Part shown: one piece after another, positions 1 to 64,000 of the stretch
Position numbering within the stretch: position 1 is the stretch's first letter
How the letters are laid out: each line of letters opens with the position of its first letter
Source: a phage
NCBI GenBank assembly: GCA_012646185.1
Contig: GCA_012646185.1_4706.1
Length of the DNA stretch: 64,000 bases
Direction: 5' to 3' (one strand)
Made by a program: the position numbers and the translations under genes
Notes under the pieces: generated by a model
The model's input: the letters and a program-made list of their open reading frames with translations, nothing else
The model's database searches: none
Told to the model about the DNA's origin: nothing

Positions 1-333
1 CAAATCGTACGATATACCTTTCTCTGTGACAATCCCACCAATCTGGAGATCGACACGTTCCGTCGTCGGATCGATATACTTGACACGGACTTTCAATTCC
101 ACGCGATCGTAATAACGCATTAAATAATCATACAACATCCGGTATGTCGCATCTTCCAATTTGGGTGCGCTATACTGCGACGTTGCAATGAGGTACGGTA
201 GTGAAACGATGGAACCTTGATAGCAATACGACTGGGAATAATTCGATATTGCGAAATTGGTCATTAACCCATCCAGCTTTTTACCCGACGCGGTTAAAAA
301 GCTCGACAGTCCCGGTAACGGATTCGATGCCAT
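1..333 (-). CDS. hypothetical protein, partial (C-terminus lies beyond window start)
   Basis: Minus-strand open frame running off coordinate 1; ATG at 333-331 preceded by AGAGGAG Shine-Dalgarno 7 nt upstream; absent from ORF track because no stop lies inside the window. Confidence 0.5.
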   Translation of the reverse strand, partial: MASNPLPGLSSFLTASGKKLDGLMTNFAISNYSQSYCYQGSIVSLPYLIATSQYSAPKLEDATYRMLYDYLMRYYDRVELKVRVKYIDPTTERVDLQIGGIVTEKGISYDL

Positions 334-346
334 GAGGAACTCCTCT

Positions 347-796
347 TTAAGCGTAATTCATTCCAACCAATCTATCGTAGTTAGGCATATGTCCTAACTC
401 CAGTTCGACGGGCATGGATACATTGGTGCGCGGTGCGTAAAATGTTCGCGTATGCATATCGATATACCCACAGTCCAAATAAACAATATCGGACAACTCC
501 GCTGGATGTTTAGGTGCGGGAATCTTTAAGCGATTGTAACACTCAAGCTGCCACCAGGCATGAAAAAAGTTATTGTAGGCGTACGATTTACTGTTGGCAA
601 CTTTAAGTCCGTAGATCACCCATAACGCCGCCATGAAGTTGGTTGCGTTAATTCGCATCGGTTGTTCATTATTGAGCATGTACGTGTAGGTAAACAACGG
701 TGTGTTACCATCACCGAAACGTCCGACTAAGGTATTGTTCGTGTGTTCGACCTCAAAGGAAAAATGCTGGCTGCTATTGCCATCAAAATGGATCAT
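347..796 (-). CDS. hypothetical protein
   Basis: 149-aa ORF in co-oriented minus-strand array; stop abuts the SD of the next gene; no recognisable motif. Confidence 0.6.
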   Translation of the reverse strand: MIHFDGNSSQHFSFEVEHTNNTLVGRFGDGNTPLFTYTYMLNNEQPMRINATNFMAALWVIYGLKVANSKSYAYNNFFHAWWQLECYNRLKIPAPKHPAELSDIVYLDCGYIDMHTRTFYAPRTNVSMPVELELGHMPNYDRLVGMNYA

Positions 797-850
797 CCCG
801 TTCTCCTCAAGCTTTTCATTTCATAGAGTGGTGGAAATTCGTAGAAAGTT

Positions 851-899
851 ACAAAAATAAAAAAGAATGGGCAGCCCCTCCCCACCCGAAGGTAGGGAG
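851..899 (-). terminator. intrinsic terminator (9-bp stem, UUCG loop, U-tract) on minus strand
   Basis: Plus strand ctccccacc-cgaa-ggtagggag at 878-899 preceded by an A-run at 851-870; on the minus strand this is a hairpin followed by a U-tract, downstream of the CDS ending at 915. Confidence 0.55.
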
Positions 900-914
900 A
901 GACCGCAAATATAC

Positions 915-1379
915 TTAAACCAAAGCTGCGATAACGTCGTTAACATTACGGCCTCGCAACTCTGCCGCTAAACGAATAACTTCATCCAGGGAACGGTTTG
1001 TACGAATCTTGGCCACTTTCCAATTTTCAGGATACTGTTCGAAGTTAAGCAACCAAGTCATTACCTTTGCTTGTTCCATACCGTTGAGTTTGATTGTCGT
1101 GCGCGGATTGGCTTTGAACCACTTCTTGCTCAGCTGCGCCATACGGCGAACAGGGTAAGCGTAAGCGCGAGTCCAGTCTTTGGACAGATTGTCGAGTAAT
1201 TCACAGTAGCTGTTGTCGTAGTCTTTGTTGATACGACGTAATAACCAGTTGGCGGTCATCTGATAAAGTTTATCATCTTCACGTAACCGCATACCTGCTA
1301 CTGCTAAATAAATGATAAGACCTGCGCCCAGGATGAGAGACAGGATAAACAGAATTTGGGTTTCTTGTGCTAAAGTCAT
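915..1379 (-). CDS. hypothetical membrane-anchored protein
   Basis: 154-aa ORF with a hydrophobic N-terminal segment (ILFILSLILGAGLIIYLAVAG); early-promoter motif ~95 nt upstream. Confidence 0.6.
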   Translation of the reverse strand: MTLAQETQILFILSLILGAGLIIYLAVAGMRLREDDKLYQMTANWLLRRINKDYDNSYCELLDNLSKDWTRAYAYPVRRMAQLSKKWFKANPRTTIKLNGMEQAKVMTWLLNFEQYPENWKVAKIRTNRSLDEVIRLAAELRGRNVNDVIAALV

Positions 1380-1464
1380 TTTACTATCCTCGGATTTCGT
1401 TAGGATTTAATTTCCAATATAAGGACAATGTGATATGCCTTATACAGTCGATTGATGTTGTACA

Positions 1465-1495
1465 TCACTTAAGTAATATAGCCGTGAAAAATGTT
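1465..1495 (-). promoter_or_regulatory. phiKZ-type early promoter motif (TATATTAC on minus strand)
   Basis: Plus strand aagtaatatagccgtgaaaaatg; minus strand reads ...CGGCTATATTACTT; oriented toward the CDS starting at 1379; same core as sites at 7294, 36265, 60955. Confidence 0.5.
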
Positions 1496-1498
1496 GGA

Positions 1499-2296
1499 TT
1501 AACGTGTTCTCCTATCACGATGCGTATACGACTGAAGACCGATGTCCATATGCGGTAACGTCAGCGTCTGCCAGATCTGTCGTGCGTAGCGATCGAGCGT
1601 ATGATCGTCAGTAACACAATCGACGGGTTCGATGAGGTGGGTCGTATACTGGCTTTTCTCGGAGAAAGGTTCGAGGTTAGCTGTATCGCCTAATCCGCTT
1701 TTCACTGTGAAGACAAGACGTGTGACTATCATCGCTTTATGTTGCTGTTCATTATAACGAAGGCTGCGGTATACGGCATAGCTCCCTCCTTTTAGGCTTC
1801 GGGTATAACGAAGGTCGGAGGTCGTCTCGGAAATCTGATACAGCATCCAGTCCAACGTATCACGCCAGTACGCATCATCCACATCAGGAACCGTGATACC
1901 GTATCGCGTAGGCAGCAATTCTAAAAGCAATTTATAAAGTCCGCGACGCAGACCATGCTCTTCTGTTTCCGATAAACCGTTTCCAACGTAACGTGAAATA
2001 CGTGTACGTAAATACGTACGGATGAACATATTCGCCATCAAGGTCTTCACTCTGCTACTGGTATCCTCAAAGCGATCAACGCTGAAACTCGTTTCAATCA
2101 GTCGTCCATTAAAATACAATGCGGCAACATACATCGCGTTATTACTATCACGTTCAATGTTTAAACGTCCGCAGATATTGGCTGCGTCGTTCATGGTGAA
2201 TTCTAATTTATCGTGTTCGATACGATAGATAATATCCTCTTGGGTTGCCAGGCTCGCAATGCGACGGTAGCCCGGAGAAGTACGTTTTACACTCAT
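1499..2296 (-). CDS. hypothetical protein
   Basis: ORF track gives 1499..2335; start trimmed to the ATG at 2296 (residue M14), which has a GAGGA SD 5 nt upstream; the track start codon lies inside the TTTATGCCG motif directly after a terminator hairpin. Confidence 0.55.
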   Translation of the reverse strand: MSVKRTSPGYRRIASLATQEDIIYRIEHDKLEFTMNDAANICGRLNIERDSNNAMYVAALYFNGRLIETSFSVDRFEDTSSRVKTLMANMFIRTYLRTRISRYVGNGLSETEEHGLRRGLYKLLLELLPTRYGITVPDVDDAYWRDTLDWMLYQISETTSDLRYTRSLKGGSYAVYRSLRYNEQQHKAMIVTRLVFTVKSGLGDTANLEPFSEKSQYTTHLIEPVDCVTDDHTLDRYARQIWQTLTLPHMDIGLQSYTHRDRRTR

Positions 2297-2328
2297 GATT
2301 GTCCTCGTTTTCAATTTTAAGATTGCAT

Positions 2329-2338
2329 GCGGCATAAA
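2329..2338 (-). promoter_or_regulatory. late-promoter-like motif TTTATGCCG (minus strand) directly after a hairpin
   Basis: Plus strand gcggcataaa adjacent to hairpin 2339-2363; one of five copies of this arrangement (also 10852, 14900, 37167, 59785). Confidence 0.45.
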
Positions 2339-2363
2339 CCCTCCCCGCCTTATGCAGGGAGGG
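2339..2363 (-). terminator. GC-rich hairpin between co-oriented genes
   Basis: ccctccc - 11-nt loop - gggaggg, between the CDS ending at 2379 and the CDS starting at 2296. Confidence 0.45.
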
Positions 2364-2378
2364 CAGCCATTAAATGGA

Positions 2379-3017
2379 TTAACCTAATTTACCACCGGCA
2401 ATGTTGGTGAAATCTTCGCCATCAGGAACTTGCAGTAGGATACGTGCCATGTCCCAGTTGGTTAATGTAATTGCTTTATCATCGATACTCAGTTCTGGTA
2501 GGTCGAGTTCATGATCATCAAACTCGTAGGAAATACTCCACGTTTCATCTGTTTTAGGATCGGTTATCAACACACCGTCTGTTACACGCATGTAGTCCGG
2601 ATGCAATTCATTACTGAATGTGCTGAACGGATCGGTGTAACATTCAGCATACCCCTCGATCTGCTGACGTTGCGCCTTCGTACGTAATTCAGGGCACGCC
2701 ATAATCAGTTGTCGAGATATGCCGTTTGCAGCACGGAAGTCTTCCACGGTGTTGCATGGCATAACCACATCGTCATGGAAGATGTTCTCCGATTGTCTCA
2801 ACAGCGTCTTACGGAGTTCAGCATAGTTTATCTGATTGAATGCGTCGAACGTTGCTAACGATTCAGCGTAAAAATGCTTTACGTGTTCGCTTGCACTGCC
2901 GAGGCTATTCATCAGCTTGTGGCCGTACTCCATAAAGCTTTTATCGAGACCGGAGGACATTTCTCCGAACCTCAGTGCACGATAACTGTCTCGTCCACCT
3001 GTAAATATTTGCGCCAT
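2379..3017 (-). CDS. hypothetical protein
   Basis: 212-aa ORF; ATG preceded by AGGAGG SD immediately after the stop of the upstream exon. Confidence 0.65.
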   Translation of the reverse strand: MAQIFTGGRDSYRALRFGEMSSGLDKSFMEYGHKLMNSLGSASEHVKHFYAESLATFDAFNQINYAELRKTLLRQSENIFHDDVVMPCNTVEDFRAANGISRQLIMACPELRTKAQRQQIEGYAECYTDPFSTFSNELHPDYMRVTDGVLITDPKTDETWSISYEFDDHELDLPELSIDDKAITLTNWDMARILLQVPDGEDFTNIAGGKLG

Positions 3018-3032
3018 TACAGGCGTCCTCCT

Positions 3033-3254
3033 TTAGCAATGGTTGTTAGTTGCTTCTATTTCATCAAGATACGGTTCTACGTCATCGCCCTCCACGAATT
3101 CGTTGAACCAACAGTCAATGGTAGAAATAACCGGTGACTGGTGTTCACATTTCTTAGATACCTTAAAAGGCACGTTATTATCCATCATACCGAGTTCGGG
3201 TCGAAAACGCCCGAAATGTTTCGCAGTCCAAATGTCTGGGACGATATGGTTGTT
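3033..3254 (-). CDS. exon 3 of beta-prime-like gene (73 codons + stop)
   Basis: Begins AAC AAC CAT ATC GTC CCA (NNHIVP, cf. E. coli QMAVHVP after DFDGD) immediately after an intron-terminal G at 3255; in frame with the micro-exon. Confidence 0.7.
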   Translation of the reverse strand, partial: NNHIVPDIWTAKHFGRFRPELGMMDNNVPFKVSKKCEHQSPVISTIDCWFNEFVEGDDVEPYLDEIEATNNHC

Positions 3255-5233
3255 CATCAAAATCTTCAGTATGAATCGCTACTTCATACCCGCAGCATTA
3301 CCTGCAGCTCCTGGTGTTACCAGGATGTTGAGAGTATATCATGCCCATATTCCAAATGGAACGTAGGACTTCCGCGCTGGATCTCGCTTGAGACCACTTA
3401 CTCGTTGAACGTTCTCCTAAACGGAGCTTCGCTGCTGATTGGACATTGTTACGTACGGTAGGCGTCCCATTAAAGGGATTTTCATTGAAGCCGCGTACAT
3501 CCGTTACCTTGTTTCTACCTTATCGGTTCCTCTTACGAGGCGTAACGGCTTTAGCCTATTCCAGCAATTCACGGAATGCATATTCTCCTTTTCAGGAGAT
3601 AAGGCCATGGCTCTGGCATCACCGTCAAAGTCCACATATCTTCAGTATGAATCGCTACTTCATACCCGCAGCATTACCTGCAGCTCCTGGTGTTACCAGG
3701 ACGGAGAGATCATCTCATCACCCACGAAGGGTGTTCCGCGCTACCCTCAGCGAATTCGAGGGACATGATCGTTGAACCTTCCACCGATAATCGGTGGCTA
3801 GGCTGCTGATTAAACATTGTACGTTGGGGTGGCATCCTGGTTCAGGACTGTCGTTGAAGCCTCCCAACATCCACTCACTTATTTCCGCCTTATCGGCTCC
3901 CATAAGGGCAGAGTGGCTTTAGCCCGTCTCAGCAATTCACGGAATTCAAGCTCTTCCTTTCAGAAGGCAGGGCCTCATCTGAAGCATTGTATCCCTTAAG
4001 GATCATCACGCTTAACCCGATGGTGTTATCCTGCGGATCGCGTTTAACCTTGGTGATTTCAAGACATTGGTTACTGCTTCGGTCAAGTGATGGGTTTCGA
4101 ACAAAGCCGCACACAATCCCATCGAACGGCGTATCAGCAATAAGCTCATCGTGCAGCTCGCTCATCATCGGATGATAATTACGGACATGTTCCGCAACGA
4201 ACGCACGCGCTGCTCTCGGTGAGTAACCACGATGGAATAACTTGGATTGGATATGTTCTTTATTGGTTAAAGTAAATGGTGCGTATGGGAAATGCAGATG
4301 ATAATAACGATGGTTCGCTGTTATCGAACTGATTACGGTACGCGTGGTGAATGGATGTAATGTACCTAATATGTTTTTACGTGTAATACCTTTCTTCTTA
4401 CCGATGAACTCATCGAAAATCGCTGCGTGGTATTGCAGTAGCTTCAATTGCACTTTCGCCATCCAGTTTTCTTTCTTTCTGGCGCTCAAAGGTGTTGTTG
4501 GATGATAGATACTGTTCAACGTACCAATAGCATCGATCGCACCTTCCATTTTGCTATCCGCATAACGACCGGTCGGCGTATTTTCGATAACGAACATCAT
4601 GGCTGCAGGAAAGCTGATATACTGACTGAAGAACTTATCACGATGGATACGGATGAATTCTCGTAGCGTGTCAACTTTCTCCATGTTCTTCGGTCCACGT
4701 AACGTCGGTCCTTTATACAAGATCTCCATGATGCGATCGAAGTTCTGTATAAAGCTATTTACGCCACGCCGTATCCCGAATACATCGAATTGCTGCTCCA
4801 GATAGTTCTTGAGTTCGATGGGTCGTTTTACATTTGGACGGTAACTGGCATCAATGAGCCACGTCATCGTTTCAAAGCTTTTGATATTCAACTCGCTTGC
4901 CAGCACGAGATGGACCAACGGGTTAATGAACGCATCGATTCCTTCAGGAACGCGCGCCCAAACCGTCGAACGAATCTCTTGTTCTGCTGGGTAGGTTACA
5001 ACCGTTTTACAGTTTGGACACACCGTGCCGAGTAGCTCACCACGATTGTAGAAACCACAACCACATTGTGGTGTGATATCCAACGTATCGCTGGAGTAAA
5101 CACGGGTGATAAAACTGTTTAATTTCTTCTTCTCTTCGACGACTTTTGTATCGTAATCATTCAACAAAATCGGCGTGAAAGGAAGTTCTGCGAGCTGTCT
5201 ATCGAAACTCACGATATCGAGCATGATGGCCAT
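3033..5233 (-). CDS. RNA polymerase beta-prime-like subunit, N-terminal fragment type (non-virion RNAP by synteny); gene interrupted by two group I introns
   Basis: Exon 1 carries a Cys4 zinc-ribbon (CGCG...CPNC), a match to the beta-prime GKRVDYSGRSVI region (RKNILGTLHPFTTRTVIS) and an NRAPTLH-like RNPSLD; the spliced product of exons 3983..5233 + 3618..3632 + 3033..3254 (495 aa) reads ...KGYNA-DFDGD-NNHIVPD..., restoring the universal NADFDGD Mg-binding motif; AGGAG SD before the ATG at 5233. Confidence 0.75.
3255..3617 (-). ncRNA. group I intron (no ORF), 3'-proximal member of a tandem pair
   Basis: On the minus strand, in canonical order: P-like GAAUUGCUGGAAU (plus 3561-3573), Q-like AAUCAGCAGC (plus 3431-3440), R-like GUUCAACGAGUAAG (plus 3397-3410), S-like GAUAUACUCU (plus 3331-3340) with P7 pairing GAGUA/UACUC; ends in G; preceding exon ends in U. 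Confidence 0.75.
3618..3632 (-). CDS. 15-nt micro-exon encoding D-F-D-G-D (catalytic aspartate triad)
   Basis: Minus strand GAC TTT GAC GGT GAT lies exactly between the two introns, in frame with exon 1 (ends ...TAC AAT GCT = YNA) and exon 3. Confidence 0.7.
3633..3982 (-). ncRNA. group I intron (no ORF), 5'-proximal member of a tandem pair
   Basis: P-like GAAUUGCUGAGA (plus 3928-3940), Q-like AAUCAGCAGCC (plus 3801-3811), R-like GGUUCAACGAUCAUG (plus 3764-3778), S-like GAUGAUCUCUC (plus 3704-3714) with P7 GAUCAU/AUGAUC; ends in G at 3633; exon 1 ends in U at 3983. Confidence 0.8.
3983..5233 (-). CDS. exon 1 of beta-prime-like gene (417 codons)
   Basis: ORF-track ORF 3929..5233 truncated at the 5' splice site; the 18 track codons after ...GYNA (SDEALPSERKSLNSVNC) are intron-encoded and overlap the intron P element. 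Confidence 0.7.
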
Positions 5234-5275
5234 GGGGTATCTCCTACAAATGAAAAAGAACGTTAGGACGTATAA

Positions 5276-5299
5276 GGGAGGGAGGTTGCCCTCCCTCCC
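5276..5299 (-). terminator. GC-rich hairpin after the shell-protein gene
   Basis: gggagggagg-ttg-cctccctccc, with a U-rich stretch ~15 nt downstream on the minus strand. Confidence 0.5.
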
Positions 5300-5325
5300 G
5301 TCAGATTACATCGAACGTTCTTCCA

Positions 5326-7221
5326 TTAGAACAGGTTGAATGCCCCACCCATGTTGTTAACGCCAACATTCGGACGATCGCTACGTGCGTAGATGTTACC
5401 GGAGATGTTACCCAGACCACGAGCACGTGCTGCCATGTTACCACGAACAGCGGTACCTGCCAGATGCTGGATGTTCTCAGGACGGATGGTGAAGCCAGCA
5501 TCAGCCGCAGCTTCGATCAGCGCCTGCAGTGCTAACGGATCGAAGTCGTAACGCATTGCCCAGCCGGTTTGTTCCCAGCTACCAGACAGAACACGATCGA
5601 TGATTTCGTGACGAGCGACAACACGCTGAGACATCGTCATATCGGTACGGTCGAAGCTGTCTTCCCAAGCTTCTACGGTATCCGGGTTAGTGATGTTCAT
5701 CATGTACAGATCGTCCATATCACGAATATCGTGACGGTGACCATCCTGGTGGTTGTAGTAACCCAGCGGGATACGGTTACCGGTAGCGTAGACCAGCGGT
5801 TGGCCGTATTGATATTTCTTGCTGAAGCAACCCAGGGTAGTATCATCGAAGGCACGGTAAAGTGCTTTGTAGCCTTCAGAGACTTCCTGAACTTTACCTT
5901 CAACATTACCCGTATAGATCTTCTCAGCCGCCGGGATCATACGCAGCAGCCAGCTGTATTCGCCTTCTTCCGGTACGTCGATAGAAATCAGCAGAGACGG
6001 ATACAGAACCTGTTGCAGGAACTTGTAAATCTGCTCGTTGGTTTGCGTAGACAGATCCAGCGGTGCAGTCACTTCAGGATCCAGCACCATCGCCAGAGCA
6101 CCTGGGTTATGCGGACCAATACCACGAGCCGCGTTGCTGATTAAAGACTGTGCCCATGCCATGCCGCTGTTCAGCGTAGCGATGGTACCAATCAGACCCA
6201 GCACGAAGCTGTTCGGTGTGAACGCATCCAGCTCCAGCGGGTAAGCGCTGGTCATCACGTAACGCGGCTGGTATTGTACAGTCGGCGGTACCGGATAGCC
6301 GTTAACCAGAACAGGGCCTTGGTTGAAGGTCGGGTTCTGCGGGCTGTAGGTCAGGTCGATGTAACCGGTGGTGGCGACCAGACGCTGTTGACTATCGTAA
6401 TCGCTCATCGCTTGACGGATGCGGTTAGAGATAGTTACAGTGATGTCAGAACGCACAGGGTTACCAACAATATCACTGTCCTGCATACCGCTGGTGTTGT
6501 ACTGAACGCTGCTGATTGGCTGATCGCTTGCCATCATGCCCAGGTTGAACTGCGGCAGACCCAGTTTATCACCGAGACGGATTTCGATTGCGGTCTGGAT
6601 TGCGTTATCTGCAGCAGACAGCAGGGTGGTTGCCAGATGCGCAGATTCAGCGGTGATTTCATTGGTCACCACAGCCAGACCAGCGATACGAACAGTACCG
6701 TTAGACTTACCGCCAATAGCTGAATACATTGCCGCCATGACTTCGTTGATGAACGTACCGTTCAGGTTATCAACCCAGGTACGCGGTACCAGAATGTTAC
6801 CATGCGGACCTTGTTCTTCACGACGCGGCAGCGGAGCCAGACCAGCAACCAGCGGCAGGACGTAACCGAAGAAGTGGTTATGATCACCAACTTTTGCACC
6901 GCTCATAACAACCAGGGTCGGATACGGTACGCTGTACTGGTTCGGGTCAACCGCAACAAAGATGAAGTCGTCTTTGAACTGGGTATCTTCCAGATATTTC
7001 TCCATCAGACGACGGAGATTCAGTACCTGCTCGGAGCCGGTATTACGGCTGATACGACGGCTCAGTGTACGGTTGATCGTACGCATCGTATGAGTTACTT
7101 TAGGACGGTCGGCAAAATCTGCAGCGGTTTCCAGCGCCTCATCAGCACGTTGTGCGGTGCGGGTTTCAGCTGCACGAATTTCTACATTATCGTTACCGTT
7201 ATTACGTACGTCTAAGCCCAT
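5326..7221 (-). CDS. chmA: chimallin-like phage nucleus shell protein (putative)
   Basis: 631-aa ORF, strong AAGAGGAA SD, codon usage typical of an abundant protein, early-promoter motif ~70 nt upstream, immediately upstream of a beta-prime-like RNAP gene as in phiKZ (gp54-gp55); identification rests on size and synteny, not on a catalytic motif. Confidence 0.55.
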   Translation of the reverse strand: MGLDVRNNGNDNVEIRAAETRTAQRADEALETAADFADRPKVTHTMRTINRTLSRRISRNTGSEQVLNLRRLMEKYLEDTQFKDDFIFVAVDPNQYSVPYPTLVVMSGAKVGDHNHFFGYVLPLVAGLAPLPRREEQGPHGNILVPRTWVDNLNGTFINEVMAAMYSAIGGKSNGTVRIAGLAVVTNEITAESAHLATTLLSAADNAIQTAIEIRLGDKLGLPQFNLGMMASDQPISSVQYNTSGMQDSDIVGNPVRSDITVTISNRIRQAMSDYDSQQRLVATTGYIDLTYSPQNPTFNQGPVLVNGYPVPPTVQYQPRYVMTSAYPLELDAFTPNSFVLGLIGTIATLNSGMAWAQSLISNAARGIGPHNPGALAMVLDPEVTAPLDLSTQTNEQIYKFLQQVLYPSLLISIDVPEEGEYSWLLRMIPAAEKIYTGNVEGKVQEVSEGYKALYRAFDDTTLGCFSKKYQYGQPLVYATGNRIPLGYYNHQDGHRHDIRDMDDLYMMNITNPDTVEAWEDSFDRTDMTMSQRVVARHEIIDRVLSGSWEQTGWAMRYDFDPLALQALIEAAADAGFTIRPENIQHLAGTAVRGNMAARARGLGNISGNIYARSDRPNVGVNNMGGAFNLF

Positions 7222-7285
7222 TTGGGATTCCTCTTTTCTTAAACTTTATTAAATGACGTCATTGAATCAGCTTCTACTCGCTCAT

Positions 7286-7320
7286 TCACCTAGGTAATAT
7301 AACCCTGAAATTTTTTTCAA
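7286..7320 (-). promoter_or_regulatory. phiKZ-type early promoter motif (GAAAAAAA...TATATTAC on minus strand)
   Basis: Plus strand ctaggtaatataaccctgaaatttttttc; ~70 nt upstream of the chimallin-like start codon. Confidence 0.6.
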
Positions 7321-7475
7321 TATTGGTGTAACCACATTGAACGATATAAACCCCCAGGCGAACGCTGCCGAGAAGCAACATTCTTTCTACATATAATCAG
7401 GATATGTCTGTAAACTTTTACTTCTCTTATTGAGAGTAATGTCATATCCGTTTACTACCTTCTTACGGAGTTCGT

Positions 7476-8570
7476 ATGTTTCGTGTTTTAAATAACCTCC
7501 CGCGAACATCATCGGGTGTGCAACCCGTCCCTCAGAAAGACTATCTAATACGCGAAGTTCAAAGAAACCTACAGACAATCCAGAACCACTATCAAGGTTT
7601 TACCTTCGCGGTTCAGAGCGATCACATCCTTGCGTTGCTGCTCGCACAGCTCCCTATGAGATACGACATCTCAGTACAAACTTACTACGACATGATTCTC
7701 GATCTTACCCCAGAATTGGGTAATCGTGTCAAGTTGACAACATCAAGATACGCGGGTAAGTTATTCGACGGTGCTTTCTATCCGGGATTGCACGAAGCTA
7801 TTATCGCAACCGGTGAAAGTCGTCTTATTTCACGTGACGTTCTTGACAACTGGCGTAATTGGTCACCAGTTAGAATCGTGACGCACCCATACGCAAATCT
7901 TCGTTACATTCCTCTTCACCGAAAGCAGGTTGAAGATGGGCGAGGTTTTGCAGTCATTATGGTTGACGTACCTTTATTAGCGCTACAGTATCGAATGTGG
8001 TCTTTGATCATGGGTCATAACGTCGACGGTAAATGGGTGGTTAAAGAACCGGTTACAAGCTTCCTTGCGAGTTTTCCGTTGGTTAACGCATTATACTCAC
8101 ACAACGATGTTGTTATACGTAATCGTTGTTTGTGGGTATCTCCGGCTAAGAATCCACTCAAATCACCCATTTACGTTAACGACCTTGATAACGTATTCAG
8201 CCAAGTCGTTCTGTCCGTACAGCATCATTTATTACGAAGAAGACGAAGCTACACCGATATGCTTAAACAGATACCGAGTTTATACGGAGATCAGTACCAA
8301 GCAACCCGAATGGGTTACACCGTCGATCTTCGACAAACACGATGGGCAAGGGATCTGGGTTGTCTGTCATTATGGCAACAACTCGTCACATTGCAAAACG
8401 TATCTGAAAGCGTCGGGTTCAGCAGTCAAATCGATAACGACCTGTACCGTGCTGCCGACCGGAGTCTAAAAGAAGGTAACTGGGAATCCTCTCCGTTACC
8501 TGGCGATTTAAGACGTGAAGTTATCGCACAGGTTGCCGACCTCTTAAAAATTCTTCCCGCTGGTGCATAA
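7476..8570 (+). CDS. hypothetical protein
   Basis: 364-aa ORF with ACGGAG SD; the only plus-strand gene in this neighbourhood; ends at a bidirectional terminator. Confidence 0.65.
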   Translation: MFRVLNNLPRTSSGVQPVPQKDYLIREVQRNLQTIQNHYQGFTFAVQSDHILALLLAQLPMRYDISVQTYYDMILDLTPELGNRVKLTTSRYAGKLFDGAFYPGLHEAIIATGESRLISRDVLDNWRNWSPVRIVTHPYANLRYIPLHRKQVEDGRGFAVIMVDVPLLALQYRMWSLIMGHNVDGKWVVKEPVTSFLASFPLVNALYSHNDVVIRNRCLWVSPAKNPLKSPIYVNDLDNVFSQVVLSVQHHLLRRRRSYTDMLKQIPSLYGDQYQATRMGYTVDLRQTRWARDLGCLSLWQQLVTLQNVSESVGFSSQIDNDLYRAADRSLKEGNWESSPLPGDLRREVIAQVADLLKILPAGA

Positions 8571-8590
8571 TCACCTCCCTCTTCCCTTGC

Positions 8591-8620
8591 ATCCTCCCAA
8601 CCCGTAAGGGAAGGGAGGAT
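8591..8620. terminator. bidirectional terminator hairpin with GNRA (GUAA) tetraloop, contains conserved 24-mer
   Basis: atcctccc-aa-ccc-gtaa-ggg-aa-gggaggat between convergent CDSs; the 24-mer ctcccaacccgtaagggaagggag (8594-8617) recurs in reverse orientation at 58655-58678. Confidence 0.6.
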
Positions 8621-8636
8621 GGGGTGGTGGATTATG

Positions 8637-10790
8637 TTACTCTGCGGTTTCTTGCTTCGGTAAATAACTTGCTGCAATGTCTTGGGCTAACAATGTATTG
8701 TTTTTATTCGAGATGAAAATACCGTAACTTTCCATTAACGCGTAATACGAACGCACGAGCGTAGAGATCAATCGACGAATATCCATACCTTGAATAAAGA
8801 TATCGGGAAGCCCGGAGGCTTCGATCACCGGTAATGGTATCGTTAAGTTGCTTATCGTTTTCTTATCGTTACGTACAATCCAATCACGGAAACGTTGTTG
8901 TAACCCTTTATCCTCCCAGGAATCAATCCAATCGTTAAGAAGCGTTTTGTTCTTCGTCGCCAACGGCACACGAACCCCAACATAGGGTGGTTCCTGGCAA
9001 TGGCCGTACGATTGAGCAAACACCTCTTCCCACATATCGTAAGACTGTTTCGTTACTGCAACATGCGGTTTCACTTTAACACGTGTTAAGAAATCGGGAT
9101 CACCTCGTTTCATGGACTCAACGATTTCGTTTTCTAACGAGATAATATCATCAAGAACCAATCGAATGCTGATCTTCTCATTACGTAACAGCTTATCCAT
9201 GATACCACACATCATGCGTTCAACACGTTTGACGATCATTTTTGGTGCTGACGCATCACGCATAACAGGACCTTTCAATTCCAGCTTCGGTGGATTGATA
9301 GGAACCCCTTCACGCATGGTCATGTAACCGTAATAGTTTTTACCCATCGAGGTTAACGACAGAATCAAGAACATATATTCGTTCTTCATTTCCATTACGT
9401 ACATATGCTCTTTCGCTACACCGATATTACCAGAACACATCGCCATCAGATGAACCGTAATCTGCGTAACCAGATAGATAAGCGTATTTGCTAAGCGCGT
9501 CGAAACTGGATTGATCTCCATATTTCCAAATCGCCACTGAACCCACTCCTGGCAGGTAAACACCGTCGAGTCGGTATCAGACAACACACCCACTTCACGG
9601 ATTGCTGATGGGAAAGCATAAACGCCAGCCGGTTGGTTCTCGGTACGCCAGAACGCCATAATCAAATCAGCATAGCTTTGAATACGCTGTAGCATTAATT
9701 TTGTCGTTGCTGCAGTAAGACGATAACCAAGCTCATTTCCTTTTTCTAGCGCTACGTAAATCGCTTCCCCGTTCAAGAACTCCGTGCATTGTGCTGTAAT
9801 CCAAGCGACCGTGTTGTTATCCATGGAAGCAATAATGGCTTTAGCCTCTTCCATCGTTTCAACCGGTTCGGATGCCAGTTCACATAACGAGTCAAGAAAA
9901 TCTCGAACAAATTCAGGATTAAGCTCACGTAACGAGTACAGGTTATTGCTGTACATGTAGCAGGCACGTTCCAGTGGGGTTAAACCAGTAATTAACTCCC
10001 GGATAATCAGTTCTTTCTCTGGGTCGAAAGTATATCGATGCAAGCATTTCGATACGTTAGCCCAAACCTCTTCCGGTGTAGGGTAATGTAATTTGTATTT
10101 TACCATTACCTGTTCAATGGCTTTACGATCGCTGTTACGGACAATACTTACGATGTTTTCGATTGCGATATCACAATCGTAATAATGGAAATTGCCCGCA
10201 AGGAAGCGTTCGTTGTTCGCATTGGCTGAACCTGAAGCACAGCGACATGTTGTCGTTAAACTTGGATGCGCGATCGGATTATAAAAAGGGTTAAACTTGG
10301 ACGCCTGGGTTCCTGACAAACTGTTGTTATCTAACTTGGTGTTGGTTTGTCGTTTATCGTGTAACTCAGCTTCATCTTTACGTCCGTGTGCTTGTGCTAT
10401 CGACATTTGTTTCTTTTGTTTCTTACGCAACTTACCGTTTTCAACCGCGAAGTCGCTTAGCACACTGGAGCGTGTCTCACGTGGGTAACAGTTAGCCCAC
10501 ACCGGCGTGATAATTAAATTATTTTCTTTAATATCGTTGAAGTATTGGCTGAACTTGATGACTTCTTTTTCTCGATTTCCTTCGGTACGCTGTGTTAATA
10601 CAAGACAGTCGGGATCAACCATCCCGTATTTTCCACCAGGACGAACCGTTTCAAGAACAAACTGCAACGCTTCCTGCTGTGATATCCCACGCATGCGCAT
10701 TAAGAACAGGGTATAATCCTGTACCGCTTCTTTGGTCATATCCAACGTACGACCATATCCGTTTTCATCGTAAAAGAACGGATTTTCCAT
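8637..10790 (-). CDS. hypothetical protein (717 aa)
   Basis: Long ORF with TGGAGGA SD; contains an SDTDS peptide but no other polymerase or P-loop motif, so no function is called. Confidence 0.7.
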   Translation of the reverse strand: MENPFFYDENGYGRTLDMTKEAVQDYTLFLMRMRGISQQEALQFVLETVRPGGKYGMVDPDCLVLTQRTEGNREKEVIKFSQYFNDIKENNLIITPVWANCYPRETRSSVLSDFAVENGKLRKKQKKQMSIAQAHGRKDEAELHDKRQTNTKLDNNSLSGTQASKFNPFYNPIAHPSLTTTCRCASGSANANNERFLAGNFHYYDCDIAIENIVSIVRNSDRKAIEQVMVKYKLHYPTPEEVWANVSKCLHRYTFDPEKELIIRELITGLTPLERACYMYSNNLYSLRELNPEFVRDFLDSLCELASEPVETMEEAKAIIASMDNNTVAWITAQCTEFLNGEAIYVALEKGNELGYRLTAATTKLMLQRIQSYADLIMAFWRTENQPAGVYAFPSAIREVGVLSDTDSTVFTCQEWVQWRFGNMEINPVSTRLANTLIYLVTQITVHLMAMCSGNIGVAKEHMYVMEMKNEYMFLILSLTSMGKNYYGYMTMREGVPINPPKLELKGPVMRDASAPKMIVKRVERMMCGIMDKLLRNEKISIRLVLDDIISLENEIVESMKRGDPDFLTRVKVKPHVAVTKQSYDMWEEVFAQSYGHCQEPPYVGVRVPLATKNKTLLNDWIDSWEDKGLQQRFRDWIVRNDKKTISNLTIPLPVIEASGLPDIFIQGMDIRRLISTLVRSYYALMESYGIFISNKNNTLLAQDIAASYLPKQETAE

Positions 10791-10851
10791 AAATCCTCCA
10801 AAAGTTATTTAGTCTGTCTACATCATCTCGTATATCTGTTAAAAAAGAAGG

Positions 10852-10864
10852 ACGGCATAAAAAA
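10852..10864 (-). promoter_or_regulatory. late-promoter-like motif TTTTTTATGCCGT after hairpin
   Basis: Plus strand acggcataaaaaa adjacent to hairpin 10866-10893; ~65 nt upstream of the ATG at 10790. Confidence 0.5.
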
Positions 10865-10865
10865 G

Positions 10866-10893
10866 AACCGATCCAGCCGAAGCCAGATCGGTT
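10866..10893 (-). terminator. intrinsic terminator hairpin
   Basis: aaccgatc...gatcggtt inverted repeat followed on the minus strand by a U-tract. Confidence 0.5.
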
Positions 10894-11088
10894 AAAAAGG
10901 ATAATAACTGACAGAAAGATATCGATGATGTTCGTGAAACAAGATCTTCTCTCGTGTACAATGATGCTAGATCAGAGGGAGGTTGTAACACGAGAGGTGG
11001 TCCGCCAAAGAAGGAATAAAAACACGAACCTATCTTATTTCACTGATGGCACTAACCACTCAAAATATATAGTACTGTATGTAAAAGT

Positions 11089-11502
11089 TTACTGATTAAT
11101 CAAGTCGTTAGCAACAATCTTGGTGTAACCCGCCTGATTAAGAATTTGATTAATTTTCGTCACGTCGGTCGCATCCTCAATAACGATGCTGGGTTTATAG
11201 ATCAGCGTCTTGGTAACGACGATTGTACTCTCCTTAATCCAAGGAATCCCTAGAATCACATACTCGCCGTCGGCTGTAATGACCTCGACGTAATTGTATT
11301 TCGTCGGATCGTTCGGTACACTAGACGGGAGCCGGGAATAAATCTGTTGGTGAATGGCATCTACATCACGACCGTTACGTACAGCTGTGCGATAATTGTA
11401 CACAGCGCTAATTTCTACTCCGTTGAAGTTAACCCCAAGTTCTGGGGCGTACACATCAAAACTCACAACAGAGCCAATCTTTTCTAAATCAGAAGCTGGC
11501 AT
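11089..11502 (-). CDS. hypothetical protein
   Basis: 137-aa ORF; AAGGAT SD 8 nt before the ATG. Confidence 0.65.
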   Translation of the reverse strand: MPASDLEKIGSVVSFDVYAPELGVNFNGVEISAVYNYRTAVRNGRDVDAIHQQIYSRLPSSVPNDPTKYNYVEVITADGEYVILGIPWIKESTIVVTKTLIYKPSIVIEDATDVTKINQILNQAGYTKIVANDLINQ

Positions 11503-11513
11503 AATAGCATCCT

Positions 11514-12035
11514 TTATTTAAAAATGTATTCATATCCGAAAGTCGTCGCTGACCAGACCCGGATAGATGATAGTGTTCCGCCACGATAAAACGTTTTTGT
11601 GAATTCCATATCCTGGACAACACGATAATAAACACGTCCGATAATACGCACGATAAGGTTTCGTGATAACGATCTCTCCTCGCAGTATTCATCGATAAAG
11701 TCATCGTCGATATCCGATAAGACAACATCCGCAATTTCTTGCAGTAGATTCCTCATCAGCATCTGCCTTCCTTCGGTACCCCACCCAGACAAACAGTAAT
11801 CGTCTTCTGCCTGACTATAGATGTCGTTAACCGCCTGTTCGAGCAGTTGCTCAAGATAGTAGTCATCGCGTTTTATAACGTGGCGACGGCGCTCAGTGGC
11901 GTATTTTTCCATCCTGTGTTTCTCTTGTTCGGCGTATGTATTAACGACGCCACAGTCTTTTCTGGATCGTCCCACAATGCACGACGAAAACTGGATACTA
12001 CCATAACGGTAGGATAGATTTGTACAACCTCCCAT
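11514..12035 (-). CDS. hypothetical protein (start uncertain)
   Basis: ORF-track coordinates; N-terminal part overlaps ORF 11873..12361 in another frame; an internal Met (MEKYATERRR, near 11912) is a possible true start. Confidence 0.45.
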   Translation of the reverse strand: MGGCTNLSYRYGSIQFSSCIVGRSRKDCGVVNTYAEQEKHRMEKYATERRRHVIKRDDYYLEQLLEQAVNDIYSQAEDDYCLSGWGTEGRQMLMRNLLQEIADVVLSDIDDDFIDEYCEERSLSRNLIVRIIGRVYYRVVQDMEFTKTFYRGGTLSSIRVWSATTFGYEYIFK

Positions 12036-12361
12036 CCGTAACGATGTGCGTTAGTCGTACGTCCGACATTGAACAGACATAGCTGATTTAAGAAACAGAG
12101 CTGCATCTTCGTAAACAACACCATGTCTTCACGTTTAACGTATCCGAGGATATACGCATTCTCGAACGCCTCGCGTGACAAGACGGGACGATTAAGATAC
12201 CGTAACGCTAATACCAACAACGTTGTTATGCGCAACGGATCTTCTGGGTCATTCATGGTACTCAGCTCTGCTTGTAACCAGTCAGGGATAGTAACCGTCA
12301 GACGATAGGTATCTGTTCCACGATCAACCACATTCAATGTTGAAAAAGGCAACATATCCAT
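11873..12361 (-). CDS. hypothetical protein (start/end uncertain)
   Basis: ORF-track coordinates; part of a chain of mutually overlapping minus-strand ORFs in alternating frames. Confidence 0.4.
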   Translation of the reverse strand: MDMLPFSTLNVVDRGTDTYRLTVTIPDWLQAELSTMNDPEDPLRITTLLVLALRYLNRPVLSREAFENAYILGYVKREDMVLFTKMQLCFLNQLCLFNVGRTTNAHRYGWEVVQIYPTVMVVSSFRRALWDDPEKTVASLIHTPNKRNTGWKNTPLSAVATL

Positions 12362-12899
12362 GAATTCCTTCTAGCTCGAGGTTGTTCTCGCCGGTCTTCG
12401 GTAATAACCCACTGGCCGTTAACATCTGTGTCATCGAGTAGTCAAAGCACGGGAATATCAGGTTAACGGTTTCCTGGATCGCGTCAACATAACTATAAAT
12501 GGCTTCATAATACTCACCGTCATGATCTACGCTAACCAGTTCCTGACACAGTTCTTCGCTTATCATTTCATATACCGGTGGATACCACGATTGAAATGGT
12601 CGCTGCATACGTAACGACCAGTACTCGTACGTTGTATACTGAAGCACGTCATAAGCCGATACGTTAATGCGGTCGAAGAAAGCATACTTGTCCATATGCT
12701 GGTACAACATCGCCAACACGGTTTCCAAGCACACCGATATCCGCACGCCGTCATCTTTCCCGTTAAGAAAATTAGGTTTCTGCCGATAACGCACAAATGC
12801 CGACGGCCTTGATTGCATTATTCCACCACCAACCATAACGTCATACTCGTATCTAACGTAAAATTGAAATGCCACCAATCTTCTACACGTGGAATCCAC
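12324..12899 (-). CDS. hypothetical protein (start uncertain)
   Basis: ORF-track coordinates; ATG at 12818 (MQSRPS...) overlaps the upstream stop (taATG) and is a plausible true start. Confidence 0.45.
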   Translation of the reverse strand: MDSTCRRLVAFQFYVRYEYDVMVGGGIMQSRPSAFVRYRQKPNFLNGKDDGVRISVCLETVLAMLYQHMDKYAFFDRINVSAYDVLQYTTYEYWSLRMQRPFQSWYPPVYEMISEELCQELVSVDHDGEYYEAIYSYVDAIQETVNLIFPCFDYSMTQMLTASGLLPKTGENNLELEGIHGYVAFFNIECG

Positions 12900-13501
12900 G
12901 TACGAAGGATTTGGTTAACTTCGCTTCGCATCACCGATAAACGACAACGAAAATCGAACTTCTCATCGTGGCCGTAGTCTTCATGCATGAAAACTTCATC
13001 CAAAACGAACTCAAGTTGCATGTCGACATCGCGGCCAGAGATATTCCGTTTGTACAAATACAGTTCAATCGTGTCGTAAAGCAACGTATGAATATCATAA
13101 TTTCCGTTCGGTGAGAAATAAGGTAATCGCTCATCGAGCATCGAAAACAGATATTCACTGTAGTTTAATAACGGGATGATGTATCGACGCCCTGTCTGTG
13201 GTGTGCGAATATGTATCGAAACCTGACTTGGGCGCGGAATAACCGACGGCTTAGAATCGTCTCTCTGAAATTGCTCTAAAGATCGCAACAAAGGTGGCCG
13301 CATTGTAACTCTCCAACGCCCAATTGTAAGGCCCTTCCAACATGTGTTCCCATACGTGAATAAACTCACTACCGAAGACAGGCTCCAGCGCCATGGTGAG
13401 ATTCGTAAGTTCTGACGCAGCCGCATGGTAAGCATCAACATGTCTTTCCATTGACGGATCGTCTTCATTGAAAATACGTTCTGTGTCGCCAGCCCGCTCA
13501 A
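12818..13501 (-). CDS. hypothetical protein (start uncertain)
   Basis: ORF-track coordinates; protein-like sequence begins only in the C-terminal half; first ATG after the upstream stop is at 13141. Confidence 0.4.
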   Translation of the reverse strand: MSGLATQNVFSMKTIRQWKDMLMLTMRLRQNLRISPWRWSLSSVVSLFTYGNTCWKGLTIGRWRVTMRPPLLRSLEQFQRDDSKPSVIPRPSQVSIHIRTPQTGRRYIIPLLNYSEYLFSMLDERLPYFSPNGNYDIHTLLYDTIELYLYKRNISGRDVDMQLEFVLDEVFMHEDYGHDEKFDFRCRLSVMRSEVNQILRTWIPRVEDWWHFNFTLDTSMTLWLVVE

Positions 13502-13880
13502 TAAGTTCGGTAATGAGATCTGTCCATGTCTCGTGACACGTCATCATTTCCTGTTCTCGACTTAGTATGCCGATGTCTGCGTGGACGCTGGACTCGAACC
13601 GGTCTAAAAGGACCCGAAGAACGTGCACCTTGTCGATGTATTTCACCGTTATCCAGGAAAGCGGTTGCCACCGACTCAGCATCCATCCGGTACTCGGGAA
13701 CCCCAAACTCATATAGTACGGGTTGCACCGGACCGAAGACGGAGCGACGTTGTTTAAATCGTTCCTTAAGGGCAAGGCCTTGTTTAATATAAACGGGTTC
13801 ATTGGCGAGCTGTTCCGCTTTTCGTTTTGCGTGAGCCAATCGAAGTTCTTCCAATTGCCCAAGCCATTCAAATTGTTCAT
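13251..13880 (-). CDS. hypothetical protein (start uncertain)
   Basis: ORF-track coordinates; first ~110 codons are W/R-rich and overlap the 13498..14475 frame. Confidence 0.4.
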   Translation of the reverse strand: MNNLNGLGNWKNFDWLTQNEKRNSSPMNPFILNKALPLRNDLNNVAPSSVRCNPYYMSLGFPSTGWMLSRWQPLSWITVKYIDKVHVLRVLLDRFESSVHADIGILSREQEMMTCHETWTDLITELIERAGDTERIFNEDDPSMERHVDAYHAAASELTNLTMALEPVFGSEFIHVWEHMLEGPYNWALESYNAATFVAIFRAISERRF

Positions 13881-14475
13881 CTGTTAGCTCCTGGGGACGT
13901 TCAACAATCGCGCCAGACGGGCAGATATTGATCGTAATGTTAATTGACGGCATCGCCATCACTCGAGGATTACTATTACGTACGCGGACAACATGTTCGG
14001 TTGCTGATTTACGATCGACGCAATACTCTGTTTCTTGGAACTCAAATGCTTTTAACGGCGTTGGTTTTGTTTGATGTTTAGGAACGCGGCCAAGATCAAC
14101 AATATAGGCATAATCGCACACACGTTCTATTCCGTAAATACGGTTATCCGACCAGTTCTTACCAAACAGCTTGTTGTGATGATAAGACAGATATTCGGTT
14201 ACCATACCCTGGACAACATCGAAGTCTTCTCGAAATTCAGGTTGGTACCAAATCGGACCGAGAATATCTGCGAACGATTCATGACGATATCGAGGATCAT
14301 GTCGAGTCCAGGTCATTCTCTGATTAAGATCGAAATCCACCAACAACTCGGTTAATTGCAATTTTTCCTTCGGAGAAAGCTGGCGTTGATGATGCAAACT
14401 CAGACAATCGATAAGCGGTAATGAAACCCACGATGCTAATGTGTACAAATCGATCCTGGCTAATCTCTTGGTCAT
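13498..14475 (-). CDS. hypothetical protein
   Basis: 325-aa ORF; Arg-rich C-terminal tail overlaps the next frame, so a frameshift or overlap is possible. Confidence 0.5.
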   Translation of the reverse strand: MTKRLARIDLYTLASWVSLPLIDCLSLHHQRQLSPKEKLQLTELLVDFDLNQRMTWTRHDPRYRHESFADILGPIWYQPEFREDFDVVQGMVTEYLSYHHNKLFGKNWSDNRIYGIERVCDYAYIVDLGRVPKHQTKPTPLKAFEFQETEYCVDRKSATEHVVRVRNSNPRVMAMPSINITINICPSGAIVERPQELTDEQFEWLGQLEELRLAHAKRKAEQLANEPVYIKQGLALKERFKQRRSVFGPVQPVLYEFGVPEYRMDAESVATAFLDNGEIHRQGARSSGPFRPVRVQRPRRHRHTKSRTGNDDVSRDMDRSHYRTY

Positions 14476-14566
14476 ACTCTTTTCCTAAGTCCCCATTGTT
14501 TATACACACGATATCTGGGAATAGTTAAAATATACGGCGTAAAACGAAGCAGGAGAGTTTCTGACG

Positions 14567-14887
14567 TCATTTTCTCCCTCTTCGAATACTACCGATACCT
14601 CTTTCGTCTAAGACGTCCCAGGCACGCTTTATTTCATCCTCCGTTGCTCTGGTATCTGGAGGGACAACCATAACACAGTCATGGAATGGCCAATGTGTAG
14701 GTCTGGGGTTAGCGAACAAATCATCCCATTCAAATGTCCATTCTTTCTTTGAGCGATTGTAGTAGAGCGTAAGGTACGTGTTGGTATACGCTGGATAACC
14801 ATGCATCACTTCAATATCCTTACGATCTTGCCGTTCCTGATTCCAATCGTTAAACCGCTTTCTTATTTTCTCCCACCACTTTCCCAT
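14567..14887 (-). CDS. hypothetical protein
   Basis: 106-aa ORF; TAGGAGAAAG SD; TTTTATGCCGT motif ~17 nt upstream. Confidence 0.6.
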   Translation of the reverse strand: MGKWWEKIRKRFNDWNQERQDRKDIEVMHGYPAYTNTYLTLYYNRSKKEWTFEWDDLFANPRPTHWPFHDCVMVVPPDTRATEDEIKRAWDVLDERGIGSIRRGRK

Positions 14888-14899
14888 GCTTTCTCCTAC

Positions 14900-14910
14900 A
14901 CGGCATAAAA
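14900..14910 (-). promoter_or_regulatory. late-promoter-like motif TTTTATGCCGT after hairpin
   Basis: Plus strand acggcataaaa adjacent to hairpin 14910-14931. Confidence 0.45.
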
Positions 14911-14931
14911 GCCTGCCCCGAAGGACAGGCT
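14910..14931 (-). terminator. hairpin (agcctg-10 nt-caggct)
   Basis: Inverted repeat between CDSs 14941..15141 and 14567..14887; no strong U-tract. Confidence 0.35.
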
Positions 14932-14940
14932 CGATAGAAC

Positions 14941-15141
14941 TTAACGACCATCCAATTTCAATGAAGGATGGTTGACGATATGTGCGTGTTTTGCTGGGTC
15001 ATATAGCTGATATGGAAAATAGCCATGCCATTGACGGCCTTGGCATTTCGTACACAGGAACTGACCAACACCTTGTCGATTCTCGTAAGCGAGTTCGGTA
15101 CTATCAACATGACCGCAACGTTCGCAGATAAACAGCGACAT
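14941..15141 (-). CDS. small zinc-ribbon protein (CxxC...CxxC)
   Basis: 66-aa ORF MSLFICERCGHV...CTKCQG with two CxxC pairs; the overlapping ORF 14958..15179 is rejected. Confidence 0.5.
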   Translation of the reverse strand: MSLFICERCGHVDSTELAYENRQGVGQFLCTKCQGRQWHGYFPYQLYDPAKHAHIVNHPSLKLDGR

Positions 15142-15178
15142 AGCGCATCCCCATTCACTTGAACCTTTTGGTTCGGCA

Positions 15179-16159
15179 TTAGAAAAGCAAGAAACCGCTA
15201 TTCTTCGCTTCCGCTACAGTTTCGTCACCAACTTTCGGTGCCTGTTGACGTGCGTTACGATGTTCGATGTAACGTTTCGCTTCGTCAGCGATTTGTTTGA
15301 TAATACCCCCTAAACGATCGGTACTTAAAACAAACGACGTCGCTTCACGAATCGGGCTGCTTTCAGGCACAAAACCATCACAGCTGTAAATAGCGCTAAC
15401 ACCCATGACTTTTGTCGCGTCTTTCGGATAAAGCGTACAGAAAGCAATCGGGCTATCGTTCTCTTTCGTCCAATCGTATCCCATGAACGTATTCAGTTCG
15501 GTGATCGTTGGTTCCAAACCGGTAACACGTGGATGGTTTAAGAAGTTTTCCAGGTCGGCGCTGTCAAGACGACGGTTCTCGCCAGAAAACAGAACACAAA
15601 GCTGGCTAATAACAACCTGCACGTCCAGGTTGACATCCTGCTCCGATTTCCCATTTTCGCCATTCATGTGATAGCTAACAATCACTGGACGTTTCAACCC
15701 TTCTGCAGCCGCCATCAGTCCCTTGAAGGTGCGATCGGCGTTGATCGTCTGGCGCTCATCATCGAACGAGGCAACGATACAACACACCACACGTTCACCG
15801 CGTTCCAGCAGGTTAGCAACCAACGCAGGACCGGCAACAGAACCTGAACCACCGCTCAAACTAAAGACCACGATATTAAATTTACCGGGCGTACGCTTAT
15901 TCAGAATACCCGGGATTTGTGAACAGATCAGTTCAGCGTTCTCATCACGCTTCTTACCAGAACCGTCTAACTCACGACCGGCTGCATCTTTAAAGATGTA
16001 AATATGATCGTCACCCAGTGTGCTATCGCGTAGGTTAGCGCGGCTGGTATCGACATACGTCATGCTGTGTAATCCTTTCGCGACTTCGCCTTCAAATGCT
16101 GAGCCGATTTCGCCACCACAACCACCGACAGCCCAAATATGTACTTGGTTCTCTTGCAT
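15179..16159 (-). CDS. phuZ: PhuZ-like phage tubulin/FtsZ-family GTPase
   Basis: 326 aa; N-terminal VGGCGGEIG (tubulin T1-loop-like) and SLSGGSGS (T4-loop GGGTGSG-like signature); TAGGAG SD. Confidence 0.75.
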   Translation of the reverse strand: MQENQVHIWAVGGCGGEIGSAFEGEVAKGLHSMTYVDTSRANLRDSTLGDDHIYIFKDAAGRELDGSGKKRDENAELICSQIPGILNKRTPGKFNIVVFSLSGGSGSVAGPALVANLLERGERVVCCIVASFDDERQTINADRTFKGLMAAAEGLKRPVIVSYHMNGENGKSEQDVNLDVQVVISQLCVLFSGENRRLDSADLENFLNHPRVTGLEPTITELNTFMGYDWTKENDSPIAFCTLYPKDATKVMGVSAIYSCDGFVPESSPIREATSFVLSTDRLGGIIKQIADEAKRYIEHRNARQQAPKVGDETVAEAKNSGFLLF

Positions 16160-16223
16160 GTGAACTCCTAATTTAATATGTATTTAACGCACAATGAATC
16201 TTTCTTTGCTAAAGGGGTGACCC

Positions 16224-17066
16224 ATGGGTGCTATTGACTACAGTGTAGATCGTATCTGTCGTACAATACCGGCAGATATCCTACAGTATTGCTATATCGA
16301 TCGTTACGACTGGCGTAATCGCTATCCTCGTTCCGTAGAAGACATCATTACCGATTGGGTAATCCGTAAACGGGTTATCGGCGACATCGATATCTACGGG
16401 GGGCTACAAACCGTTATCCCCCTTGATGATGCCGGTGTCACTATCGAAGAAGTCACCATTAACTGTTATGTTTTCCACATTCCGTTGGAAGCCACACAGG
16501 GACGTTATATCACGTCCGCATTATCCATTATTTCAGGGAGCGTGAACAACTACGGAATAAACTATAACGGGCAATGGGGTGCTTTCAACCAAACCCAGTT
16601 TCAACGTCAGCTTTGTGGGTGGAACCCCGCAAGCAACACGTTACAGCAAGGGATGAACGCGTTCGGTCCCATGAACGTTCTTAGTACAGCCAACGTTGAT
16701 ATCATCGCCCCTAACACCATCATGGTGAACAACGTCACGCCTGTACAATTTCCCCTGAGCCTACGCTGTTTCCTTGCCCACGATCCGGAACTTACCAACC
16801 TCAGCATGGAGGTTTGGAACGACTTCTACAAACTCTGTTTATACGCCACGCAAAGTGACATCTACAACAGAACCGTTATCCGTCTCGATAGAGGTGTTAC
16901 AGCACAAGGACAAGAAGTCGGTGCATTCAAGGAATACATCGATCGCTTTGCCGATGCTGAAAACACATATCAGGAATTCCTGAACGAAACGTGGGCTGGC
17001 GTTGCCGCCTGGAACGATCCGCAAACTAAACGTCGCGCCATTCGACTACAAACCGGTTACTTCTGA
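16224..17066 (+). CDS. hypothetical protein
   Basis: 280-aa plus-strand ORF divergent from phuZ; AAAGGGGTGA SD. Confidence 0.65.
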   Translation: MGAIDYSVDRICRTIPADILQYCYIDRYDWRNRYPRSVEDIITDWVIRKRVIGDIDIYGGLQTVIPLDDAGVTIEEVTINCYVFHIPLEATQGRYITSALSIISGSVNNYGINYNGQWGAFNQTQFQRQLCGWNPASNTLQQGMNAFGPMNVLSTANVDIIAPNTIMVNNVTPVQFPLSLRCFLAHDPELTNLSMEVWNDFYKLCLYATQSDIYNRTVIRLDRGVTAQGQEVGAFKEYIDRFADAENTYQEFLNETWAGVAAWNDPQTKRRAIRLQTGYF

Positions 17067-17593
17067 TTAACGACAGCTTCCTCCCTCGGAGTTTTCGAGG
17101 GAGGTATTTGCCGTTTGAACACTTTCAGCATGTTCGCAAAATCAGCAGCAATAATACAGGCCGAGGTTGATAGCTTATTACTGAAAATGAGATCGTCCGG
17201 TAAACAATCGAACTGAATACCGTATTGCGTCTTTGTCTCATCAACGATCAATGACGGTGTCGATCTTGTCTTCGCGATGTCGGTGATATACAAACGTAGA
17301 AATAATTCACCGTCTTCGCTATCCATAAAACGATAAGCGTTACCAGAAAACGCAACATGCGGCGTAACGATAAATTGAACACGATCGTCGGTCGGATGGA
17401 TATTTAACCAACGTTCGATATCATTACTACTCACATTTCGCATATTTACTACGGTAAAAGCAAATAGCGTATCGTGATGTTTGGAATAATGCAGCACGTA
17501 CGCCGCACCTTTCTTTTTGTGAATCCCTTCAATGTATTCTATTGTCGTATAGCCAGATTTATATAGCTTTACTTGCGGTTTATCACTCATCAT
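17057..17593 (-). CDS. hypothetical protein
   Basis: ORF track 17057..17674 trimmed to the ATG at 17593, which overlaps the upstream TGA stop (ATGA arrangement). Confidence 0.55.
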   Translation of the reverse strand: MMSDKPQVKLYKSGYTTIEYIEGIHKKKGAAYVLHYSKHHDTLFAFTVVNMRNVSSNDIERWLNIHPTDDRVQFIVTPHVAFSGNAYRFMDSEDGELFLRLYITDIAKTRSTPSLIVDETKTQYGIQFDCLPDDLIFSNKLSTSACIIAADFANMLKVFKRQIPPSKTPREEAVVNQK

Positions 17594-17889
17594 AACAACC
17601 CTTCCCGTTTCATCGCAGCACGCATACTTGCGTAAAGCGCATTCTTCATCGCACCTGGACGCAACGGATAACAAATCTCATATCGACGTCCTTGTTTTAC
17701 AGCAATTTTCCTTCCGTTCAGAAACAACGCACCATTATCCAGCAACAACTCACCTTGTAGTATCATGAGTCCTGCTTTAACATGACGTCCTTCTTCTTTC
17801 GTTAAGACCTTATAGCCGTGTTTATCCAATAACCACAATTCGTAGATACCATGCGCAGCCTTCGGCATTACTTTCTTCTTCGTCGTCAT
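17590..17889 (-). CDS. hypothetical protein
   Basis: 99-aa basic ORF in co-oriented array. Confidence 0.55.
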   Translation of the reverse strand: MTTKKKVMPKAAHGIYELWLLDKHGYKVLTKEEGRHVKAGLMILQGELLLDNGALFLNGRKIAVKQGRRYEICYPLRPGAMKNALYASMRAAMKREGLL

Positions 17890-17901
17890 GGAAGATCCTC
17901 C

Positions 17902-18276
17902 TTAAACTCCTTGTCGGATCATCACCAACCGGAGCATGTTGTATTCCAATGTAGCGCTTTCTAATTCGAATTCATATCGATACCAGAAATTCGGCTCTAA
18001 TTGACCTACAACACATTTACGAACATCTGTCTGCACCTTCCTCGACAACACCTGTAACAGTTGTGTTATCTCCGGCTTGAAGTAATGCGCCAAACCTAAC
18101 TGATCAGAATAAAACAGGCCACAATCAAAGATGGCCTGTAAAATAACATATTCAACCATCAGGTGACGCGCATCGGGGTCAGGGAATGGCGAACGTAAAG
18201 CGAGATCTAACACATCGACGATTGGGCCGACATAAATGGCGGCACGGTACTCACGAATAACACTGATGTTATCCAT
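17902..18276 (-). CDS. hypothetical protein
   Basis: 124-aa ORF in co-oriented array. Confidence 0.55.
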   Translation of the reverse strand: MDNISVIREYRAAIYVGPIVDVLDLALRSPFPDPDARHLMVEYVILQAIFDCGLFYSDQLGLAHYFKPEITQLLQVLSRKVQTDVRKCVVGQLEPNFWYRYEFELESATLEYNMLRLVMIRQGV

Positions 18277-18289
18277 GATAACCTATTCG

Positions 18290-19114
18290 TTAACTATCGC
18301 TTTCTGACGTATCGACGTAGTTGAAAATACGATCCCGTAAACACTCGTAACGAGGCAACGCGCTAAGAATGATCATCTTCAACTGCATCGCGATCGATAC
18401 ACGTTCTTCATCCGACGCATCGTCTCCCCATTTACCCGGCTTAACCTGAATGGGTTCATGCGGATCCTGCGGGAATATAAAACTTAACAACAGATAATCC
18501 GTACGGAACTCCCACACTTCTCGACCGTCGTTATCGGTTTCCTTACGCAACGTGAAGAGTTGGCGTTCGGTGGTTGGATCCAGCATCAGCGGTCGGCCAC
18601 GAACAATCTCCAGTTTACGTGGGCTGACGAACGTCGTACGTTCAGGAAGGTATTTTTCAACATCATCCGTATCCAACAAGAACAAAATGATGTCGTCAAA
18701 ATACTTCGGTGCGTACGTGTGTATCGGTTCACCGTCGCTATACGAAGAGATCTCCTGGAGTATTGGCGTCTTAGACGAAAAGTTCTGGCACGAACCACGG
18801 GTGATCGGTAAGGTGGTCCATTGATGTTCTGTAGACAATTCGACAGGCACCAACGGATAATCATCGATGAAGACCACGCACGTTGTACTAATGGGTATTC
18901 TTCCATCATTACCCGGTTCAAAAACCAAACGTATCTTACCTGTAATCAACGCCATCTCATCTGGCATTAAATGGCTTGCTGAACGGGCAAGCCTGAAACC
19001 GCTCGCCTGTTTATAAGGTTCGGGTTTATAGCCACGGACAATAAGAGACACATCCGCAAGTTCAACGCTCACAAATGCATCTTTGGTGTCTTCATTGTTC
19101 GTCGTTAACGTCAT
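18290..19114 (-). CDS. hypothetical protein
   Basis: 274-aa ORF in co-oriented array. Confidence 0.6.
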   Translation of the reverse strand: MTLTTNNEDTKDAFVSVELADVSLIVRGYKPEPYKQASGFRLARSASHLMPDEMALITGKIRLVFEPGNDGRIPISTTCVVFIDDYPLVPVELSTEHQWTTLPITRGSCQNFSSKTPILQEISSYSDGEPIHTYAPKYFDDIILFLLDTDDVEKYLPERTTFVSPRKLEIVRGRPLMLDPTTERQLFTLRKETDNDGREVWEFRTDYLLLSFIFPQDPHEPIQVKPGKWGDDASDEERVSIAMQLKMIILSALPRYECLRDRIFNYVDTSESDS

Positions 19115-20129
19115 TGTTCATTTTCTCCATTGCAACAAATCGTTCAAGCTCGCGTAATAAACGCTCTTTTAACGCAGTATCAACTTCCGGAGCATGTTTA
19201 TCACGATACCATTCTGTCCCGTTGTATTGCAGGCTAACATGCCATGTTCCTAACGGGCTTTCCTCTGCAGCGGCGATGAAATTCTTAACGCCGGTTTTGG
19301 TAGGATACTCCATGATAGGAACAGCCTGCTTCAGATCCATCACGGTAAGATCCTGGAAGTTATAATCCAGAAGCGTTAATGCACGTTTGTCGCGTAGCAG
19401 TAACCCGCAATCCAAGATGGTGAAATCAATACCCCAGAAACGTAACTTACCTCCAACCCCAACAGGAGTATGGCCACGATAAACTGCAAGATAAATCTCA
19501 CCTTTATCGGTTTCTTTGTTGTATCCAGCAATAAAAGCGGCTGTGATTAATGGTTGGTGTCCTTTCGCTAAGAAGACAGGGTGGTTATGATACAACCAGT
19601 CACTACGAATCAGATCGGTAACCTGACCTAAACGTGCGGTTGGTACCATCACCGATCCCAGAGTTTCATCAACAGGAACCTGGTAATATTCAAACAGAAC
19701 ACCATCGATTTCTTCGGTAGCGTAAGGTGTACGTGTGGGATCGTTAAGGAGTTTACGGAGTTTTGTGTTGATTTCATTAACACGACTATCCTGTTCTTTC
19801 TCACGGCTACCGATAACAAAAGCAACAAGATTGCGTACGCTAACAAAAACATCATCTTTCTCGGTGTCGCTGAGATCAGCTTCATCCGGCATTGTTGTCC
19901 AATGTAACGGACCTTCAACGACCTTAAGCCATTTATCTTCGCGTTCAGGATAAACAAAAGGCTTATGCACAGGAACACTGGTATGCTGAACACGTAATAA
20001 CAGATTGCATAACGACGGTAATGTTTTCTCTAGAGGAGGGACAATACCTGAGGTAACGGAAATAACATAGCGGTTAAGAACAAGAGAAGCTGAATAAGTA
20101 ATGTTATCTAATCCTGGTAATTGATCCAT
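19092..20129 (-). CDS. hypothetical protein
   Basis: 345-aa ORF; TAAGGAT SD before the ATG at 20129. Confidence 0.6.
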   Translation of the reverse strand: MDQLPGLDNITYSASLVLNRYVISVTSGIVPPLEKTLPSLCNLLLRVQHTSVPVHKPFVYPEREDKWLKVVEGPLHWTTMPDEADLSDTEKDDVFVSVRNLVAFVIGSREKEQDSRVNEINTKLRKLLNDPTRTPYATEEIDGVLFEYYQVPVDETLGSVMVPTARLGQVTDLIRSDWLYHNHPVFLAKGHQPLITAAFIAGYNKETDKGEIYLAVYRGHTPVGVGGKLRFWGIDFTILDCGLLLRDKRALTLLDYNFQDLTVMDLKQAVPIMEYPTKTGVKNFIAAAEESPLGTWHVSLQYNGTEWYRDKHAPEVDTALKERLLRELERFVAMEKMNNDVNDEQ

Positions 20130-20437
20130 GATAGGAATCCTTAGTATGTTTGATATGTTGTTTAATTGACATATTAAGTTTAAAAGAGGTTATGTTTTAC
20201 GTATTGTTAATAACGTATTCTTATCTCTATTAAGTTATGTTCTATCTAAAGATAGTAAACAGATATAATGCTCCCCACCTCCCCATTCTCCCAAGTAATA
20301 CTGGCCTACCGGCCCTCTCCTTTTTAAGGGAGAGAGTAAGCATTCAGTATTGCTCAAATGAATAAGCAAAACAGTATAAACTTACCGTCTCGAGTTATCT
20401 CGAGACGGCGTAGTAGTATCTGTTTATCTCTTTTATG

Positions 20438-20791
20438 CTAACAGCCTATTTCTGCATGAACCTTTAACGATTCGAATACATCTTGCTTCTTTGTCATCGT
20501 CTTGTATAAACGTGATTGAGCAATGATCTTTATCCATTGTTGTGGATCGCGTAAATTCACATTTTCAAAACGGGGTGGGGTATTAGCTCCGTCGAGTCGG
20601 ATATACCCTAAGAGCAATCCTTCATGGTCTCCTCGACGGATTTCGATATGCGGTTTGAGGAAGACACGATTGTCTGGTGGATACCAGCTTACGGTGTAGT
20701 AATGGTTTCCTGAAACAACGAATTCGTGAACGGTTTTTGTCTCATCGTCAATGACCGCATTTACGTTGGGAATCATTAATTTTTGAAGCAT
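20438..20791 (-). CDS. hypothetical protein
   Basis: 117-aa ORF. Confidence 0.55.
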   Translation of the reverse strand: MLQKLMIPNVNAVIDDETKTVHEFVVSGNHYYTVSWYPPDNRVFLKPHIEIRRGDHEGLLLGYIRLDGANTPPRFENVNLRDPQQWIKIIAQSRLYKTMTKKQDVFESLKVHAEIGC

Positions 20792-21375
20792 GGGACATAA
20801 ACCTCCATCAACATCGCATAAAGCGCACCAAGCCCGTGTAGGACTTGGTTAGGTGCAAAGGTTGGTGTGTAACATACTTGTTCGGTTGGTGTTTGTTGAC
20901 GTAAGTCTAACGGATCCCCGTTGATAAGCATCTGCAGGAGATCAGCATCATCTTGCAATGTGTCTTCATCGATATACGCATCAACACAAAGCAGTCGGTG
21001 TAACTGTTCGGGTTTAATTGAAATACCTACAACCATGCAGTTGTTGTAGGTGGCGTTGTCCAGAAAGAAGTGGATGACGCCCGCTTGAGGATCGCCACCG
21101 TAGTGAAGCCAGCGCGTAAAACCAGCCGACATCATCCATAGCGGGTTGTGTTGTAACGCACTGACGACGCGGGTCTCGAAATCCAAACCAAACTTCTGGA
21201 AGATCGCACCCATCTGGAAACGATCTTCATCGAGACGGTAGCGGAATATACAAGCATCCGATCCCGATGAGTTATCATACACCGAAAGATACCCACGATG
21301 GATTTCCACGGTAACATTGTTGTCGTCAAGCGTGGCGCTCGCAACGCCGTTAGAAAAGGTTGGAACAAAGCTCAT
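20776..21375 (-). CDS. hypothetical protein
   Basis: 199-aa ORF. Confidence 0.6.
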   Translation of the reverse strand: MSFVPTFSNGVASATLDDNNVTVEIHRGYLSVYDNSSGSDACIFRYRLDEDRFQMGAIFQKFGLDFETRVVSALQHNPLWMMSAGFTRWLHYGGDPQAGVIHFFLDNATYNNCMVVGISIKPEQLHRLLCVDAYIDEDTLQDDADLLQMLINGDPLDLRQQTPTEQVCYTPTFAPNQVLHGLGALYAMLMEVYVPCFKN

Positions 21376-21923
21376 CTTGTAATCCTTAATTTACCTGAAT
21401 GAATTATCGTTGATGGGTCCACGACGCGACCGTATTTCGCGTTACGTAATACACGATGCCCAAAGAAGTCAGCGGTTTCCAAAACAACCGTGTAACAACC
21501 CAGCTGATGTTGGTGTCCCCAAAACCGTTCAATGGGAATCCAGCAGGGCGACATGCCTTTGTGTCGCCAATCCGTAACACAACCGAATTCAGCAAACTGT
21601 TCAGTAAACCACTCGTCAATGTCGGTATCCGTAAAGAGAAATACGTGGTTTTTAACCAGATAAGCGAACCCAGGATAAAAAAGCTGAGGGTCATCCGGGT
21701 CACGGAGATAAACACGAAGTTTGTCTAGCGTACCCTCGATAACGATCGTATCGGGTAATCCTGGCGGCGTGAACCGAAGTTGGAAGTTATCCTCGTTTGC
21801 CGAGGCGTTAACCAAATACCCCAATTGAAGGGGCCGATGCAATTCGAAAAGGTTGAACGTTAATGCATATTCGATATACTCTAATCCTATATTCATGTCT
21901 GACCTATGTGGTATGGACGGCAT
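21372..21923 (-). CDS. hypothetical protein
   Basis: 183-aa ORF; degenerate early-promoter-like motif (GAAGGTAATGTAGG) ~30 nt upstream. Confidence 0.6.
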   Translation of the reverse strand: MPSIPHRSDMNIGLEYIEYALTFNLFELHRPLQLGYLVNASANEDNFQLRFTPPGLPDTIVIEGTLDKLRVYLRDPDDPQLFYPGFAYLVKNHVFLFTDTDIDEWFTEQFAEFGCVTDWRHKGMSPCWIPIERFWGHQHQLGCYTVVLETADFFGHRVLRNAKYGRVVDPSTIIHSGKLRITR

Positions 21924-21951
21924 TGCATTGCCTTCCGCGAGTGTAATCAGG

Positions 21952-21975
21952 AAGGTAATGTAGGTTTATTTTAAT
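21952..21975 (-). promoter_or_regulatory. degenerate early-promoter-like motif (TACATTAC on minus strand)
   Basis: Plus strand gaaggtaatgtaggtttattttaatc resembles the site at 60951 (gaaggtaatatagtcctgttattttttt). Confidence 0.3.
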
Positions 21976-22034
21976 CTCCATTTCGCGATGATATGACAGT
22001 CTTTATTACGTTTACCATCTGAGGGAGCATGCTC

Positions 22035-23273
22035 ATGTCTTCTATTTTACAGGTGTTTAATGCGCATGCGGAAGGCATTGACATCGACGAGTATTTTGTT
22101 AATCAGGTTATCCGTTACGCGACACGCTTCCGTACGCAAGACCAAGAACACATGCGTTTTTTCGGTGGGGTTCTGTTAGGTGTACAGAAAATCCGATTCA
22201 CAACAAGACATAACGATACATGGTTTTCCGACGTCTTGATGATGGATGAAGAAAGCTTACGGCGCGATTTGAGTAAACTGCCCTTCTACAATACGCAGAC
22301 CAACCGTGTTGCCTCAAACGCCTTTAACCTAAGTTGCTGTTGGTTGCTTTATGCGATCTTCCACAGCAAACAAATCAAAAAAGAAAAGGTTCGTGAAGCC
22401 GGGATGCTTGCAGCAATGCAAGTCCTCCATTATAAATTCATTTGCGGTCTGGTAGCACGACGTTATCCTTATAACGCCGATCCGGCTATCGCCATTAAAG
22501 CGTACGATGAGTTAACACTCAAATCAGGCATCAAGCGCATGAATAGCTGGAATGAGTACATCGACGAACGCTGTAATGCCATCATTGCGCGTAATAGTAC
22601 ACATTTCAGTCGTTGGTCAACCCTGGAACCTGATAGCGTCGCCGAACGTTTTGTGCGTGATGTGAATACCGGAATCCGTAAGGTTATCAACCGTATCACC
22701 GATACGTACTACGCGATGTACGAAGAAGGTAAGAAGATAGGCACGTCTTCTCAAACTGTAGAGTTAGACGATGGTCTCGCTGTTCGCGATATTAAACGCA
22801 ACGAAACCACTTATCGTCAATATCTGTTCGAAATCGCTTATGACCGAACAAGTTTCGTTAAACGTGAACTCATGGTCGTCATCCTCGACGTGCATCATAC
22901 TACCAATCTTTTATCCCTTGAGCGAGCGTTAAGCTATATCAGCGCTAACGTAGAACGACCGACAAGAGACGGAAAACAGGTCTCTCAGATGTTGCGGCTT
23001 GTAATGGAGCATGCTATCGAGTATATCATCTTGAATAAGGTCGATATGCGCGATCTTACGTTCTTATTCTACATGCGTAACGTGTACACGTCCAACCGTA
23101 CCAGCAACCCGAAACTGTTAGAACTGCGTAAAATTGGCTCTGAAGTCATTAAGAAAGCAACCAATGCGAGAAACGACGCTGAAGCTGCGGCGACACGCAC
23201 CGGTGTCTTTCTGTATATCCTGCTTCGTGTGTTTAGCCGTAACTATTACGTTCGACGTGCGATGTCACGTTAA
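22035..23273 (+). CDS. hypothetical protein
   Basis: ORF track 22029..23273; the second ATG at 22035 has better spacing from the GAGGGAG SD. Confidence 0.65.
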   Translation: MSSILQVFNAHAEGIDIDEYFVNQVIRYATRFRTQDQEHMRFFGGVLLGVQKIRFTTRHNDTWFSDVLMMDEESLRRDLSKLPFYNTQTNRVASNAFNLSCCWLLYAIFHSKQIKKEKVREAGMLAAMQVLHYKFICGLVARRYPYNADPAIAIKAYDELTLKSGIKRMNSWNEYIDERCNAIIARNSTHFSRWSTLEPDSVAERFVRDVNTGIRKVINRITDTYYAMYEEGKKIGTSSQTVELDDGLAVRDIKRNETTYRQYLFEIAYDRTSFVKRELMVVILDVHHTTNLLSLERALSYISANVERPTRDGKQVSQMLRLVMEHAIEYIILNKVDMRDLTFLFYMRNVYTSNRTSNPKLLELRKIGSEVIKKATNARNDAEAAATRTGVFLYILLRVFSRNYYVRRAMSR

Positions 23274-23427
23274 CAATGTAACGGTAAAACTTTACTGACG
23301 TTGGTTATTATTTGAAGCATAGGGCTTCACCCAGGAGTACCATCCCTTTAAGTCGTTTGTCCTCTCCTGGTTAACTGTCGTTCTCTCACAGTGCTCGACA
23401 GACCAAAAATGCTCAGGCCTCATAGCC

Positions 23428-23456
23428 TCCTCTGGGAATGGAACCCAGAGGAGGAC
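23428..23456. terminator. bidirectional terminator hairpin (11-bp stem)
   Basis: cctcctctggg-aatggaa-cccagaggagg between convergent CDSs. Confidence 0.55.
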
Positions 23457-23466
23457 TATGTTTGCC

Positions 23467-23775
23467 TTAAAATTCAATGCGACCTTTTGTCGTAAACAAT
23501 ACACCTCTTTGCCAACAGAAAAGATCCTCCGATTGAGCGCAAACACGAATACCCGCATCGAATAGATGTTTTGTTCTGGCGCTTAAACAATCAGGATCTT
23601 CTACATACAACAGAAGACGTTGGCATTTATTTTGAATGCGTTCGACAAGGATGTTCTTATCGCTTAAAATAAAATGCGCGTTATCTGTTAAGTTATCGTC
23701 GGTTTCCAGCTGCCCGACAAGTTTGATTAAAATACGCAATTGCTCAAGTGTGTCATGATCAAGTGAATCACCCAT
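23467..23775 (-). CDS. hypothetical protein
   Basis: ORF track 23467..23787 starts at a TTG; the ATG at 23775 has a GAGGT SD 5 nt upstream. Confidence 0.5.
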   Translation of the reverse strand: MGDSLDHDTLEQLRILIKLVGQLETDDNLTDNAHFILSDKNILVERIQNKCQRLLLYVEDPDCLSARTKHLFDAGIRVCAQSEDLFCWQRGVLFTTKGRIEF

Positions 23776-23822
23776 GGCGTACCTCAACGTTATACGTCGT
23801 TTGTATTATAATACGCTATCGT

Positions 23823-23846
23823 CTCCCCGCCTGTATTAACGGGGAG
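23823..23846 (-). terminator. hairpin downstream of terminase gene
   Basis: ctccccg-cctgtattaa-cggggag. Confidence 0.4.
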
Positions 23847-23860
23847 TCTGCAAACTACTC

Positions 23861-26092
23861 TTAGAAAAAACCGCCCGGACGGTATTGACCCATCGTCATC
23901 CACGCATTACGAGAAATATTCCGTTCATTCGAAGAGCGGCTTATTTGACGATAAGTATTCGCTCGTTCCTCCCTTGCTTTCGTGATCATCGCATCAATAG
24001 AAACAGCCGCTGAATCCTCCCCACGTATTTTTCCTTTATACGTAAGAAGCTCTGCCTCCAATCGATCCAAGATAAGGCCGTTGGTTTCGGTCTTAAGCAA
24101 CTCATAGATTTCAGCAACGCGTTGACGTAGCTTCGCCTGCTGTTGGTTAAGATACGCTTCATACGGATCGATTTCACCCGTTACAGATGCTGGTAAACGA
24201 CTCATGACTTTAAGTGGATCGATACCGTAATGGATCTGTTTCTTAGCACGCTTGATGAACCACATCGCTAACATCCATGCGAACGTCATGTCATCGTGCA
24301 TTCCATCCTGGTGATCAACACGCCCATCTTTGATAACCAATCCAAGGATCTCGGAACACAACATCTTATCACGTAATTGCCCGCGGGTTTCTACAATACC
24401 TTCCATCAAGATGTCGGAATACAACTCCATACGTTTGCGTGCATCCGTTGTGAAGCCTAAATGCCGTTTACGTTGAGCATACCAACTTTCATCACGCATA
24501 CTCAATGGTAATTTCAGGTCTTCGAACATCGCTGGGTTATCAGCATGTCTGTCCACAATCGTGTTGTATACGCGTTTGAACACGTCGATGCCCGCTTGCC
24601 GCAAGAACTCTTCAATCGCATCTAACAACATGATTGCGCTGCTTTTACGTTCAGGAATCAACGTAACGTTCTTAAAACGCATCATGAAGTTGGCCATCCA
24701 ACGAGCAAAAGAAAGCAGGCTCAGTTTATTAAAACGTCCCGTCGCGACAACTTCTGCTGTTTCCACATCCACCATCACCAAACCGATAGCGTCACGACCG
24801 ATCGCGTCACTGGTGTCTAAACCAGCAACCACCTTATTGTTCTGCATGTATGTCTCGATTTGACCTCGAGGTATATACCAGTTGATGCAGTAGCCTTCAG
24901 GTGAGATCTCGATATGGTCGATTTCACGTTGTCCTGCCATGATCATCTCAACCATCTCAGCGGTTAACGGGCTTTCTGCTGAACCGTTGGTCCAGATGTT
25001 CATGTAGTCGCGGTCTTTCTGAAGTTTATCACCTTCCGTTTCGTTCATGGTTTTTGCTAACCATTCATCACTGAATCCCAATTGGGCATGGTTCCATTGT
25101 GCCCCGATCCTGACGGTCGCTTTGCTGAGCTCGCACGGTACGTTGTTCAATACCGTCTGATGCAGATGCTTTTCGTTACGGCAGTCAAAGAAACTTTCAG
25201 AGAACGGCGCTGAACGCATGAAAACTTCATAAGCCCATTTGCCTTCGCGTTTATCCAATTCACCTGCTGTTGTCGTATAGATGATACTTGTCAGGTCGCC
25301 GTTGCTTAATGCTTCATCGCGTGCCGCACCCATCGCACCGATACCAGCAGGAACAATAATTTCGATGTATTTCGTAAACGCGGTTTCGTCGCTATGGAAT
25401 AGCGGGGTTGTTAGACCACGACCGATGTTTGTTGCTTGTTTCTTATCCGAACGTGGAATCTTTACCGATAACTTGTTCTTAAACCGCGTGTAGGTCACGT
25501 TCTCTTTGTTCGATGAATCGCGACTATCCAGCGTCCAGAGATATGCAGGCAACAGATCGCGTATACTACGCACGTCTTCTACCGTTTTCGTACGGGCATC
25601 ACCGTCTTTTGTTAACTGAATAACCTCGGTGTTTCGACTACGAACATAGGTTAGATAACAGAACAACCCTAACATGGTCATGGATTTACCCGTCTGACGT
25701 ATCTGTATCTGATACCAGTTCGTTCGGGTAAATATCCCCCAGAGCATCGGAATGTTACCACGGTTAGCACGGAATGAAATTTTGTTATCACCCGCTTTAG
25801 CCGGAACGCGCATCACTTCACGGAAGAAGTACCATGGATTAAGATAGCATTCCGCACTGATCATCTGAATCTGTTCTGACGTCAAATTCGGTGCGTGGGG
25901 ATCAACACCAATCAATCTTGGGTTTAATAACGCCATGAAAAACGCAGAGTTCCGGACACCGAATTCACGACGATACAAGATCGCTAAATCACGCCAACTT
26001 GTGTTTGTTGTTTCCCAGTGTGGAACAGCCTGAGGAAAATAATCCCAATCTTCCTCAAACAGGATGATTTTCTTCGGATCGACAATCGACAT
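23861..26092 (-). CDS. terL: terminase large subunit
   Basis: 743 aa; P-loop-like IQIRQTGKS, acidic Walker-B-like GLVMVDVE and C-terminal nuclease-like GLDTSDAIGRD / HDDMTFAWMLAMW segments; GGAGGAG SD. Confidence 0.75.
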   Translation of the reverse strand: MSIVDPKKIILFEEDWDYFPQAVPHWETTNTSWRDLAILYRREFGVRNSAFFMALLNPRLIGVDPHAPNLTSEQIQMISAECYLNPWYFFREVMRVPAKAGDNKISFRANRGNIPMLWGIFTRTNWYQIQIRQTGKSMTMLGLFCYLTYVRSRNTEVIQLTKDGDARTKTVEDVRSIRDLLPAYLWTLDSRDSSNKENVTYTRFKNKLSVKIPRSDKKQATNIGRGLTTPLFHSDETAFTKYIEIIVPAGIGAMGAARDEALSNGDLTSIIYTTTAGELDKREGKWAYEVFMRSAPFSESFFDCRNEKHLHQTVLNNVPCELSKATVRIGAQWNHAQLGFSDEWLAKTMNETEGDKLQKDRDYMNIWTNGSAESPLTAEMVEMIMAGQREIDHIEISPEGYCINWYIPRGQIETYMQNNKVVAGLDTSDAIGRDAIGLVMVDVETAEVVATGRFNKLSLLSFARWMANFMMRFKNVTLIPERKSSAIMLLDAIEEFLRQAGIDVFKRVYNTIVDRHADNPAMFEDLKLPLSMRDESWYAQRKRHLGFTTDARKRMELYSDILMEGIVETRGQLRDKMLCSEILGLVIKDGRVDHQDGMHDDMTFAWMLAMWFIKRAKKQIHYGIDPLKVMSRLPASVTGEIDPYEAYLNQQQAKLRQRVAEIYELLKTETNGLILDRLEAELLTYKGKIRGEDSAAVSIDAMITKAREERANTYRQISRSSNERNISRNAWMTMGQYRPGGFF

Positions 26093-26104
26093 ATAAACTC
26101 CTCC

Positions 26105-26131
26105 GATGGAGGGTGCCGGGCACCCTCCATC
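26105..26131 (-). terminator. perfect 13-bp palindrome hairpin immediately upstream of terL SD
   Basis: gatggagggtgcc-g-ggcaccctccatc. Confidence 0.45.
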
Positions 26132-26142
26132 GTTGTATTACC

Positions 26143-27882
26143 TTATGCGACTTTACTAATAACGACTGCTGTGATACCGAGATGTAGGTCGACGCCATTC
26201 TGTACTTTAATCCAGCGGATATACAGGTTAGCGTTATCCTGTCCCGTACCACCTGGGACGTTATTGTTCCTATTCCATTGCGAGATTTCGAAACGTTTCT
26301 GCACGTTAGGACCAACCATGATTTCAAAGTGGGTCGGTTCTGGTGCTTTCGATTCCGTTTTCTCAAGATAGAGCGGATGTGTCGTGTAGTAAAGCTGCTT
26401 CAACCATTCACCCAGATCTGAGTGTTTGTTCGTCAAGTCAACATACGCGTTACCAGCAACATCGTAAGTAAACAACGCTTTCGTGTTACGACCGTACACA
26501 TCCGTTGTCGTCGGCGTTGTTTGCGAGCTGAACGTTACTGTCCAGTAATCACCGGATGTTGCCGAACCTGCTTGCAGTAACGTCATTCGAATAGTCTGCG
26601 TATGACGTACGCGTTTGTAAACGGTAGGATCGACTTCATCTAACCAGATGTTGTACGCAAATTCCTGAGGTTGTCCGTATTTCTTCGGATTAAACTCAGG
26701 GCTGTTCAGCGCCAATTGTACTTTATCGGTTACGTTGTAGTATCGCTCACGGTCAACGTTGTACAACCAGAACACCAGCTCATATCCCACTGCATCAGAT
26801 ACCCATTGTGGATAGCAGAACAGTTTAACACTGTATGCCCCTTTCGCTTCTTTAGAAACGACGGTATAAGGTACGCTGATGTGTTTCACTGCGCCAGGTA
26901 ACGCGTAGGATGTGTCCTCATCATCGTCCAGGTAGTAGTGTAACGCCAGCGGGTGTTTGCTGTTGATAACCTGGGACGTGAAGACGTTAAGGCCGTCCAA
27001 CACAACCTTGTTACCAGTAACCGGCCAATGTTTAATGGAACCATCACTGTAGGTGACTTCAGCCTGAAGGTCGACGGAATCCAGGTTGACGTTAATCGGC
27101 AACTCGAGTAGTTTGGTATCGCTGCTGCTCAGCCACGTTGACTTCAGTCGTACCCCGTCTTCCAGAATATATTTAATACCCCGGTCTGGTGTGCGTACAT
27201 AGTCGGTGATACGAACAATCATACGTTTCATGGATAGTGGCTGTGGACCGTCACCATAACCTACTACCATCACCTGCTCAAAATCTTCGACAGGCTTAAT
27301 GCAGTAACCTTCACGAGGTGCCCAGATAGCTTTATTCGTTCCGTCTTTGTAAGCGATAAGCTGACACGGAATGAAATCACTGATCTTATTCCCGCTGTTG
27401 TCATACATCGCACTGATGATTTCGCCTTTGGCGCTGATATCAGAACCGCGGAACACTGCGATACGTCGAATATCCGAGCCATGCAGATGGAAACGACGAT
27501 CGATGTTCATTGTAGCAGGGATCGTGTTCGTATTAATCAATACACGCCATGTATCGTACGACCACGTCGGGTCAATACCTTCAAAGGTTGTCGTCTCATC
27601 ACCCTGGCCGTCGAATGGAGCAGACAGCTGACCGATAAGTTTAAGGGTACTTAGTTTTGTGCGATCGTCTACGGCGATAACACGGTACACCGCATTCGTA
27701 TCCCAGTCTTCAACTTTATCGTCCACGTTGGGGACGTAAAGTTTCCAGTCTTCTTCAACGCCATTATAGATCTCTTTATACGCATAGGTGGTATAGCGTC
27801 TGTCGAGATCCTGAATAGCGAGTTTATCCGGATGCTGTTGTGCATAAAGCACCGGATTGGTAATCTCTCTTCCCATTATCAC
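26143..27882 (-). CDS. hypothetical protein (likely virion/morphogenesis module)
   Basis: 579-aa ORF; its ATG overlaps the stop of the upstream gene. Confidence 0.65.
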   Translation of the reverse strand: MIMGREITNPVLYAQQHPDKLAIQDLDRRYTTYAYKEIYNGVEEDWKLYVPNVDDKVEDWDTNAVYRVIAVDDRTKLSTLKLIGQLSAPFDGQGDETTTFEGIDPTWSYDTWRVLINTNTIPATMNIDRRFHLHGSDIRRIAVFRGSDISAKGEIISAMYDNSGNKISDFIPCQLIAYKDGTNKAIWAPREGYCIKPVEDFEQVMVVGYGDGPQPLSMKRMIVRITDYVRTPDRGIKYILEDGVRLKSTWLSSSDTKLLELPINVNLDSVDLQAEVTYSDGSIKHWPVTGNKVVLDGLNVFTSQVINSKHPLALHYYLDDDEDTSYALPGAVKHISVPYTVVSKEAKGAYSVKLFCYPQWVSDAVGYELVFWLYNVDRERYYNVTDKVQLALNSPEFNPKKYGQPQEFAYNIWLDEVDPTVYKRVRHTQTIRMTLLQAGSATSGDYWTVTFSSQTTPTTTDVYGRNTKALFTYDVAGNAYVDLTNKHSDLGEWLKQLYYTTHPLYLEKTESKAPEPTHFEIMVGPNVQKRFEISQWNRNNNVPGGTGQDNANLYIRWIKVQNGVDLHLGITAVVISKVA

Positions 27883-30473
27883 TCACCTTTGATTGTGTAA
27901 AACTTCGTGAAGTCCACGCGATCTTTCAAGAACTCACGACTGACGCGTTCTAAGAACCGCAGTTGTTTAACCGTAACTTCAAGCGGCGTCCAACTGTCGT
28001 GTGGATGAATAGAGACCATCCGCCAATCGTAATTACGTAACGCAGGATCGTAGTCATAGAACCATTTATACGGCTCCATGAAATCCATCAGTTTAACGTC
28101 CTGCATATCAGGATCGGGATCGATAACACCATTGATAAGATCGTACGTTACCGCCATCAACGTTGGGCTGATAAGCTGGTATTTGTTTTCAATCGTTACC
28201 GGCGTATCGTACTTCACACGAGGGAAATACAAGGACATATAGTCTTCAACGCGTTTATCGGTTTCAAGACTTTTGTCGCGTAGATAATACGTGTCTGTGT
28301 TCACGAGACCACGGATAGGGGCAATAACGTGGTAAATCGCATAAGGCACCCCATCGTTGACTTTGATGTCAGCAGGGTATTGTGTGTCCTCAGCTGTAAC
28401 CACTTCGCTACGATCGTAAATACGTCCACCAACCACAATACGAACAACATGGTCGTCACGAACATTAAACACGTCGTCGTAAGAAAGCTGATTATGCATC
28501 GTCCAACCGGTATCGTAAACGGTTTCACTGGTTAAGTCCGTACGTGGAAAACCGGTGCATCTCACGGTAACCGTGTGTGTGTTCCCCTCACTGAAATACC
28601 GTTTCGCGTTGATCATGATCGTTGGCCATTTTACGATATAATCGATATCGCGTACCAAGCTGTAGCTTTTGGTTGCTCGCTCGTCACCTAACCATACTTC
28701 GATTTGACCAGGTTCGAAAGGCAGCGGGTATTCAACATCAATACCCGTCGTAACATCCAACCATACGGTGTGATTACGATGTTGTATCGTGGTCTTATAC
28801 GCTAAGAAGTAGGTGTCGAACAATACTAAACCGGTTTGCTTTCTTCCGTCCAACGACCATTTTATTACCCCGTTCTCTTCCGTTACCACAGAAGCATCAT
28901 CGGTAACATCCTTCCATGTGTTCGCAACAGGTTGTCCGTTACGAAGGTTTACGCTGTAGCAGCGGTAACTTGCCCACTCACGGATTGGGACGTCGGCAAC
29001 ACCCATCACGTAATCAAGCGTTCTCCCACCAACACCCGATCGGCCCTCAACATAGGACGTGGTTTCATATTGCGGATAAAAATGTCGGCCTGCCGGATGT
29101 TGCGTGATACCCAATAATAGACCGTCACTGTCGTACTCGAAGAACGTCGCATTTGCACGCAAACCCCACGGTACTTCAGCGGTAGGGGTACCCATATCGT
29201 CAGTAACGCGTTGTGGACTATCTGCAACCAGTTTTGCCATCGCGTTATACCCGTAAGCGGAGGTCACCATGTCGATCGTGATATTGCTTTCCTTATTACG
29301 CATGATGCGTGTATAATCACTGGCTTCAAGCGTACGTGCAAAGAACTCGGGTATATTAGCGTTCTGTTCTAACATCGCACCGACGATGACGTCGTCTGGA
29401 AGTTTATACAATTCGTGGATGCGGTTATGTTCGAAGGTTAACTGCGTTTTCAAACCGCTATCACGGACAACCACTTCCAGGGTTAAATCACGAAGCGATT
29501 CTGCTCCATCAACCCGTTCAACGAAGTAACTGACATAATCAACAGGAATCCCGTAATCACGATGCGTGAGCATGCGGATACTATTTTCCTGGTTGGTATG
29601 GTAATAACGTCCTTTTCCGTTAGGTCCTTTCACGTAGATATCAACGTCATCACGATACCGGATTTTAGTATCCGCTTCATCTTTCGGCGGATGAATAAGA
29701 TACTTCACTTTTTTGTCCAGATCGCTGTTGTACGTTCTAAGATCTTCTACACGGAAGCTGTACCGATGAACAACTGTGCCATCATAGATGACCTGAATGC
29801 TATCGCCGATCTTAAAACTTGACGGTGGGATGTCTTCAACCGCTTCACCATTGATACTACAGTGCGTCCAACCGATTCCGGTTTCCTGGATCTTTTTACG
29901 CCAGGCGTATAGCTGACGCTGCCACTGTAGAACCTGTGTCGAGCTGGTTACAATCCCCCCAAGGACATGCACTTCACGCCCCGCCGGTTTCGTGTATGAT
30001 GGATAGCCTTCCGCGAAGTCAGCGTTGAGATAGGTGCGCCAGTAATAATCACCAACGCCAAGGTCAGCGATATTCGGTTGGTCGAGCACACAGACCAGCA
30101 TCGTTTCGTTTTCCAGATTACCCGTCCACGTTAATGTCAACGGGAATTCTTTACCGTCCTCGGTATAGATATTGTAATACGATCCCTTCACCTCACAGAA
30201 CTTGCTGAGTTCTCGCCACCACAACCGACCCGCCCCGACATTAAAATCCTCTCCCATGTGTCGTCCAATAACAAACACATGGAACGTATTGGTATCATCA
30301 GGAAGATTGAATGTACGATGCCAAGCCGTAAAGTTTTTTACTGCGCCGGTCTTTCCGGTAATACGACGCATCTTGATACGATGCTGGTTGTCCATTAATG
30401 GACGGCAGTTCACGTTCAGCGCAGCATGATTTATCAAGTATTGCGCTGTAGGATTAGAAGCGTTCAACACCAC
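27879..30473 (-). CDS. hypothetical large structural protein (864 aa)
   Basis: Long ORF with GTG start after a GGAGG SD; sits between terminase and the sheath/tube genes; no motif-level identification (a portal role is possible but unsupported). Confidence 0.65.
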   Translation of the reverse strand: MVLNASNPTAQYLINHAALNVNCRPLMDNQHRIKMRRITGKTGAVKNFTAWHRTFNLPDDTNTFHVFVIGRHMGEDFNVGAGRLWWRELSKFCEVKGSYYNIYTEDGKEFPLTLTWTGNLENETMLVCVLDQPNIADLGVGDYYWRTYLNADFAEGYPSYTKPAGREVHVLGGIVTSSTQVLQWQRQLYAWRKKIQETGIGWTHCSINGEAVEDIPPSSFKIGDSIQVIYDGTVVHRYSFRVEDLRTYNSDLDKKVKYLIHPPKDEADTKIRYRDDVDIYVKGPNGKGRYYHTNQENSIRMLTHRDYGIPVDYVSYFVERVDGAESLRDLTLEVVVRDSGLKTQLTFEHNRIHELYKLPDDVIVGAMLEQNANIPEFFARTLEASDYTRIMRNKESNITIDMVTSAYGYNAMAKLVADSPQRVTDDMGTPTAEVPWGLRANATFFEYDSDGLLLGITQHPAGRHFYPQYETTSYVEGRSGVGGRTLDYVMGVADVPIREWASYRCYSVNLRNGQPVANTWKDVTDDASVVTEENGVIKWSLDGRKQTGLVLFDTYFLAYKTTIQHRNHTVWLDVTTGIDVEYPLPFEPGQIEVWLGDERATKSYSLVRDIDYIVKWPTIMINAKRYFSEGNTHTVTVRCTGFPRTDLTSETVYDTGWTMHNQLSYDDVFNVRDDHVVRIVVGGRIYDRSEVVTAEDTQYPADIKVNDGVPYAIYHVIAPIRGLVNTDTYYLRDKSLETDKRVEDYMSLYFPRVKYDTPVTIENKYQLISPTLMAVTYDLINGVIDPDPDMQDVKLMDFMEPYKWFYDYDPALRNYDWRMVSIHPHDSWTPLEVTVKQLRFLERVSREFLKDRVDFTKFYTIKGE

Positions 30474-31401
30474 GGCATGCCTCCAGGAGGTATTTCATGT
30501 TGGCTTGGAAATCATTGACGTCACGCGCCATACGACGCTGATCCGCCATGAGACGAGCCAACACGGTATCACGGTAACCACGATCGTGGTCGGCAGCAGA
30601 GCATAAAAGAATAAATGTTGGTGGATGCTCTAAAGCAATCCCAGCAACTTCTTTGCTATAACCCCCAACCCAGCTGTAAGCGGTGATTTCAAACAACAAC
30701 GCTTGGGTTAACGTGTTCAAACGGGGACTAATATTACTTTCTTTTAGTGCGGTTACAAAAGCTGCCATGTTAGGGATATAACCCAGGTTTTCGGTTACGA
30801 TACCGATGCTCGCAAAATCGTAACGAAGCGTTGTCTGGATGGTGCGCACCATAGTTAGTCTTTCATTATTTGTAAGGCTATCTTTAAATAAGCAAAGATA
30901 GTACCACGCTGTTATGATGGCAACGTCACGACGTTGTTGGAGATCCAGACCTAAACGTTGAGTAATTTGTCCACTGATCCAATCGCAGAAGACACGCATC
31001 GGGATAGGGCCAAGACGTTCAAAAGGACGTGTGCCCAAGGATTCCCATCCTACCTGAAGATACGCACGTGATTGAAGAAAGTTATATTCACGTTCGTTAA
31101 CGACGGTAGTACGCGATCCTGGGCGTGAAGTGTCGGTTGGTGTGCGAGCATAGGCACGCTGGTCGATGACGACGCGTTGTCCATCCATCACCGTTTTAAT
31201 CACCAGCGGATGACCGAAGGAAGGAATATCGTCTAACGTGTTTTTGTTACCGATAACTTCTAAGACGGGGGTGTTTACACCATTTTCTTCTCCTGGTGCG
31301 CTTAACAACCCACCGACATAAGCAACCTCGATTGCGGTGCGAATACGGTCAATCCCTTTGAGTTTTGTTCCAACAGTTGTGTCGTAAGGAGAGATGAACA
31401 T
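30454..31401 (-). CDS. hypothetical protein
   Basis: ORF track 30454..31446 starts at a GTG; the ATG at 31401 has an AAGGAA SD. Confidence 0.55.
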   Translation of the reverse strand: MFISPYDTTVGTKLKGIDRIRTAIEVAYVGGLLSAPGEENGVNTPVLEVIGNKNTLDDIPSFGHPLVIKTVMDGQRVVIDQRAYARTPTDTSRPGSRTTVVNEREYNFLQSRAYLQVGWESLGTRPFERLGPIPMRVFCDWISGQITQRLGLDLQQRRDVAIITAWYYLCLFKDSLTNNERLTMVRTIQTTLRYDFASIGIVTENLGYIPNMAAFVTALKESNISPRLNTLTQALLFEITAYSWVGGYSKEVAGIALEHPPTFILLCSAADHDRGYRDTVLARLMADQRRMARDVNDFQANMKYLLEACRGVERF

Positions 31402-31461
31402 AGATAATTCCTTTATTACGGCATAGTAAGAAAACGGGTTACGCACACAGATTTAAGCATA

Positions 31462-31480
31462 ATGGTAATATTTTACGTAA
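31462..31480 (-). promoter_or_regulatory. degenerate early-promoter-like motif (AATATTAC on minus strand)
   Basis: Plus strand atggtaatattttacg in the divergent region between 31401 and 31547. Confidence 0.25.
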
Positions 31481-31546
31481 TGCCTATGACATTGTGTCAC
31501 GTGTGCAATTATGTCATACAATTTCCTTAATTTAAGGAGAGTTATA

Positions 31547-33625
31547 ATGAGGCTCAAAAACAGTACGCCTCGCGCGATTTTCACGGGCTTTAAAGAGGGT
31601 CTCACTACGGATCCGGTAACCGCCCCTGAGATCACGCCCATTCACCTCCCGTATGTCTACATTCAGGGTGGTCGTGGTAAAGAGGATACCTTGCTTTTAA
31701 CAGGGGACGCCCTGTCCACCGTTTACGGTGACGAAATGTTGAATTACCGTAGTAAGTATGCTTCTCCTGCAACACTGATTGCACGTCAAGCGGCTTCAAC
31801 CGGTAGCGCAATTTTCACCAAACGTTTGGTGTCACCCGATGCAAAATACGCCCGTATTCGTATCGGTGTAGAAGTGGTTGACGATGTTCTTCCGGTTTGG
31901 CAGCGTAACCCTGACGGTTCCTATAAAAAGGATCAGGACGGCAACCGTATTCAGGACGGCGACAAAGTCACCAATAAAATCAAAATGCGTTGGGTCGTTA
32001 ACCACGACAAAGACGCTGACTCGCCGCATGAATTCGGTAAAGATGAAGTCACTATCGGATCGATGACCGCAACCGCGGACGACGCTCAGAGTAACTACTA
32101 TCCGATTCTGGATGGTCTGGTAAGCTGGCGCGGTGAGGAAGGTAACAATATCGGTCTGCGTTTAGAAGCGCCGACCGCATTGAGCAGCAATCCGACCCGT
32201 ACCGACATCATCGAACGCATCGGTGCATTCCTGTATCGCATTCAGTTCGTTGAACGTAAATCGGCACGTACCGCACCGACGGTCATCCGTACCATCAGCG
32301 GTATGGAACAAGAAACGTTCGCGTTGCAGACAGGTGTTATCCATCCGGACGACGAGACTGATCTGTCCTTTGATAAAGTCGTTGTTGACGCCTACGAGTA
32401 CAATGAAACGGGGAATACTCCGATCTTTGCACCGATGGATCAACTTCACATCTATCAGAAGAATATCGACGAACTGACCAAGCGTCTGTATGATGCTGAG
32501 AAAGCGGAAGCAGGAAACCACCTGTTGACCGACGTGGAATTCGTTGAAGGTCAGATGAACATCCTTACCGGTGTTGACTACAACGGTATTCCGTATTACT
32601 CGGTGGAAGTCCTGGATGCAGACGAAGGCGGCGTTATCTTTGATGGCGGCAGCACCTTCTACGCGATCGACGGTAGCGATGGCACCGTTGACTGGGATAC
32701 CTTCGATGCGTTAGCGCAACAGCAGTTCGAATCGTTCGGCAACATGGGCGAAGATCTGGAAGACATGGCTTTCTATCCGTTCTCCATCGTGTATGACATT
32801 GGTTACAAAGTCGACACGAAGAAAGCGATGGCAAACGTCTTGTCTCTGCGTCCGGATGTCATGATCATTGCGTCAACCCATACCTGGAAGGGTGTGGAAC
32901 TGAATGTTGATGAAGAAAGCTCCATGGGTGCAATGCTGCGTAACTATTACCGCCTGCATCCAGAAAGCGTGCTTTACAATACCCCAGCTTGCCGTGCTGC
33001 GGTATTCATGCAATACGGTGAAAGCATCGAAGCGCCAAGCCTGGGTAAAGTTCCGTTGACGCTGGAAGTTGCGAATAAACTTGCAACTTACATGGGTGCT
33101 TCGGATGGTGTTATCCGTGGTACCCGCATCGATAACAACCCTGGTAACGTTGTCACAACGATGCGTAAAATCAACAAGACGTATCGTAACGCAACGGTCC
33201 GCGATCGTGATTGGGAAAACGGCTTGAACTATGTTCAGACCTACAACCGTAATTCCAACTTCTTCCCGGCTTGGGGCACGATCTACAATAACGACCGTTC
33301 GGTATGGCGTTCGTTGATCAACGTGATCATCGGTTGCGATCTAACTCGTGTCTGCTATCGTCTCTGGGCAGAAACCACCGGTACAACAGGAATGGATGAA
33401 ACCCTGTTCCTGAAACTGATGGGCGAACGCTTCCTGGAATACACCACGGGCCGTTACAACGACCACGTGACTGTTAAGGGACGTTTCTACCTGGATAAAG
33501 AAGACGGTTACAACGGCTTCAGCTATCACGGCGATATCAGCCTGATCGGCGATCCAGGCATGACCGTGGGTACGTTTACCATCACCGGGCTGCGTCGTAA
33601 CACCGAAGCAGCAGAAGCGGCGTAA
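31547..33625 (+). CDS. tail sheath protein (putative)
   Basis: ORF track 31511..33625 trimmed to the ATG at 31547 (AAGGAGA SD); ~690 aa, followed 15 nt later by a ~296-aa ORF as in phiKZ gp29/gp30; codon usage typical of an abundant protein; call rests on size and synteny. Confidence 0.6.
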   Translation: MRLKNSTPRAIFTGFKEGLTTDPVTAPEITPIHLPYVYIQGGRGKEDTLLLTGDALSTVYGDEMLNYRSKYASPATLIARQAASTGSAIFTKRLVSPDAKYARIRIGVEVVDDVLPVWQRNPDGSYKKDQDGNRIQDGDKVTNKIKMRWVVNHDKDADSPHEFGKDEVTIGSMTATADDAQSNYYPILDGLVSWRGEEGNNIGLRLEAPTALSSNPTRTDIIERIGAFLYRIQFVERKSARTAPTVIRTISGMEQETFALQTGVIHPDDETDLSFDKVVVDAYEYNETGNTPIFAPMDQLHIYQKNIDELTKRLYDAEKAEAGNHLLTDVEFVEGQMNILTGVDYNGIPYYSVEVLDADEGGVIFDGGSTFYAIDGSDGTVDWDTFDALAQQQFESFGNMGEDLEDMAFYPFSIVYDIGYKVDTKKAMANVLSLRPDVMIIASTHTWKGVELNVDEESSMGAMLRNYYRLHPESVLYNTPACRAAVFMQYGESIEAPSLGKVPLTLEVANKLATYMGASDGVIRGTRIDNNPGNVVTTMRKINKTYRNATVRDRDWENGLNYVQTYNRNSNFFPAWGTIYNNDRSVWRSLINVIIGCDLTRVCYRLWAETTGTTGMDETLFLKLMGERFLEYTTGRYNDHVTVKGRFYLDKEDGYNGFSYHGDISLIGDPGMTVGTFTITGLRRNTEAAEAA

Positions 33626-33640
33626 TGAGAGGAGTCCATA

Positions 33641-34531
33641 ATGCGTCCTGATAATACCCTACTCGGTGAACAGGGTGTTGGTGCTCTTAGCAACGCGGCT
33701 ATGGTCGATATTCGTGCAGGTGCCCAAAACGGGTACATCAGCAATATCGGTACGTACGTTGCTAACGCCAACTACATTCCTAACCAAATGTTCTGTCTCC
33801 TGCTGGAGGCACCACGTGGTTTCAACTATCTACCTAACCCGGATGTACAGATTGGTTATCTGAAGGCGTTGGTAGAAGAGGTTGCGCATTCGATTACCGG
33901 TCTGCAACGCGGATTGGAAGTTGAATTCGTTAGCGTCCCGGTTTCTGGTTCCGGTGAAATCCAGGAAGAAGTTTCTGACGTTAAACGTCCTCGCTCTAAC
34001 CCGACTTTCGGGATCTATGAGAAAGAAGGTCGTTCCGTTAGTTACTTCCTGGAACAATGGATCACGTATCTGTTGATGGATCCGGATGCCAAATATCCGA
34101 TGTTGTCGTCTATCGTATCCACCGGTGGTCCAACCGACCTGCTGGCGGATTATCGTAGCGCAACAATGCTGTTCGTTGAGCCAGACCGTCAACACAAGAA
34201 AGTGGTTAACGCCTGGCTGTGCACGAACATGATGCCTCATGGTACCGGCGACTGGACATCACGTCGTAACAAGAACGATGCGCCAAACGTGGTAGAATTG
34301 AGCATTCAGTTCACCGCGTTAACACAGACCAACTACGGCGTGCGTGCTTTTGCACAACGTCTGCTGGATAAGATGAACCTGCTTAAAGTGAACCCGGATT
34401 TCCGTCCGGCTTATCTGAGCGACATCGATCCGGCTGTGGCAGCGCAGAAGGTTGGCTATACCTTCGACTTTGATAACAACGATACCTTTGAGGTACCGAA
34501 TACTTATCAAAACGTAACACCTCGCGTGTAA
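33641..34531 (+). CDS. tail tube protein (putative)
   Basis: 296-aa ORF with GAGAGGAG SD directly after the sheath candidate. Confidence 0.5.
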   Translation: MRPDNTLLGEQGVGALSNAAMVDIRAGAQNGYISNIGTYVANANYIPNQMFCLLLEAPRGFNYLPNPDVQIGYLKALVEEVAHSITGLQRGLEVEFVSVPVSGSGEIQEEVSDVKRPRSNPTFGIYEKEGRSVSYFLEQWITYLLMDPDAKYPMLSSIVSTGGPTDLLADYRSATMLFVEPDRQHKKVVNAWLCTNMMPHGTGDWTSRRNKNDAPNVVELSIQFTALTQTNYGVRAFAQRLLDKMNLLKVNPDFRPAYLSDIDPAVAAQKVGYTFDFDNNDTFEVPNTYQNVTPRV

Positions 34532-34557
34532 CGTAAAAAAAAAAGCATATTAACCTC

Positions 34558-34594
34558 CCTTCCTTCCCCGGCCTTGACGGCTAGGGAAGGAAGG
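34558..34594. terminator. bidirectional terminator hairpin (11-bp stem)
   Basis: ccttccttccc - loop - gggaaggaagg between convergent CDSs; A10 run upstream on the plus strand. Confidence 0.55.
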
Positions 34595-34606
34595 TTTATG
34601 GTTTAT

Positions 34607-35146
34607 TTACTGTTTGTTCGTGGCTTCACGAATGAAAATAACATCAGGATATTCTTGGGATTCAATGAATTCAGGATTACGATAACGACGAATGTGACGC
34701 ATTGTCGTACAAGCAAGTTTGTAAAGATGTTCCTCCTCACGTTGTGTTAATAACATCAGTTGCGCGTCTGGAATCACGAATGGGAGTCTTTCATTCACGT
34801 ATTCCCGAAGGTCATCGAGATCATCGTGATGAATGCCCTCTGAGAGCTTATATAACGCTTCCAGCAATTCTAATCCACCGAACTGGTAACTTCCTATTGT
34901 CGTCTTAAACAATGCGCCAGAACGCGTGGTGGATGCTCTATCGGCGACATCGTATTGTTCTAACATATATCCGTAGACCATGCTACGTCGATCCAGTGTA
35001 TCCGTAACGAGATTACGCCACCGTTCTAGTCTTTTGAGCGCTTTGTCGATAGAGTAAACGATCATGCCATGTTCATCCAACTCTTCCGCAATACCCAATA
35101 GTTCATTGTTGTTAGGTTTTGCTGCACCGATAAGAAAAACACTCAT
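34607..35146 (-). CDS. hypothetical protein
   Basis: 179-aa ORF. Confidence 0.6.
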   Translation of the reverse strand: MSVFLIGAAKPNNNELLGIAEELDEHGMIVYSIDKALKRLERWRNLVTDTLDRRSMVYGYMLEQYDVADRASTTRSGALFKTTIGSYQFGGLELLEALYKLSEGIHHDDLDDLREYVNERLPFVIPDAQLMLLTQREEEHLYKLACTTMRHIRRYRNPEFIESQEYPDVIFIREATNKQ

Positions 35147-35559
35147 TACTCAAACTCCTTATTCCAAAACTCGATTAATGAATCGAGCTGTTCCTTACTG
35201 GTTATCTCACCTCCCCTAACAAAATGAAATCGTTCTTGAATGGCGATCTTTTCAAGGATATCGGTAAGCGAATGACGGTGACAGAAATTTCCTGCAGGAC
35301 AATAACACCCTAACACCACAACCGGATGGGAGAATAAAGCCAGCCACTCCGATGTATGATCAACAAAGCTTTTACGCATAAGCGTGTAGTAGCCTGCGGT
35401 ATATTCATCCTCGGTTAACGTTTTTGATTTGATTCCTGTAACAAGTTCCCATGAAGGTGCGAAGAGCGGGTTACCTGTTTTCACCGTCGTGTCCAGTAGG
35501 AACGCTCGTGTGTCTGAAAGCCAACGATATTTGGCTAATTGAAGGGTGTATAAAAACAC
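35146..35559 (-). CDS. DUF488-like protein (conserved LGCYC...FCHRH motif)
   Basis: 137 aa; C-terminal VVVLGCYCPAGNFCHRH recalls the CHR signature of the DUF488 family; recalled from memory, not searched. Confidence 0.45.
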   Translation of the reverse strand: MFLYTLQLAKYRWLSDTRAFLLDTTVKTGNPLFAPSWELVTGIKSKTLTEDEYTAGYYTLMRKSFVDHTSEWLALFSHPVVVLGCYCPAGNFCHRHSLTDILEKIAIQERFHFVRGGEITSKEQLDSLIEFWNKEFE

Positions 35560-35602
35560 AGCGCTAACCCCAAAGGATAAAAATAAAACCTTGACATAAC
35601 CA

Positions 35603-35632
35603 CCACCGTAGCCCCATACAGGGCTACGGTGG
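35603..35632 (-). terminator. hairpin (12-bp stem)
   Basis: ccaccgtagccc - atacag - gggctacggtgg. Confidence 0.45.
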
Positions 35633-35662
35633 GGTCATACAGAGAGACGTGTTAAGTTACAA

Positions 35663-36142
35663 TCAGTCTTTCAGCAGCTCAGCTGCATACGCACTGATGT
35701 TGTCGCGAATATGCTTAACCTGAGTTGTCGGGAAAGATTTCTTATACGCGGTAGTCAGGCGTCCGTAAACCTGTTTCTTCTCGTTAGAGCCGAAACCAAC
35801 TTCAGCGCTACGTTGAACCGTTGCAGACACAACGTCTTTGCCCAGCGGCAGGGTTACAGAAACAACGTCAACCTGTTTGTTATCCGCCATGAACTGCGCG
35901 CCAACGCGGCCAACCGCCAGACCGTGAGCCAGACCGATATCGGTGGTCAGTTTCTGTGCTTTTTCCAGGATTTCTTTTTCTTCCGGCGTTACCAGAGTAC
36001 CCAGGAAATCACTGCCTAACTTCTGGCTACCAGATTCGTCCAGTTTAATACCAGCGGCGATTTTATCAGAAAGAGCCTGAACTTCCGGACGTACGTTAGA
36101 AGTGGTTTCAGTCGCTACGGTGGTTTCTACAGCTTCAGACAT
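35663..36142 (-). CDS. hypothetical abundant protein
   Basis: 159-aa ORF with strongly biased codon usage; early-promoter motif ~120 nt upstream. Confidence 0.65.
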   Translation of the reverse strand: MSEAVETTVATETTSNVRPEVQALSDKIAAGIKLDESGSQKLGSDFLGTLVTPEEKEILEKAQKLTTDIGLAHGLAVGRVGAQFMADNKQVDVVSVTLPLGKDVVSATVQRSAEVGFGSNEKKQVYGRLTTAYKKSFPTTQVKHIRDNISAYAAELLKD

Positions 36143-36257
36143 GTTAATACTCCAATTAGTTTTTTCGATCGATCAAAAGGATAAAATCAGAAGATTCTTT
36201 CTTCATAGGGAAAACACAAGTCGGTTAAGGTTTACTTCTTAAACTCCTTGCGTTCTA

Positions 36258-36290
36258 TCAGTTAGGTAATATAGACCTCAACTTTTTTCC
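36258..36290 (-). promoter_or_regulatory. phiKZ-type early promoter motif (GAAAAAAG...TATATTAC on minus strand)
   Basis: Plus strand cagttaggtaatatagacctcaacttttttcc. Confidence 0.55.
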
Positions 36291-37078
36291 AATAATGCTG
36301 CAACGTTCCGCGCGAAACGAATTACCTTGTAATTGCGGGTCTGTTTGATATCTTCTTCCCCATCACTGTCACCTTCAGACGGATCTTCCCACATGAAGTC
36401 TTGTTCGTCCGCTTTCTGTAAGTAGCGGTATAACTGCACCATGCTGCGTGCGGTCGGAGAGATAGCGCGAAGCTCATCCAATTCTTCATCCGTGAGCAGA
36501 ACATGCGGTGAACGCAGTGGTTCCATTGTCGTATTACACAACAGACGAATCAGCAGATCGACGCACGGAATAACCGAACCTGGTGAGGCGATTTCTGGGT
36601 GTAATGTATAACCCCAATATACAGTGTTAAAATACGTCAAAACAGCAGGTAGTGACGGATGTTCCATCGCACGGCCAATTTGTTGTCTTACGATAGATGC
36701 ACGATCGTTCAATACATCGAAAGTAATCTGCTGCGGTTCCATAACCGCAAGTGAAATACCGTATGCGTCAGCCACACCCAGGATTTCATGAAGGGCCGAA
36801 CGTTCTTCTTCGGTGGATATTGTCCCGATTGCCTTACGCCCTGCAAGGTCAATCAGCATCGGTGAAACAGCTTCTTTAACCGCATTAAAAGAAGCCTGGT
36901 AAGCGTGTTTGTGAATATACAGCGTCCACGCTAATGCGCGCTCAGCCGCATGAAGCAGATCGACATAAGACAGTTCTTGATGGCATGGGCCATACACACT
37001 CACAGCAAGCTTGGTGGCTTTCTCAGAGGCTTGCATAATAACATCCGGTGATTTAGGCATATCGCGTTCTTCTTGCAT
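36278..37078 (-). CDS. hypothetical protein
   Basis: 266-aa ORF; TTTTTATGCCGT motif ~87 nt upstream. Confidence 0.6.
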   Translation of the reverse strand: MQEERDMPKSPDVIMQASEKATKLAVSVYGPCHQELSYVDLLHAAERALAWTLYIHKHAYQASFNAVKEAVSPMLIDLAGRKAIGTISTEEERSALHEILGVADAYGISLAVMEPQQITFDVLNDRASIVRQQIGRAMEHPSLPAVLTYFNTVYWGYTLHPEIASPGSVIPCVDLLIRLLCNTTMEPLRSPHVLLTDEELDELRAISPTARSMVQLYRYLQKADEQDFMWEDPSEGDSDGEEDIKQTRNYKVIRFARNVAALLEKS

Positions 37079-37166
37079 CTTTTAAATTCCTACTTAACAA
37101 TAAAGTTCATATACGGCGTATGTATCCGTAGAATAATGAGTTCCGGTAAGATCTTACATCAAAATG

Positions 37167-37178
37167 ACGGCATAAAAA
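37167..37178 (-). promoter_or_regulatory. late-promoter-like motif TTTTTATGCCGT after hairpin
   Basis: Plus strand acggcataaaaa adjacent to hairpin 37181-37208. Confidence 0.5.
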
Positions 37179-37180
37179 GT

Positions 37181-37208
37181 ACCTCCTTACCCACATGGGT
37201 AAGGAGGT
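37181..37208 (-). terminator. intrinsic terminator (12-bp perfect stem, 4-nt loop)
   Basis: acctccttaccc-acat-gggtaaggaggt followed on the minus strand by a U-rich stretch. Confidence 0.6.
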
Positions 37209-37359
37209 TCGTCCATCACGACGAAAGGACGTTATGTGACGCGGTGTCCATAACGGCCCTGGTAGCAGGCATCAAAGATAACAAAAAGGATGTAAGTTGA
37301 GCTAAACCACCTAAATACGGTAACGATTACTTCCGTACACAATATAACGCAACATCTTT

Positions 37360-38169
37360 TTACCAATGATTAAAGCTGCCCGCTTTAACGACGTCACAGC
37401 GCAGATGGTTACGTAACTGATCCAGGAAGACAACCGGACTGTCGCCAGACAACATGGCCAGCGCGTGTTGGCCACCGGAACGAACAACAAGCTCATCAAC
37501 CATTGGTGCTGTAATCGGAAGATCATACGCATCCATGATTGCTTTGGCTTCCTGTTCTACGTCTTTCTGGAACCCTTCCATCGTCGGAGAGTCATATTTG
37601 GTTGCAAACTCGATCCCAGGCAAGTTAACGTAATCGTAAGTCATGACACGGGTCATAACACGACGGCGCTCACGTTGCCAGATCTGAGGATCGGTTAACG
37701 CGCGAACCGAAAAACACACGTTCACCAACGGCGTTTCAAAATCTTTACGTAATGGATCACCGTACGGCCCGCAAGGAATAACATCCCCCATCACCATCAC
37801 GACAGGACGACCACGACGATCACGTCCAGCTTCCTCTAGCCAAATCTTAGAAAAACAATGGCTTACCTTCGTTTCTTCGATTCGTAATGCTCGCTGCAAA
37901 AAGCTGGTTGCATCCTGACCGATCTCTGGTTTAGGGTGACCGTATTCACCTTTCAACGAACGATTGCGTGCGTTTGTTTGCAATAAGCTGTTTTCCAGGA
38001 ACAGCGGTTTCGAACGCTCAAGTTCGTAATATTCTTCGGTATTGTTAAAACAGTTAAATCCGCCTATAACACAGGTGTAGGCACCGTCAGCATTAGGACG
38101 GATAATACCTTTCTTATTCACACCAAGATAACTGGTGCAAACAAGATTACTAATTGGTGGTTGCATCAT
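37360..38169 (-). CDS. hypothetical protein
   Basis: 269-aa ORF; conserved ACGTCAAGAAGGT motif ~50 nt upstream. Confidence 0.6.
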   Translation of the reverse strand: MMQPPISNLVCTSYLGVNKKGIIRPNADGAYTCVIGGFNCFNNTEEYYELERSKPLFLENSLLQTNARNRSLKGEYGHPKPEIGQDATSFLQRALRIEETKVSHCFSKIWLEEAGRDRRGRPVVMVMGDVIPCGPYGDPLRKDFETPLVNVCFSVRALTDPQIWQRERRRVMTRVMTYDYVNLPGIEFATKYDSPTMEGFQKDVEQEAKAIMDAYDLPITAPMVDELVVRSGGQHALAMLSGDSPVVFLDQLRNHLRCDVVKAGSFNHW

Positions 38170-38213
38170 AACCCCTTTATAAGCAACTGAATGAAAAAAG
38201 CGTTACATTCCCG

Positions 38214-38242
38214 CTTTTACGTCAAGAAGGTGACGCGTAAGC
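38214..38242 (-). promoter_or_regulatory. candidate regulatory motif (ACCTTCTTGACGT on minus strand)
   Basis: Plus strand tacgtcaagaaggtgac; same 13-mer at 41493-41505; function unknown. Confidence 0.3.
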
Positions 38243-38248
38243 GTTATA

Positions 38249-38980
38249 TCACCATTCATACGATCCGGCGCACTGATGCCCCAATAGTACCAACGCGTCG
38301 TCTTTGGCAGCCAGGTATTTTTCTAACGTTATCCGTGAAACAGACACATTAGAGAAATCCATCACACCTAAGCGATGATCGTAATGGTTAATTTGCATCC
38401 GGTAATAACCTTTCTTTACCACCAGAAACTCACCTTGACGCAACCATAGCGGAACGTTATCAACCTCCGCATGGATATAAAACACCGGACATTCTGTCGT
38501 AACGGAGTTTTCCTTCCCATCGCTATCTGTAATCTTCCCTTTGGGGACAGCCGCGATAAAACATTCTCCGATACGCTCGGTTTGGTACCCGTTGGGGTAA
38601 CGCGGATCGTGAAACAACCAATGTTCATCGCTAATATCCACATCGGATAATAACGTACGATGTGGACGTAAGGCGATATCAAACGGAACACGATAGATAA
38701 CGTACCCGCCTAACCAATGGGCTAAGTGACCGCCAGAAAAATACTGCTTGATTGCGGTACTGTAGCCGTATATACAACCCATCAAACTGCTGGACACACA
38801 GATCCTTGGAAACGACCCGTCTTCCATACGCAAGGTACGTTGAGGGATACGCGGCATCATCGTTTTCAGTTCGGTATCGGTGCTAATATGCAATAAACCG
38901 AAAGGAAGCGTTTTGCTCGGCACCCACGCACAACGTTCCATAATCGCTCTTGGGACAATAGTCTCGATAGACGATAACAT
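38249..38980 (-). CDS. hypothetical protein
   Basis: 243-aa ORF. Confidence 0.6.
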   Translation of the reverse strand: MLSSIETIVPRAIMERCAWVPSKTLPFGLLHISTDTELKTMMPRIPQRTLRMEDGSFPRICVSSSLMGCIYGYSTAIKQYFSGGHLAHWLGGYVIYRVPFDIALRPHRTLLSDVDISDEHWLFHDPRYPNGYQTERIGECFIAAVPKGKITDSDGKENSVTTECPVFYIHAEVDNVPLWLRQGEFLVVKKGYYRMQINHYDHRLGVMDFSNVSVSRITLEKYLAAKDDALVLLGHQCAGSYEW

Positions 38981-38981
38981 A

Positions 38982-39692
38982 TCACCCCCTCAGAATCGCT
39001 TCTGTTTCGCTGATCGTATCCGCAGGATAAACCAAACTACTATCGATTGCGTTATTCACGTAACCACCCATTAAGTTGGTGATGGTGTTTGTACCGCTAT
39101 CGATAATGTTTCGTAATCCGATGTCGATGGCTTTTAAGGTGCTGCGTTCCTCATCCGAAAGCAAACGCCATGCTCGACGACGATCGTTGGGGTCACGTGT
39201 GGTGATAGACGCCAGAACAGAATAGATGCTGCTATCCGCATTCAATTTAACACCAGCCAATTTCGCTGACGTGTAGAGCAGCTGATATTTTTCTTTTTCG
39301 GTGTACCACCACGGCACTTTACCGAGCGTATAGATCTCGTTATACATCAGCCATGGGAAAGAGTTTCGCATCACGACATCGGTTGACACCAACACCGTGT
39401 CGCCGGGAAGAAACACAAATTCATAAAACGGCTGACCATCCATGGTAATCTCACGGATGTCAGATGGGTCGATATGGAGCTGGGTCAATGCGTGGCTGAC
39501 ACCATACTGACCATCAGGAAGAATAATCGGGCAGCACGCACAAACCCGGTTCTCACTCCCGATGATAGATAAACCCAATCCCTCGTAACGGACGGGTGTC
39601 AGAATCGAACACCCGCCACGAGTAACAACAGATTTATCTTCTTGTATGTCCCAGTCCGCAAGCACCGCAGCACCGTTGCGGACAAGCGCCAT
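38982..39692 (-). CDS. hypothetical protein
   Basis: 236-aa ORF. Confidence 0.6.
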   Translation of the reverse strand: MALVRNGAAVLADWDIQEDKSVVTRGGCSILTPVRYEGLGLSIIGSENRVCACCPIILPDGQYGVSHALTQLHIDPSDIREITMDGQPFYEFVFLPGDTVLVSTDVVMRNSFPWLMYNEIYTLGKVPWWYTEKEKYQLLYTSAKLAGVKLNADSSIYSVLASITTRDPNDRRRAWRLLSDEERSTLKAIDIGLRNIIDSGTNTITNLMGGYVNNAIDSSLVYPADTISETEAILRG

Positions 39693-41216
39693 TTACACCT
39701 CGCTAATCTGGATAACGTAAAGCTGCTGGGCCACGTAATCGGTGGTCAGATGCATCGTTGCGATGGTTGCTGCTTCGAATACCGTGAGTTCAGGACGTTC
39801 ACGCATAATCAAATCGATCTCATCGATGAGACGGTTAACGCCTTGAGCGTCTTCGTGATGCATGGTTTTCACGTACAGCGTACGGAAATACTGCTGGAAG
39901 TTAGCTACGTCGGTATCGGTAAGGGTAGCAACTTCACCACGCACAATTTCCATGACCTTCTTACGGGCATCTTCATCGAGGTCCACCGTAATCAGGTCAG
40001 CAAATACACCCTGCAACGCCAACGCGTATGCACGTAAGCGGTTTGCGGCTTGCTGGCTGGCTTTCATGTTAATGTAGTTACGGTAATGCTGCATGAAGCC
40101 CGCACCGTTAGCCAACAGTTCATCTTTACTGATGAGTTCACGTTCTAACAGGACAGCTGCGGTCAGTGCTTCCGGCGAACCACCTTCTTGCAGATAACCC
40201 ATGTAGACGTCTGCGTTAACGAAAATCGTCATCGTTGACGCGTCTTCAGCACGTTGAATCTGAGAAGCCGACGGTGCAGAAAGAATCAGCTCACCACGCT
40301 CCATACGCAGGATACGATCACGACCGACGCGGGCCATCCCGTTGATCGCCGCAGCACGAGCTTGTTGCATTTTAGCGCGGTAGTTTTCAAGCATCATGTC
40401 GTTGCCGTCCTGGATATCTTCCAGCAGGTTAACGGCCCACATATAGCAGAGGAATGCAGGAGTTGCCGCCGCGCGGGAACCGTGGAATGCAACGTTATCG
40501 CTATCCGGATATGTAATCAGATAAGCGGTGTTGTTCGAAGAAGGAGCGGAACCACGGAAGAAATAGTTGTAGATGTCTTCCAGTGCCTGATCGCTCATCC
40601 CTTCCGTTGCTTGCTGTACAAAACGATCCAGGTTTTCATTACCGGTATACAGCAACGTACGCAGCTTATCACCGGTGATAAACGCAAGCTTTCCGGTTGG
40701 AGTGAAATCGTTATTAATCGAAATCAAGCCATTGAGGTCATAATCGCTAACTAAGGCCTGGTACTCTTCGGAGTTATAAAACTCAGGATAGTAACTCAGA
40801 CTTACTGTCGGGATCAGTTTCGGTGCCAGGATGATCGAATCGATACGTTTTTCCAGTTCCGGGTACAGCGCACGGCATTTCGGCAGGATGGTATTACGCG
40901 CCAACTCTTTGGCATACACCACTTTTTCCACCACGTCTTGAACTGCGGTCTGTAAAACTTCATCGTGGATATAAACCTCGCGTTCGCTGGCAGGTGCTAC
41001 AGCGCCATCTTCGGTTTCATCAAGTGTTTCAGCAACAACCACACGTTCAGCACTAAGCTGTACCAACGCATCCGCGTCTTCCGGTGGCTGGTTCCAGTGC
41101 ATGGTTTCACAAACCGCGGCTAACGGAGTACCTGGAATCGCAGCGACGATTTGGTTACGTTTGATAAACCCTTCGACAATAGGCTCAACAGCATAAACGG
41201 TTTTATTGGTGATCAT
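39693..41216 (-). CDS. hypothetical protein (507 aa)
   Basis: Long ORF with codon usage typical of an abundant protein. Confidence 0.65.
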   Translation of the reverse strand: MITNKTVYAVEPIVEGFIKRNQIVAAIPGTPLAAVCETMHWNQPPEDADALVQLSAERVVVAETLDETEDGAVAPASEREVYIHDEVLQTAVQDVVEKVVYAKELARNTILPKCRALYPELEKRIDSIILAPKLIPTVSLSYYPEFYNSEEYQALVSDYDLNGLISINNDFTPTGKLAFITGDKLRTLLYTGNENLDRFVQQATEGMSDQALEDIYNYFFRGSAPSSNNTAYLITYPDSDNVAFHGSRAAATPAFLCYMWAVNLLEDIQDGNDMMLENYRAKMQQARAAAINGMARVGRDRILRMERGELILSAPSASQIQRAEDASTMTIFVNADVYMGYLQEGGSPEALTAAVLLERELISKDELLANGAGFMQHYRNYINMKASQQAANRLRAYALALQGVFADLITVDLDEDARKKVMEIVRGEVATLTDTDVANFQQYFRTLYVKTMHHEDAQGVNRLIDEIDLIMRERPELTVFEAATIATMHLTTDYVAQQLYVIQISEV

Positions 41217-41449
41217 TACTGCGCTCCCTCCAACGCATTACTACCTACGGGTTCTTTGGTTTCCAGACGGCTGTTTAAGCGCGCAGCAACCGCATCTTCC
41301 AATCCCAACGGCATAACCTTTTTGTTCACGTCAGGATCGGCGGCATCATTACCAACGGTTTGACGTACGACCTCAGCAACCAACGTTACCGCGTTCGTCA
41401 GCGCAACAAAGCTCGCTGCCCGAGCCGTGTTAAGTTGTTCTTGGTTCAT
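41216..41449 (-). CDS. hypothetical small protein
   Basis: 77-aa ORF; its stop overlaps the next start. Confidence 0.5.
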   Translation of the reverse strand: MNQEQLNTARAASFVALTNAVTLVAEVVRQTVGNDAADPDVNKKVMPLGLEDAVAARLNSRLETKEPVGSNALEGAQ

Positions 41450-41480
41450 TCACTTTTCCTTTTAATGTCAGAGCATCGCA

Positions 41481-41500
41481 TTCTTGACGTACGTCAAGAA
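41481..41500. promoter_or_regulatory. perfect 20-nt palindrome TTCTTGACGTACGTCAAGAA
   Basis: Between the RNAP beta-like gene terminator and the CDS starting at 41449; shares ACGTCAAGAAGGT with 38214-38242. Confidence 0.35.
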
Positions 41501-41523
41501 GGTACTGCGTTCAGCGAAATAAA

Positions 41524-41549
41524 CGAGCAGGGGCATGAAGCCCCCTGCT
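41524..41549 (-). terminator. intrinsic terminator after RNAP beta-like gene
   Basis: gagcagggg - loop - cccctgctc, followed on the minus strand by UUUAUUUCG. Confidence 0.55.
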
Positions 41550-41550
41550 C

Positions 41551-44500
41551 TTATTTGGCGTCGTTAAAATAAATATCAACAGCTCGTTCCGTTGCGTAGA
41601 GGAGACCAAGATTCACAGTCCCAACCACTTCCGGTGAACCGATGATACGGTTAGCGATACTGGTGCCACTGAAGATAGCATCAAGGGTGTGCCCGTCTTC
41701 GGTTTTGTTCACACCATGACCCACGGAAGAGACAACGGATTTCGCTTGAGCTGCGAAGGTACCTTTATCACCCATCCCCGCACCAAGGTCGTAACGCATG
41801 AAAATACGGATAGCGATCTGGTTCTCGCCTAACGGATTACCGTCTATTCTCACGTTACTGTTATTGATACGCCCCGTAGTTGCTTCGTTGAGTTTCAGTT
41901 CCTTAACGCGTTTAGCTCGTGCTTTATCTGCCTCACCGACGAGCGCTGCCATGGTTTCACTCATATCCTCAATCTGAGCGCGGTACAGTACATCGATCTG
42001 TACAACTTCACCATGAACGTCAGCACGTGGGTTATACTGACTCATACGACGTAATGCTTCAACGGCTTCCTGACTCTCATCACTCAGATCGGTCGCAATC
42101 GGTTCTTCCAGTGTTGCAAGGATCGTTCGTGGTTCAACATGATCGCCGATTTTCACGAGACCACGAATGTTGAGATGGGCGTCAACGATGAGCGTACGGC
42201 TCTTAATCGATGGTGTTACGAGACGATCAGCAAGATTGTCGAAGATATACGAACTGTCCTCGTGAGTCTCTGGAATATCCAGAATACCGACAAGAGACAG
42301 AACACCTGCGCGCCAAACAACCTGACCTGGGTTCCACCAATCGCGTTTAAAATAAAGACGATGGAAAACCACCACATCCTGATCCTTAACGCGATCCCCG
42401 ACTTTATAATCGGTAATGAGATCGTGAGGATAATACTTACCTGGTCCTTTCCCGATTATCGTACCGAGCTGGAAAACCTCTTCCCCTAACTCTGGATCGT
42501 CGTATTGTATCGTAAGCGCAGTTTTGGTGACCTTCTTAACAACACCATCGCCTTGGGCAGCTGCTGCAAAGAGCTTACCAACACGATGCGCGATGACAGT
42601 CTCACCGCCTGTGCGCCATGGTTGTACATCGTAACCTTCAGCAGCAATCATGCGGTTGTGTTGGATCCCGACGAAGACCAGACGTTTTCCATCATCACGG
42701 TCTACAGCCGGAACAGCTAACGCTGACGTACTCATTACCGATGAGATGCCGTCTGTCTTTTCATCGAATGGTCGTGTTTCACCATACACCGACACGATAT
42801 TAGCATTAGGTGCAAGGTAAGCAGAGATACCCACATCCCCACTATCTTTCGTACCCTCTGACACAATACCAACATCGGACTTGTCGTATTCACGATCGCG
42901 TGCGCGTCGAAGCGATGTCTTTGAACGACCCCCGATACCGGTCATCGTTGCTTCTTCACCCTGCTTGATATCCAGCATCGGGTTGGTTTCATCGATCACG
43001 ATGGACGCGCTGTCGTCGAGAATTTGGTTCCAGACGCTTACCGGACTGATTGAGATTTTCTGACGATTTCCTTGACTGCTGTTCTCATTCTGACGAATAG
43101 CGCCAACCAGATCCTTATACACCAATTCAGCGAACTTATCGTACGTTTTAAAACGTTGATAGTTCACATCGTTGGTGTTAGGTGCCCAGTCATCCAGAAG
43201 CAGTTCAACAGCACGCAGTAACAACATGGCGAAATCGGTAGGTTCTCCCATGTTCTGTAGCAACGTACGGCTTACCGGATCAACGAAAAGACGCTCCATG
43301 AGTTCAAGTTCGCGTAAATGACGAACCTTAAGTCCGGCACCATCGACAACGTTAAAATAGATATCTCGATTGTCGAAAGCACCGCGAGCGTAACCGATGT
43401 AGTTACGGTACTCGTTAAATCCGCCCAGCAACAACGTCGTCATGCGATCGTCTTTACTGAAGATCAAACTTTCGTCATCAAAGCTCACCGCGAATTCATC
43501 GGGCGCTAGACCCATACGAGAACCGCGAGGTACCGTACGATAGTTCGCTTTAAGATGTTCTAATAACGGGGTAAGTCCACCCAGATAACTTAGAACAACA
43601 CCAACCGGAATACGTACACCCATGAATTCAAGATCGGCGGCTTCGATCGGCATCTTAGCCGCATTGATACCGAAGAAATCGGGGAACGTCCCTACAGGTG
43701 TTGGTGTTTGTCCTGACTGACAGATATAGAGCTGATTGCGTTTATCGATTGCTAAGAATTCACCCAGCGTGTTACGCGCAAACGTCAGGAGCCCTTCGGC
43801 TAACTGTTCGTTGAACCGATCTTCCCCGATGAACTCCGGCAATGTCTTTGTATCAAGACGTATATCCCAATCAGCAAATTGGATTTGGGTATAGTTGCGT
43901 GCAAGCACAGCGAAGTAATACGGGACTTTGACGGCCGGATCAAAGACGTTACCACGTTTTAACGTGGTTAAGGGCGAAGACTTATCGTAATACATCGCTG
44001 TAAGTTGGCGTGTTAGCCAACGACCGGCGTTATTAACGACACGCTCTGAACGTTTAACAAACACCTTACCGTAGGCGGTACTCAACGCAACTTCGGATGA
44101 TGATACCTTTCTAATAGGTTTATCAACACGTTGTTTACGCATCCGGTATTTGATGCCGTTAACAACATAAATGCCGTCCTTACGAACCTTCGGCAACATC
44201 ACCGGGAACGTGGTTGGGACACCGCCTACAGGAGCCAGTTTAATCGTGATGACTTGATAATCCCCCATCACGTCAACAACATCTTCAACTTTATATCCCG
44301 TGACAGGGTAACCTGCCTGTTGTACGGCAACAACAGCGGCTGCGATGTCCTTTTGCATCACGTGTTCAACGTAATGTTTATCCCACACCGCAAGCGTCGA
44401 TTTACATAGGCTCTTATCGACGATAACATCCGCTTCCGGCATAACCTTTGCTGGCGCTAATTTCGCGGCTTTTGGTTTAACTTCAACATACTCAGCAAGT

Positions 44501-45897
44501 GTTAATCCAGAACCGTCGGGTGCTTCGATTTCGTGAATGGCGTCAGCATTACGCATCGCTGCTTTATATTGGACGCCGCTTAACTGACCCGCATCAGCCA
44601 GATCGCTCGCGCGTACCAACACCGCATCCGATAACGACTGAATATATTCACCGTGTGTTTTCGGTAGCGTTGCTGCGTCAAAGACATCAACCTTTTCTTC
44701 TTCGGTATCGTCGGTAACGACTTCGAAGAGATCGTCGGTAATGTCCTGATCTTCATCGGGTTGGAAATCTGGTTGTACTTCTACCCCGGGTACTTCACGG
44801 ACATCTTCGAACGAGCGTTCTACAATGGCGTTCCACGCATCAGCGTCATCGTCTTCATCCGACCCGCCGACCAACTCCGCTTCTAACTCATCGGGATCAA
44901 GAACGGTAGCCAGATCCTCACCGTTAGGAAGCACGACGTCGCGATCATCATACTCCGCATCCGGGCTGTCTGCAAGAATATCTCGCTCTTGACGAAGAAC
45001 CTGTTCCTCTTCTTGTTTCTGTTCTTCTTCATTCGCACTCTGCGACCACAAACGTGTTACCGCCATCATCCAACGACGCTGGAAGGTTTCAAGTGTCGTT
45101 TTATCGAGTTCTTCCCCTTCCTTAACAAGCCCGGTACGCCATTCCTCCAGCAGGCCCAGATTCAGCGTAAAGAAGTACACACCGTCCGTAAATACAACGT
45201 TAAGCTTATCCAGCGTGGCTCTGTCTAACGAAGCCATCGTACTGTTCTCACGATCGGTTCCCAACCAGCGGAAGAAGTCAAAGAACGACAGCTCCTCCGG
45301 CGTAGCGAAATTCATGAGGTTGTTACGGGTCGGTGCCTGTTGCGTGGTACGCATCAACGAAATCTTCGGCAATGTTGACGGTATACGGAACAACAGAAAG
45401 TGTTGACGATCGCTTTGCTGTGCGATTTCGTTGGCTTTCGACCAAATTGTTTTACGTACGTTGAACCATTCATCATACCAACGGGTGAGCGTTGGACGAT
45501 AAATGTACATGTGGTTAAGATGCGCGTAGTTAGCCACGATCTGAGCGTTGATGTTTTTCTCCACCGTACTTAGATCAGTGACCAAACGAAAACGACGATG
45601 CGATGCACGGTAATCCAGTTTCGCACGCGGTAGCTGGAATCGCTGATCCCGTCGAGGTGCGCCTTGCTTGGTTGCAAGGTCATCCGCGAACGATATCCAA
45701 AGCTGGGCACTTTCTTTGCTCAGCATGTATTCGTTTTCTGGAGGACCTATCAATGATGGATCCGTTGCGGTGTAATGATAGACAGCATAACGCGGCAGCT
45801 GCAATAGCTGCACTAAACGTAATCTCGGTGACAATAGCTCTTGGTAGCGTCTGACACCGAACTGTCGGTAGTAATCAAGGTATTTAAGTTTTGCCAT
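41551..45897 (-). CDS. RNA polymerase beta-like subunit, large N-terminal fragment type (virion RNAP by synteny), putative
   Basis: 1448-aa ORF directly downstream of the beta-prime-like gene and next to the giant tail-protein gene, as in phiKZ gp178-gp181; C-terminal DLGAGMGDKG...RIIGSP resembles the beta GDKxAGRHGNKG / NPLGVPSRMNIGQ region; assignment is tentative. Confidence 0.5.
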   Translation of the reverse strand: MAKLKYLDYYRQFGVRRYQELLSPRLRLVQLLQLPRYAVYHYTATDPSLIGPPENEYMLSKESAQLWISFADDLATKQGAPRRDQRFQLPRAKLDYRASHRRFRLVTDLSTVEKNINAQIVANYAHLNHMYIYRPTLTRWYDEWFNVRKTIWSKANEIAQQSDRQHFLLFRIPSTLPKISLMRTTQQAPTRNNLMNFATPEELSFFDFFRWLGTDRENSTMASLDRATLDKLNVVFTDGVYFFTLNLGLLEEWRTGLVKEGEELDKTTLETFQRRWMMAVTRLWSQSANEEEQKQEEEQVLRQERDILADSPDAEYDDRDVVLPNGEDLATVLDPDELEAELVGGSDEDDDADAWNAIVERSFEDVREVPGVEVQPDFQPDEDQDITDDLFEVVTDDTEEEKVDVFDAATLPKTHGEYIQSLSDAVLVRASDLADAGQLSGVQYKAAMRNADAIHEIEAPDGSGLTLAEYVEVKPKAAKLAPAKVMPEADVIVDKSLCKSTLAVWDKHYVEHVMQKDIAAAVVAVQQAGYPVTGYKVEDVVDVMGDYQVITIKLAPVGGVPTTFPVMLPKVRKDGIYVVNGIKYRMRKQRVDKPIRKVSSSEVALSTAYGKVFVKRSERVVNNAGRWLTRQLTAMYYDKSSPLTTLKRGNVFDPAVKVPYYFAVLARNYTQIQFADWDIRLDTKTLPEFIGEDRFNEQLAEGLLTFARNTLGEFLAIDKRNQLYICQSGQTPTPVGTFPDFFGINAAKMPIEAADLEFMGVRIPVGVVLSYLGGLTPLLEHLKANYRTVPRGSRMGLAPDEFAVSFDDESLIFSKDDRMTTLLLGGFNEYRNYIGYARGAFDNRDIYFNVVDGAGLKVRHLRELELMERLFVDPVSRTLLQNMGEPTDFAMLLLRAVELLLDDWAPNTNDVNYQRFKTYDKFAELVYKDLVGAIRQNENSSQGNRQKISISPVSVWNQILDDSASIVIDETNPMLDIKQGEEATMTGIGGRSKTSLRRARDREYDKSDVGIVSEGTKDSGDVGISAYLAPNANIVSVYGETRPFDEKTDGISSVMSTSALAVPAVDRDDGKRLVFVGIQHNRMIAAEGYDVQPWRTGGETVIAHRVGKLFAAAAQGDGVVKKVTKTALTIQYDDPELGEEVFQLGTIIGKGPGKYYPHDLITDYKVGDRVKDQDVVVFHRLYFKRDWWNPGQVVWRAGVLSLVGILDIPETHEDSSYIFDNLADRLVTPSIKSRTLIVDAHLNIRGLVKIGDHVEPRTILATLEEPIATDLSDESQEAVEALRRMSQYNPRADVHGEVVQIDVLYRAQIEDMSETMAALVGEADKARAKRVKELKLNEATTGRINNSNVRIDGNPLGENQIAIRIFMRYDLGAGMGDKGTFAAQAKSVVSSVGHGVNKTEDGHTLDAIFSGTSIANRIIGSPEVVGTVNLGLLYATERAVDIYFNDAK

Positions 45898-45900
45898 GGG

Positions 45901-46080
45901 TTAGGCTCCACGAGGTCCCGTTAAGTTGCGTAACAGGAACGCAACTGTATCGTAACCAATATCAATGTTGAATTTATTTTTACCGCTTACCCAGAAAGCA
46001 CGCTTCTTGTGTGAGTTGGTAATTTCGTCAATAGCTTCCATGGAATAAAGAACGTTAACCGAGACCGTATCACCGTCGAA
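45901..46080 (-). CDS. exon 2 of virion-type beta-prime-like gene (59 codons + stop)
   Basis: Begins TTC GAC GGT GAT ACG GTC (FDGDTVSVNVLYSMEAIDE, cf. E. coli FDGDQMAVHVPLTLEAQLE) right after an intron-terminal G at 46081; stop TAA lies 3 nt before the ATG of the beta-like gene. Confidence 0.7.
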   Translation of the reverse strand, partial: FDGDTVSVNVLYSMEAIDEITNSHKKRAFWVSGKNKFNIDIGYDTVAFLLRNLTGPRGA

Positions 46081-49000
46081 CCTTGTCTTCGCCTCAGGTC
46101 GCTACGCTGAGACCGCCTGCATGGATACGTACATCACAGGCTGCTTGCACTTTCATGCAAGAGGAGACTATATCAAACCGGCAGCGCAACCTGCTACGGT
46201 AACCTACACTTCGAAGACGCTCGTCCTCTACAGGGTGGTAAATCCCTTAGTCGTTGAACCTGCGTTGTTTCACATTCTTGTTTGTAAGAATGTCGTATTA
46301 CTACGCAACAACCAGGCTGCTGATTGCCCATTGTTTCGCACCTTAGCACCGCTTACGCGGCTTTTCTTTCAGCCTAAGCCTCTTACGGAGGTAGTGCATC
46401 TCAACTGTTGTTTCTGCCTTTCGGCACCTCATGGGTCGTTGAGCTTTAGGGGTTCCCAGCATTTCGTAGGTTTTTCAAGCACTCCCTTTCGGGAATACCG
46501 GACTCATTATTAGCTTATTTATTCAAGTATCTGAAATCCCACTTATCTTTACGTCGTTTATCGCACTTGATGTCAGGATGATTAACACGATGCCTAATAG
46601 TTGTTGCCGATAGCTGGCTGAGATTCTCAGCAGATCGTGCGCCAAGAACAACGAGTTTTGTGTCGTCTGGACGCGTAACTTCTACTGCCCGATAATGCTT
46701 ACGTAACACATCACGCCAATATTCACGACGTTCTGGTTCAGCATACTCAAGCATGTAACCGTTAACATCTACTAAACCGTAGCTTTCGTTTAATCGAGAG
46801 GTAGCGGCTGGTTTACTAATACCGATTGCTTTAGCCGCATCGACCACGGTTTTATACGGGGTCTCATTACCGTCTCTATCTACAACCACAATGAAATCTG
46901 GACGTGAATCGAGTAGCTGCTGTCTGCGTTCGACGGCTTGTTGATGAAGCACCATGTTAACGTGTTCGAACCCGTAACCTTCTGGACCGTGCCACCCTGG
47001 ATTGTTATTCGCTCGATAAAGTACCGTCGCAGATTTCACTCCAGTCTGACGTGACGCCTCGTTTGCACTATGAACAACCGTGGTAGAGCCGTCAGGGTGA
47101 TATATCCGTATCTGGTTCATTATACCGGAACCAATGAAGTTACCATCAGCTGATTTAATATCCGGCCATGGTTGAGGATCATCTTTGAATTTAACCACCC
47201 AGCGGTTATTAAACAGTTTGACTTTTCGAACATGTTTGCCCATTGTCGTATCCGTAACACCTGCGACTACTGATGCCTGTGTGATACTCAGGTACTCAGT
47301 AACGGTATCGTTCCATGTATCCCAAAGCAGAACCGGTTTATTGTCGTCGCGTAAACCGTATTCGATGGCGTGTAGAACGTTACGACTTCTGGTCGCCCAT
47401 TCAAGATTATCGAGAGAGTAATTCCATTTGTCGGCATCGAGATGATTAACGTCCAACTTATCGACATTAGCCGGATATTCCCGCCACGCCAACATCAAGC
47501 AGCGATGCAGAACCTTAGTTCTCGTTACATCCCGACAATCATGACGTAGACTAATGAATACGTAATTATCCTTTTTCGGATACGATCTACATTCCTGACC
47601 GTCTTTGCGGCGAATAACTCGTCCTTTCTCATTTATCAGATAACGGGTGTGTCCAGGAATGACACGATAACCAGGGTACTTAGCGATTTCGTAAGCAGGC
47701 TCGAACCGATAGGATAAATTATCAACATCCCAGTTAGATTCGTCACCATCAACAAACATCGCTTTGACGTACTTCTGTGTTTCAATATCAACCAGGATGT
47801 TTTTGTGTGCGATACAAATCAATGCTGGGATATTGAATTCACGACCGGCTAAGATAACCATGTCGCCATTTCTCGGTATCACGACGTGGGTATCACGATA
47901 CCGTAAATTTCCATAGCCGTCTATTTCAATCCAGCTTAGAAACGGAATGGATATAAACTCTTTTTCAGATACTCGCCATTTAAACATCTTAATACCTATT
48001 TAATACTAAACATCATATTAATAGGTTTAAAAGTTAAAAATGACAGAAAATGGCTAAATTGAATCACCGCCTAAACCGGCGAGGTACGGGGCAGGAACAA
48101 TAGTAGTTTCTACGAATGATGCATTAGGTAACCAGTCGGGGTATTCCCATGCGATAAATCGTTCATCCGTTATTGGTTCCCAGTTACTATCCAGTTCGGT
48201 TTTCGGTTTTGCCGCAACGGTTGTACGTGCGTAACAGGTTAACGGGATAACGGATTGCATACCGGATACCGGATAACGTGTTACCATCGCAGCCAGGTTA
48301 TTCCAGTACTTATAACCAGCGATATAAATAAGCTCGGTGTAAGTAATGGGGTGAACATCCGCACCAGGCTTATTCAACATCTCCGGAGGTAATTCACTCA
48401 TACCACGGAATAACCGAAACGAATCATTGTTCACATAGACGAGGCAAAGATATCGTCCATTGACCATGATAGGCTCGTTACGCACGCCAGGATCGCTTAA
48501 GGTGTTCAGTAAACGTTCTATTCCGTCCCAGGTTGTAAAGTCATCGATGGTGTCTGGATCAAGCGTGACACGTTCACGTTCCATCGTTTCGGTATCAATA
48601 AGTTCAACTTCTGTAACGTCACGAACAAATATTTCCTGCAAAATACCGGTACGTAACGCATGTTGCGTTACTGGGAGAGCAGCTTTACTCATCTGGTATA
48701 ACCCTAACTGAACTGCGGTACAGGAAGGCTGGTTAGGCGACCCTAATACCTCCGTTGTGGGGTTAATTGCCGAAATAACGTTACGGGTTGAGTTCCAAAC
48801 GCGACGTGAACCAAACTTCCCTTGGAAGATCCCTTTCTTACCTTGGAACATATCCAACAACAAAGCGTAGATATCGTTAAACGTTCTCTGTAAGCTCCAG
48901 CGTTGGCCGTCGTAAACGGGATCGGAATAATCTTTTAATCCATCAGGGACGGTGTTAGAAATTGCAAGGAAACGACGATACAACTCCGTGATTTCTTGCT

Positions 49001-49529
49001 CGCTTTCATACCCACCTTCTTTTACTTCTATTTCACGTAAACCCGCAGGTAAAACCAGTAGATGACGAGTCATCGCTTTGAACATGTTCTCTTCGACGAC
49101 TTTAATTCGTAGCTCTCGTTGAGCTGAACCCGTTGAAACGAACTTAATATCAGCGACGTGTTGTGCAAAGAACCCGTACCCTGTCTGTCCTGTTAACGCA
49201 TCAGACGCAACGAAGTCGCGTTGTTCAGGATCCCAACGCGCGTACGCCTTCCCCGACATGATATCGCCATAGAGGTGTTTTAGTCGAATGAGACGATCGT
49301 AGATGACAGGATGTAGGATTTCAACCTTGCATTCAATCACCGCAAATCGACGGTCTCGATCTTCACTACCCGCACTACCAAAGATGGTGTATGAATAGAA
49401 ACCGTCATCGTGGAAATTACCGGTGCTTGGATCACGAATGCTCATGCTCGTGATCTTGGGGAGAAAACGTAACTGCTGTTTATCGAGGTGTAAAATACTA
49501 ATATTAAACGGCTCTCTGACTTTAGCCAT
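45901..49529 (-). CDS. RNA polymerase beta-prime-like subunit, N-terminal fragment type (virion RNAP by synteny); gene interrupted by a group I intron
   Basis: Exon 1 shows GLFxxxIFGP-like (DGFYSYTIFGS), QGKFGSRRVWNSTRNVISAINP (cf. [26 protein letters not shown]) and TRYPVSG (cf. NRAPTLH); splicing 48063..49529 to 45901..46080 gives ...YLAGLGGD-FDGD-TVSVNV... (548 aa); AAGAGGAG SD before the ATG at 49529. Confidence 0.75.
46081..48062 (-). ncRNA. group I intron carrying an HNH homing-endonuclease ORF (mobile intron)
   Basis: Minus strand: 5' exon ends GGT GAT (U); ORF 46515..47987 lies in the 5' part; core follows with P-like GAAAUGCUGGGAAC (plus 46451-46465), Q-like AAUCAGCAGCC (46314-46324), R GUUCAACGACUAAG (46246-46260), S GAUAUAGUCUC (46164-46174), P7 GACUA/UAGUC; ends in G. 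Confidence 0.8.
46515..47987 (-). CDS. HNH homing endonuclease (intron-encoded)
   Basis: 490 aa; HNH_3-type motif VNHLDADKWNYSLDNLEWATRSRNVLH; C-terminal helix-turn-helix-like AKAIGISKPAATSRL; lies entirely within the intron. Confidence 0.8.
   Translation of the reverse strand: MFKWRVSEKEFISIPFLSWIEIDGYGNLRYRDTHVVIPRNGDMVILAGREFNIPALICIAHKNILVDIETQKYVKAMFVDGDESNWDVDNLSYRFEPAYEIAKYPGYRVIPGHTRYLINEKGRVIRRKDGQECRSYPKKDNYVFISLRHDCRDVTRTKVLHRCLMLAWREYPANVDKLDVNHLDADKWNYSLDNLEWATRSRNVLHAIEYGLRDDNKPVLLWDTWNDTVTEYLSITQASVVAGVTDTTMGKHVRKVKLFNNRWVVKFKDDPQPWPDIKSADGNFIGSGIMNQIRIYHPDGSTTVVHSANEASRQTGVKSATVLYRANNNPGWHGPEGYGFEHVNMVLHQQAVERRQQLLDSRPDFIVVVDRDGNETPYKTVVDAAKAIGISKPAATSRLNESYGLVDVNGYMLEYAEPERREYWRDVLRKHYRAVEVTRPDDTKLVVLGARSAENLSQLSATTIRHRVNHPDIKCDKRRKDKWDFRYLNK
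48063..49529 (-). CDS. exon 1 of virion-type beta-prime-like gene (489 codons)
   Basis: ORF-track ORF 48054..49571 trimmed at both ends: start at the SD-supported ATG 49529; the last two track codons (S, I) and the stop are intron sequence. Confidence 0.65.
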
Positions 49530-49591
49530 GGAGACACTCCTCTTTACCACCACCGGCTGCGGCGGTATCATCTGAACACACGAGAGACGTA

Positions 49592-49637
49592 ATGGGTGAT
49601 GGCGTCACCCATCGCTTCCTTGCTTGAGGCGAGGAAG
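49592..49637. promoter_or_regulatory. two adjacent hairpins in divergent intergenic region
   Basis: atgggtga-tggcg-tcacccat (49592-49612) and cttcct..aggaag (49615-49637) between the divergently transcribed RNAP and giant tail-protein genes. Confidence 0.3.
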
Positions 49638-49774
49638 TTACTAGGTTACGTACCTGCCTGATTTTATCAGGTGGGCGATGTGTGAAGTTATGCTTCAACA
49701 TTATCAATGCCGAAGGTAAACTTCGTGCATCACGTTCCAACGTAACATGGGAACGTATCGAACTGGAGGTATAC

Positions 49775-52700
49775 ATGGTAGATAAAACCCGTGTTGAGGG
49801 TGATGATAATTGGGACAACTGGGATGAAGACTTCTCCCTGGATCTCGATTTTAACGAACCCAAAGACGATCGTAAACCGATAACACGCTTTGCGATAGGA
49901 GCGGTTAAAGGTGCTGCTGAAGATCTTACTTCCTACGAAAGAATGAGGGAGATCGCCAGAAACGCATTGCCTAAGGGCTACAGCGACGGTATGGATCTTA
50001 TCGATTCCGCCGTCGGATCCACGAAGGAACTATACAATGAAGCCGTTCGTGACGTTCTTCCTAAGGTCCAAAGCTCAAAACGGTTAGCCGCACAACTGAC
50101 CAAGAAATACCGTGCGAGCATGCCCGATTTCTCGAAGAAAATTCTTGAGCAATGGGAGCAAGAAGCCAAGGAAGAAGACGAACGTAAAAAAGCTGAAGAA
50201 ACCCTTCGTCAACGCATGGCGAGCGCAGGGGACGATGAGATCGCCCGCAAGGTTGCCGAGGCATTAGGCGAATCAGCAAACCAAAGCGCGGATCAGTTCG
50301 CTGAACAGCAAGCGAAAGAGAGTATCCGTGACGATATCGCTGACAAACGGTACGCTGTAACCAACAAACAAATGAGTGCGATGCAAGAAGGCGTCGCCAA
50401 GATGGTTGGTTTCAACAATGAATTCGCTGCGCGCTACATGCGTAAAAGCCTGGAACTGAAATATCGTTCCTTAGCGATTCAGCGTGCAAGTTTCGACCAG
50501 CATAAAAAGTTAGCCGAAGTCTATATCGGTTTATTACAAAACATCCAGAAGAATACGGCTTTACCTGATGCGGCTAAAGCGAAGATGTCGGAAGAATTCC
50601 GTCGTAGTGCATACCAACGTTTCTTTGGTAATGCGTTAGATGCGATGGGTTCTTTCGAGAACCGTTTCTTTGCCGATGTTAAGAAGAACCTCGCCACCAA
50701 CGCATTAGGTGCTTTAAAAGGCGTCGTGTCTGGCGCAAACGATGCGTTATACGGTTTAAACGAAGCACGTGACTCGATGTCCATGATGGACGGGATGGGG
50801 TCAGAAGGCGATATTAAGGAAATGCAAGGAAAGATGTTGGGTCAACTTATCGGCTCAACTGTCGTACCATGGATGGCTGATAAAGGCAGGATGGCGTTAC
50901 GCGATTTAGCAAAACGTCACCCCAATGCTAAATTCGCTAGCGCGTTAAAAGCCGTGGATCAAGGTGGTGAGGCTGCCGCTTACACGACGCGTAATCTCGG
51001 TAAACTGCTCCAGGAAGATATTCGTAAAAACGAATTCAATCTTAGCGATCCGTTTTACAAGCAATTGTTACGCGGTGCAGGGCGTTGGGCTTTCAACATG
51101 GATAGCGGACGTAACTTCCGCGTGATGAACGACACCGCTGAAACACTGGCGGAGCAAACGTCTTTCGACGGTTTAACCTACCGCAGCATCAACGAAGTTA
51201 TTCCAGGCTTTCTTGCACGCATTCTGAAAAGCAGTGAAGGTATCCGCACCGGAAACAGCGATCCTGATTACGAGGTCTATGACGGCATCAGCGGGCAATT
51301 CGTGTCTCAGCGCACGCGTGAACAAAGCGTCAATGACACGCTGTTTAACAAACGTACATTTGGTTATTACGCCAGCCGTTTCAACGAGGTTATCTCGGTC
51401 ATCGATCCCGATAAACAATTATCGGAAAAAGCCAGGAAGGCACTGGCTAAACAGTTGGCACGAGATAGCGACGCGAACATCGCATTCGACCCGGCTCGTT
51501 TTACGGATGAAAGCAACTTCGATCGTAGCATTGACCGTGACGCTATTAAGGAACTTTCCACGTACTTTCGTGACCGTTACGGTATTCGTGATGATGTCAA
51601 CGATAAGGGCGAACGTCATCAGGTCATTGGAAACCGCGGGCAATATTACACGGAACGTAACCGAGCCGACCTTCGCTACGGTAATTTGAAATCGTTACAA
51701 CCGGATATCCAGCGTAACCTTAACCTACTGAAACGTACTGGTGACGTCCAATATCTGGAACGTATTGGTATTGTAACGAGAAATAGCGACGGAAGTTACT
51801 CGGTTAATCACGATAGGTATTTCTCTGAAATCGATCGGTACATCGACCGACCGGAGTACGCTGAACGTAGTGATGTTAATACGCGATTAACCGCTCAGGA
51901 AACAAGAGCGCTGGCGTTGGGTTATCGTGACGCAAAACCATCAGTTGATGACGTCCAAAATGCGGGTCTGCCGAACATCGATCGTAAGGCTGTTGGAACA
52001 GTAACCGTTGATGAAAACATCGGCTACGATAAATGGTGGAACGACACAGGTGTTATCACCACATCGCTTGAAGAACAGAATCGAGCATGGCAAGAGCTTT
52101 ATCTCGAAGCGTTATCTGAAGCATCCGAACAACGTGTTGAGATGCTTGCGTTGCTGAAAGCCATTTCTGAGAAAGACTGGTCTAATAACGTTTCGCTGGA
52201 TGGTGAAGACGTGCCTGAAGGCGCAGCACCTATTTCATTTATTGATCGTGCCAAACAAAAACTTGGCGGACGCAACCTCTTTAAAGGTGGCCGTAATCTC
52301 CTCTGGAAAGGAATTAAAAATACCGCACGTTTAGGTGTTAAAGGCGCGCGCTGGGGTGCAGAACGCACGTTGGGTAGTTTGGTAAATTCCGGCCGACGCA
52401 TTATCAACTTCAACCGCTTCGTGTTCGGTGCGTTATCCAAGGTCGATCAGGTTCCGTTTGACATTTACGTTAAAGGGGAATCCCAACCACGCATACTGGC
52501 TGCCAAACTTCGTCAGGGGTTATACTTCGACGAGGCGACAGGAAAAGCCGTCAAACGGATGAAGGATATCAAAGGCCCACTCGTTGATGCAGATGGAAAC
52601 ATCGTAATCAGCAACGAGGATATCGAGAAAGGGTTGGTCACTCGCGCCGGTCGTGCCTTTGAGAATTCAGGACTTAAAGCATGGGCGCGTGAAGGTCTTA

Positions 52701-55700
52701 ATGGAATCACGACGGTATTAAGTCTCCCACGGATGTTAAAACGCGGTGCGGTCGAGATCTACAAGCAGCTTGACAAAACACCCGACGTTTACGTCAAGGG
52801 AGAATCAACGCCTCGTCTGTTGTCCATGGTGTTAGCAGCGGGTGGGTATTTCCGTCGCTCGGATGGACAAGTCATCAAAAATCTTGAAGACATCGATGGT
52901 GATGTTGTTGATGCACAAGGTAACGTCGTACTTACGCTTGCCGACATGCAGAAAGGACTTGTCGATAAATACGGTAAAGCGATTCGTCGCTTAAAAGAAA
53001 AGCTCATCAACTTCGGTGTGAAAGCTTTCACGTTACCGTTAACGCTGCTACGTAAGACAAAGGACATCCTTAAAGCCCTTCCAGGTAAAACCGTTAACGG
53101 TCTACGACGGATGGGATTAAATGTCCAATCACCCGACGCATTACTGGTGGGAACAACGTCGAGCATGGTAGATCGGCTCGATGCGATTTACCAGCTTCTT
53201 GACCAGCGTATGCCGGGTGGTGATAAGGATTATCGCGATTGGAATGGGGATGGCGTTCGAGAAGGATCGTTGGAAGACCTGAAACGTAAGCGTGAAGCCA
53301 AGGAAAACGGTAAGGATGACACCGGCAAAGATTCCAATAAAGGAGAAGAAAAGGAGAAGAAACGAGGATTACTCGGAAGCCTTTTCGATATGCTTGGCGA
53401 TACCGCATTAGGTAAACGACTCATGGCGAGTCCGCTTGGAAAAATTCTAGGCGGTCTTGGGGCGGTGTTAAGCGGCGGAGCATCGTTAACCGGATTGTTG
53501 GGCAAGGGTCTCATTAGTGGAACCGGCGCGCTAGTCAAGGGAGGACTAAGTGCGGCAGGATGGTTAGGACGTGGTGCGTTAATGGCGGGTGGGGCTGCAT
53601 TGAACGCCGTTGGTGGGTTATCGGGATTAGGTGCATTCCTCATCTCACCTGTTGGGCTTGCTATCGCTGGCGGTGCATTGGCTGCTTATGCTGGATGGAA
53701 GATCTATCAGCATTTCGCCGAGAAGCCTGACCCGATGCAGAAGCTCCGTCTTATTGCATACGGTGCAAAAGGGGACGATAAAGACTTCAATAAGAAGCTG
53801 CTTGCGACAGAAACATACCTCACCGACCATGTGGTTATGACCGGGGATACCATCGGATTCGATCCGAAAGCCGACTCGGAAAAGATTCTCGAAATCTGGG
53901 AATTGTCCCTGGAAGATTCCGACCGAATGAACGAATGGAAACGCTGGTATCTGCATCGTTTTATTCCTGTTTTCGCTCGTGCGTACAAACTCTGGAAAGA
54001 GCATATGCCGGACGAGAAGAAATACATGGAAATGGATAAATATCCGAACGGTGAGAACAAAGTGAAATGGTCGGAAGCGTTTATCTGGCCTTCCGATAGT
54101 CCTGACGGTCCGTATTACGTCGAAGCTAACCCGTTGGGTTCTTCTGGTGCGACGCGTTATATTGCTGGTCAAGACGTCAAAACCTTGATGCTGAAACAAC
54201 TCGAAGCCATCAAGAAAGAGTACCAGAATCAGATCAAACAATACTCTCATGATGAGGCTATTGCTGATTGGTCACGGATGTCTGACACACAGCGTAAATC
54301 CGTTGCGCCTAACGCATTACGTGGTCAGAAAGCGTCGTTACGTTTTAACGATAAACGTTACAACAGCGCTGGTGCTAAAGGACGACAGAAACTGGATGCA
54401 ACCGCGGTTATTGAAAGCGTAGACCGCCGTGGTAGAAAATGGGTTGCCGGTGGATACATCGATGAACTCACCAGTCTCCGTGTTCGCGCGTACGGTATCA
54501 AGGTTCCGTTGTTAAGCCAGATAAAAGTGCTGATGGAACTTGAAGACGCTGTAGAACCTGGCGTTGTCGCTGAAGGTAAAGGTGTTAAATACGGTGGCGA
54601 TCTTGTCGCGCTCTACAAGAAATTCGCGACGAAGTTCGGAAGAGACGTTAACAGCAAGCATGATCAGGATATCTGGTTTGCTTGGATGAACAACCGTTTC
54701 CTGCCCGTCTTTTTAACCTATTACCAACAAGTTAGCGAAATGGGCGGTCAAGGACTTCTGTCCGACGTGGTACAGAACCTGAAAGACAGCCAACGCTGGG
54801 AAATCGGTGAAGCACTTGTCGCAACACAATACCGTGATGAGAAAGGTACACTGCAGCCTGTATGGTCCTGGAATAGTTGTGGTTTCTCCGGTACTGAAGC
54901 TAACACCACCAGCAGTTCAACAAAGAGCCAACTCGATCTGTTAAAAGAATATGCGGATAAAGAGAAGGTTCGTGAGAAGAACGCGGAAGCATCGCAAGAG
55001 GATACCGATAAATTATCGAAGATCCAAGAGCTGATGATGAAGCAGGCTGGGTACGAGAAGAAGGACGGTGTCTGGCAGAAGAAATCTCGCATTACCGGCG
55101 GGATGAGTAACTCCGAAGCGAATTACAACCCCAATAGGAATAAGGTCGGTGAAAGCAGCTTTACGGCTTCGGCTACTTCCAATGCGGGATTGGGATCAAC
55201 CGGCGATCTTACTGGATTGCCTAACATGGGCTTACAGAAACCGGCAATGGGACCAGGTCCTGAAGCTGGACGTCGTGCGCTTGTTAAATCCGCTGTAAAA
55301 CGCGGCATTACCGATCCAATGGAAATGGCGATGTTCCTTGCGAACATCGAACATGAATCGGGGAACTACACTCACGTACGTGAGGGGAACTACAAGACGC
55401 CAGAGCGTCTTAAACAGGTCTTCCCTTACAAATTCCGTGATGTGCAGGATGCCGCACAGACGATCAGCATGGGGCCGGAAGCGGTATTCGAACGTGTGTA
55501 TGGTAATCGTAAAGATCTCGGAAACACACAGAAAGGAGACGGGGCGAAGTATTTAGGACGCGGCTTCATTCAGGTTACCGGTAAAGCTAACTACGCTCGT
55601 CTGTCTAAGACCTTGAATAAGGATCTTGTCAGCGATCCGACCTACCTGGAAACGCCGGAAGGTGCGGCGGAAGGTAGTGTTGCATGGTGGCTCAACCGAG

Positions 55701-56440
55701 GTAACGTATTACGCGATCCCGCAAAACGGGGTGACGTACGCCAAGTTCGTTATCTGGTTAACGGTGGGTTTAACGGATTACGTGATGTTGAACAACGTTC
55801 AGCTTATTGGATTCAGGCGGCTAAGAATGGCACCCTGAAGAAAATGATGGACGAGTTATCAGGGTCAACATCAGACGATCAAGCTGAAGGACCAACCACT
55901 GCCGAACAGGTGAAGAACGAAGCAGCACAAGAGGCAAACGGAACACCTGCTGTAAGCAACGATCCGCAAGCCCCAGCATCTTCTACTACCCCTGAAGCTA
56001 AACCGTCTGCGGCTGCCGGGACGGCCCCAGCACCTGGAGAAGCATCACCAACGCCCGGAAGTTTCGAAACAGCAAAAGCCGCGGCAGGACAACCGACATC
56101 AACTCCAGCACCTAGCGATTTGCCGTCAAACCCGGGTGCAAATCGAGGGATATCGGTTCCGAATACACCTGCACAGGTTGCGCAGTCTGCGACACAAACG
56201 TCGGCTGCAAGTGAGAACTTCTACGGTAGCGCAGGTGAAATTCTCCGACAGCAGCTGACCACGCAGCAGAACATCGAGAAGAACACCGGTAGAACGAATG
56301 AACTTATTTCGGAATTAATCCAAGCCGTTAAGGGTTCTTCTATCGGTAAGGGTTCTGCAAGTCCTTCTCAACAACAGGCGATGTCGCTACCTAATCGTCC
56401 GCAAGGAATCTCTCCAACACGGACAAGGTACGCACAGTAG
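49775..56440 (+). CDS. giant tail-associated protein with C-terminal GH19 (chitinase-like) peptidoglycan hydrolase domain
   Basis: ORF track 49682..56440 trimmed to the ATG at 49775 (GGAGGT SD); ~2,220 aa; Gly/Ala/Leu-rich hydrophobic segment (approx. 53400-53700); GH19 signatures AMFLANIEHESGNY, YLGRGFIQVTGKANY and SVAWWLNRG at approx. 55270-55830; positional analogue of phiKZ gp181. Confidence 0.8.
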   Translation: MVDKTRVEGDDNWDNWDEDFSLDLDFNEPKDDRKPITRFAIGAVKGAAEDLTSYERMREIARNALPKGYSDGMDLIDSAVGSTKELYNEAVRDVLPKVQSSKRLAAQLTKKYRASMPDFSKKILEQWEQEAKEEDERKKAEETLRQRMASAGDDEIARKVAEALGESANQSADQFAEQQAKESIRDDIADKRYAVTNKQMSAMQEGVAKMVGFNNEFAARYMRKSLELKYRSLAIQRASFDQHKKLAEVYIGLLQNIQKNTALPDAAKAKMSEEFRRSAYQRFFGNALDAMGSFENRFFADVKKNLATNALGALKGVVSGANDALYGLNEARDSMSMMDGMGSEGDIKEMQGKMLGQLIGSTVVPWMADKGRMALRDLAKRHPNAKFASALKAVDQGGEAAAYTTRNLGKLLQEDIRKNEFNLSDPFYKQLLRGAGRWAFNMDSGRNFRVMNDTAETLAEQTSFDGLTYRSINEVIPGFLARILKSSEGIRTGNSDPDYEVYDGISGQFVSQRTREQSVNDTLFNKRTFGYYASRFNEVISVIDPDKQLSEKARKALAKQLARDSDANIAFDPARFTDESNFDRSIDRDAIKELSTYFRDRYGIRDDVNDKGERHQVIGNRGQYYTERNRADLRYGNLKSLQPDIQRNLNLLKRTGDVQYLERIGIVTRNSDGSYSVNHDRYFSEIDRYIDRPEYAERSDVNTRLTAQETRALALGYRDAKPSVDDVQNAGLPNIDRKAVGTVTVDENIGYDKWWNDTGVITTSLEEQNRAWQELYLEALSEASEQRVEMLALLKAISEKDWSNNVSLDGEDVPEGAAPISFIDRAKQKLGGRNLFKGGRNLLWKGIKNTARLGVKGARWGAERTLGSLVNSGRRIINFNRFVFGALSKVDQVPFDIYVKGESQPRILAAKLRQGLYFDEATGKAVKRMKDIKGPLVDADGNIVISNEDIEKGLVTRAGRAFENSGLKAWAREGLNGITTVLSLPRMLKRGAVEIYKQLDKTPDVYVKGESTPRLLSMVLAAGGYFRRSDGQVIKNLEDIDGDVVDAQGNVVLTLADMQKGLVDKYGKAIRRLKEKLINFGVKAFTLPLTLLRKTKDILKALPGKTVNGLRRMGLNVQSPDALLVGTTSSMVDRLDAIYQLLDQRMPGGDKDYRDWNGDGVREGSLEDLKRKREAKENGKDDTGKDSNKGEEKEKKRGLLGSLFDMLGDTALGKRLMASPLGKILGGLGAVLSGGASLTGLLGKGLISGTGALVKGGLSAAGWLGRGALMAGGAALNAVGGLSGLGAFLISPVGLAIAGGALAAYAGWKIYQHFAEKPDPMQKLRLIAYGAKGDDKDFNKKLLATETYLTDHVVMTGDTIGFDPKADSEKILEIWELSLEDSDRMNEWKRWYLHRFIPVFARAYKLWKEHMPDEKKYMEMDKYPNGENKVKWSEAFIWPSDSPDGPYYVEANPLGSSGATRYIAGQDVKTLMLKQLEAIKKEYQNQIKQYSHDEAIADWSRMSDTQRKSVAPNALRGQKASLRFNDKRYNSAGAKGRQKLDATAVIESVDRRGRKWVAGGYIDELTSLRVRAYGIKVPLLSQIKVLMELEDAVEPGVVAEGKGVKYGGDLVALYKKFATKFGRDVNSKHDQDIWFAWMNNRFLPVFLTYYQQVSEMGGQGLLSDVVQNLKDSQRWEIGEALVATQYRDEKGTLQPVWSWNSCGFSGTEANTTSSSTKSQLDLLKEYADKEKVREKNAEASQEDTDKLSKIQELMMKQAGYEKKDGVWQKKSRITGGMSNSEANYNPNRNKVGESSFTASATSNAGLGSTGDLTGLPNMGLQKPAMGPGPEAGRRALVKSAVKRGITDPMEMAMFLANIEHESGNYTHVREGNYKTPERLKQVFPYKFRDVQDAAQTISMGPEAVFERVYGNRKDLGNTQKGDGAKYLGRGFIQVTGKANYARLSKTLNKDLVSDPTYLETPEGAAEGSVAWWLNRGNVLRDPAKRGDVRQVRYLVNGGFNGLRDVEQRSAYWIQAAKNGTLKKMMDELSGSTSDDQAEGPTTAEQVKNEAAQEANGTPAVSNDPQAPASSTTPEAKPSAAAGTAPAPGEASPTPGSFETAKAAAGQPTSTPAPSDLPSNPGANRGISVPNTPAQVAQSATQTSAASENFYGSAGEILRQQLTTQQNIEKNTGRTNELISELIQAVKGSSIGKGSASPSQQQAMSLPNRPQGISPTRTRYAQ

Positions 56441-56452
56441 TCATTAGTTAAG

Positions 56453-56471
56453 GGCGGGAGATTCCCGCCCT
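56453..56471 (+). terminator. GC-rich hairpin (8-bp stem) after giant gene
   Basis: gggcggga-gat-tcccgccc followed by tcttctt; may act as an attenuator since the next gene is co-oriented. Confidence 0.45.
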
Positions 56472-56489
56472 CTTCTTGAGGAATGTTAC

Positions 56490-58634
56490 ATGGGTATTCT
56501 TGTTCAAAACGCCCTAATCACCAAACAGGCATTTTTATTACCGGGCGATAGCAGCACGCTGAGTGCCGACATGATTAAAGCGAGACATACACCGTATTCC
56601 TACGATAACGTCGATGATACCACCTTAGGTGGGAACTGGGTGCTTAACCCGCCGCCGCAATATACAAAATTTGCCGACATCAAAGAACGCCGACGTGCGG
56701 TTATGCCGGGATCAACGGGTATGGGTCGAGGCTATAGTGAAAGCATTAACAGCTTTAAAGAAGTCGTTACGTTACGATTCGGTAAACCTCGCTTTACAGG
56801 CGCAAGTATCTTCTTTACTGATTTCTACGATGCGGATGTTGCCGTAACGGTTAAAACCGGTCGCGATCCCGGTATTCTTTATTACGCGGCCAAAGCGTAT
56901 ACCACCGTTCTTTCTTACCTCACACCGCTACCTTACTTGTATATGGTTGGACGTATCGGTCGATATTTCCTGGGTAAGCCAACCAGTCAATATTACTATC
57001 AAGTACCAACCATGCATGTGTATTGGGCGTCTTTCCAGACGTTGGTAAACCAAACAGCGATAAACATGGGTCTTATCGCCGGTGCCGGTAAAGATAAAGG
57101 CTACGTGGAAGAAGGAGGTACCGTACTCCACCAATATTCAATCGGTGGTCAGAACGTTGAAGAATTCATCAACTACGCCTCTAAGACGCTACCGGGGATT
57201 TATAAGAAAGGTGGTGGGATCGATATCTACCAGATTGCAACACGTCGTCAGCGCATACAGAACGCATGGGTACGTCGTATTCAATCCATGATGGAAAACG
57301 ATTACTCGTCTTACGAGGAGTTCTGGAACGATCTTGATAAACGACTTGATAGTGGAGCATTTCCATCGGATGTAACCGGTCGTACGTTAACGCAGTATCT
57401 CGCCGATGTGCAGAAATCTAAAGTTTATAGCGTCGAAAACAAAGGCGATAATAAACAAACAATGGACGACCTTTTATTCGGAAGGGCCACATACACCAAC
57501 AAGGATGCTGATGCCAACTTCAATGTCTCAGCGGCTACCTCCGACGGTGGTACGTCAACACAGAGTCAGGGCACAACAGCCAATGTCGGTAATTCGACGT
57601 CAGGGACAACGCAGGCTTCAACAGCAGCATCGACGGCTGGAGGAGCGAACGTACAGAGCAAAGGAATCGGTCAAACAAATGCGGCCGAGGAAGCTAAGTT
57701 TCTTGATCTGATGGATGCTGAACTGGCCGATGGCGCTCAGTTTATCAGTTTTCGAGTCGACTCTGTCACCAGTGTAACCGAAACGTTTTCAAACAGTGCT
57801 TCAGAAAGTTCAATCGCGCAGACGATGAACAGTCGTGCGCAAGCGAACATCGAACGTCGTTTCACCCTTTCCGGTGGTAATACAGGTTGGGCTATATTGG
57901 ACGAAGCCATCAAAGCCGGTTCCGATCTCGTTAATGGTGCTATTTCCGGGATGGGCCTGGATGGTATTTTTGGTGCCTTCATGGGTTCCGGCTTCGCTGA
58001 CATTCCGAAATTCTATTCCGGATCATCGGTAAGTCTTCCACGCGCAGATCTAACGATGGAATTGCGTTCTTGGAGTGGGGACCGCTGGTCGATCTTTACG
58101 AACCTCATGGTACCTCTTTTAGCGATCCTTGCAGGTGGTTTACCTCAGGCTACCGGTAAATCGTCCTACGGGATGCCATTCATGTGTGAGTGTTATATTC
58201 CCGGTAAAGTTCAGATTAAAATGGGCCTTATCGACAACATCACTGTGACGCGTCATGTTGGAAACGTACCATCGACACGCGAGCGATTACCGTTGGGTAT
58301 CGACGTCAGCTTCAGCGTTTATGACCTGTCGTCCATCGTCGCCATGCCGATCACAACGACGGCCGCATCGATCGCAAAACTGGATCCTCGCGGCTTCTTA
58401 AGTGATCTTCTTGCTGACGATACGCCGCTCAACAACTATCTTGCTGTATTATCGGCATTGACACTTACGGAACAAGTTTACATGATTCCGGATTTAAGTC
58501 GTCGCATGCATAAAACCATGGCTGATATCGATAGTTTCTGGAGCAAAGGTAATTTTGCTAGCTGGTTGTCTGACACCATGCCTGGCAGGATAGCATCAGG
58601 GCTGTTATGGAAACGTACAGAACGACCGTTCTGA
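56490..58634 (+). CDS. hypothetical virion protein (714 aa)
   Basis: Long ORF with GAGGAA SD, co-oriented with the giant tail-protein gene. Confidence 0.7.
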   Translation: MGILVQNALITKQAFLLPGDSSTLSADMIKARHTPYSYDNVDDTTLGGNWVLNPPPQYTKFADIKERRRAVMPGSTGMGRGYSESINSFKEVVTLRFGKPRFTGASIFFTDFYDADVAVTVKTGRDPGILYYAAKAYTTVLSYLTPLPYLYMVGRIGRYFLGKPTSQYYYQVPTMHVYWASFQTLVNQTAINMGLIAGAGKDKGYVEEGGTVLHQYSIGGQNVEEFINYASKTLPGIYKKGGGIDIYQIATRRQRIQNAWVRRIQSMMENDYSSYEEFWNDLDKRLDSGAFPSDVTGRTLTQYLADVQKSKVYSVENKGDNKQTMDDLLFGRATYTNKDADANFNVSAATSDGGTSTQSQGTTANVGNSTSGTTQASTAASTAGGANVQSKGIGQTNAAEEAKFLDLMDAELADGAQFISFRVDSVTSVTETFSNSASESSIAQTMNSRAQANIERRFTLSGGNTGWAILDEAIKAGSDLVNGAISGMGLDGIFGAFMGSGFADIPKFYSGSSVSLPRADLTMELRSWSGDRWSIFTNLMVPLLAILAGGLPQATGKSSYGMPFMCECYIPGKVQIKMGLIDNITVTRHVGNVPSTRERLPLGIDVSFSVYDLSSIVAMPITTTAASIAKLDPRGFLSDLLADDTPLNNYLAVLSALTLTEQVYMIPDLSRRMHKTMADIDSFWSKGNFASWLSDTMPGRIASGLLWKRTERPF

Positions 58635-58650
58635 TATTCACTGCATAAAC

Positions 58651-58682
58651 CCCTCTCCCTTCCCTTACGGGTTGGGAGAGGG
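58651..58682. terminator. bidirectional terminator hairpin containing the conserved 24-mer in reverse orientation
   Basis: ccctctccc-ttcccttacgggtt-gggagaggg; 58655-58678 is the reverse complement of 8594-8617. Confidence 0.6.
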
Positions 58683-58688
58683 ATTATG

Positions 58689-59756
58689 TTAACCTAATGA
58701 CACCGTCGGTAAATCAGGATAAAGTTTCTTCAAACCCGCCATCGTGGTGGTAGTTGTATAATTCTTACCCATCGCAGCAAGAGATGCGTATTTCCTACTG
58801 CGGGAGAAAAGAGAATAGAACCCACTGGATGTTTCCATCCACATCGTGAGGAGTTCCGCATCATTACCGTGGTAGTTCGTTTTACCCCATCCAGGTTTAA
58901 ACGCATCGGCAAAATCAATTAAACGCGAGGCTTCAGCGTCGTATTCTTTAAGGGTAATGTACGATGGAATGCGGTAGTTACGAAACAGTAACGTAATGAG
59001 TTCAGGGACAACGCTACGGGCACGTTCGGCAGTAATGAGTTCGGTGATCACAGCAGCCGTACGGAAATCGCCGTTGAGGCCAACGCTGCTTAACGATTCC
59101 GCTAAAGTGGTCGCCATCGCCACTTTATCCTCCGCTGACCCAGAGTCATACAGACTACGCACATCGATGTAGTTGCCTGCTAATGCAGCTTGACGAATCA
59201 ACGACGTGACAACCGTCCGGTTCGTCTTATAGTCGTTGTAACTGAATTCGGTTCGCGTTTTCCCTTGATCGTCGAGATACCGATCGACAATCGTTGAAAG
59301 TTTATAATACTCATCGCCCGACATCAGACTATCGAGAAGCTTAACGTTTCCATCTTTATCAATAAGCTTCCCTAACGCGCCATTGGATTGCTGGTTAATG
59401 GTACTGTAAATCTGGTCTTTTACTTGCGATAGGATGTTATCGGTTGACGATATATTCAGGCCAGTAACATCTTTGATCTTATTCATCAACGCGTTTTCAT
59501 TCAGGGAGATTTTGCCTCCGCTGATATCGATGAAAGAATTAAGATCGCTTATGGAAATCAGGTTTCCTGTTAACGCCGATAATGTACTATTGATACTGTT
59601 CGTAATACTGCTACGAAAACTGGTTAACGCATCAGCCGCTGAAACAGCGGTACCGCTAACCGCTTTAAGGAGCGTATCACGCCCTGTCGAAAAATCGCTG
59701 GTAATGGTTTTGATCTTGGACGTATCTATACTCGGCAGTTTGTCGTAAAGACTCAT
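58689..59756 (-). CDS. hypothetical protein
   Basis: ORF track 58689..59807 trimmed to the ATG at 59756 (AGGAGG SD); the track's N-terminal extension is encoded by the terminator hairpin and TTTATGCCGT motif. Confidence 0.6.
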   Translation of the reverse strand: MSLYDKLPSIDTSKIKTITSDFSTGRDTLLKAVSGTAVSAADALTSFRSSITNSINSTLSALTGNLISISDLNSFIDISGGKISLNENALMNKIKDVTGLNISSTDNILSQVKDQIYSTINQQSNGALGKLIDKDGNVKLLDSLMSGDEYYKLSTIVDRYLDDQGKTRTEFSYNDYKTNRTVVTSLIRQAALAGNYIDVRSLYDSGSAEDKVAMATTLAESLSSVGLNGDFRTAAVITELITAERARSVVPELITLLFRNYRIPSYITLKEYDAEASRLIDFADAFKPGWGKTNYHGNDAELLTMWMETSSGFYSLFSRSRKYASLAAMGKNYTTTTTMAGLKKLYPDLPTVSLG

Positions 59757-59784
59757 CACGTCCTCCTGAAAAAGAAAAAAGAAA

Positions 59785-59794
59785 TACGGCATAA
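59785..59794 (-). promoter_or_regulatory. late-promoter-like motif TTTATGCCGT after hairpin
   Basis: Plus strand acggcataaa adjacent to hairpin 59795-59820; ~30 nt upstream of the ATG at 59756. Confidence 0.5.
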
Positions 59795-59820
59795 AGCCTA
59801 CCCACACAATGGTGGGTAGG
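59795..59820 (-). terminator. intrinsic terminator (10-bp stem) with U-tract
   Basis: gcctacccac-acaatg-gtgggtaggc followed on the minus strand by UUUCUUUUUUCUUUUU. Confidence 0.6.
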
Positions 59821-59838
59821 CTAAGATCAACATCGATG

Positions 59839-60351
59839 TTAAACTTCTTCGTTTTCCGAACCTAACGATTCAGCATCTGGATCATCAACGGGAATGGTTG
59901 CGTCAAAATACCGCTTCGTATGCGTGGTTGTATAACCTACGCTATCTGTGATGGAAATCGTAAACGTGACTTCCCTTGCACGGATTAAGCGTAGTTTATT
60001 CATGAAGTTACGGAACGGCATCGATCCCCGATTCAACTCCTTAATGACGTTTCCTCGAATACTGGAAATGTCTTTATTCGTTTTATCAGGGTGTCGTTTC
60101 TTCACATCACGCATATGTCGGGTAATATACGAATTGAGCTGATTTGCGCCGATCCCTCTCTCCGTATAAATCTGCAACAGGAACTCCGTAAGGAAATCCT
60201 GTCTACCCGTAGGCGTCCAGAAATTGTTACCGTGATGGTAGTTAGTCGCTCGTCCTCGATTGCTTTGAGGATTTTCATCATCGCTCTCATCACGACGCTT
60301 AAGCGGATTAATGCGTGCGCGGAAAGAGACTTCATTATATTTATTTGTCAT
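59839..60351 (-). CDS. hypothetical protein
   Basis: ORF track 59839..60396 trimmed to the ATG at 60351, which overlaps the upstream TGA (ATGA). Confidence 0.5.
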   Translation of the reverse strand: MTNKYNEVSFRARINPLKRRDESDDENPQSNRGRATNYHHGNNFWTPTGRQDFLTEFLLQIYTERGIGANQLNSYITRHMRDVKKRHPDKTNKDISSIRGNVIKELNRGSMPFRNFMNKLRLIRAREVTFTISITDSVGYTTTHTKRYFDATIPVDDPDAESLGSENEEV

Positions 60352-60863
60352 AATACACCAGTGTACTGACTGAGTGCGAAGGTTAGGAGTTCGCAACAGT
60401 CTCTCGCTAGTTTCCTTGTTTTGCGTAATCCATAAGCCGCATCCAAATCGTCACGTTCCGCCAGCGCGTCTAACCACGTCGCAAGTATGCGTCCATACTC
60501 GATAACGTCACGCATGAGAACGTCGAACTGGATAACACGACCATCGGCATCAGCAAGCCAACGATTGAATGTGATTTGTGGTGCTAGTATTGCATATGTT
60601 CTCTCCTCTAATGCGATTATGTTTATGTTGCCTTCGTTATCGAACGCTTGATGCCAACGGCGAAGGTCAAGCATCAACGACTCAGCGTCCATATACCACA
60701 ACGGTAAATACGTTTTACGTGCAACGCGTATATCGTAGATGTTGTGAACCCAGGACGTTGTTTTGTAAAGCAACAAGAGTTCGTTTAACCGTTGCCTATC
60801 ATCTTGAAACGTCTTCCTTTTATAACGTTGGAACGCACGCCTCAAGAAAAAGCGATGTAACAT
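60348..60863 (-). CDS. hypothetical protein
   Basis: 171-aa ORF; early-promoter motif ~90 nt upstream. Confidence 0.55.
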   Translation of the reverse strand: MLHRFFLRRAFQRYKRKTFQDDRQRLNELLLLYKTTSWVHNIYDIRVARKTYLPLWYMDAESLMLDLRRWHQAFDNEGNINIIALEERTYAILAPQITFNRWLADADGRVIQFDVLMRDVIEYGRILATWLDALAERDDLDAAYGLRKTRKLARDCCELLTFALSQYTGVL

Positions 60864-60947
60864 GGCATCACCTATGTATCATTCTTGCAGGCATCAATGA
60901 AGCCATCACAAGAAGGTAACGTTATACGTCGCCTTCATGACAGTCAT

Positions 60948-60980
60948 CATGAAGGTAATATAGTCCTGTTATTTTTTTCA
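60948..60980 (-). promoter_or_regulatory. phiKZ-type early promoter motif (GAAAAAAA...TATATTAC on minus strand)
   Basis: Plus strand gaaggtaatatagtcctgttatttttttc. Confidence 0.55.
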
Positions 60981-60996
60981 ATACGGAGAATGTAAA

Positions 60997-61626
60997 ATGA
61001 GCGAATATGGTGTTGCCCCCGTAGATGATGAACCGCAAGAAGCACCTGATAAATTCGAGGTCCGTCTTGACGAAACCCGTAATATCCGCCAACGATTTAT
61101 TCAACGTCTTGAAATGCTGTTAGATAGCGAATTCAAGGAATTTGAGCATAATCCTGGCGCTGATAACAAAGCCATCGTCGACGTCGAAAACGTCGACCGA
61201 ATAGGTAAGCTGTTGTTGAAATCGTTGGGCGATAACGACAAAGTCGACTTAACATTGAAACGTATCAGTGCCGACCAGGCCATGAACGACAGCGCACTGA
61301 AAACAGCACAAGCCCTAACCGAAACCATGCTGCGCCGCTTAGGTCAGATGGATCAACATCCTCTCGCAGCAGGGGCTGTTTATGAAGGCGAAGTCGTGAA
61401 ACCCGTCACACCTGAAGAACGTGATCGTCGACTTGGTTTTGCGTCATTGGAAGAGTTCGATAGCAAGGAGTTTTCACCAGGCGTTCTCATCCAGGGACGT
61501 GTCGAAGAAACCAGCGATGCTTTCTACGCTAGAATGGCTCAACTGACGGCGTCGGTTCGTGAGGAGGTATCTCAGAAGATGGCTGCAGATCATCAGTCTT
61601 CGGAGGCGTCACACGAGGAGGAATAA
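60997..61626 (+). CDS. hypothetical acidic protein
   Basis: 209-aa ORF with GGAGAA SD; 3' end overlaps the convergent ORF 61529..62317 by ~100 nt. Confidence 0.5.
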   Translation: MSEYGVAPVDDEPQEAPDKFEVRLDETRNIRQRFIQRLEMLLDSEFKEFEHNPGADNKAIVDVENVDRIGKLLLKSLGDNDKVDLTLKRISADQAMNDSALKTAQALTETMLRRLGQMDQHPLAAGAVYEGEVVKPVTPEERDRRLGFASLEEFDSKEFSPGVLIQGRVEETSDAFYARMAQLTASVREEVSQKMAADHQSSEASHEEE

Positions 61627-62317
61627 AATAACTGAACCATTTTATTCCAAAGAACCGCATGAACATCACAGGTGCGTTAGAAAGTTCGATTGCTTCGTAA
61701 AGTTTGTCATAAGCCAGATCGGAATCAGGGATGGTTTCACTGATTCGTCTGGCTACAACCAATACGTTACAAATCGGATTGTCTTCTAACAGCATCTGAT
61801 TGGGGAGGTGCCAGCGTTTGAAATCGTAAAAGAACATCGCATTATACGTCTTACGGATTTCTGACGGATGCAGTGTGGCCGGATGACGGTAAATAACCTC
61901 AACGCTATCTTGCGCGCCGAGGTATTGCTGGATGCCTTCTTTTAACGCAATTGCAGCATCTCCCACAAATTCAAACGGGTACGTATTCACATGAACCGAA
62001 AAATCCGGTGCAGCAATCCCTGTCAAGCGGTCTTTCATGTAGTCCGCTACCACGTAACATAATCGCCACATCAACTCCGTCGGAATGCATTTATCGAGAA
62101 TGGTTTCATCGATATTTGCCAACGCACCCTTAAACTCTTCGTAAGTGTAAGTAACACCCGCCTGCTTCTCCGGCTCCAGGTTATAGGGTCGGTAATGCCA
62201 TTTCTTCCCCCACTTTCTGATAGCCTCCGGATCCAACGTTGTTGCTACCGCCATTTCGATATCAAGCAGCGCCTCGAGTTCTACGTACACCGTCACTAAC
62301 GCCGCATTTCCAGTCAT
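61529..62317 (-). CDS. hypothetical protein
   Basis: 262-aa ORF; convergent overlap with 60997..61626, so the true C-terminus of one of the two is uncertain. Confidence 0.5.
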   Translation of the reverse strand: MTGNAALVTVYVELEALLDIEMAVATTLDPEAIRKWGKKWHYRPYNLEPEKQAGVTYTYEEFKGALANIDETILDKCIPTELMWRLCYVVADYMKDRLTGIAAPDFSVHVNTYPFEFVGDAAIALKEGIQQYLGAQDSVEVIYRHPATLHPSEIRKTYNAMFFYDFKRWHLPNQMLLEDNPICNVLVVARRISETIPDSDLAYDKLYEAIELSNAPVMFMRFFGIKWFSYFIPPRVTPPKTDDLQPSSEIPPHEPTPSVEPF

Positions 62318-63021
62318 CGTTGCTCTCCAGCTTCACCGGTTAACATCTGCATATCGGGAGACGTTTTAATTTTCTTCTCGTACTCTTTTGTTTGTTTGAA
62401 TACCAACTCACCGATTTCTTCCAATTCTTCAACGGTGACGGTATGCAAATAGAGCAACGGAATAATCCAGGTATTCGCACGAAGCATATCCCGAATATCA
62501 TCAACGGTGGGTAACTCCGTAAAGAACTGTTCGTCTACCGCAAATAAATCCCGTGCGATACCATCCACCAGTTTATGATCGCTTTCATGGATCCATGCAA
62601 AACTTCCAGCAAGATGATCGATAAGCATATCGATGTCATCGACCGTTGAGAACACTGTACGCCGAACGTGCGTTGTGAGGTCCATCGTAAAACCCATTAA
62701 CGAAGGGGTTTCCTCAGAACGGAGTTCACGCCAAAGACGGATCATGTTTTCAGGGATAAACAAATCATGGATGAACGTCACACTGAATTTCGTAACCCAA
62801 TCACGAATTGTTGCCCCTTTGGAATATTGTTGCGGTGGGGAATACAAATACACCCAGCGTTTCGTGTACGCGATAACTTCCTTTCGCATCGCCGCATCTA
62901 AAACAAGCACGTAACGATCGGAAGCAAGCTCTTCTAATAAAAGCTCGAACGCAGTATCACTCTCTGGGGAGAACGATCGTTTTATTTCTGCGATACGTCG
63001 TGATAACCGACCACGTAACAT
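62314..63021 (-). CDS. hypothetical protein
   Basis: 235-aa ORF; its stop overlaps the next start. Confidence 0.6.
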   Translation of the reverse strand: MLRGRLSRRIAEIKRSFSPESDTAFELLLEELASDRYVLVLDAAMRKEVIAYTKRWVYLYSPPQQYSKGATIRDWVTKFSVTFIHDLFIPENMIRLWRELRSEETPSLMGFTMDLTTHVRRTVFSTVDDIDMLIDHLAGSFAWIHESDHKLVDGIARDLFAVDEQFFTELPTVDDIRDMLRANTWIIPLLYLHTVTVEELEEIGELVFKQTKEYEKKIKTSPDMQMLTGEAGEQR

Positions 63022-63023
63022 AA

Positions 63024-63698
63024 TTAGCCCTCATCAAGGTTATTCTGGAGATGCATTGCGGTGAGGATAACGCCAACCGCCGAAACCGATTTTGCCTTGC
63101 TGTCTTCAGGGAGCTGCTCCAAGCTTACGGTACCTGTTTCTAACAGCATGCGGTTCATCGCGTTGAACTTCTTATCATCACCACCACGAGCCTGCATCAG
63201 CTCTCGGTTCACGTTCGGCATCGACCGTCCTAACGTCGCTTGCATTTCCGGCTGGCTCCAAGTGGAACCTTTACTATCACCCGTCGGCTGATTGGTGAGC
63301 TGGTCCTTGGTGTTGTTGTTTTTCGGAATCGATATTTTAGCACTCAACGTTTCGGCTTGTCGGCGGTTTGGAATCAGGTACAATCTGGTTGGGCGGTCAC
63401 GAAGCACCAATTGCCCTGTTTTCTGGTCGGTGAGATAAATGCGCTGGAAGAAGGGGAAACCGTATTTCTTACCAACTTCCAACGCACGTTTTATCGTCAC
63501 CTCGTTTTTGTTCATGTTGGGTACCCAGATGGGTAGAATCTCTTTCTTATCCCGACATAAACGCATATAGGCATCAAACGTCTCATCATCGATTTCAGCA
63601 AAACGTTTTTTGTAAATAGCGTAAGTCGGGCTCGATTCACCCACCAGGTCTTTGATATACCCAAGAATGAATTTTTCTGCTGCAGCGCGGTTGGACAT
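63024..63698 (-). CDS. hypothetical protein
   Basis: 224-aa ORF. Confidence 0.6.
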   Translation of the reverse strand: MSNRAAAEKFILGYIKDLVGESSPTYAIYKKRFAEIDDETFDAYMRLCRDKKEILPIWVPNMNKNEVTIKRALEVGKKYGFPFFQRIYLTDQKTGQLVLRDRPTRLYLIPNRRQAETLSAKISIPKNNNTKDQLTNQPTGDSKGSTWSQPEMQATLGRSMPNVNRELMQARGGDDKKFNAMNRMLLETGTVSLEQLPEDSKAKSVSAVGVILTAMHLQNNLDEG

Positions 63699-63707
63699 AA
63701 ACGTCTC

Positions 63708-64000
63708 CTATTGTCGTGTCTGTTGCGGAAATACCCGAAACACCTGGACAATGATGTTCTTGTCCTCGCGGTTGGCGATGTCGATCATGTGTTTTGTTCC
63801 AGGACTTTTGAAATCCCAGAACGCAATTAAATGCGTAATGACATCGCCCATCCACTCATTGCGTCTGAATCCAGCACCTTTACGATAAGGGCCATCCCAA
63901 TCGGCAGGAAACGTGGTGTATTTGAACCCGTAATCCTTCGCATAGCGGCGCACATGCAAATCAGCACCTGAATGCGCACCGCCAGCAATGAGATGAACTT
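63708..64000 (-). CDS. hypothetical protein, partial (N-terminus lies beyond window end)
   Basis: ORF track 63708..63959 starts at a TTG; the same frame stays open to the window edge (...LIAGGAHSGADLHVRRYAKDYG...). Confidence 0.45.
   Translation of the reverse strand, partial: VHLIAGGAHSGADLHVRRYAKDYGFKYTTFPADWDGPYRKGAGFRRNEWMGDVITHLIAFWDFKSPGTKHMIDIANREDKNIIVQVFRVFPQQTRQ

What the first reader, a model, noticed from the sequence alone, without database searches (positions are those of the whole stretch)
3262..3701. The tandem introns share an identical 64-nt 3' terminal segment while the rest has diverged
Plus 3262-3325 and 3638-3701 are identical over 64 nt. On the minus strand this is the 3' terminal domain of each intron, with P9-like hairpins CCUGGUAACACCAGG and GUAUGAA...UUCAUAC. 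Upstream parts are clearly homologous but carry many substitutions, including the compensatory P7 changes. Identity confined to the 3' domain suggests recent gene conversion between the copies or strong constraint on a shared 3' splice-site structure.
Basis: seen in the sequence. Interest (0 to 1): 0.6.

Follow-up and report, generated by a model that had tools for sequence, protein, structure and literature searches.

The report
Twin introns sharing a copied tail
[quoted passage not shown] Their last 64 bases are identical, most likely because one intron's 3' folding domain was copied onto the other; this is a clear but fairly ordinary case of recombination between mobile introns.

Summary
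Window 3262-3325 and 3638-3701 are identical over 64 nt, while the rest of the two elements is only about 57% identical (P about 4e-14).

- **What they are.** Both are HEG-less, T4 td-like (IA2) group I introns on the minus strand of a Goslar-like chimallivirus. They split the nvRNAP beta' gene at NA|DFDGDA|MNN. Splicing restores a 497-aa protein that aligns gap-free to phiKZ gp55.
- **What the block is.** It is the P9-P9.1-P9.2 3'-terminal domain plus the UGAAGAU tail. T4 td, the phiKZ gp55 intron and a Vibrio phage intron carry the same domain.
- **Relatives.** Twenty-three related phage loci show 12 intron architectures at four insertion sites within about 25 nt (phiKZ uses a fifth); none is intron-free.
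- **Mosaic.** Phages with intron 1 alone carry this same block. Intron 2 in phages without intron 1 differs at 10 of 64 positions. The window's intron 2 is intron-2-like through its core and switches to intron-1-like at 10 of 10 diagnostic sites exactly at the base of P9 (Fisher P 3e-11).
- **Reading.** This is gene conversion of a self-contained RNA domain, probably intron 1 to intron 2. Structural constraint alone does not explain it, because the stems covary freely.
- **Timing.** A second genome shares the homogenised state; a third has re-diverged.

New member of a known kind; moderate interest.

The parts
3983..5233 (-). Exon 1 of the non-virion RNA polymerase beta'-N gene; ends ...ILKGYNA (AAU GCU|).
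   Evidence: ORF. 98% identical to Goslar gp247. The junction is fixed by Goslar and other alleles that lack intron 1 (AATGCC|GACTT). The spliced product aligns gap-free to phiKZ gp55 (7ogp_A, E 1e-74). Pfam RNA_pol_Rpb1_2.
3633..3982 (-). Intron 1 (i1), 350 nt, HEG-less td-like group I intron inserted between the Ala and Asp codons of NADFDGD; ends ...GAAGAUAUGUG|.
   Evidence: Rfam Intron_gpI 23.1 bits, E 0.0025, full-length model. Covariation-supported P1-P9.2 fold including the P3/P7 pseudoknot. Present alone in L011-L013 and absent at exactly these boundaries in Goslar-type alleles.
3638..3701 (-). Copy 1 of the identical 64-nt block, the 3'-terminal domain of i1: P9 3701-3685, P9.1 3683-3666, P9.2 3665-3645, tail UGAAGAU 3644-3638.
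   Evidence: coordinates; three hairpins, covariation. The same block is in the intron-1-only phages: L012 identical, L011 and L013 one mismatch each.
3615..3632 (-). 18-nt micro-exon GAC UUU GAC GGU GAU GCC = DFDGDA (the three catalytic aspartates).
   Evidence: Synonymous differences from the Goslar exon (GAC GGT GAC GCT). Contiguous with exon 3 in intron-2-less alleles.
3258..3614 (-). Intron 2 (i2, 'W' variant), 357 nt, HEG-less td-like group I intron inserted between Ala and Met (GCC|...|AUG); ends ...GAAGAUUUUG|.
   Evidence: Rfam Intron_gpI 27.4 bits, E 1.3e-4. Core is 90% identical to Goslar intron 2. Absent at exactly these boundaries in L011-L013 (GACGCG|ATGAAC). Fold supported.
3262..3325 (-). 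Copy 2 of the identical 64-nt block, the 3'-terminal domain of i2: P9 3325-3309, P9.1 3307-3290, P9.2 3289-3269, tail 3268-3262. Inferred conversion tract.
   Evidence: 10 of 10 diagnostic sites are intron-1-like here, against 5 of 108 in the core. The breakpoint lies between alignment columns 303 and 305, at the base of P9. Fisher P 3e-11.
3033..3257 (-). Exon 3, MNNHIVPDIW...NNHC* (74 aa).
   Evidence: Annotated in Goslar as a separate hypothetical protein, gp185. This exact protein is listed in 328 blocks of the metagenome index.
3604..3617 (-). P1 of i2: exon GCC + A paired with UGGC. The 5' splice-site pair is C-G rather than the usual U.G.
   Evidence: Alignment column pair 6/15: U.G in 11 sequences, C-G in the two i2W sequences of that alignment. 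L029 has the same GCC| site.
3972..3985 (-). P1 of i1: exon GCU + UC paired with GAGGC (U.G at the splice site).

Best explanation
The 64-nt block is the P9-P9.1-P9.2 3'-terminal folding domain, plus the UGAAGAU tail, of two T4 td-like (subgroup IA2-type) group I introns. The introns lie 18 nt apart in the nvRNAP beta' gene of a Goslar-like nucleus-forming jumbo phage, inside the codons of the catalytic NADFDGD motif. The two introns are old paralogues whose cores differ by about 44%. Their 3' domains are identical because a short, non-reciprocal recombination event (non-allelic gene conversion) overwrote one intron's 3' domain with the other's. The most likely direction is intron 1 as donor and intron 2 as recipient, in the ancestor of the lineage that carries both introns. 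Shown: the identity, the intron boundaries, the RNA fold, the mosaic ancestry and the position of the breakpoint. Inferred: the direction, the DNA-level mechanism (recombination between direct repeats 376 nt apart in a recombination-proficient phage), and the reason the tract ends at the base of P9. On that last point, the three hairpins are self-contained, so they can be swapped without breaking the long-range, co-adapted P3-P8 pairings of the core. Conversions reaching into the core would make mismatched helices in an essential gene and would be purged.
For: (1) The block is 64/64 identical against 57% elsewhere; 0 of 200,000 shuffles reach it. (2) Exact intron boundaries are shown by presence/absence alleles in 23 related phage loci and by the gap-free alignment of the spliced protein to phiKZ gp55. 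(3) The group I fold has 99.5% of cells paired and 36 of 93 pairs with compensatory changes, against 1-4 in slid controls. P9, P9.1 and P9.2 have 10 of 17 pairs compensatory across three intron types. (4) Mosaic: the window's intron 2 differs from Goslar intron 2 by 10% in the core, yet in the block it is identical to intron 1 and differs from Goslar intron 2 at 10 of 64. All 10 diagnostic sites in the block are intron-1-like against 5 of 108 in the core, with the breakpoint at columns 303/305 (Fisher P 3e-11). (5) Direction: the block is native to intron 1 in three phages that have no intron 2 at all (L012 identical, L011 and L013 one mismatch). Intron 2 carries a different block in all seven phages that lack intron 1. 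(6) The block is not an assembly quirk: the independent assembly L029 has both introns, and both of its blocks are identical to the window's. (7) Patch exchange of this domain recurs: the P9.2 plus tail of L009 intron 1 is identical to that of intron iY, which sits at another site in other phages.
Against: No direct evidence for splicing or for the recombination event; all of this is comparative inference. The direction could be the reverse, with intron 1 receiving the block from intron 2W before spreading. The 3' domain is conserved family-wide: P9.1 and the tail are identical in an unrelated Vibrio phage intron, and the L9.2 loop GUAGCGA is invariant in all 26 copies read. Part of the similarity is therefore constraint plus common descent. 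Both introns score below the Rfam gathering threshold (27.4 and 23.1 against 50). Intron 2 has an atypical C-G pair at its 5' splice site, so its activity is unproven.
Confidence: 0.8

Rival explanations
1. No recombination: both 3' domains are kept identical by purifying selection on a shared 3' splice-site structure.
For: The domain is an old, conserved feature. T4 td, the phiKZ gp55 intron, 201phi2-1 and several Vibrio phage introns have the same three-hairpin architecture and similar sequence. The L9.2 loop GUAGCGA is invariant in all 26 copies read, and P9.1 is nearly invariant.
Against: Orthologous intron 2 in seven Goslar-type phages differs at 9-10 of 64 positions, and L009's two blocks differ at 7 of 64. 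P9 and P9.2 stems vary with compensatory changes, so stem sequence is free. Divergence between window i2 and Goslar i2 is higher in the block (16%) than in the core (10%), the opposite of what stronger constraint predicts.
Confidence: 0.04
2. Gene conversion in the opposite direction: the block is native to the W variant of intron 2 and was copied onto intron 1, which then spread, with the intron-1-only phages losing or never gaining intron 2.
For: The mosaic test alone does not polarise the event. Intron 1's 5' P2 region is also shared with an intron 2 variant (6% divergence from Goslar i2 over columns 14-44, against 42% in the core). Intron 1 may therefore be a habitual recipient at both ends.
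Against: Intron 1 with this block occurs in five backgrounds, three of them without intron 2. Intron 2W occurs only alongside intron 1 (three genomes). All intron 2 copies away from intron 1 carry the other block.
Confidence: 0.15
3. The tandem pair is a recent duplication of one intron, and the block is what is left of the original identity.
For: Direct repeat with 376-nt spacing. The two elements have the same fold and family.
Against: The cores are 44% diverged, with dozens of compensatory double changes. Each intron exists alone at its own site in other phages. Intron 2's core is orthologous to Goslar intron 2 (90%), not to intron 1.
Confidence: 0.01

Closest known systems
T4 td intron (subgroup IA2 phage group I introns)
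   Same: Same 3'-terminal architecture: P9 hairpin, P9.1 hairpin, P9.2 hairpin with an ...A(A/G)CGA loop, then a UGAAC/GAU tail a few nt before the terminal G. My recalled td sequence was verified 79/79 in the T4 td gene. The core also has the same layout, with P7.1 between P7 and P3'.
   Different: td carries a GIY-YIG endonuclease ORF (from established knowledge) and sits in a nucleotide-metabolism gene as a single intron. Here there is no ORF, the host gene is an RNA polymerase, and two introns lie 18 nt apart.
phiKZ gp55 / gp56 / gp56.1 intron (nvRNAP beta'-N gene)
   Same: Same gene, same synteny next to chimallin, same catalytic motif. Related ribozyme (Rfam 75.6 bits) with a clearly homologous P9-P9.1-P9.2-tail.
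   Different: phiKZ has one intron, inserted 3 nt upstream (AAU|GCU, between N and A), and it carries an HNH endonuclease ORF upstream of the ribozyme core.
[quoted passage not shown]
   Same: Several similar group I introns in one phage gene, so alternative use of splice sites is possible.
   Different: The primary paper was not held, so spacing and similarity could not be compared. Here the exon between the introns is only 18 nt (13 nt in relatives with three introns) and encodes the catalytic aspartates.
PhiPA3 gp210 intron endonuclease in a chimallivirus RNAP gene (Birkholz et al. 2024, PMC11620839)
   Same: Mobile group I intron in an RNA polymerase subunit gene of a nucleus-forming jumbo phage. 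Intron-plus and intron-minus alleles compete during co-infection.
   Different: That intron encodes the endonuclease and, according to the review read, targets a virion RNAP gene. The paper does not mention Goslar, tandem introns or NADFDGD. The window's two introns have no ORF.

Membership tests
Group I self-splicing intron (Rfam RF00028) | Conserved core helices P3-P8 with the P3/P7 pseudoknot, plus P1, P2 and P9 | tested here: met
   RNAalifold plus manual P7 on 13 sequences: 93 pairs, 99.5% of cells paired, 36 pairs with compensatory changes against 1-4 in slid controls. P7 covaries at 2 of 5 pairs.
Group I self-splicing intron (Rfam RF00028) | Score at or above the curated gathering threshold (50 bits) | tested here: not met
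   27.4 bits (3671-3310) and 23.1 bits (3992-3686), E 1.3e-4 and 2.5e-3 in a 1.4-kb search, both full-length model matches. Nothing at the gathering threshold. Relatives with the same 3' domain pass: phiKZ 75.6, Vibrio phage D181 102.5.
Group I self-splicing intron (Rfam RF00028) | U.G wobble pair at the 5' splice site in P1 | tested here: inconclusive
   Intron 1: met (GCU|UC with GAGGC). Intron 2: the pair is C-G (GCC|A with UGGC) in the window, L009 and L029, whereas Goslar-type intron 2 has U.G. No alternative register gives the required Asp-Ala-Met product with a terminal G.
Group I self-splicing intron (Rfam RF00028) | Terminal G at the 3' splice site and precise, in-frame exon ligation | tested here: met
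   Both introns end in G. Removal gives ...LKGYNADFDGDAMNNHIVPD..., gap-free against phiKZ gp55. Alleles lacking one or the other intron have exactly the predicted ligated sequence.
Group I self-splicing intron (Rfam RF00028) | Guanosine-dependent self-splicing activity | not testable with these tools
   Needs in vitro transcription and splicing, or RT-PCR from infected cells.
Subgroup IA2 (T4 td-like) | 3' extension P9-P9.1-P9.2 and extra helices between P7 and P3' | tested here: met
   P9, P9.1 and P9.2 are supported by covariation and match td helix by helix. One covarying hairpin (P7.1; 6 of 6 pairs compensatory) lies between P7 and P3'. A separate P7.2 was not resolved, so assignment to IA2 rather than another IA subgroup is by resemblance to td.
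Mobile intron with homing endonuclease | Intron-encoded endonuclease ORF | tested here: not met
   No ORF beyond read-through in either intron. Related introns iX (Goslar, L025-27, L031) and iY (L017) do carry HNH_3 plus NUMOD1/I-HmuI-like ORFs.
Non-allelic gene conversion between paralogous repeats | A tract whose ancestry conflicts with that of the flanking sequence, with a definable breakpoint | tested here: met
   Window i2: i1-like at 5 of 108 diagnostic sites in the core and 10 of 10 in the block. Best breakpoint at columns 303/305; Fisher P 3e-11.

The most novel reading that the evidence does not exclude
The tandem HEG-less introns are not just passengers. By occupying sites 6 nt upstream and 12 nt downstream of the iX insertion site, and 8 nt downstream of the iY site, they destroy the recognition sequences of the I-HmuI-like HNH endonucleases carried by introns iX and iY of competing Goslar-like phages. 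On this reading they act as armour in intron-endonuclease warfare of the kind shown for PhiPA3 against phiKZ. The concerted evolution of their 3' domains, and the re-tuned C-G P1 of intron 2, would then be adaptations that let two near-identical ribozymes splice correctly around an 18-nt exon. A related possibility is that they occasionally skip that exon and produce a catalytically dead beta' subunit.
Probability: 0.1. Interest if true: 0.75.

Novelty: new member of a known kind. Interest (0 to 1): 0.48.

Why it matters
This is a clean natural example of concerted evolution between two ribozymes in one transcript. The exchanged unit coincides exactly with a self-contained RNA folding domain, which says something about which parts of a group I intron are modular.

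The surrounding locus is more striking than the block itself. Goslar-like phages that are otherwise mostly 91-99% identical in the flanking genes carry 12 different intron architectures at four insertion sites within about 25 bp of the NADFDGD codons. Micro-exons are as short as 13 nt, and none of the 24 genomes has an intron-free allele.

That makes the locus a promising system for studying intron competition, endonuclease immunity and splice-site discrimination in nucleus-forming phages. It also shows that current Goslar annotation splits an essential polymerase subunit into unrelated 'hypothetical' genes.

Tried and rejected
- **Rfam at gathering threshold:** found nothing in this region; only the E-value mode did.
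- **Viral-contig scan for part of the block:** gave three loci (L005-L007) where the match lies inside a Lys/Gly/Ala-rich coding sequence. These are chance matches.
- **Genome-collection scan for the P9.2 motif:** gave one hit in a Rhodocyclaceae MAG with no intron context, within the number expected by chance.
- **Independent mobile insertion:** considered and rejected. The block is an integral domain of the td-like family.
- **Pairing partner for the invariant L9.2 loop GUAGCGA:** checked by eye. UCGCU occurs in i1 and iY but not in i2, so no common partner; dropped.
- **Folding the isolated 5' ends to settle P1 of intron 2:** uninformative, because the P3 strand mispairs out of context.
- **Alternative splice registers for intron 2** that would restore a U at the 5' splice site: all fail on the terminal G or on the reading frame.
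- **Literature:** the primary Twort paper (PMC22036) is not held. Searches for Goslar plus intron, NADFDGD plus intron, and gene conversion plus group I intron plus phage found no description of this locus.
Full report
**Observation.** Window 3262-3325 and 3638-3701 are identical over 64 nt. I aligned the two elements over their full lengths (350 and 357 nt). The 64-nt run is the longest by a factor of four. Identity outside it is 172/301. The approximate chance of such a run is 4e-14, and none of 200,000 column shuffles reached it.

**What the region is.** The window is a close relative (about 96%) of Escherichia phage Goslar, a nucleus-forming jumbo phage. On the minus strand, downstream of the chimallin gene, lies the homologue of Goslar gp247, annotated 'RNA polymerase beta subunit'. 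The layout on the minus strand is:
- exon 1, 5233-3983
- intron 1 (i1), 3982-3633
- an 18-nt micro-exon, 3632-3615 (GAC UUU GAC GGU GAU GCC)
- intron 2 (i2), 3614-3258
- exon 3, 3257-3033

Removing the two segments gives a 497-aa protein reading ...LKGYNADFDGDAMNNHIVPD.... It matches Pfam RNA_pol_Rpb1_2. It also aligns without a gap across the junctions to the phiKZ nvRNAP beta'-N subunit gp55/gp56.1 (PDB 7ogp_A, E 1e-74). The introns therefore split the codons of the universally conserved catalytic NADFDGD motif.

**Boundaries.** The boundaries do not rest on prediction alone. Related phages lack one intron or the other at exactly these positions. Examples are AATGCC|GACTT in Goslar and GACGCG|ATGAAC in L012 and L013.

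**Are they group I introns?** Rfam finds nothing here at its gathering threshold. In E-value mode both segments give full-length Intron_gpI matches: 27.4 bits (E 1.3e-4) and 23.1 bits (E 2.5e-3). The stronger evidence is comparative. I aligned 13 distinct i1 and i2 sequences from related phages.
- The consensus fold has P1, P2, P3, P4-P6, P7.1, P8, P9, P9.1 and P9.2; I added the P7 pseudoknot by hand.
- 99.5% of cells pair.
- 36 of 93 pairs carry compensatory double changes, against 1-4 when the partners are slid by 1-3 columns.
- Both introns end in G. Neither contains an ORF.

**What the block is.** On the minus strand the block reads: P9 UCCUGGUAACACCAGGA, then G, then P9.1 CUGCAGGUAAUGCUGCGG, then P9.2 GUAUGAAGUAGCGAUUCAUAC, then UGAAGAU. 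It folds into exactly these three hairpins (-25.3 kcal/mol, z = -3.7). Across intron types, 10 of the 17 stem pairs show compensatory changes.

This is the classic 3'-terminal domain of T4 td-like (IA2) phage introns.
- The td 3' end, which I recalled and then verified 79/79 in the T4 td gene, has the same order of P9, P9.1, P9.2 and a UGAACAU...G tail.
- The phiKZ gp55 intron has it too (Rfam 75.6 bits).
- So does an intron in Vibrio phage D181. Its P9.1 hairpin and UGAAGAU tail are identical to the window's (Rfam 102.5 bits).
- A BLAST of the block alone finds 18 phage records. They include 201phi2-1 (RNAP beta gene) and Vibrio phages, where two of the hits are annotated terminase and ribonucleotide reductase.

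The domain is therefore old and partly constrained in sequence. It is not a separate insertion.

**The locus in relatives.** I collected 23 further Goslar-like loci from viral, metagenome and ENA assemblies. In the flanking genes most are 91-99% identical to the window. They carry four intron types at four sites within about 25 nt:
- iY in the Tyr codon
- i1 after Asn-Ala
- iX in the Phe codon
- i2 after Asp-Gly-Asp-Ala

phiKZ uses a fifth site, between Asn and Ala. Twelve architectures occur:
- iY alone
- iY with an HNH gene
- iY+iX
- iY+iX with an HNH gene
- iY+iX+i2 (exons of 13 nt between the introns)
- iX alone
- iX with an HNH gene
- iX with an HNH gene, plus i2 (Goslar itself)
- i1 alone (L011-L013)
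- i1+i2 (window, L009, L029)

No intron-free allele was seen. i1 never co-occurs with iX or iY. The endonucleases of iX and iY are HNH_3 plus NUMOD1/I-HmuI-like proteins.

**Why the block is identical.** i2 exists in two forms. The Goslar-type form (i2G) occurs in seven phages, never with i1. The window-type form (i2W) occurs in three phages, always with i1.
- The cores of i2W and i2G differ by 10%. Both differ from i1 by 42-44%.
- In the 64-nt block the pattern reverses: i2W is identical to i1 and differs from i2G at 10 positions.
- I scored the columns that distinguish i1 (taken from i1-only phages) from i2G. The window's i2 is i1-like at 5 of 108 core sites and at 10 of 10 block sites.
- The best breakpoint lies between alignment columns 303 and 305, the first base pair of P9 (Fisher P 3e-11).

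This is the signature of a gene-conversion tract.

The block is native to i1. L012, which has no i2, carries the identical 64-mer, and L011 and L013 differ by one base each. I therefore infer that i1 was the donor. The reverse direction is not excluded.

Constraint alone does not explain the identity, for three reasons:
- i2G differs at 10 of 64 positions.
- The P9 and P9.2 stems vary freely with compensation.
- The block is, if anything, more diverged between i2W and i2G (16%) than the core is (10%).

**Timing.** L029 comes from an independent assembly. Its i1 and i2 differ from the window's elsewhere (97.7% and 99.2% identity). Both of its blocks are identical to the window's. The homogenised state is therefore probably ancestral to the i1+i2 lineage, and it is not an assembly artefact.

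L009 has re-diverged. Its two blocks differ at 7 positions, all in P9.2. Its i1 P9.2 plus tail is identical to that of iY in other phages, although iY's core cannot be aligned with i1 (about 45% identity). Patch exchange of this hairpin has therefore happened more than once, and between introns at different sites.

**Why only this domain (inference).** The tract starts at the base of P9 and ends 4-5 nt before the splice site, where the two introns differ (AUGUG| and UUUG|). The three hairpins are local and self-contained. The core helices P3 and P7 are long-range, and between i1 and i2 they are full of co-adapted double changes. A conversion reaching into the core would create mismatched helices in a ribozyme that must splice for an essential polymerase to be made. 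I think selection passes only whole-module swaps. In addition, the 3' domain was the part similar enough (about 84%) to recombine.

The 5' P1-P2 module looks mosaic too. In the P2 region, i1 and i2G differ by about 6% over columns 14-44. In the 5' module, i2W differs from i2G by 45%.

**Unexplained.** In all three i2W genomes the 5' splice-site pair in P1 is C-G (exon GCC, guide UGGC). In i1, i2G, iX and iY it is the near-universal U.G. No other register gives the required product.

One speculative reading: i1 and i2G share the same guide sequence and the same GCU 5' exon. A tandem i1+i2 pair would then need i2 to be re-tuned to keep the two 5' splice sites distinct.

**Comparison and novelty.** Group I introns in chimallivirus RNAP genes are known (phiKZ gp55/56; PhiPA3, PMC11620839). 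Several similar introns in one phage gene are known from Twort (as summarised in PMC3073962). Gene conversion is the normal currency of intron mobility.

I found no description of this locus, of tandem introns in NADFDGD, or of 3'-domain homogenisation. I file the introns as new members of the td-like family. The identical block is an ordinary recombination outcome, well resolved here. The population-level picture around it is the more interesting result.

Noticed in passing
window 3604-3617 (-); also L009 and L029: Intron 2 of the window type has a C-G pair at its 5' splice site (exon GCC|A with guide UGGC), not the near-universal U.G wobble. Goslar-type intron 2 has GCU|U with AGGC. The exon change is a synonymous Ala codon.
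   Followed up: partly
window 3938-3982 and 3570-3614 (-); alignment A2 columns 7-44: The 5' P1-P2 module is also mosaic. Intron 1's P2 is nearly identical to that of Goslar-type intron 2 (about 6% divergence, against 42% in the core). The window's intron 2 has a very different P1-P2 (45% from Goslar's) with compensatory P2 changes and no known source.
   Followed up: partly
L008-L018, L023-L032 (NADFDGD region of each): Twelve intron architectures at four insertion sites within about 25 nt among 24 genomes, most of them 91-99% identical in the flanking genes. Up to three introns are separated by 13-nt exons. No intron-free allele was seen. i1 never co-occurs with iX or iY, and i2W occurs only with i1.
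   Followed up: partly
L009 5252-5601 (intron 1) compared with L010 5244-5608 (intron iY): In L009 the P9.2 hairpin plus tail of intron 1 (GGGTATGGAGTAGCGAACCATACTGAAGAT) is identical to that of intron iY of other phages, although L009 has no iY and the cores cannot be aligned. L009's intron 2 P9.2 has two compensatory stem changes of unknown origin.
   Followed up: partly
all i1, i2 and iY copies (alignment A3, plus L023-L032): The 7-nt L9.2 loop GUAGCGA is invariant in all 26 copies read while its stem covaries. This suggests a tertiary contact or a protein-binding site. No common complementary partner was found.
   Followed up: partly
window 46144-47987 (-), flanked by ORFs 48054-49571 and 41551-45897: A third group I intron (Rfam 56.3 bits, 46144-46530) is preceded by a 490-aa HNH_3 endonuclease ORF (46515-47987). 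It lies between two large ORFs. It has no similarity to the 64-nt block.
   Followed up: partly
L001 (Goslar NC_048170) 3824-5631: Goslar's annotation treats exon 1 as a complete gene (gp247), exon 3 as a hypothetical protein (gp185) and intron 2 as unannotated spacer. Only the iX ribozyme is marked. The true gene has two introns, and the 13-nt exon CGACGGTGACGCT lies between them.
   Followed up: yes
L021 (phiKZ NC_004629) 2745-4125: The phiKZ gp55 intron is inserted between the Asn and Ala codons (AAT|GCT), a fifth site in the same motif. HNH gp56 lies upstream of the ribozyme core, and the 3' domain is homologous to the window's block.
   Followed up: yes
L017 851-2273; L025-L027, L031: Endonuclease genes sit at different places in otherwise similar introns. 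In iY of L017 the HNH ORF is near the 5' end. In iX it is in a 3' hairpin. Goslar's iX+HEG and that of L025-27/L031 have different 3' ends, and the P9 stem of iY (UUACGUG...ACGUAAG) resembles the stem that encloses Goslar's iX endonuclease gene.
   Followed up: no

What the first reader, a model, noticed from the sequence alone, without database searches (positions are those of the whole stretch)
5326..16159. Chimallin-like shell gene and PhuZ tubulin gene in the same window: hallmark pair of a nucleus-forming phage
The 631-aa early, abundant protein sits beside the non-virion beta-prime-like RNAP gene, and 8 kb away lies a 326-aa protein with tubulin/FtsZ GTP-binding loops (VGGCGGEIG, SLSGGSGS). 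Together with split multisubunit RNAP genes this supports a phiKZ-like lifestyle. The shell-protein call is by size and synteny only and should be confirmed.
Basis: partly seen in the sequence, partly recalled or inferred. Interest (0 to 1): 0.4.

Follow-up and report, generated by a model that had tools for sequence, protein, structure and literature searches.

The report
Known phage-nucleus shell and tubulin genes
The window comes from a close relative of the E. coli jumbo phage Goslar, and the two flagged genes are its already well-studied nuclear-shell protein (chimallin) and PhuZ tubulin, so the call is correct but ordinary; the more unusual thing is next door, where the phage RNA-polymerase gene is split by two tandem self-splicing introns inside its catalytic motif.

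Summary
Both ORFs exist exactly as described. The 631-aa ORF (5326..7221, -) matches Pfam Chimallin_Phikzvirus (94.9 bits, cut-off 27) and PHROG 'nuclear shell protein'. It is 97.9% identical to Goslar chimallin, whose structure is solved (PDB 7SQT). The 326-aa ORF (15179..16159, -) matches PHROG 'tubulin PhuZ' (1e-66) and solved phiKZ and 201phi2-1 PhuZ structures. It differs from the near-identical solved chain 9PM9 at two residues and keeps both GTP-binding loops and catalytic Asp202. The window is collinear with Goslar at about 96% DNA identity. The adjacent 434-aa ORF matches phiKZ nvRNAP beta-prime gp55.

Two nuances apply. PhuZ is common but not universal in nucleus-forming phages. The 434-aa 'beta-prime' ORF is only exon 1.

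Side finding: two paralogous HEG-less group I introns (350 and 357 nt) flank an 18-nt micro-exon encoding DFDGDA of the catalytic NADFDGD motif. Related metagenomic Goslar-like contigs carry one to three introns at five sites within about 27 nt. The virion RNAP beta-prime-like gene is interrupted at the same motif. An intron at this motif is already present in phiKZ; the multiplicity appears undescribed.

The parts
5326..7221 (-). Chimallin (ChmA), major phage-nucleus shell protein, 631 aa
   Evidence: Pfam PF25677 94.9 bits (cut-off 27), residues 19-596. phrog_4795 'nuclear shell protein' E 5.6e-54. PDB 7SQT Goslar chimallin aligned 1-631, E = 0. 97.9% identical to Goslar YP_009820873.1, 13 substitutions, none after residue 488.
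15179..16159 (-). PhuZ, phage tubulin/FtsZ-family GTPase, 326 aa
   Evidence: phrog_4733 'tubulin PhuZ' E 1.1e-66 over the full length. PDB 9PM9 E 5e-219; phiKZ PhuZ 3ZBP E 1.6e-28; 201phi2-1 PhuZ 3R4V/3J5V E 6e-15. 99.4% identical to the Goslar protein (H89R, E229D), with D202 kept and the motifs at residues 11 and 100. Pfam Tubulin 30.1 bits, below the cut-off of 33.
3983..5233 (-). nvRNAP beta-prime N-terminal subunit, exon 1 (417 codons, ends ...KGYNA); the mechanical 434-aa ORF 3929..5233 reads on into intron A
   Evidence: phrog_2987 E 5e-115. PDB 7OGP_A phiKZ gp55 E 1.6e-60. Exon end defined by allele comparison and the P1 U-G pair.
3633..3982 (-). Group I intron A (350 nt, no ORF)
   Evidence: Rfam RF00028 full-length match, 23.1 bits, E 0.0056, below the gathering score. 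Present alone in L004 and L130, absent from Goslar. Covariation with paralogue B.
3615..3632 (-). 18-nt micro-exon GACTTTGACGGTGATGCC = DFDGDA (core of the catalytic NADFDGD motif)
   Evidence: Splicing restores ...GYNADFDGDAMNNH..., which aligns to phiKZ NADFDGDQLN.
3258..3614 (-). Group I intron B (357 nt, no ORF), about 72% identical to A
   Evidence: Rfam RF00028 full-length match, 27.4 bits, E 3e-4, below the gathering score. Absent from L004, L130 and L137, which read straight through. Covariation.
3033..3257 (-). nvRNAP beta-prime N-terminal subunit, exon 3 (74 codons plus stop; MNNHIVPD...), corresponding to Goslar 'hypothetical protein' gp185
   Evidence: It aligns to the C-terminal part of phiKZ gp55/56.1.
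8637..10790 (-). Divergent family B DNA polymerase, 717 aa
   Evidence: Pfam PF20286 681.7 bits. phrog_2927. 99.7% identical to Goslar. Same DNAP - shell - nvRNAP order as in phiKZ gp50/gp54/gp55.
7476..8570 (+). Conserved jumbo-phage protein of unknown function, 364 aa (Goslar gp245 homologue), divergent from chimallin
   Evidence: phrog_3938 E 1e-52. 99.2% identical to Goslar.
11089..15141 (-). Run of nine small or medium ORFs of unknown function between the DNA polymerase and PhuZ (Goslar gp243 to gp235 homologues)
   Evidence: Only two have PHROG matches (phrog_3235, phrog_5903), both of unknown function. Collinear with Goslar.
16224..17066 (+). DUF7484 protein, 280 aa, divergent from PhuZ
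   Evidence: Pfam PF24302 293.9 bits. 100% identical to Goslar.
45901..49571 (-). Virion-RNAP beta-prime-like gene. Exon 1 is 49571..48063 (...GLGGD). The 1982-nt intron carries an HNH ORF (47987..46515) and a group I core (46530..46144). Exon 2 is 46080..45901 (FDGDTVSV...).
   Evidence: phrog_2986 E 3e-161 and HNH phrog_59. Rfam RF00028 56.3 bits, above the gathering score. Junction. tblastn of the spliced junction peptide is contiguous in 170 of 188 phage records.
41551..45897 (-). Large RNAP subunit, 1448 aa
   Evidence: phrog_3148 1389 bits. No PDB sequence match.
63024..63698 (-). Small RNAP subunit, 224 aa
   Evidence: phrog_3233 E 1e-65.

Best explanation
The window is a 64-kb stretch of a Goslar-like (genus Goslarvirus, family Chimalliviridae) E. 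coli jumbo phage. ORF 5326..7221 encodes chimallin (ChmA). Its protomers link through an N-terminal segment and two C-terminal segments into a flexible square lattice. That lattice forms the phage nucleus, which encloses the replicating phage DNA and keeps host nucleases out. ORF 15179..16159 encodes PhuZ, a tubulin-family GTPase. In Goslar its dynamic filaments form a vortex around the nucleus and rotate it, and GTP hydrolysis depends on Asp202. The phage's own split multisubunit RNA polymerases transcribe the genome. The non-virion beta-prime N-terminal subunit lies directly downstream of chimallin and has to be assembled from three exons by splicing of two group I introns. Shown here: the identities, the motifs, the synteny and the exon structure. 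Shown elsewhere, for Goslar proteins that are 98-99% identical: shell lattice structure, PhuZ vortex and rotation. Inferred: that this particular phage behaves the same way, and that both introns splice.
For: Chimallin: Pfam PF25677 94.9 bits against a cut-off of 27; phrog_4795 E 5.6e-54; full-length alignment to PDB 7SQT, and weaker matches to phiPA3 PhuN 8FNE and to two further chains deposited as 'Chimallin', 7SQQ and 8IGG; 97.9% identity to Goslar gp189, with no change in residues 489-631. PhuZ: phrog_4733 E 1.1e-66; 9PM9, 3ZBP, 3R4V, 3J5V; 2 substitutions against Goslar, D202 and both G-loops kept. Genome: megablast gives 98.2% identity over 5000-17000 and blastn about 96% over the whole window, collinear except at the intron locus. 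The gene order DNAP - ChmA - nvRNAP beta-prime is the same as in phiKZ and PhiPA3. Function in Goslar: PMC9365700 (lattice, NTS/CTS, 2.3-A protomer) and PMC9891218 (GFP-PhuZ vortex; D202A reduces rotation). Spliced beta-prime: 497 aa with NADFDGD, and the alignment to 7OGP_A rises from 208.5 to 255 bits and extends to residue 476.
Against: Nothing contradicts the assignment. Four weak points remain. The generic Pfam Tubulin hit is below its gathering score (30.1 against 33 bits). Expression timing and abundance cannot be read from DNA. The chimallin carries 13 substitutions relative to the characterised protein, seven of them at residues 439-488, and their effect is untested. The two introns score below Rfam's gathering threshold (23 and 27 bits against 50), and intron B has C rather than the usual U at the 5' splice site, so efficient splicing is inferred rather than shown.
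Confidence: 0.97

Rival explanations
1. The 631-aa protein is a capsid or other virion structural protein that happens to have chimallin's size and position. This is the refutation condition the first reader named.
For: None found. Size and synteny alone would allow it.
Against: The only Pfam and PHROG families hit are chimallin / nuclear shell. The best PDB match is Goslar chimallin over all 631 residues; the other three are phiPA3 PhuN and two further chains deposited as 'Chimallin'.
Confidence: 0.01
2. The 326-aa protein is a tubulin-family protein of another kind (a TubZ-like DNA-segregation protein or an FtsZ-like division protein) rather than a nucleus-positioning or nucleus-rotating PhuZ.
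For: The generic Pfam Tubulin hit is weak (30.1 bits). The PDB depositors of 3ZBP and 9PM9 use neutral names.
Against: There is a full-length match to the PhuZ-specific PHROG (E 1e-66). All five PDB sequence matches are jumbo-phage proteins: 9PM9, phiKZ gp39 and three entries carrying the 201phi2-1 PhuZ sequence. The protein is 99.4% identical to the Goslar protein shown by microscopy to form the vortex that rotates the nucleus (PMC9891218).
Confidence: 0.02
3. The 434-aa ORF and the 79-aa ORF are separate, unspliced polypeptides, making a further 'split' of the beta-prime subunit. On this reading elements A and B are dead intron relics or plain spacer.
For: Both Rfam hits are below the gathering score. 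Exon 3 begins with its own ATG. RefSeq annotates the Goslar pieces as separate genes. One study saw no splicing reads for the phiKZ introns under its conditions (PMC10914365).
Against: Without splicing the catalytic DFDGD triad, encoded only in the 18-nt micro-exon, would be missing from an essential enzyme. Splicing restores NADFDGD in frame in all seven allele types. The solved phiKZ nvRNAP chain is the fused gp55/gp56.1 product. In 259 of 290 phage records one match covers at least 80% of the query, and every non-Goslar hit listed is a single uninterrupted piece spanning the motif. A and B keep 98.5% of structure cells paired, with 29 of 91 pairs changed on both sides, against 1-3 in the slid controls. 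P1 places the U-G pair exactly at the inferred splice site.
Confidence: 0.03
4. The tandem A+B arrangement is an assembly artefact, produced by joining two co-occurring alleles through the roughly 65-nt identical 3' ends of A and B.
For: In the window, A and B share an identical 3' stretch of about 65 nt, which could confuse an assembler.
Against: The same A - micro-exon - B arrangement (788 nt between landmarks) occurs in four other independently assembled contigs (L132, L134, L136, L138). Two of them are about 237 kb long, and their A copies are only 97.1% identical to the window's. The isolate genome of Goslar has the analogous X(+HNH) - micro-exon - B arrangement.
Confidence: 0.02

Closest known systems
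Goslar chimallin ChmA (gp189 in MK327938 numbering; YP_009820873.1 / HOV27_gp246; PDB 7SQT-7SQV)
   Same: Same length (631 aa), 97.9% identical, same genomic position and neighbours, and an identical C-terminal 143 residues.
   Different: 13 substitutions (G38D, Q39R, R81Q, A167S, A177V, T338S, K439N, E443K, R445Q, I447V, V461T, L474Q, H488Y). Their effect is untested.
Goslar PhuZ (gp201 in the literature; HOV27_gp234); PDB 9PM9/9PMK is a near-identical chain whose source organism the deposit name does not state
   Same: 326 aa, 99.4% identical to the Goslar gene product, with both GTP-binding loops and catalytic D202 kept. The Goslar protein forms a vortex that rotates the nucleus (PMC9891218).
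   Different: Two conservative substitutions (H89R, E229D).
phiKZ and 201phi2-1 shell and tubulin (phiKZ gp54 and gp39, PDB 3ZBP; 201phi2-1 gp105 and gp59, PDB 3R4V)
   Same: Same families and the same DNAP - shell - nvRNAP beta-prime gene order.
   Different: Distant in sequence: Goslar chimallin is 19.3% identical to 201phi2-1 chimallin (PMC9365700) and Goslar PhuZ 27% identical to 201phi2-1 PhuZ (PMC9891218). The Pseudomonas phages build a bipolar PhuZ spindle, whereas Goslar builds a vortex.
phiKZ gp55 - gp56 (HNH) - gp56.1: group I intron in the nvRNAP beta-prime gene
   Same: An intron in the same gene and the same catalytic motif. phiKZ exon 1 ends ...APN and exon 2 starts ADFDGDQLN. 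The intron scores 75.6 bits against Rfam, and its 3' end resembles those of A, B and C.
   Different: phiKZ has one intron with a homing endonuclease gene, inserted at N|A. The window has two HEG-less introns, at NA|D and DGDA|M, enclosing an 18-nt micro-exon. Related contigs have up to three introns.
PhiPA3 gp210 mobile intron in the vRNAP beta gene (10.1101/2023.09.30.560319)
   Same: An HNH-carrying group I intron in a conserved acidic motif of a jumbo-phage RNAP subunit. It has been shown to act in competition between phages.
   Different: A different subunit and site (beta, after two conserved Asp residues). The introns at the window's nvRNAP locus carry no endonuclease gene.

Membership tests
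Chimallin (ChmA, Pfam PF25677) | Sequence match to the family profile above the curated threshold, over most of the length | tested here: met
   94.9 bits against a cut-off of 27, residues 19-596 of 631. phrog_4795 E 5.6e-54, residues 20-629.
Chimallin (ChmA, Pfam PF25677) | Protomer fold with N- and C-terminal domains plus the NTS, CTS1 and CTS2 tail segments that link protomers | tested here: met
   Gap-free alignment of residues 1-631 to the solved Goslar protomer 7SQT. There are no substitutions in residues 489-631, the C-terminal part; CTS1 and CTS2 lie at the C-terminus (residues 590-631 in the 201phi2-1 protein, PMC9365700). No structure was predicted because the solved relative is 97.9% identical.
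Chimallin (ChmA, Pfam PF25677) | Self-assembly into a square lattice that encloses phage DNA during infection | not testable with these tools
   Shown for Goslar chimallin by cryo-ET and cryo-EM (PMC9365700). Inferred here from identity.
Chimallin (ChmA, Pfam PF25677) | Encoded in a Chimalliviridae genome alongside nvRNAP and vRNAP subunits and the divergent DNA polymerase | tested here: met
   Collinear with Goslar. Same order as in phiKZ.
PhuZ (phage tubulin, tubulin/FtsZ superfamily) | Tubulin/FtsZ GTPase domain | tested here: inconclusive
   Pfam PF00091 E 7.4e-7 but 30.1 bits, below the gathering score of 33. The generic model alone does not certify membership.
PhuZ (phage tubulin, tubulin/FtsZ superfamily) | Full-length similarity to characterised PhuZ proteins | tested here: met
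   phrog_4733 'tubulin PhuZ' E 1.1e-66, residues 1-323 of 326. phiKZ PhuZ 3ZBP E 1.6e-28, 201phi2-1 PhuZ 3R4V/3J5V E 6e-15, 9PM9 E 5e-219.
PhuZ (phage tubulin, tubulin/FtsZ superfamily) | Glycine-rich nucleotide-binding loops (T1 GGxGxxxG and the T4 signature) and the catalytic Asp needed for GTP hydrolysis | tested here: met
   VGGCGGEIG at residue 11 and SLSGGSGS at residue 100, aligned to GGAGFRIG and GGASGS of phiKZ PhuZ. D202, the residue mutated in Goslar PhuZ(D202A), is present. The T1/T4 loop names come from general knowledge of tubulins.
PhuZ (phage tubulin, tubulin/FtsZ superfamily) | [quoted passage not shown] | not testable with these tools
   Shown for Goslar PhuZ (PMC9891218). 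Inferred here from 99.4% identity.
Group I intron (Rfam RF00028), for elements A (3633..3982) and B (3258..3614) | Match to the family covariance model at the curated score | tested here: not met
   Full-length (model positions 1-253) but weak: A 23.1 bits (E 0.0056) and B 27.4 bits (E 3e-4) against a gathering score of 50. The sister elements at the same locus score 44-57 bits (X, D) and 30-31 bits (C).
Group I intron (Rfam RF00028), for elements A (3633..3982) and B (3258..3614) | Conserved secondary structure supported by covariation | tested here: met
   On 8 distinct A/B copies, 98.5% of cells are paired and 29 of 91 pairs change on both sides (1-3 in the slid controls; 0 of 500 shuffles reach the observed value). 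Caveat: only about three lineages are represented, and the structure was derived from these same sequences.
Group I intron (Rfam RF00028), for elements A (3633..3982) and B (3258..3614) | P1 helix with a U-G pair at the 5' splice site, and a terminal G at the 3' end | tested here: inconclusive
   A has U-G at the inferred site and a terminal G. B has a terminal G but C-G instead of U-G, in the window and in four other A+B contigs (GATGCC|AGAG). Goslar-type B has U-G.
Group I intron (Rfam RF00028), for elements A (3633..3982) and B (3258..3614) | Precise removal restores an intact, conserved reading frame; presence/absence alleles exist | tested here: met
   The spliced 497-aa product carries NADFDGD and aligns with phiKZ gp55/56.1. 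The A-only, X-only and A+B alleles define both boundaries of B and the 3' boundary of A.
Group I intron (Rfam RF00028), for elements A (3633..3982) and B (3258..3614) | Self-splicing activity | not testable with these tools
   Needs in-vitro transcription and splicing, or cDNA from infected cells.

The most novel reading that the evidence does not exclude
The finding itself holds nothing new. The most novel reading the evidence allows concerns its neighbour. In Goslar-like coliphages the roughly 27 nt that encode Y-NADFDGD-A of the non-virion RNAP beta-prime subunit are a hotspot of group I intron invasion, with at least five insertion sites. Natural alleles carry one, two or three introns. 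The window has A+B around an 18-nt micro-exon, and other contigs have C+X+B with two 13-nt micro-exons. The catalytic Mg-binding triad is therefore encoded on a micro-exon that exists in the mRNA only after two ribozymes have each spliced correctly. This could couple production of the enzyme for the nvRNAP-dependent phase of transcription to splicing, and could underlie intron-mediated competition between co-infecting Goslar-like phages. I found no description of this multiplicity.
Probability: 0.5. Interest if true: 0.45.

Novelty: already known. Interest (0 to 1): 0.15.

Why it matters
For the finding as given, the value is in annotation. It identifies the window as a Goslarvirus-like nucleus-forming phage and transfers experimentally grounded functions to two genes. 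It shows that variants of the model phage Goslar (about 96% DNA identity) are common in metagenomes. It also gives a small set of natural substitutions in chimallin, seven of them at residues 439-488, that could be mapped onto the solved lattice.

The side observation matters more. It corrects the gene models of both beta-prime-like RNAP subunits, here and in the Goslar reference record, where the exons are not joined. It also offers a natural series of presence/absence alleles (one to three introns, with or without HNH) in a genetically tractable E. coli phage. That series could be used to study intron homing, micro-exon splicing and intron-based competition inside a phage nucleus.

Tried and rejected
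1. tRNA genes as the explanation for the repeated peptide strings in overlapping ORFs at 3043-3775: ARAGORN found none. The repeats are the paralogous introns A and B.
2. Rfam at gathering threshold found only the vRNAP intron. The two nvRNAP introns appeared only in the E-value mode.
3. A 14-nt core pattern (ATTCCGTGAATTGC) scanned against IMG/VR returned more than 120 loci. Of the 120 fetched, only L028 (Goslar itself) matched any query element by blastn; L015, which carried two matches 338 nt apart, did not. No further family members were gained.
4. PDB sequence searches with the 1448-aa, 505-aa and 490-aa proteins found nothing. Their assignment to the virion RNAP set therefore rests on PHROG families and on the annotation of homologues.
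5. Searches for papers citing 9PM9 found nothing informative.
6. Searches for NADFDGD with group I intron and phage, and for Goslar with intron, found no description of the tandem introns. The library is incomplete, so this is not proof of novelty.
7. Sigma-70-like promoters are not enriched in 3000-17200 (19 found, 24.2 expected), so nothing can be said about chimallin's promoter from that scan.
8. Structure prediction and fold search were not run, because solved structures 98-99% identical exist.
9. The capsid or structural-protein alternative, the assembly-artefact alternative and the unspliced split-subunit alternative were considered and rejected (see the rival explanations).

Full report
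1. OBSERVATION

Both ORFs named in the finding exist with exactly the stated limits. A 631-aa ATG ORF lies at 5326..7221 (-) and a 326-aa ATG ORF at 15179..16159 (-), 7,958 bp apart. The quoted strings VGGCGGEIG and SLSGGSGS occur once each in the 326-aa protein, at residues 11 and 100. A 434-aa ORF (3929..5233, -) lies 92 bp downstream of the 631-aa gene.

2. WHAT THE TWO GENES ARE

The 631-aa protein hits one Pfam family only, PF25677 Chimallin_Phikzvirus (94.9 bits, gathering score 27, residues 19-596). It also hits one PHROG only, phrog_4795 'nuclear shell protein' (E 5.6e-54). Against the PDB it aligns without gaps over residues 1-631 to chimallin of phage Goslar (7SQT; E = 0). It aligns more weakly to phiPA3 PhuN (8FNE) and to two further chains deposited as 'Chimallin', 7SQQ and 8IGG.

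The 326-aa protein matches phrog_4733 'tubulin PhuZ' over its full length (E 1.1e-66). It also matches the solved PhuZ structures of phiKZ (3ZBP, E 1.6e-28) and 201phi2-1 (3R4V and 3J5V, E 6e-15). It is nearly identical to chain 9PM9. The generic Pfam Tubulin domain is detected (E 7.4e-7) but scores below its gathering threshold (30.1 against 33 bits). The PhuZ call therefore rests on the PhuZ-specific evidence.

3. WHERE THE WINDOW COMES FROM

Megablast of 5000-17000 finds only Escherichia phage vB_EcoM_Goslar, at 98.2% identity and 100% coverage. A local blastn of the whole window against Goslar 158000-237307 shows two collinear blocks. Window 1-3606 aligns to Goslar 164589-168193 (95.9%), and window 3984-64000 aligns to 169661-229733 (96.2%).

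Protein identities to Goslar are as follows:
- chimallin 97.9% (13 substitutions, none after residue 488)
- PhuZ 99.4% (H89R, E229D)
- DNA polymerase 99.7%
- gp245 homologue 99.2%
- DUF7484 protein 100%

The exact chimallin sequence occurs on five metagenomic contigs. The neighbouring 212-aa protein occurs on many more, including contigs of 237-241 kb. Goslar-like phages are therefore common in sequenced samples, and this window is one more variant.

4. HOW IT WORKS

This section is established for Goslar and inferred here by identity. Goslar chimallin (gp189 in the literature, YP_009820873.1, the gene called HOV27_gp246 in RefSeq) assembles into tetramers. These are joined by an N-terminal segment and two C-terminal segments into a flexible square lattice that forms the nuclear shell. 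A 2.3-A protomer structure and in-situ tomography are published (PMC9365700).

Goslar PhuZ (gp201 in the literature) forms a vortex of filaments around the nucleus. The D202A mutant, designed to block GTP hydrolysis, abolishes the vortex and strongly reduces nucleus rotation (PMC9891218). D202 is present in the window's protein.

The gene order DNA polymerase - (other genes) - chimallin - nvRNAP beta-prime is the same as in phiKZ gp50/gp54/gp55 and in PhiPA3 gp47/gp53/gp54. One qualification applies to 'hallmark pair'. Chimallin is a core gene of the family, but PhuZ is not universal, since Erwinia phage Asesino lacks it (PMC11724907).

5. THE RNAP GENES

The 434-aa ORF matches phiKZ gp55, the N-terminal beta-prime subunit of the non-virion RNAP (7OGP_A, E 1.6e-60).

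Other RNAP genes in the window are a 1448-aa protein (phrog_3148), a 505-aa protein (phrog_2986) and a 224-aa protein (phrog_3233). The 1448-aa and 505-aa proteins have no sequence match to any solved chain, the phiKZ nvRNAP chains included; the 224-aa protein was not searched. Homologues of the 505-aa protein are annotated as virion-associated RNAP subunits. 'Split multisubunit RNAP genes' is thus confirmed. The assignment to the virion set is by homology only.

6. WHAT THE NEIGHBOUR REALLY IS (outside the finding's coordinates but adjacent to it)

The only place where the window and Goslar are not collinear lies just downstream of the beta-prime ORF. Goslar has an Rfam-annotated group I intron plus an HNH endonuclease gene (gp186) there. 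The window has 377 different bases instead.

Rfam in E-value mode finds two tandem full-length group I intron matches in the window, at 3686..3992 (23.1 bits, E 0.0056) and 3310..3671 (27.4 bits, E 3e-4). Both are below the gathering score of 50. The two elements, A and B, are about 72% identical to each other.

Comparison with related contigs fixes the boundaries. L004 and L130 have A only, and there A's 3' end is followed by GACTTTGACGG(T/C)GACGCA|ATGAAC, with no interruption between the micro-exon and exon 3 sequences. L137 has only the Goslar-type intron X. L005 and L133 have X+B. Goslar has X(+HNH)+B.

For the window this gives:
- exon 1: 5233..3983, ending ...KGYNA
- intron A: 3982..3633 (350 nt)
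- micro-exon: 3632..3615, GACTTTGACGGTGATGCC = DFDGDA
- intron B: 3614..3258 (357 nt)
- exon 3: 3257..3033, starting MNNHIVPD... (Goslar's 'hypothetical protein' gp185)

The spliced 497-aa product contains the universal beta-prime catalytic motif NADFDGD. It aligns to the fused phiKZ gp55/gp56.1 chain from residue 21 to residue 476, with the score rising from 208.5 to 255 bits. In 259 of 290 phage records one match covers at least 80% of the query, and every non-Goslar hit listed is a single uninterrupted piece spanning the motif.

RNAalifold was run on eight distinct A/B copies, each with six exon bases attached. Unprompted, it predicts a P1 helix whose U-G pair sits exactly at the inferred 5' splice site. 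On that structure 98.5% of cells are paired and 29 of 91 pairs change on both sides. The slid controls give 1-3 such pairs, and none of 500 shuffles reaches the observed value. Two caveats apply: only about three lineages are represented, and the structure was derived from these same sequences.

The A+B arrangement is not an assembly artefact. It recurs in four independent contigs whose A copies differ from the window's by 3%. Neither intron carries an ORF.

7. THE HOTSPOT

More alleles exist. L129 and L131 carry three introns (C+X+B) with two 13-nt micro-exons, ATAATGCAGATTT and CGACGGGGATGCT. L135 carries C+D with an 11-nt micro-exon. That makes five insertion sites within about 27 nt: after Tyr codon nucleotide 1, after NA, after NAD, after Phe codon nucleotide 2, and after DGDA. 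Seven allele types are seen among 15 sequences (the window, Goslar and 13 contigs).

phiKZ's known gp55/gp56 intron (Rfam 75.6 bits) sits in the same motif at yet another position, N|ADFDGD, and has a similar 3' end. An intron in this motif is therefore not new. Introns in phiKZ gp55 and gp180 are mentioned in the literature (PMC11512511; PMC10914365). What I could not find described is the tandem or triple arrangement with micro-exons and the allele polymorphism.

One oddity stands out. In all five A+B sequences, intron B has C rather than U before the 5' splice site (GATGCC|AGAG), giving a C-G pair where group I introns normally have U-G. Goslar-type B has U.

The last 16 nt of exon 1 carry five synonymous differences from Goslar, after 87 identical bases. 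This pattern would be expected if each intron type travels with its own exon flank.

8. THE VIRION RNAP GENE SHOWS THE SAME THEME

The 505-aa ORF ends ...GLGGD followed by two read-through codons and a stop. After an HNH ORF (47987..46515) and the Rfam-certified intron core (46530..46144, 56.3 bits), the sequence resumes at 46080 with FDGDTVSV... for 59 codons. A peptide spanning the predicted junction is contiguous in 170 of 188 phage records. Exon 2 has no annotation in the Goslar record.

9. VERDICT

The system is already known and well characterised, so interest in the finding itself is low. The adjacent tandem-intron micro-exon is a new variant of a known kind and is recorded as a side finding.

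Noticed in passing
window 3033..5233 (-): The nvRNAP beta-prime N-terminal gene is a three-exon gene. Two paralogous, ORF-less group I introns (A at 3982..3633 and B at 3614..3258, about 72% identical) flank an 18-nt micro-exon (3632..3615) that encodes DFDGDA of the catalytic NADFDGD motif. The mechanical 434-aa ORF is exon 1 plus read-through.
   Followed up: yes
L004, L005, L129-L138, and Goslar L001:1900-5000: The same roughly 27 nt of coding sequence is an intron hotspot in Goslar-like phages. There are five insertion sites and seven allele types: A; X; A+B; X+B; X(HNH)+B; C+D; C+X+B. Up to three introns occur together, with micro-exons of 11-18 nt. phiKZ has a sixth site in the same motif (L139:9180-10560).
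   Followed up: partly
window 3615 (last base of the micro-exon) and the same position in L132, L134, L136, L138: Intron B of the A+B alleles has C instead of the near-universal U before the 5' splice site, giving a C-G rather than a U-G pair in P1. Goslar-type B has U. Whether this slows or regulates splicing is unknown.
   Followed up: partly
window 45901..49571 (-): The virion-RNAP beta-prime-like gene is also interrupted in its DFDGD motif. Exon 1 ends ...GLGGD at 48063 and exon 2 starts FDGDTV at 46080. The 1982-nt intron between them carries a 490-aa HNH endonuclease ORF and an Rfam-certified group I core. Both beta-prime-like genes of the phage are therefore hit at the same catalytic loop.
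   Followed up: partly
Goslar NC_048170.1 167622-170910 and 211577-215264 (L001, L002): The reference annotation does not join these exons. gp247 is a truncated 423-aa 'RNA polymerase beta subunit', gp185 is a 'hypothetical protein', the second intron (B) is not annotated, and exon 2 of the vRNAP gene has no feature at all.
   Followed up: partly
window 3983..3998 against Goslar: Five synonymous differences are packed into the last 16 nt of exon 1, directly before the intron site, after 87 identical bases. Each intron type seems to come with its own exon flank, which would fit co-conversion, IGS pairing or endonuclease-site immunity.
   Followed up: no
3' ends of introns A, B and C, phiKZ gp55 intron (L139:~10500-10535), intron D (L135:~3715-3748), window 46081..46115: Otherwise different introns share a 3'-terminal module: a hairpin with a (G/C)GTAGCGA-type loop followed by GAAGA or GAACA and the terminal G. 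In the window, A and B are identical over their last ~65 nt, which suggests gene conversion between the tandem copies.
   Followed up: no
window 5326..7221 (-), protein residues 439-488: Seven of the 13 chimallin substitutions relative to Goslar cluster within 50 residues (K439N, E443K, R445Q, I447V, V461T, L474Q, H488Y). The C-terminal 143 residues are invariant.
   Followed up: no
window 5326..5346 and 15179..15199 (C-termini of the two proteins): Chimallin and PhuZ both end in a similar short hydrophobic tail (...MGGAFNLF and ...KNSGFLLF). This may well be coincidence.
   Followed up: no
window 3000..17200: Sigma-70-like promoter matches are not enriched (19 found, 24.2 expected from shuffles). 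The 254-bp divergent intergenic region upstream of chimallin (7222..7475) is AT-rich (36% GC). A strong terminator-like hairpin lies at 10893..10866 (-), where Goslar annotates one.
   Followed up: no
L129-L138: Goslar-like genomes are frequent in public metagenomes. The 212-aa neighbour protein is listed in 56 blocks of the collection, including near-complete contigs of 237-241 kb and one NCBI assembly (GCA_044649845.1).
   Followed up: no

What the first reader, a model, noticed from the sequence alone, without database searches (positions are those of the whole stretch)
8594..58678. An identical 24-nt terminator element with a GUAA tetraloop is reused at two convergent gene junctions in opposite orientations
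ctcccaacccgtaagggaagggag at 8594-8617 is the exact reverse complement of 58655-58678. Each copy folds as CUCCC-aa-CCC-GUAA-GGG-aa-GGGAG and is extended by further flanking pairs. Both sit between convergently transcribed genes, consistent with a bidirectional terminator, but exact reuse of 24 nt suggests a specific recognised element, possibly an RNA-binding or processing site.
Basis: seen in the sequence. Interest (0 to 1): 0.45.

Follow-up and report, generated by a model that had tools for sequence, protein, structure and literature searches.

The report
Repeated two-way terminator hairpin, jumbo phage
The two identical 24-base hairpins are real, but they are two of three copies in this window (about sixteen in the related phage Goslar) of a repeated hairpin that very probably stops transcription in both directions in a Goslar-like giant phage of E. 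coli. It is the counterpart of a terminator motif already mapped in phage phiKZ, and the opposite orientation comes from hairpins flipping often in these genomes.

Summary
CTCCCAACCCGTAAGGGAAGGGAG lies at 8594-8617 (+) and 58655-58678 (-). None is expected by chance, both copies fold strongly on both strands, and both sit between convergent genes.

The window is a 96-98% relative of the nucleus-forming E. coli jumbo phage Goslar. The 24-mer is not a private pair. It belongs to a genome-wide family with 3 copies in the window and 16 in Goslar. All lie just 3' of genes, 9 of them at convergent junctions.

The shared design is CATAA, a pyrimidine arm, a 2x2 A•A (U•U) internal loop, CCC-N4-GGG, a purine arm, then TTATG(Y)(T)GT. 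Stem covariation supports the pairing.

This design matches the conserved phiKZ terminator motif (61 mapped 3' ends), and phiKZ instances read here carry the same CATAA and TTATG flanks.

The GUAA loop is not conserved. Orientation is not fixed either: orthologous hairpins are flipped between near-identical phages, including site 2 in Goslar and six other hairpins in this window.

Exact identity between copies probably reflects copy replacement between family members.

Verdict: a new member of a known kind, the chimallivirus-type bidirectional terminator. Termination was not shown directly for this phage. Interest is moderate to low.

The parts
8594..8617 (.). Site 1 core hairpin: CTCCC-AA-CCC-GTAA-GGG-AA-GGGAG, with the AA/GTAA form on the + strand.
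   Evidence: It is identical in Goslar and flipped in the 183-kb IMG/VR relative (L015).
8571..8630 (.). Site 1 full structure. The outer stem CATC/GATG (8590-8621) is enclosed by a further helix, CACC.CCC with GGG.GGTG, that carries a 10-nt bulge. The bulge (CTCTTCCCTTG) looks like a degenerate half-copy of the flipped arm.
   Evidence: Folding. Covariance model hit 8590-8621 at 47.6 bits.
8566..8570 (.). Site 1 left box CATAA. It contains the TAA stop codon of the + gene 7476..8570. Read on the - strand it is the TTATG that follows the hairpin.
   Evidence: The box is conserved across the family and in phiKZ terminators.
8632..8636 (.). Site 1 right box TTATG. It directly abuts the stop codon (8637-8639) of the - gene 8637..10790.
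58655..58678 (.). Site 2 core hairpin, an exact reverse complement of site 1, with the AA/GTAA form on the - strand.
   Evidence: Goslar has the opposite orientation here with loop GTGA. Two other relatives have the window's orientation with loops AACA and AGCA.
58643..58689 (.). Site 2 full structure: GCATAA (CATAA at 58644-58648), outer stem CCCT/AGGG (58651-58682), the core, then TTATG (58684-58688). The stop codon of the - gene is at 58689-58691.
   Evidence: Covariance model hit 58651-58682 at 51.1 bits.
37171..37210 (.). Third family member in the window: CATAA (37171-37175) followed by the perfect 12-bp stem ACCTCCTTACCC-ACAT-GGGTAAGGAGGT (37181-37208). It lies 3' of the head-protease gene homologue. 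Its loop is flipped relative to Goslar (ATGT).
   Evidence: 39.5 bits.
7476..8570 (+). Gene ending at site 1, the homologue of the Goslar gp245 hypothetical protein.
8637..10790 (-). Gene ending at site 1 from the other side, the homologue of Goslar gp244, which RefSeq labels 'DNA polymerase'.
56490..58634 (+). Gene ending at site 2, the homologue of Goslar gp203.
58689..59807 (-). Gene ending at site 2 from the other side, the homologue of Goslar gp202.

Best explanation
The two copies are members of a repeated, phage-specific, bidirectional transcription terminator of a Goslar-like chimallivirus (a nucleus-forming jumbo phage that transcribes with its own multisubunit RNA polymerases).

Proposed mechanism: whichever convergent gene is transcribed, the nascent RNA forms a GC-rich two-tier hairpin. 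It has a 9-bp pyrimidine-arm/purine-arm stem, a 2x2 A•A or U•U internal loop, a 3-bp CCC/GGG stem and a 4-nt loop. An A/U-rich UUAUG(Y)U segment follows, and the polymerase releases there. The element, including its CATAA and TTATG flanks, is an almost perfect palindrome, so both strands encode the same signal.

The identity of the two 24-mers, and their opposite orientation, come from DNA-level processes acting on the palindromic arms. One is frequent inversion of the segment between the arms (flipping). The other is replacement of one copy by another (gene conversion).

Shown here: sequence, fold, covariation, family size, placement at gene ends, shared architecture with phiKZ terminators, flips and copy replacement. 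Inferred: that RNA 3' ends actually form here in this phage, and which polymerase responds.
For: (1) The window is 96-98% identical to Escherichia phage Goslar, region 164589-229733.

(2) The element is a family. The pattern CTCCCWWCCCN4GGGWWGGGAG occurs 6 times in each of three Goslar-like genomes. Allowing up to 4 substitutions, Goslar has 16 copies and the window 3. A covariance model finds the same 3 in the window (51.1, 47.6 and 39.5 bits), then a gap down to 16 bits.

(3) Fifteen of the 16 Goslar copies lie between annotated CDS, within tens of bases of a stop codon. The copy at 134589 overlaps the 3' end of a 75-aa hypothetical CDS. Nine copies sit at convergent junctions and seven between co-directional minus-strand genes (with 26).

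(4) Pairing is supported. In the alignment, 94% of cells are paired and 7 of 12 pairs show changes on both sides, including the class switch CTCCC/GGGAG to CCTCC/GGAGG. None of 500 shuffles reached the observed values, and slid controls gave 49-67% paired.

(5) The architecture is published for phiKZ. Sixty-one ONT-cappable-seq-mapped intrinsic terminators share 5'-BCCYCCCCHWWDGGGRRGGBYTTATKYYGT-3', and 6 are bidirectional at convergent genes (PMC10914365). 201phi2-1 has a similar motif (n=59) and 15 bidirectional terminators (PMC11512511).

(6) phiKZ instances read here carry the same flanks, for example aacataat-GCCCTCCC-gcaa-TGGGAGG-gcTTATGCTGTtaag at a convergent junction. Goslar has aacataa-CCCTCCTCC..GGAGGAGGG-aaTATGCTGTTA.

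(7) An outward-facing TATG within 14 nt of strong Goslar hairpins occurs 25-26 times, against 5.5 ± 2.3 at random and 3-10 for the inward-facing control.

(8) The three copies that lack the right-hand TATG are all at co-directional minus-strand junctions. The one copy that lacks the left CATA has a T9 run there instead.

(9) Distant chimalliviruses (25-33% protein identity) have CTCCCTACCC-N4-GGGTAGGGAG directly after the homologue of the macro-domain gene, where Goslar also has a copy.

(10) The pattern is phage-specific. It gives 61 scattered hits in 596 Gb of bacterial genomes, none from an enterobacterial genus by record title and only 3 with the AA/AA or TT/TT form.
Against: No transcript-end data for this phage or for Goslar were available.

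Neither site has a U-tract, and a canonical hairpin-plus-T-run scan calls nothing at either site.

The published phiKZ IUPAC motif itself does not match the window even with 3 mismatches, because the stem geometry differs.

In the predicted fold, UUAUG is paired with CAUAA rather than free.

The strict invariance of the A•A/U•U internal loop and of the G in TATG is not required by a purely thermodynamic terminator.

Mapped 3' ends in phiKZ could in principle be processed or exonuclease-trimmed ends rather than termination points.
Confidence: 0.75

Rival explanations
1. The element is an RNA 3'-end stabiliser or processing site rather than a true terminator. The long imperfect hairpin would block 3'-5' exonucleases, or be cut by RNase III or a similar enzyme, as at the conserved intergenic RNase III hairpins of T7. 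That would define mature mRNA ends after read-through transcription.
For: With its outer CAUAA/UUAUG helix the structure spans about 20 base-pair equivalents and has a conserved internal loop, which resembles RNase III substrates (my own knowledge of T7 R1.1-type sites). The copies sit at the 3' ends of genes. The absence of a U-tract fits a non-termination role.
Against: The phiKZ and 201phi2-1 counterparts were classed as intrinsic terminators, and several 201phi2-1 terminators worked in a heterologous terminator trap. The conserved TTATG(Y)(T)GT box downstream of the stem has no obvious role for an exonuclease barrier. The two functions do not exclude each other.
Confidence: 0.12
2. The element is a site recognised by a specific phage protein, either as RNA (for example for export from the phage nucleus, translation control or antitermination) or as DNA. 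The near-identical sequence of the copies would then be the recognition code.
For: Sequence is conserved well beyond what pairing needs. The CCC/GGG inner stem, the A•A (U•U) 2x2 loop and the CATA and TATG boxes are invariant or nearly so across about 40 copies. The same 10-mer arms recur in chimalliviruses with only 25-33% protein identity. The AA/AA form is almost absent from bacterial hairpins that match the same pattern.
Against: The loop is variable, and the whole core flips between orthologous sites with no sign of counter-selection. A strand-specific RNA code is therefore unlikely. Stem classes covary rather than being fixed. eCLIP of the chimallivirus RNA-binding protein ChmC found no motif, and binding was near start codons, not 3' ends. 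No candidate binding protein was identified.
Confidence: 0.1
3. The element is a selfish or neutral repeated palindrome (REP- or MITE-like) that spreads by recombination and has no transcriptional role.
For: Copy replacement at an orthologous site. The copy after the macro-domain gene is CTCCC/agca in Goslar but CCTCC/gtaa in a close relative. Loops at site 2 differ in all four relatives, yet each loop variant also exists elsewhere in the family. Orientation flips are frequent.
Against: Copies are found only just 3' of stop codons, never in 5' regions or inside confident genes. They preferentially occupy convergent junctions. The architecture is conserved from Pseudomonas phage phiKZ to E. coli phage Goslar. 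No transposase or RAYT-like gene appears in the Goslar annotation.
Confidence: 0.03

Closest known systems
Conserved intrinsic terminator motif of Pseudomonas phage phiKZ (5'-BCCYCCCCHWWDGGGRRGGBYTTATKYYGT-3', 61 sites; Putzeys et al. 2024, PMC10914365) and motif A of phage 201phi2-1 (PMC11512511)
   Same: Both have a GC-rich hairpin with a pyrimidine-rich 5' arm, a purine-rich 3' arm and a 4-nt loop. Both are followed by TTATG/T-YYGT and preceded by CATAA (read directly in phiKZ). Both are repeated tens of times per genome just after stop codons, and both are used bidirectionally at convergent genes.
   Different: The Goslar-type stem is two-tiered (9 bp + 2x2 A•A/U•U loop + 3 bp) rather than a single 7-bp stem, so the published IUPAC motif does not match. 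The G of TATG is invariant here, whereas it is G or T in phiKZ. No 3'-end mapping exists for Goslar-like phages.
Canonical bacterial bidirectional intrinsic terminators (hairpin flanked by an A-tract and a U-tract)
   Same: Both are palindromic hairpins between convergent genes with complementary A/U-rich flanks that extend the stem and serve both directions.
   Different: There is no U-tract. The flanks are the specific boxes CATAA and TTATG. Stem polarity is C-rich 5' and G-rich 3'. The responding enzymes are presumably the phage's own sigma-less multisubunit polymerases.
Hairpin-associated small inversions ('flip-flop') in chloroplast intergenic spacers such as trnH-psbA (PMC2903610)
   Same: The segment between short inverted-repeat arms is found in either orientation in very close relatives, far more often than point substitutions would predict.
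   Different: Here it occurs in a lytic jumbo-phage genome, at terminator hairpins, and is accompanied by exchange of loops and stem classes between paralogous copies.
REP/BIME extragenic palindromes of enterobacteria
   Same: Both are short imperfect palindromes repeated many times, extragenic, at 3' ends of genes, and found in both orientations.
   Different: There is no sequence relationship. The pattern is absent from enterobacterial genomes. No RAYT-type transposase is annotated in Goslar. The CATAA and TTATG boxes are specific to chimalliviruses.
Phage T7 RNase III processing hairpins (R1.1 and others)
   Same: Both are conserved, repeated intergenic hairpins with an internal loop in a phage that uses its own RNA polymerase. 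Both would leave a stabilising 3' hairpin.
   Different: The T7 sites are unidirectional, longer and have asymmetric internal loops. No evidence of cleavage exists here.

Membership tests
phiKZ-type conserved chimallivirus terminator | GC-rich stem-loop with a pyrimidine-rich 5' arm, a purine-rich 3' arm and a ~4-nt loop | tested here: met
   CCCTCTCCC..CCC-N4-GGG..GGGAGAGGG folds as predicted and covaries. The same arm polarity is seen in phiKZ instances.
phiKZ-type conserved chimallivirus terminator | Stem followed by a TTAT(K)YYGT box | tested here: met
   On the + strand, site 1 has GATTATGTTAC and site 2 has ATTATGTTAAC. On the - strand they have GATTATGCACC and TTTATGCAGTG. Other family copies have TATGCTGTTA.
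phiKZ-type conserved chimallivirus terminator | Match to the published IUPAC motif BCCYCCCCHWWDGGGRRGGBYTTATKYYGT | tested here: not met
   No match in the window with up to 3 mismatches. The Goslar stem is longer and two-tiered, so this is the same architecture but not the same motif.
phiKZ-type conserved chimallivirus terminator | Many copies per genome, located just downstream of stop codons, including convergent junctions | tested here: met
   There are 16 copies in Goslar, 9 at convergent and 7 at co-directional junctions. The window has 3.
phiKZ-type conserved chimallivirus terminator | RNA 3' ends map at the element | not testable with these tools
   No transcript-end data are accessible. 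Goslar short-read RNA-seq exists (bioRxiv 10.1101/2023.09.20.558163) but was not analysed for terminators.
phiKZ-type conserved chimallivirus terminator | Host genome is a chimallivirus encoding its own multisubunit RNA polymerases | tested here: met
   The window is 96-98% identical to Goslar. It includes the nuclear shell protein gene and several RNA polymerase beta-like subunit genes.
Canonical bacterial intrinsic terminator | Hairpin immediately followed by a U-tract (at least 5 T in 8) | tested here: not met
   No terminator-like site is called at either locus. The 3' flanks are GATGGGGTGG... and AGGGATTATG....
   In the AA orientation the family's loops are GTAA, GTGA, GTCA, AGCA, AACA and ATCA, and TA-type copies have ATGT/ACAT and others. 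Flips place UUAC on the transcript instead.
Rfam-described RNA family | Score at or above a family's gathering threshold | tested here: not met
   Nothing was found at the sites at gathering thresholds. Only sub-threshold generic miRNA-hairpin noise appears at E up to 1.
REP/BIME-like mobile palindrome | Presence in the host chromosome and/or an associated RAYT transposase | tested here: not met
   The pattern is absent from enterobacterial representatives, with 61 scattered hits in 596 Gb. No transposase is annotated in Goslar. Protein-level RAYT searches were not run.

The most novel reading that the evidence does not exclude
Termination in chimalliviruses may be partly sequence-specific. 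The invariant TATG that follows these hairpins (and its mirror CATA) is the same tetranucleotide that the phiKZ non-virion RNA polymerase recognises at late promoters. There, the beta-lobe of a core subunit (GP123) binds it on the non-template strand (PMC4666361; PMC12809450). That subunit stays in the elongating enzyme, so it could re-bind TATG, pause the polymerase just as the hairpin forms, and so replace the missing U-tract. Alternatively it could allow immediate re-initiation at the G. The conserved A•A/U•U internal loop would then tune hairpin folding or recruit a factor.
Probability: 0.15. Interest if true: 0.65.

Novelty: new member of a known kind. Interest (0 to 1): 0.35.

Why it matters
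Goslar is the main E. coli model for nucleus-forming jumbo phages, yet no analysis of its terminators or promoters turned up in the papers searched. A defined, compact, bidirectional terminator family would help in three ways: delimiting transcription units, interpreting the existing RNA-seq data, and engineering the phage.

The same CATAA-hairpin-TTATG design occurs in phiKZ (Pseudomonas) and Goslar (E. coli), whose shared genes GenBank annotates only as 'weakly similar'. This points to a termination signal tuned to the chimallivirus RNA polymerases rather than to the host.

Frequent hairpin flipping and copy exchange also matter in practice. They create clusters of apparent mismatches in alignments of close phage relatives, and those clusters should not be read as point mutations.

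Tried and rejected
- **Chance repeat:** rejected.
- **Known RNA family:** none at gathering thresholds, and only miRNA-like hairpin noise at permissive thresholds.
- **Canonical hairpin-plus-U-tract terminator:** not called at either site.
- **Literal phiKZ IUPAC motif:** no match in the window. The relationship is one of architecture, shown by reading phiKZ instances directly.
- **SD plus start codon of a downstream gene:** the 3' arm GGAGG/GGGAG followed by TATG could in principle act this way. Only one Goslar copy (49780, gp047) has an annotated start at that ATG. At the two window sites the ATG opens ORFs of only 2-15 codons, read. Rejected as a general function.
- **Hairpin as part of late promoters:** the best-studied phiKZ late promoter, P119L, has TATG but no hairpin upstream. 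Promoters and terminators therefore share only the tetranucleotide.
- **Host or bacterial origin of the element:** the scan of 185,579 species representatives gave 61 scattered hits, mostly perfect stems and none from an enterobacterial genus by record title.
- **TSS/TTS tables of the phiKZ study:** the supplements are not held as text, so I could not test whether TSSs coincide with the terminator TATG.
- **Fixed strand bias of the AA form:** Goslar shows 13 AA, 2 TT and 1 symmetric copy on its + strand. The 183-kb relative shows about 6:4 by my reading, so orientation is not fixed.

Full report
**Observation**

The 24-mer CTCCCAACCCGTAAGGGAAGGGAG is present at 8594-8617 (+). Its exact reverse complement is at 58655-58678. 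No further match exists in the window within 3 mismatches, and 100 dinucleotide-preserving shuffles gave none.

Site 1 gives -33.2 kcal/mol on + and -37.6 on -. Site 2 gives -30.1 and -29.8. The z-scores range from -2.5 to -5.3.

Both sites lie between convergent ORFs: 7476..8570(+) with 8637..10790(-), and 56490..58634(+) with 58689..59807(-).

**Origin of the window**

The window is 96-98% identical to Escherichia phage vB_EcoM_Goslar (NC_048170), region 164589-229733. Goslar is a nucleus-forming jumbo phage (chimallivirus). The nuclear shell protein gene is at window 5326..7221(-), and several phage RNA polymerase subunit genes lie in the window. In phiKZ, a relative of this phage, transcription is carried out by phage-encoded multisubunit polymerases rather than the host enzyme (PMC4666361).

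**The pair belongs to a family**

An IMG/VR scan with the orientation-neutral pattern CTCCCWWCCCN4GGGWWGGGAG found six sites in Goslar. It found six more in each of two other Goslar-like contigs (237.5 kb and 183 kb). It also found perfect-stem variants, CTCCCTACCC-N4-GGGTAGGGAG, in other jumbo-phage contigs.

I loaded the whole Goslar genome with its annotation and allowed up to 4 substitutions. That gives 16 copies in Goslar and a third copy in the window at 37183-37206.

A covariance model built from 22 distinct copies scores the three window copies at 51.1, 47.6 and 39.5 bits. The next hit scores 16 bits.

In 596 Gb of bacterial and archaeal genomes the same pattern gives only 61 scattered hits. 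None is from an enterobacterial genus by record title, most have perfectly complementary stems, and only 3 have the AA/AA or TT/TT form. The family is therefore specific to the phage.

**Anatomy of the family**

The consensus is (A)ACATAA - CCCT - C[T/C][C/T]CC - AA - CCC - N4 - GGG - AA - GG[G/A][A/G]G - AGGG - (A/T)(A/T)TATG(C/T)(T)GT.

- The 5' arm is all pyrimidine and the 3' arm all purine, on both strands.
- Two stem classes exist, CTCCC/GGGAG and CCTCC/GGAGG. They differ by paired changes.
- The outer four pairs vary in a compensatory way: CCCT/AGGG, CATC/GATG, CCTT/AAGG.
- Overall, 94% of cells are paired and 7 of 12 pairs carry double-sided changes. None of 500 shuffles reached these values, and slid controls gave 49-67% paired.
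- The 2x2 internal loop is A•A on one strand and U•U on the other in every Goslar-type copy. It is replaced by T-A/A-T pairs in the distant contigs.
- The loop is not conserved. It is GTAA most often, but GTGA, GTCA, AGCA, AACA and ATCA also occur. The GUAA tetraloop is therefore not a defining feature.

**Position of the copies**

Fifteen of the 16 Goslar copies lie between annotated CDS, within tens of bases of a stop codon. The copy at 134589 overlaps the 3' end of a 75-aa hypothetical CDS. Nine copies are at convergent junctions and seven are between co-directional minus-strand genes.

In the window, the TAA stop codon of the + gene at site 1 lies inside the CATAA box (8566-8570). The stop codons of both minus-strand genes abut the TTATG box (8637-8639 and 58689-58691).

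Across strong Goslar hairpins in general, an outward-facing TATG within 14 nt occurs 25-26 times. Random expectation is 5.5 ± 2.3, and the inward-facing control gives 3-10.

The three family copies that lack the right-hand TATG are all at co-directional minus-strand junctions. The single copy that lacks the left CATA has a T9 run there instead. This suggests a need tied to transcription direction, but the numbers are small.

**Comparison with what is known**

In phiKZ, ONT-cappable-seq mapped RNA 3' ends to 61 predicted intrinsic terminators. They share 5'-BCCYCCCCHWWDGGGRRGGBYTTATKYYGT-3', a stem-loop followed by TTAT, and six bidirectional terminator regions lie between convergent genes (PMC10914365). 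201phi2-1 has a closely similar motif (n=59) and 15 bidirectional terminators, and several of its terminators worked in a terminator trap (PMC11512511).

I read phiKZ instances directly. They carry the same flanks as the Goslar family:

- aacataat-GCCCTCCC-gcaa-TGGGAGG-gcTTATGCTGTtaag, between convergent genes 031.1 and 032.
- ggcataag-CCCTCCCG-caat-GGGAGGG-caTTATGtctt, matched on both strands between 041.3 and 042.

The Goslar-type element is therefore the counterpart of the phiKZ conserved terminator, with a longer two-tier stem. Because of that geometry the literal phiKZ IUPAC motif does not match the window.

It also fails a canonical hairpin-plus-U-tract scan and matches no Rfam family.

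Only two of the 16 Goslar copies are annotated as terminators in the record (27746..27777 and 93445..93476). Sites 1 and 2 are not. The Goslar papers I searched hold no terminator analysis.

**Why the copies are identical and inverted**

Orientation is not stable. Taking orientation relative to the flanking genes in four near-identical phages:

- At site 2, Goslar has the opposite orientation to the window, with loop GTGA. The other two relatives share the window's orientation but have loops AACA and AGCA.
- At site 1, the 183-kb relative is flipped (L015).
- The copies orthologous to Goslar 4153, 48111 and 63719 are each flipped in one relative.

Flipping is not limited to this family. Between the window and Goslar, the segment between the arms is an exact reverse complement at 34558-34595, 35603-35632, 37181-37208 and 56451-56471. 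It is a reverse complement plus one substitution at 20385-20408, 46272-46293 and 58655-58678.

That amounts to seven flips among roughly 17-20 strong hairpins, in genomes only about 4% diverged. The same behaviour is known from hairpin-associated small inversions in chloroplast spacers.

Copies are also exchanged between sites. The copy after the macro-domain gene is CTCCC/agca in Goslar but CCTCC/gtaa in a close relative. That is seven coordinated differences in otherwise near-identical sequence. In addition, every loop variant seen at site 2 exists elsewhere in the family.

The exact 24-nt identity in opposite orientation is therefore best explained by recombination, or template switching, on the self-complementary arms of a repeated element. 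It need not reflect design.

**Mechanism and confidence**

The best-supported reading is a bidirectional terminator for the phage polymerases, made of a hairpin plus an A/U-rich UUAUG(Y)U tail (confidence about 0.75).

Shown here: sequence, fold, covariation, copy number, placement, shared architecture with mapped phiKZ terminators, and orientation independence. Inferred: that termination occurs here in this phage.

Rival readings are a 3'-end stabiliser or processing site (0.12, and not exclusive of termination), a protein-recognised element (0.10) and a functionless mobile palindrome (0.03).

Some features are not explained by a purely thermodynamic terminator. These are the invariant A•A/U•U loop, the invariant G of TATG, and recurrence of the same arms in chimalliviruses with only 25-33% protein identity, at a syntenic position after the macro-domain gene.

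This leaves open a more novel possibility. TATG is also the phiKZ late-promoter consensus, with the G as the transcription start site. In the promoter complex, a core beta-like subunit binds it on the non-template strand. The terminator box could act as a polymerase-recognised pause or re-initiation signal. I found no hairpin upstream of the P119L promoter TATG, so promoters and terminators share only the tetranucleotide. I put this reading at about 0.15.

**Verdict**

The finding is real. It is one visible corner of a repeated terminator family of a kind already described for phiKZ-like phages. It is new for Goslar-like phages and has a distinctive two-tier stem. I rate it as a new member of a known kind, with interest of about 0.35.

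Noticed in passing
window 3310-3671 (-) and 3686-3992 (-): There are two tandem, ORF-less, sub-threshold group I intron-like matches (27.4 and 23.1 bits; gathering score 50). They form a ~370-bp tandem repeat exactly where Goslar carries one annotated group I intron plus an HNH endonuclease gene. Goslar 168164-169661 has no counterpart in the window. This looks like intron-content polymorphism next to an RNA polymerase beta-like subunit gene.
   Followed up: partly
window 46144-46530 (-): A group I intron passes the Rfam threshold (RF00028, 56.3 bits). It lies between RNA-polymerase subunit genes and corresponds to the intron annotated in Goslar at 211817..212245. A hairpin inside it (46272-46293) is flipped plus one substitution relative to Goslar.
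   Followed up: partly
window 20385-20408, 34558-34595, 35603-35632, 37181-37208, 46272-46293, 56451-56471, 58655-58678: The hairpin cores at these sites are exact or near-exact reverse complements of the orthologous Goslar sequence, while the arms and flanks are unchanged. Small hairpin inversions appear to be a major class of difference between these two ~96%-identical phages.
   Followed up: yes
window 34558-34595; Goslar 11184-11222, 84366-84396, 200229-200265: A second repeated terminator-like hairpin family, CCTTCC(TTCC)C-[CGGCCTTGACGGCTAG or its reverse complement]-GGGAAGG, is followed by TTATG. It too occurs in both orientations.
   Followed up: partly
window 37181-37208: From my own knowledge of the E. 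coli sequences: the 5' arm ACCUCCUUA equals the 3' end (anti-Shine-Dalgarno) of E. coli 16S rRNA, and the 3' arm UAAGGAGGU is a perfect Shine-Dalgarno sequence. On the minus strand it is followed 7 nt later by the ATG of a 4-codon mini-ORF. More generally, the purine arms of the family (GGAGG/GGGAG) followed by TATG mimic a ribosome-binding site that is locked in the stem.
   Followed up: partly
window 5276-5299: A strong hairpin lies just 3' of the nuclear-shell (chimallin) gene and has the reverse arm polarity, purine arm first: GGGAGGGAGG-TTGC-CCTCCCTCCC. It is identical in Goslar.
   Followed up: no
window 874-903, 2337-2365, 17080-17104, 20313-20336, 21928-21958, 23426-23454, 26104-26132, 41525-41550, 59795-59822: Further intergenic GC-rich hairpins, many with pyrimidine/purine arms and CATA(G) and (C)TATG flanks. 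An example is CATAG-CCTCCTCTGGG-aatggaa-CCCAGAGGAGG-aCTATG at 23421-23460. They are probably other terminators of the same general design but a different sequence class.
   Followed up: partly
L008 2889-2912, L028 309-332; Goslar 93449-93472: In chimallivirus contigs with only ~32% protein identity to Goslar, a CTCCCTACCC-N4-GGGTAGGGAG hairpin with CATA and TATG flanks sits directly after the homologue of the macro-domain gene (Goslar gp083). Goslar has a family copy at the same position. This may be conservation by synteny, or ascertainment by the search pattern.
   Followed up: partly
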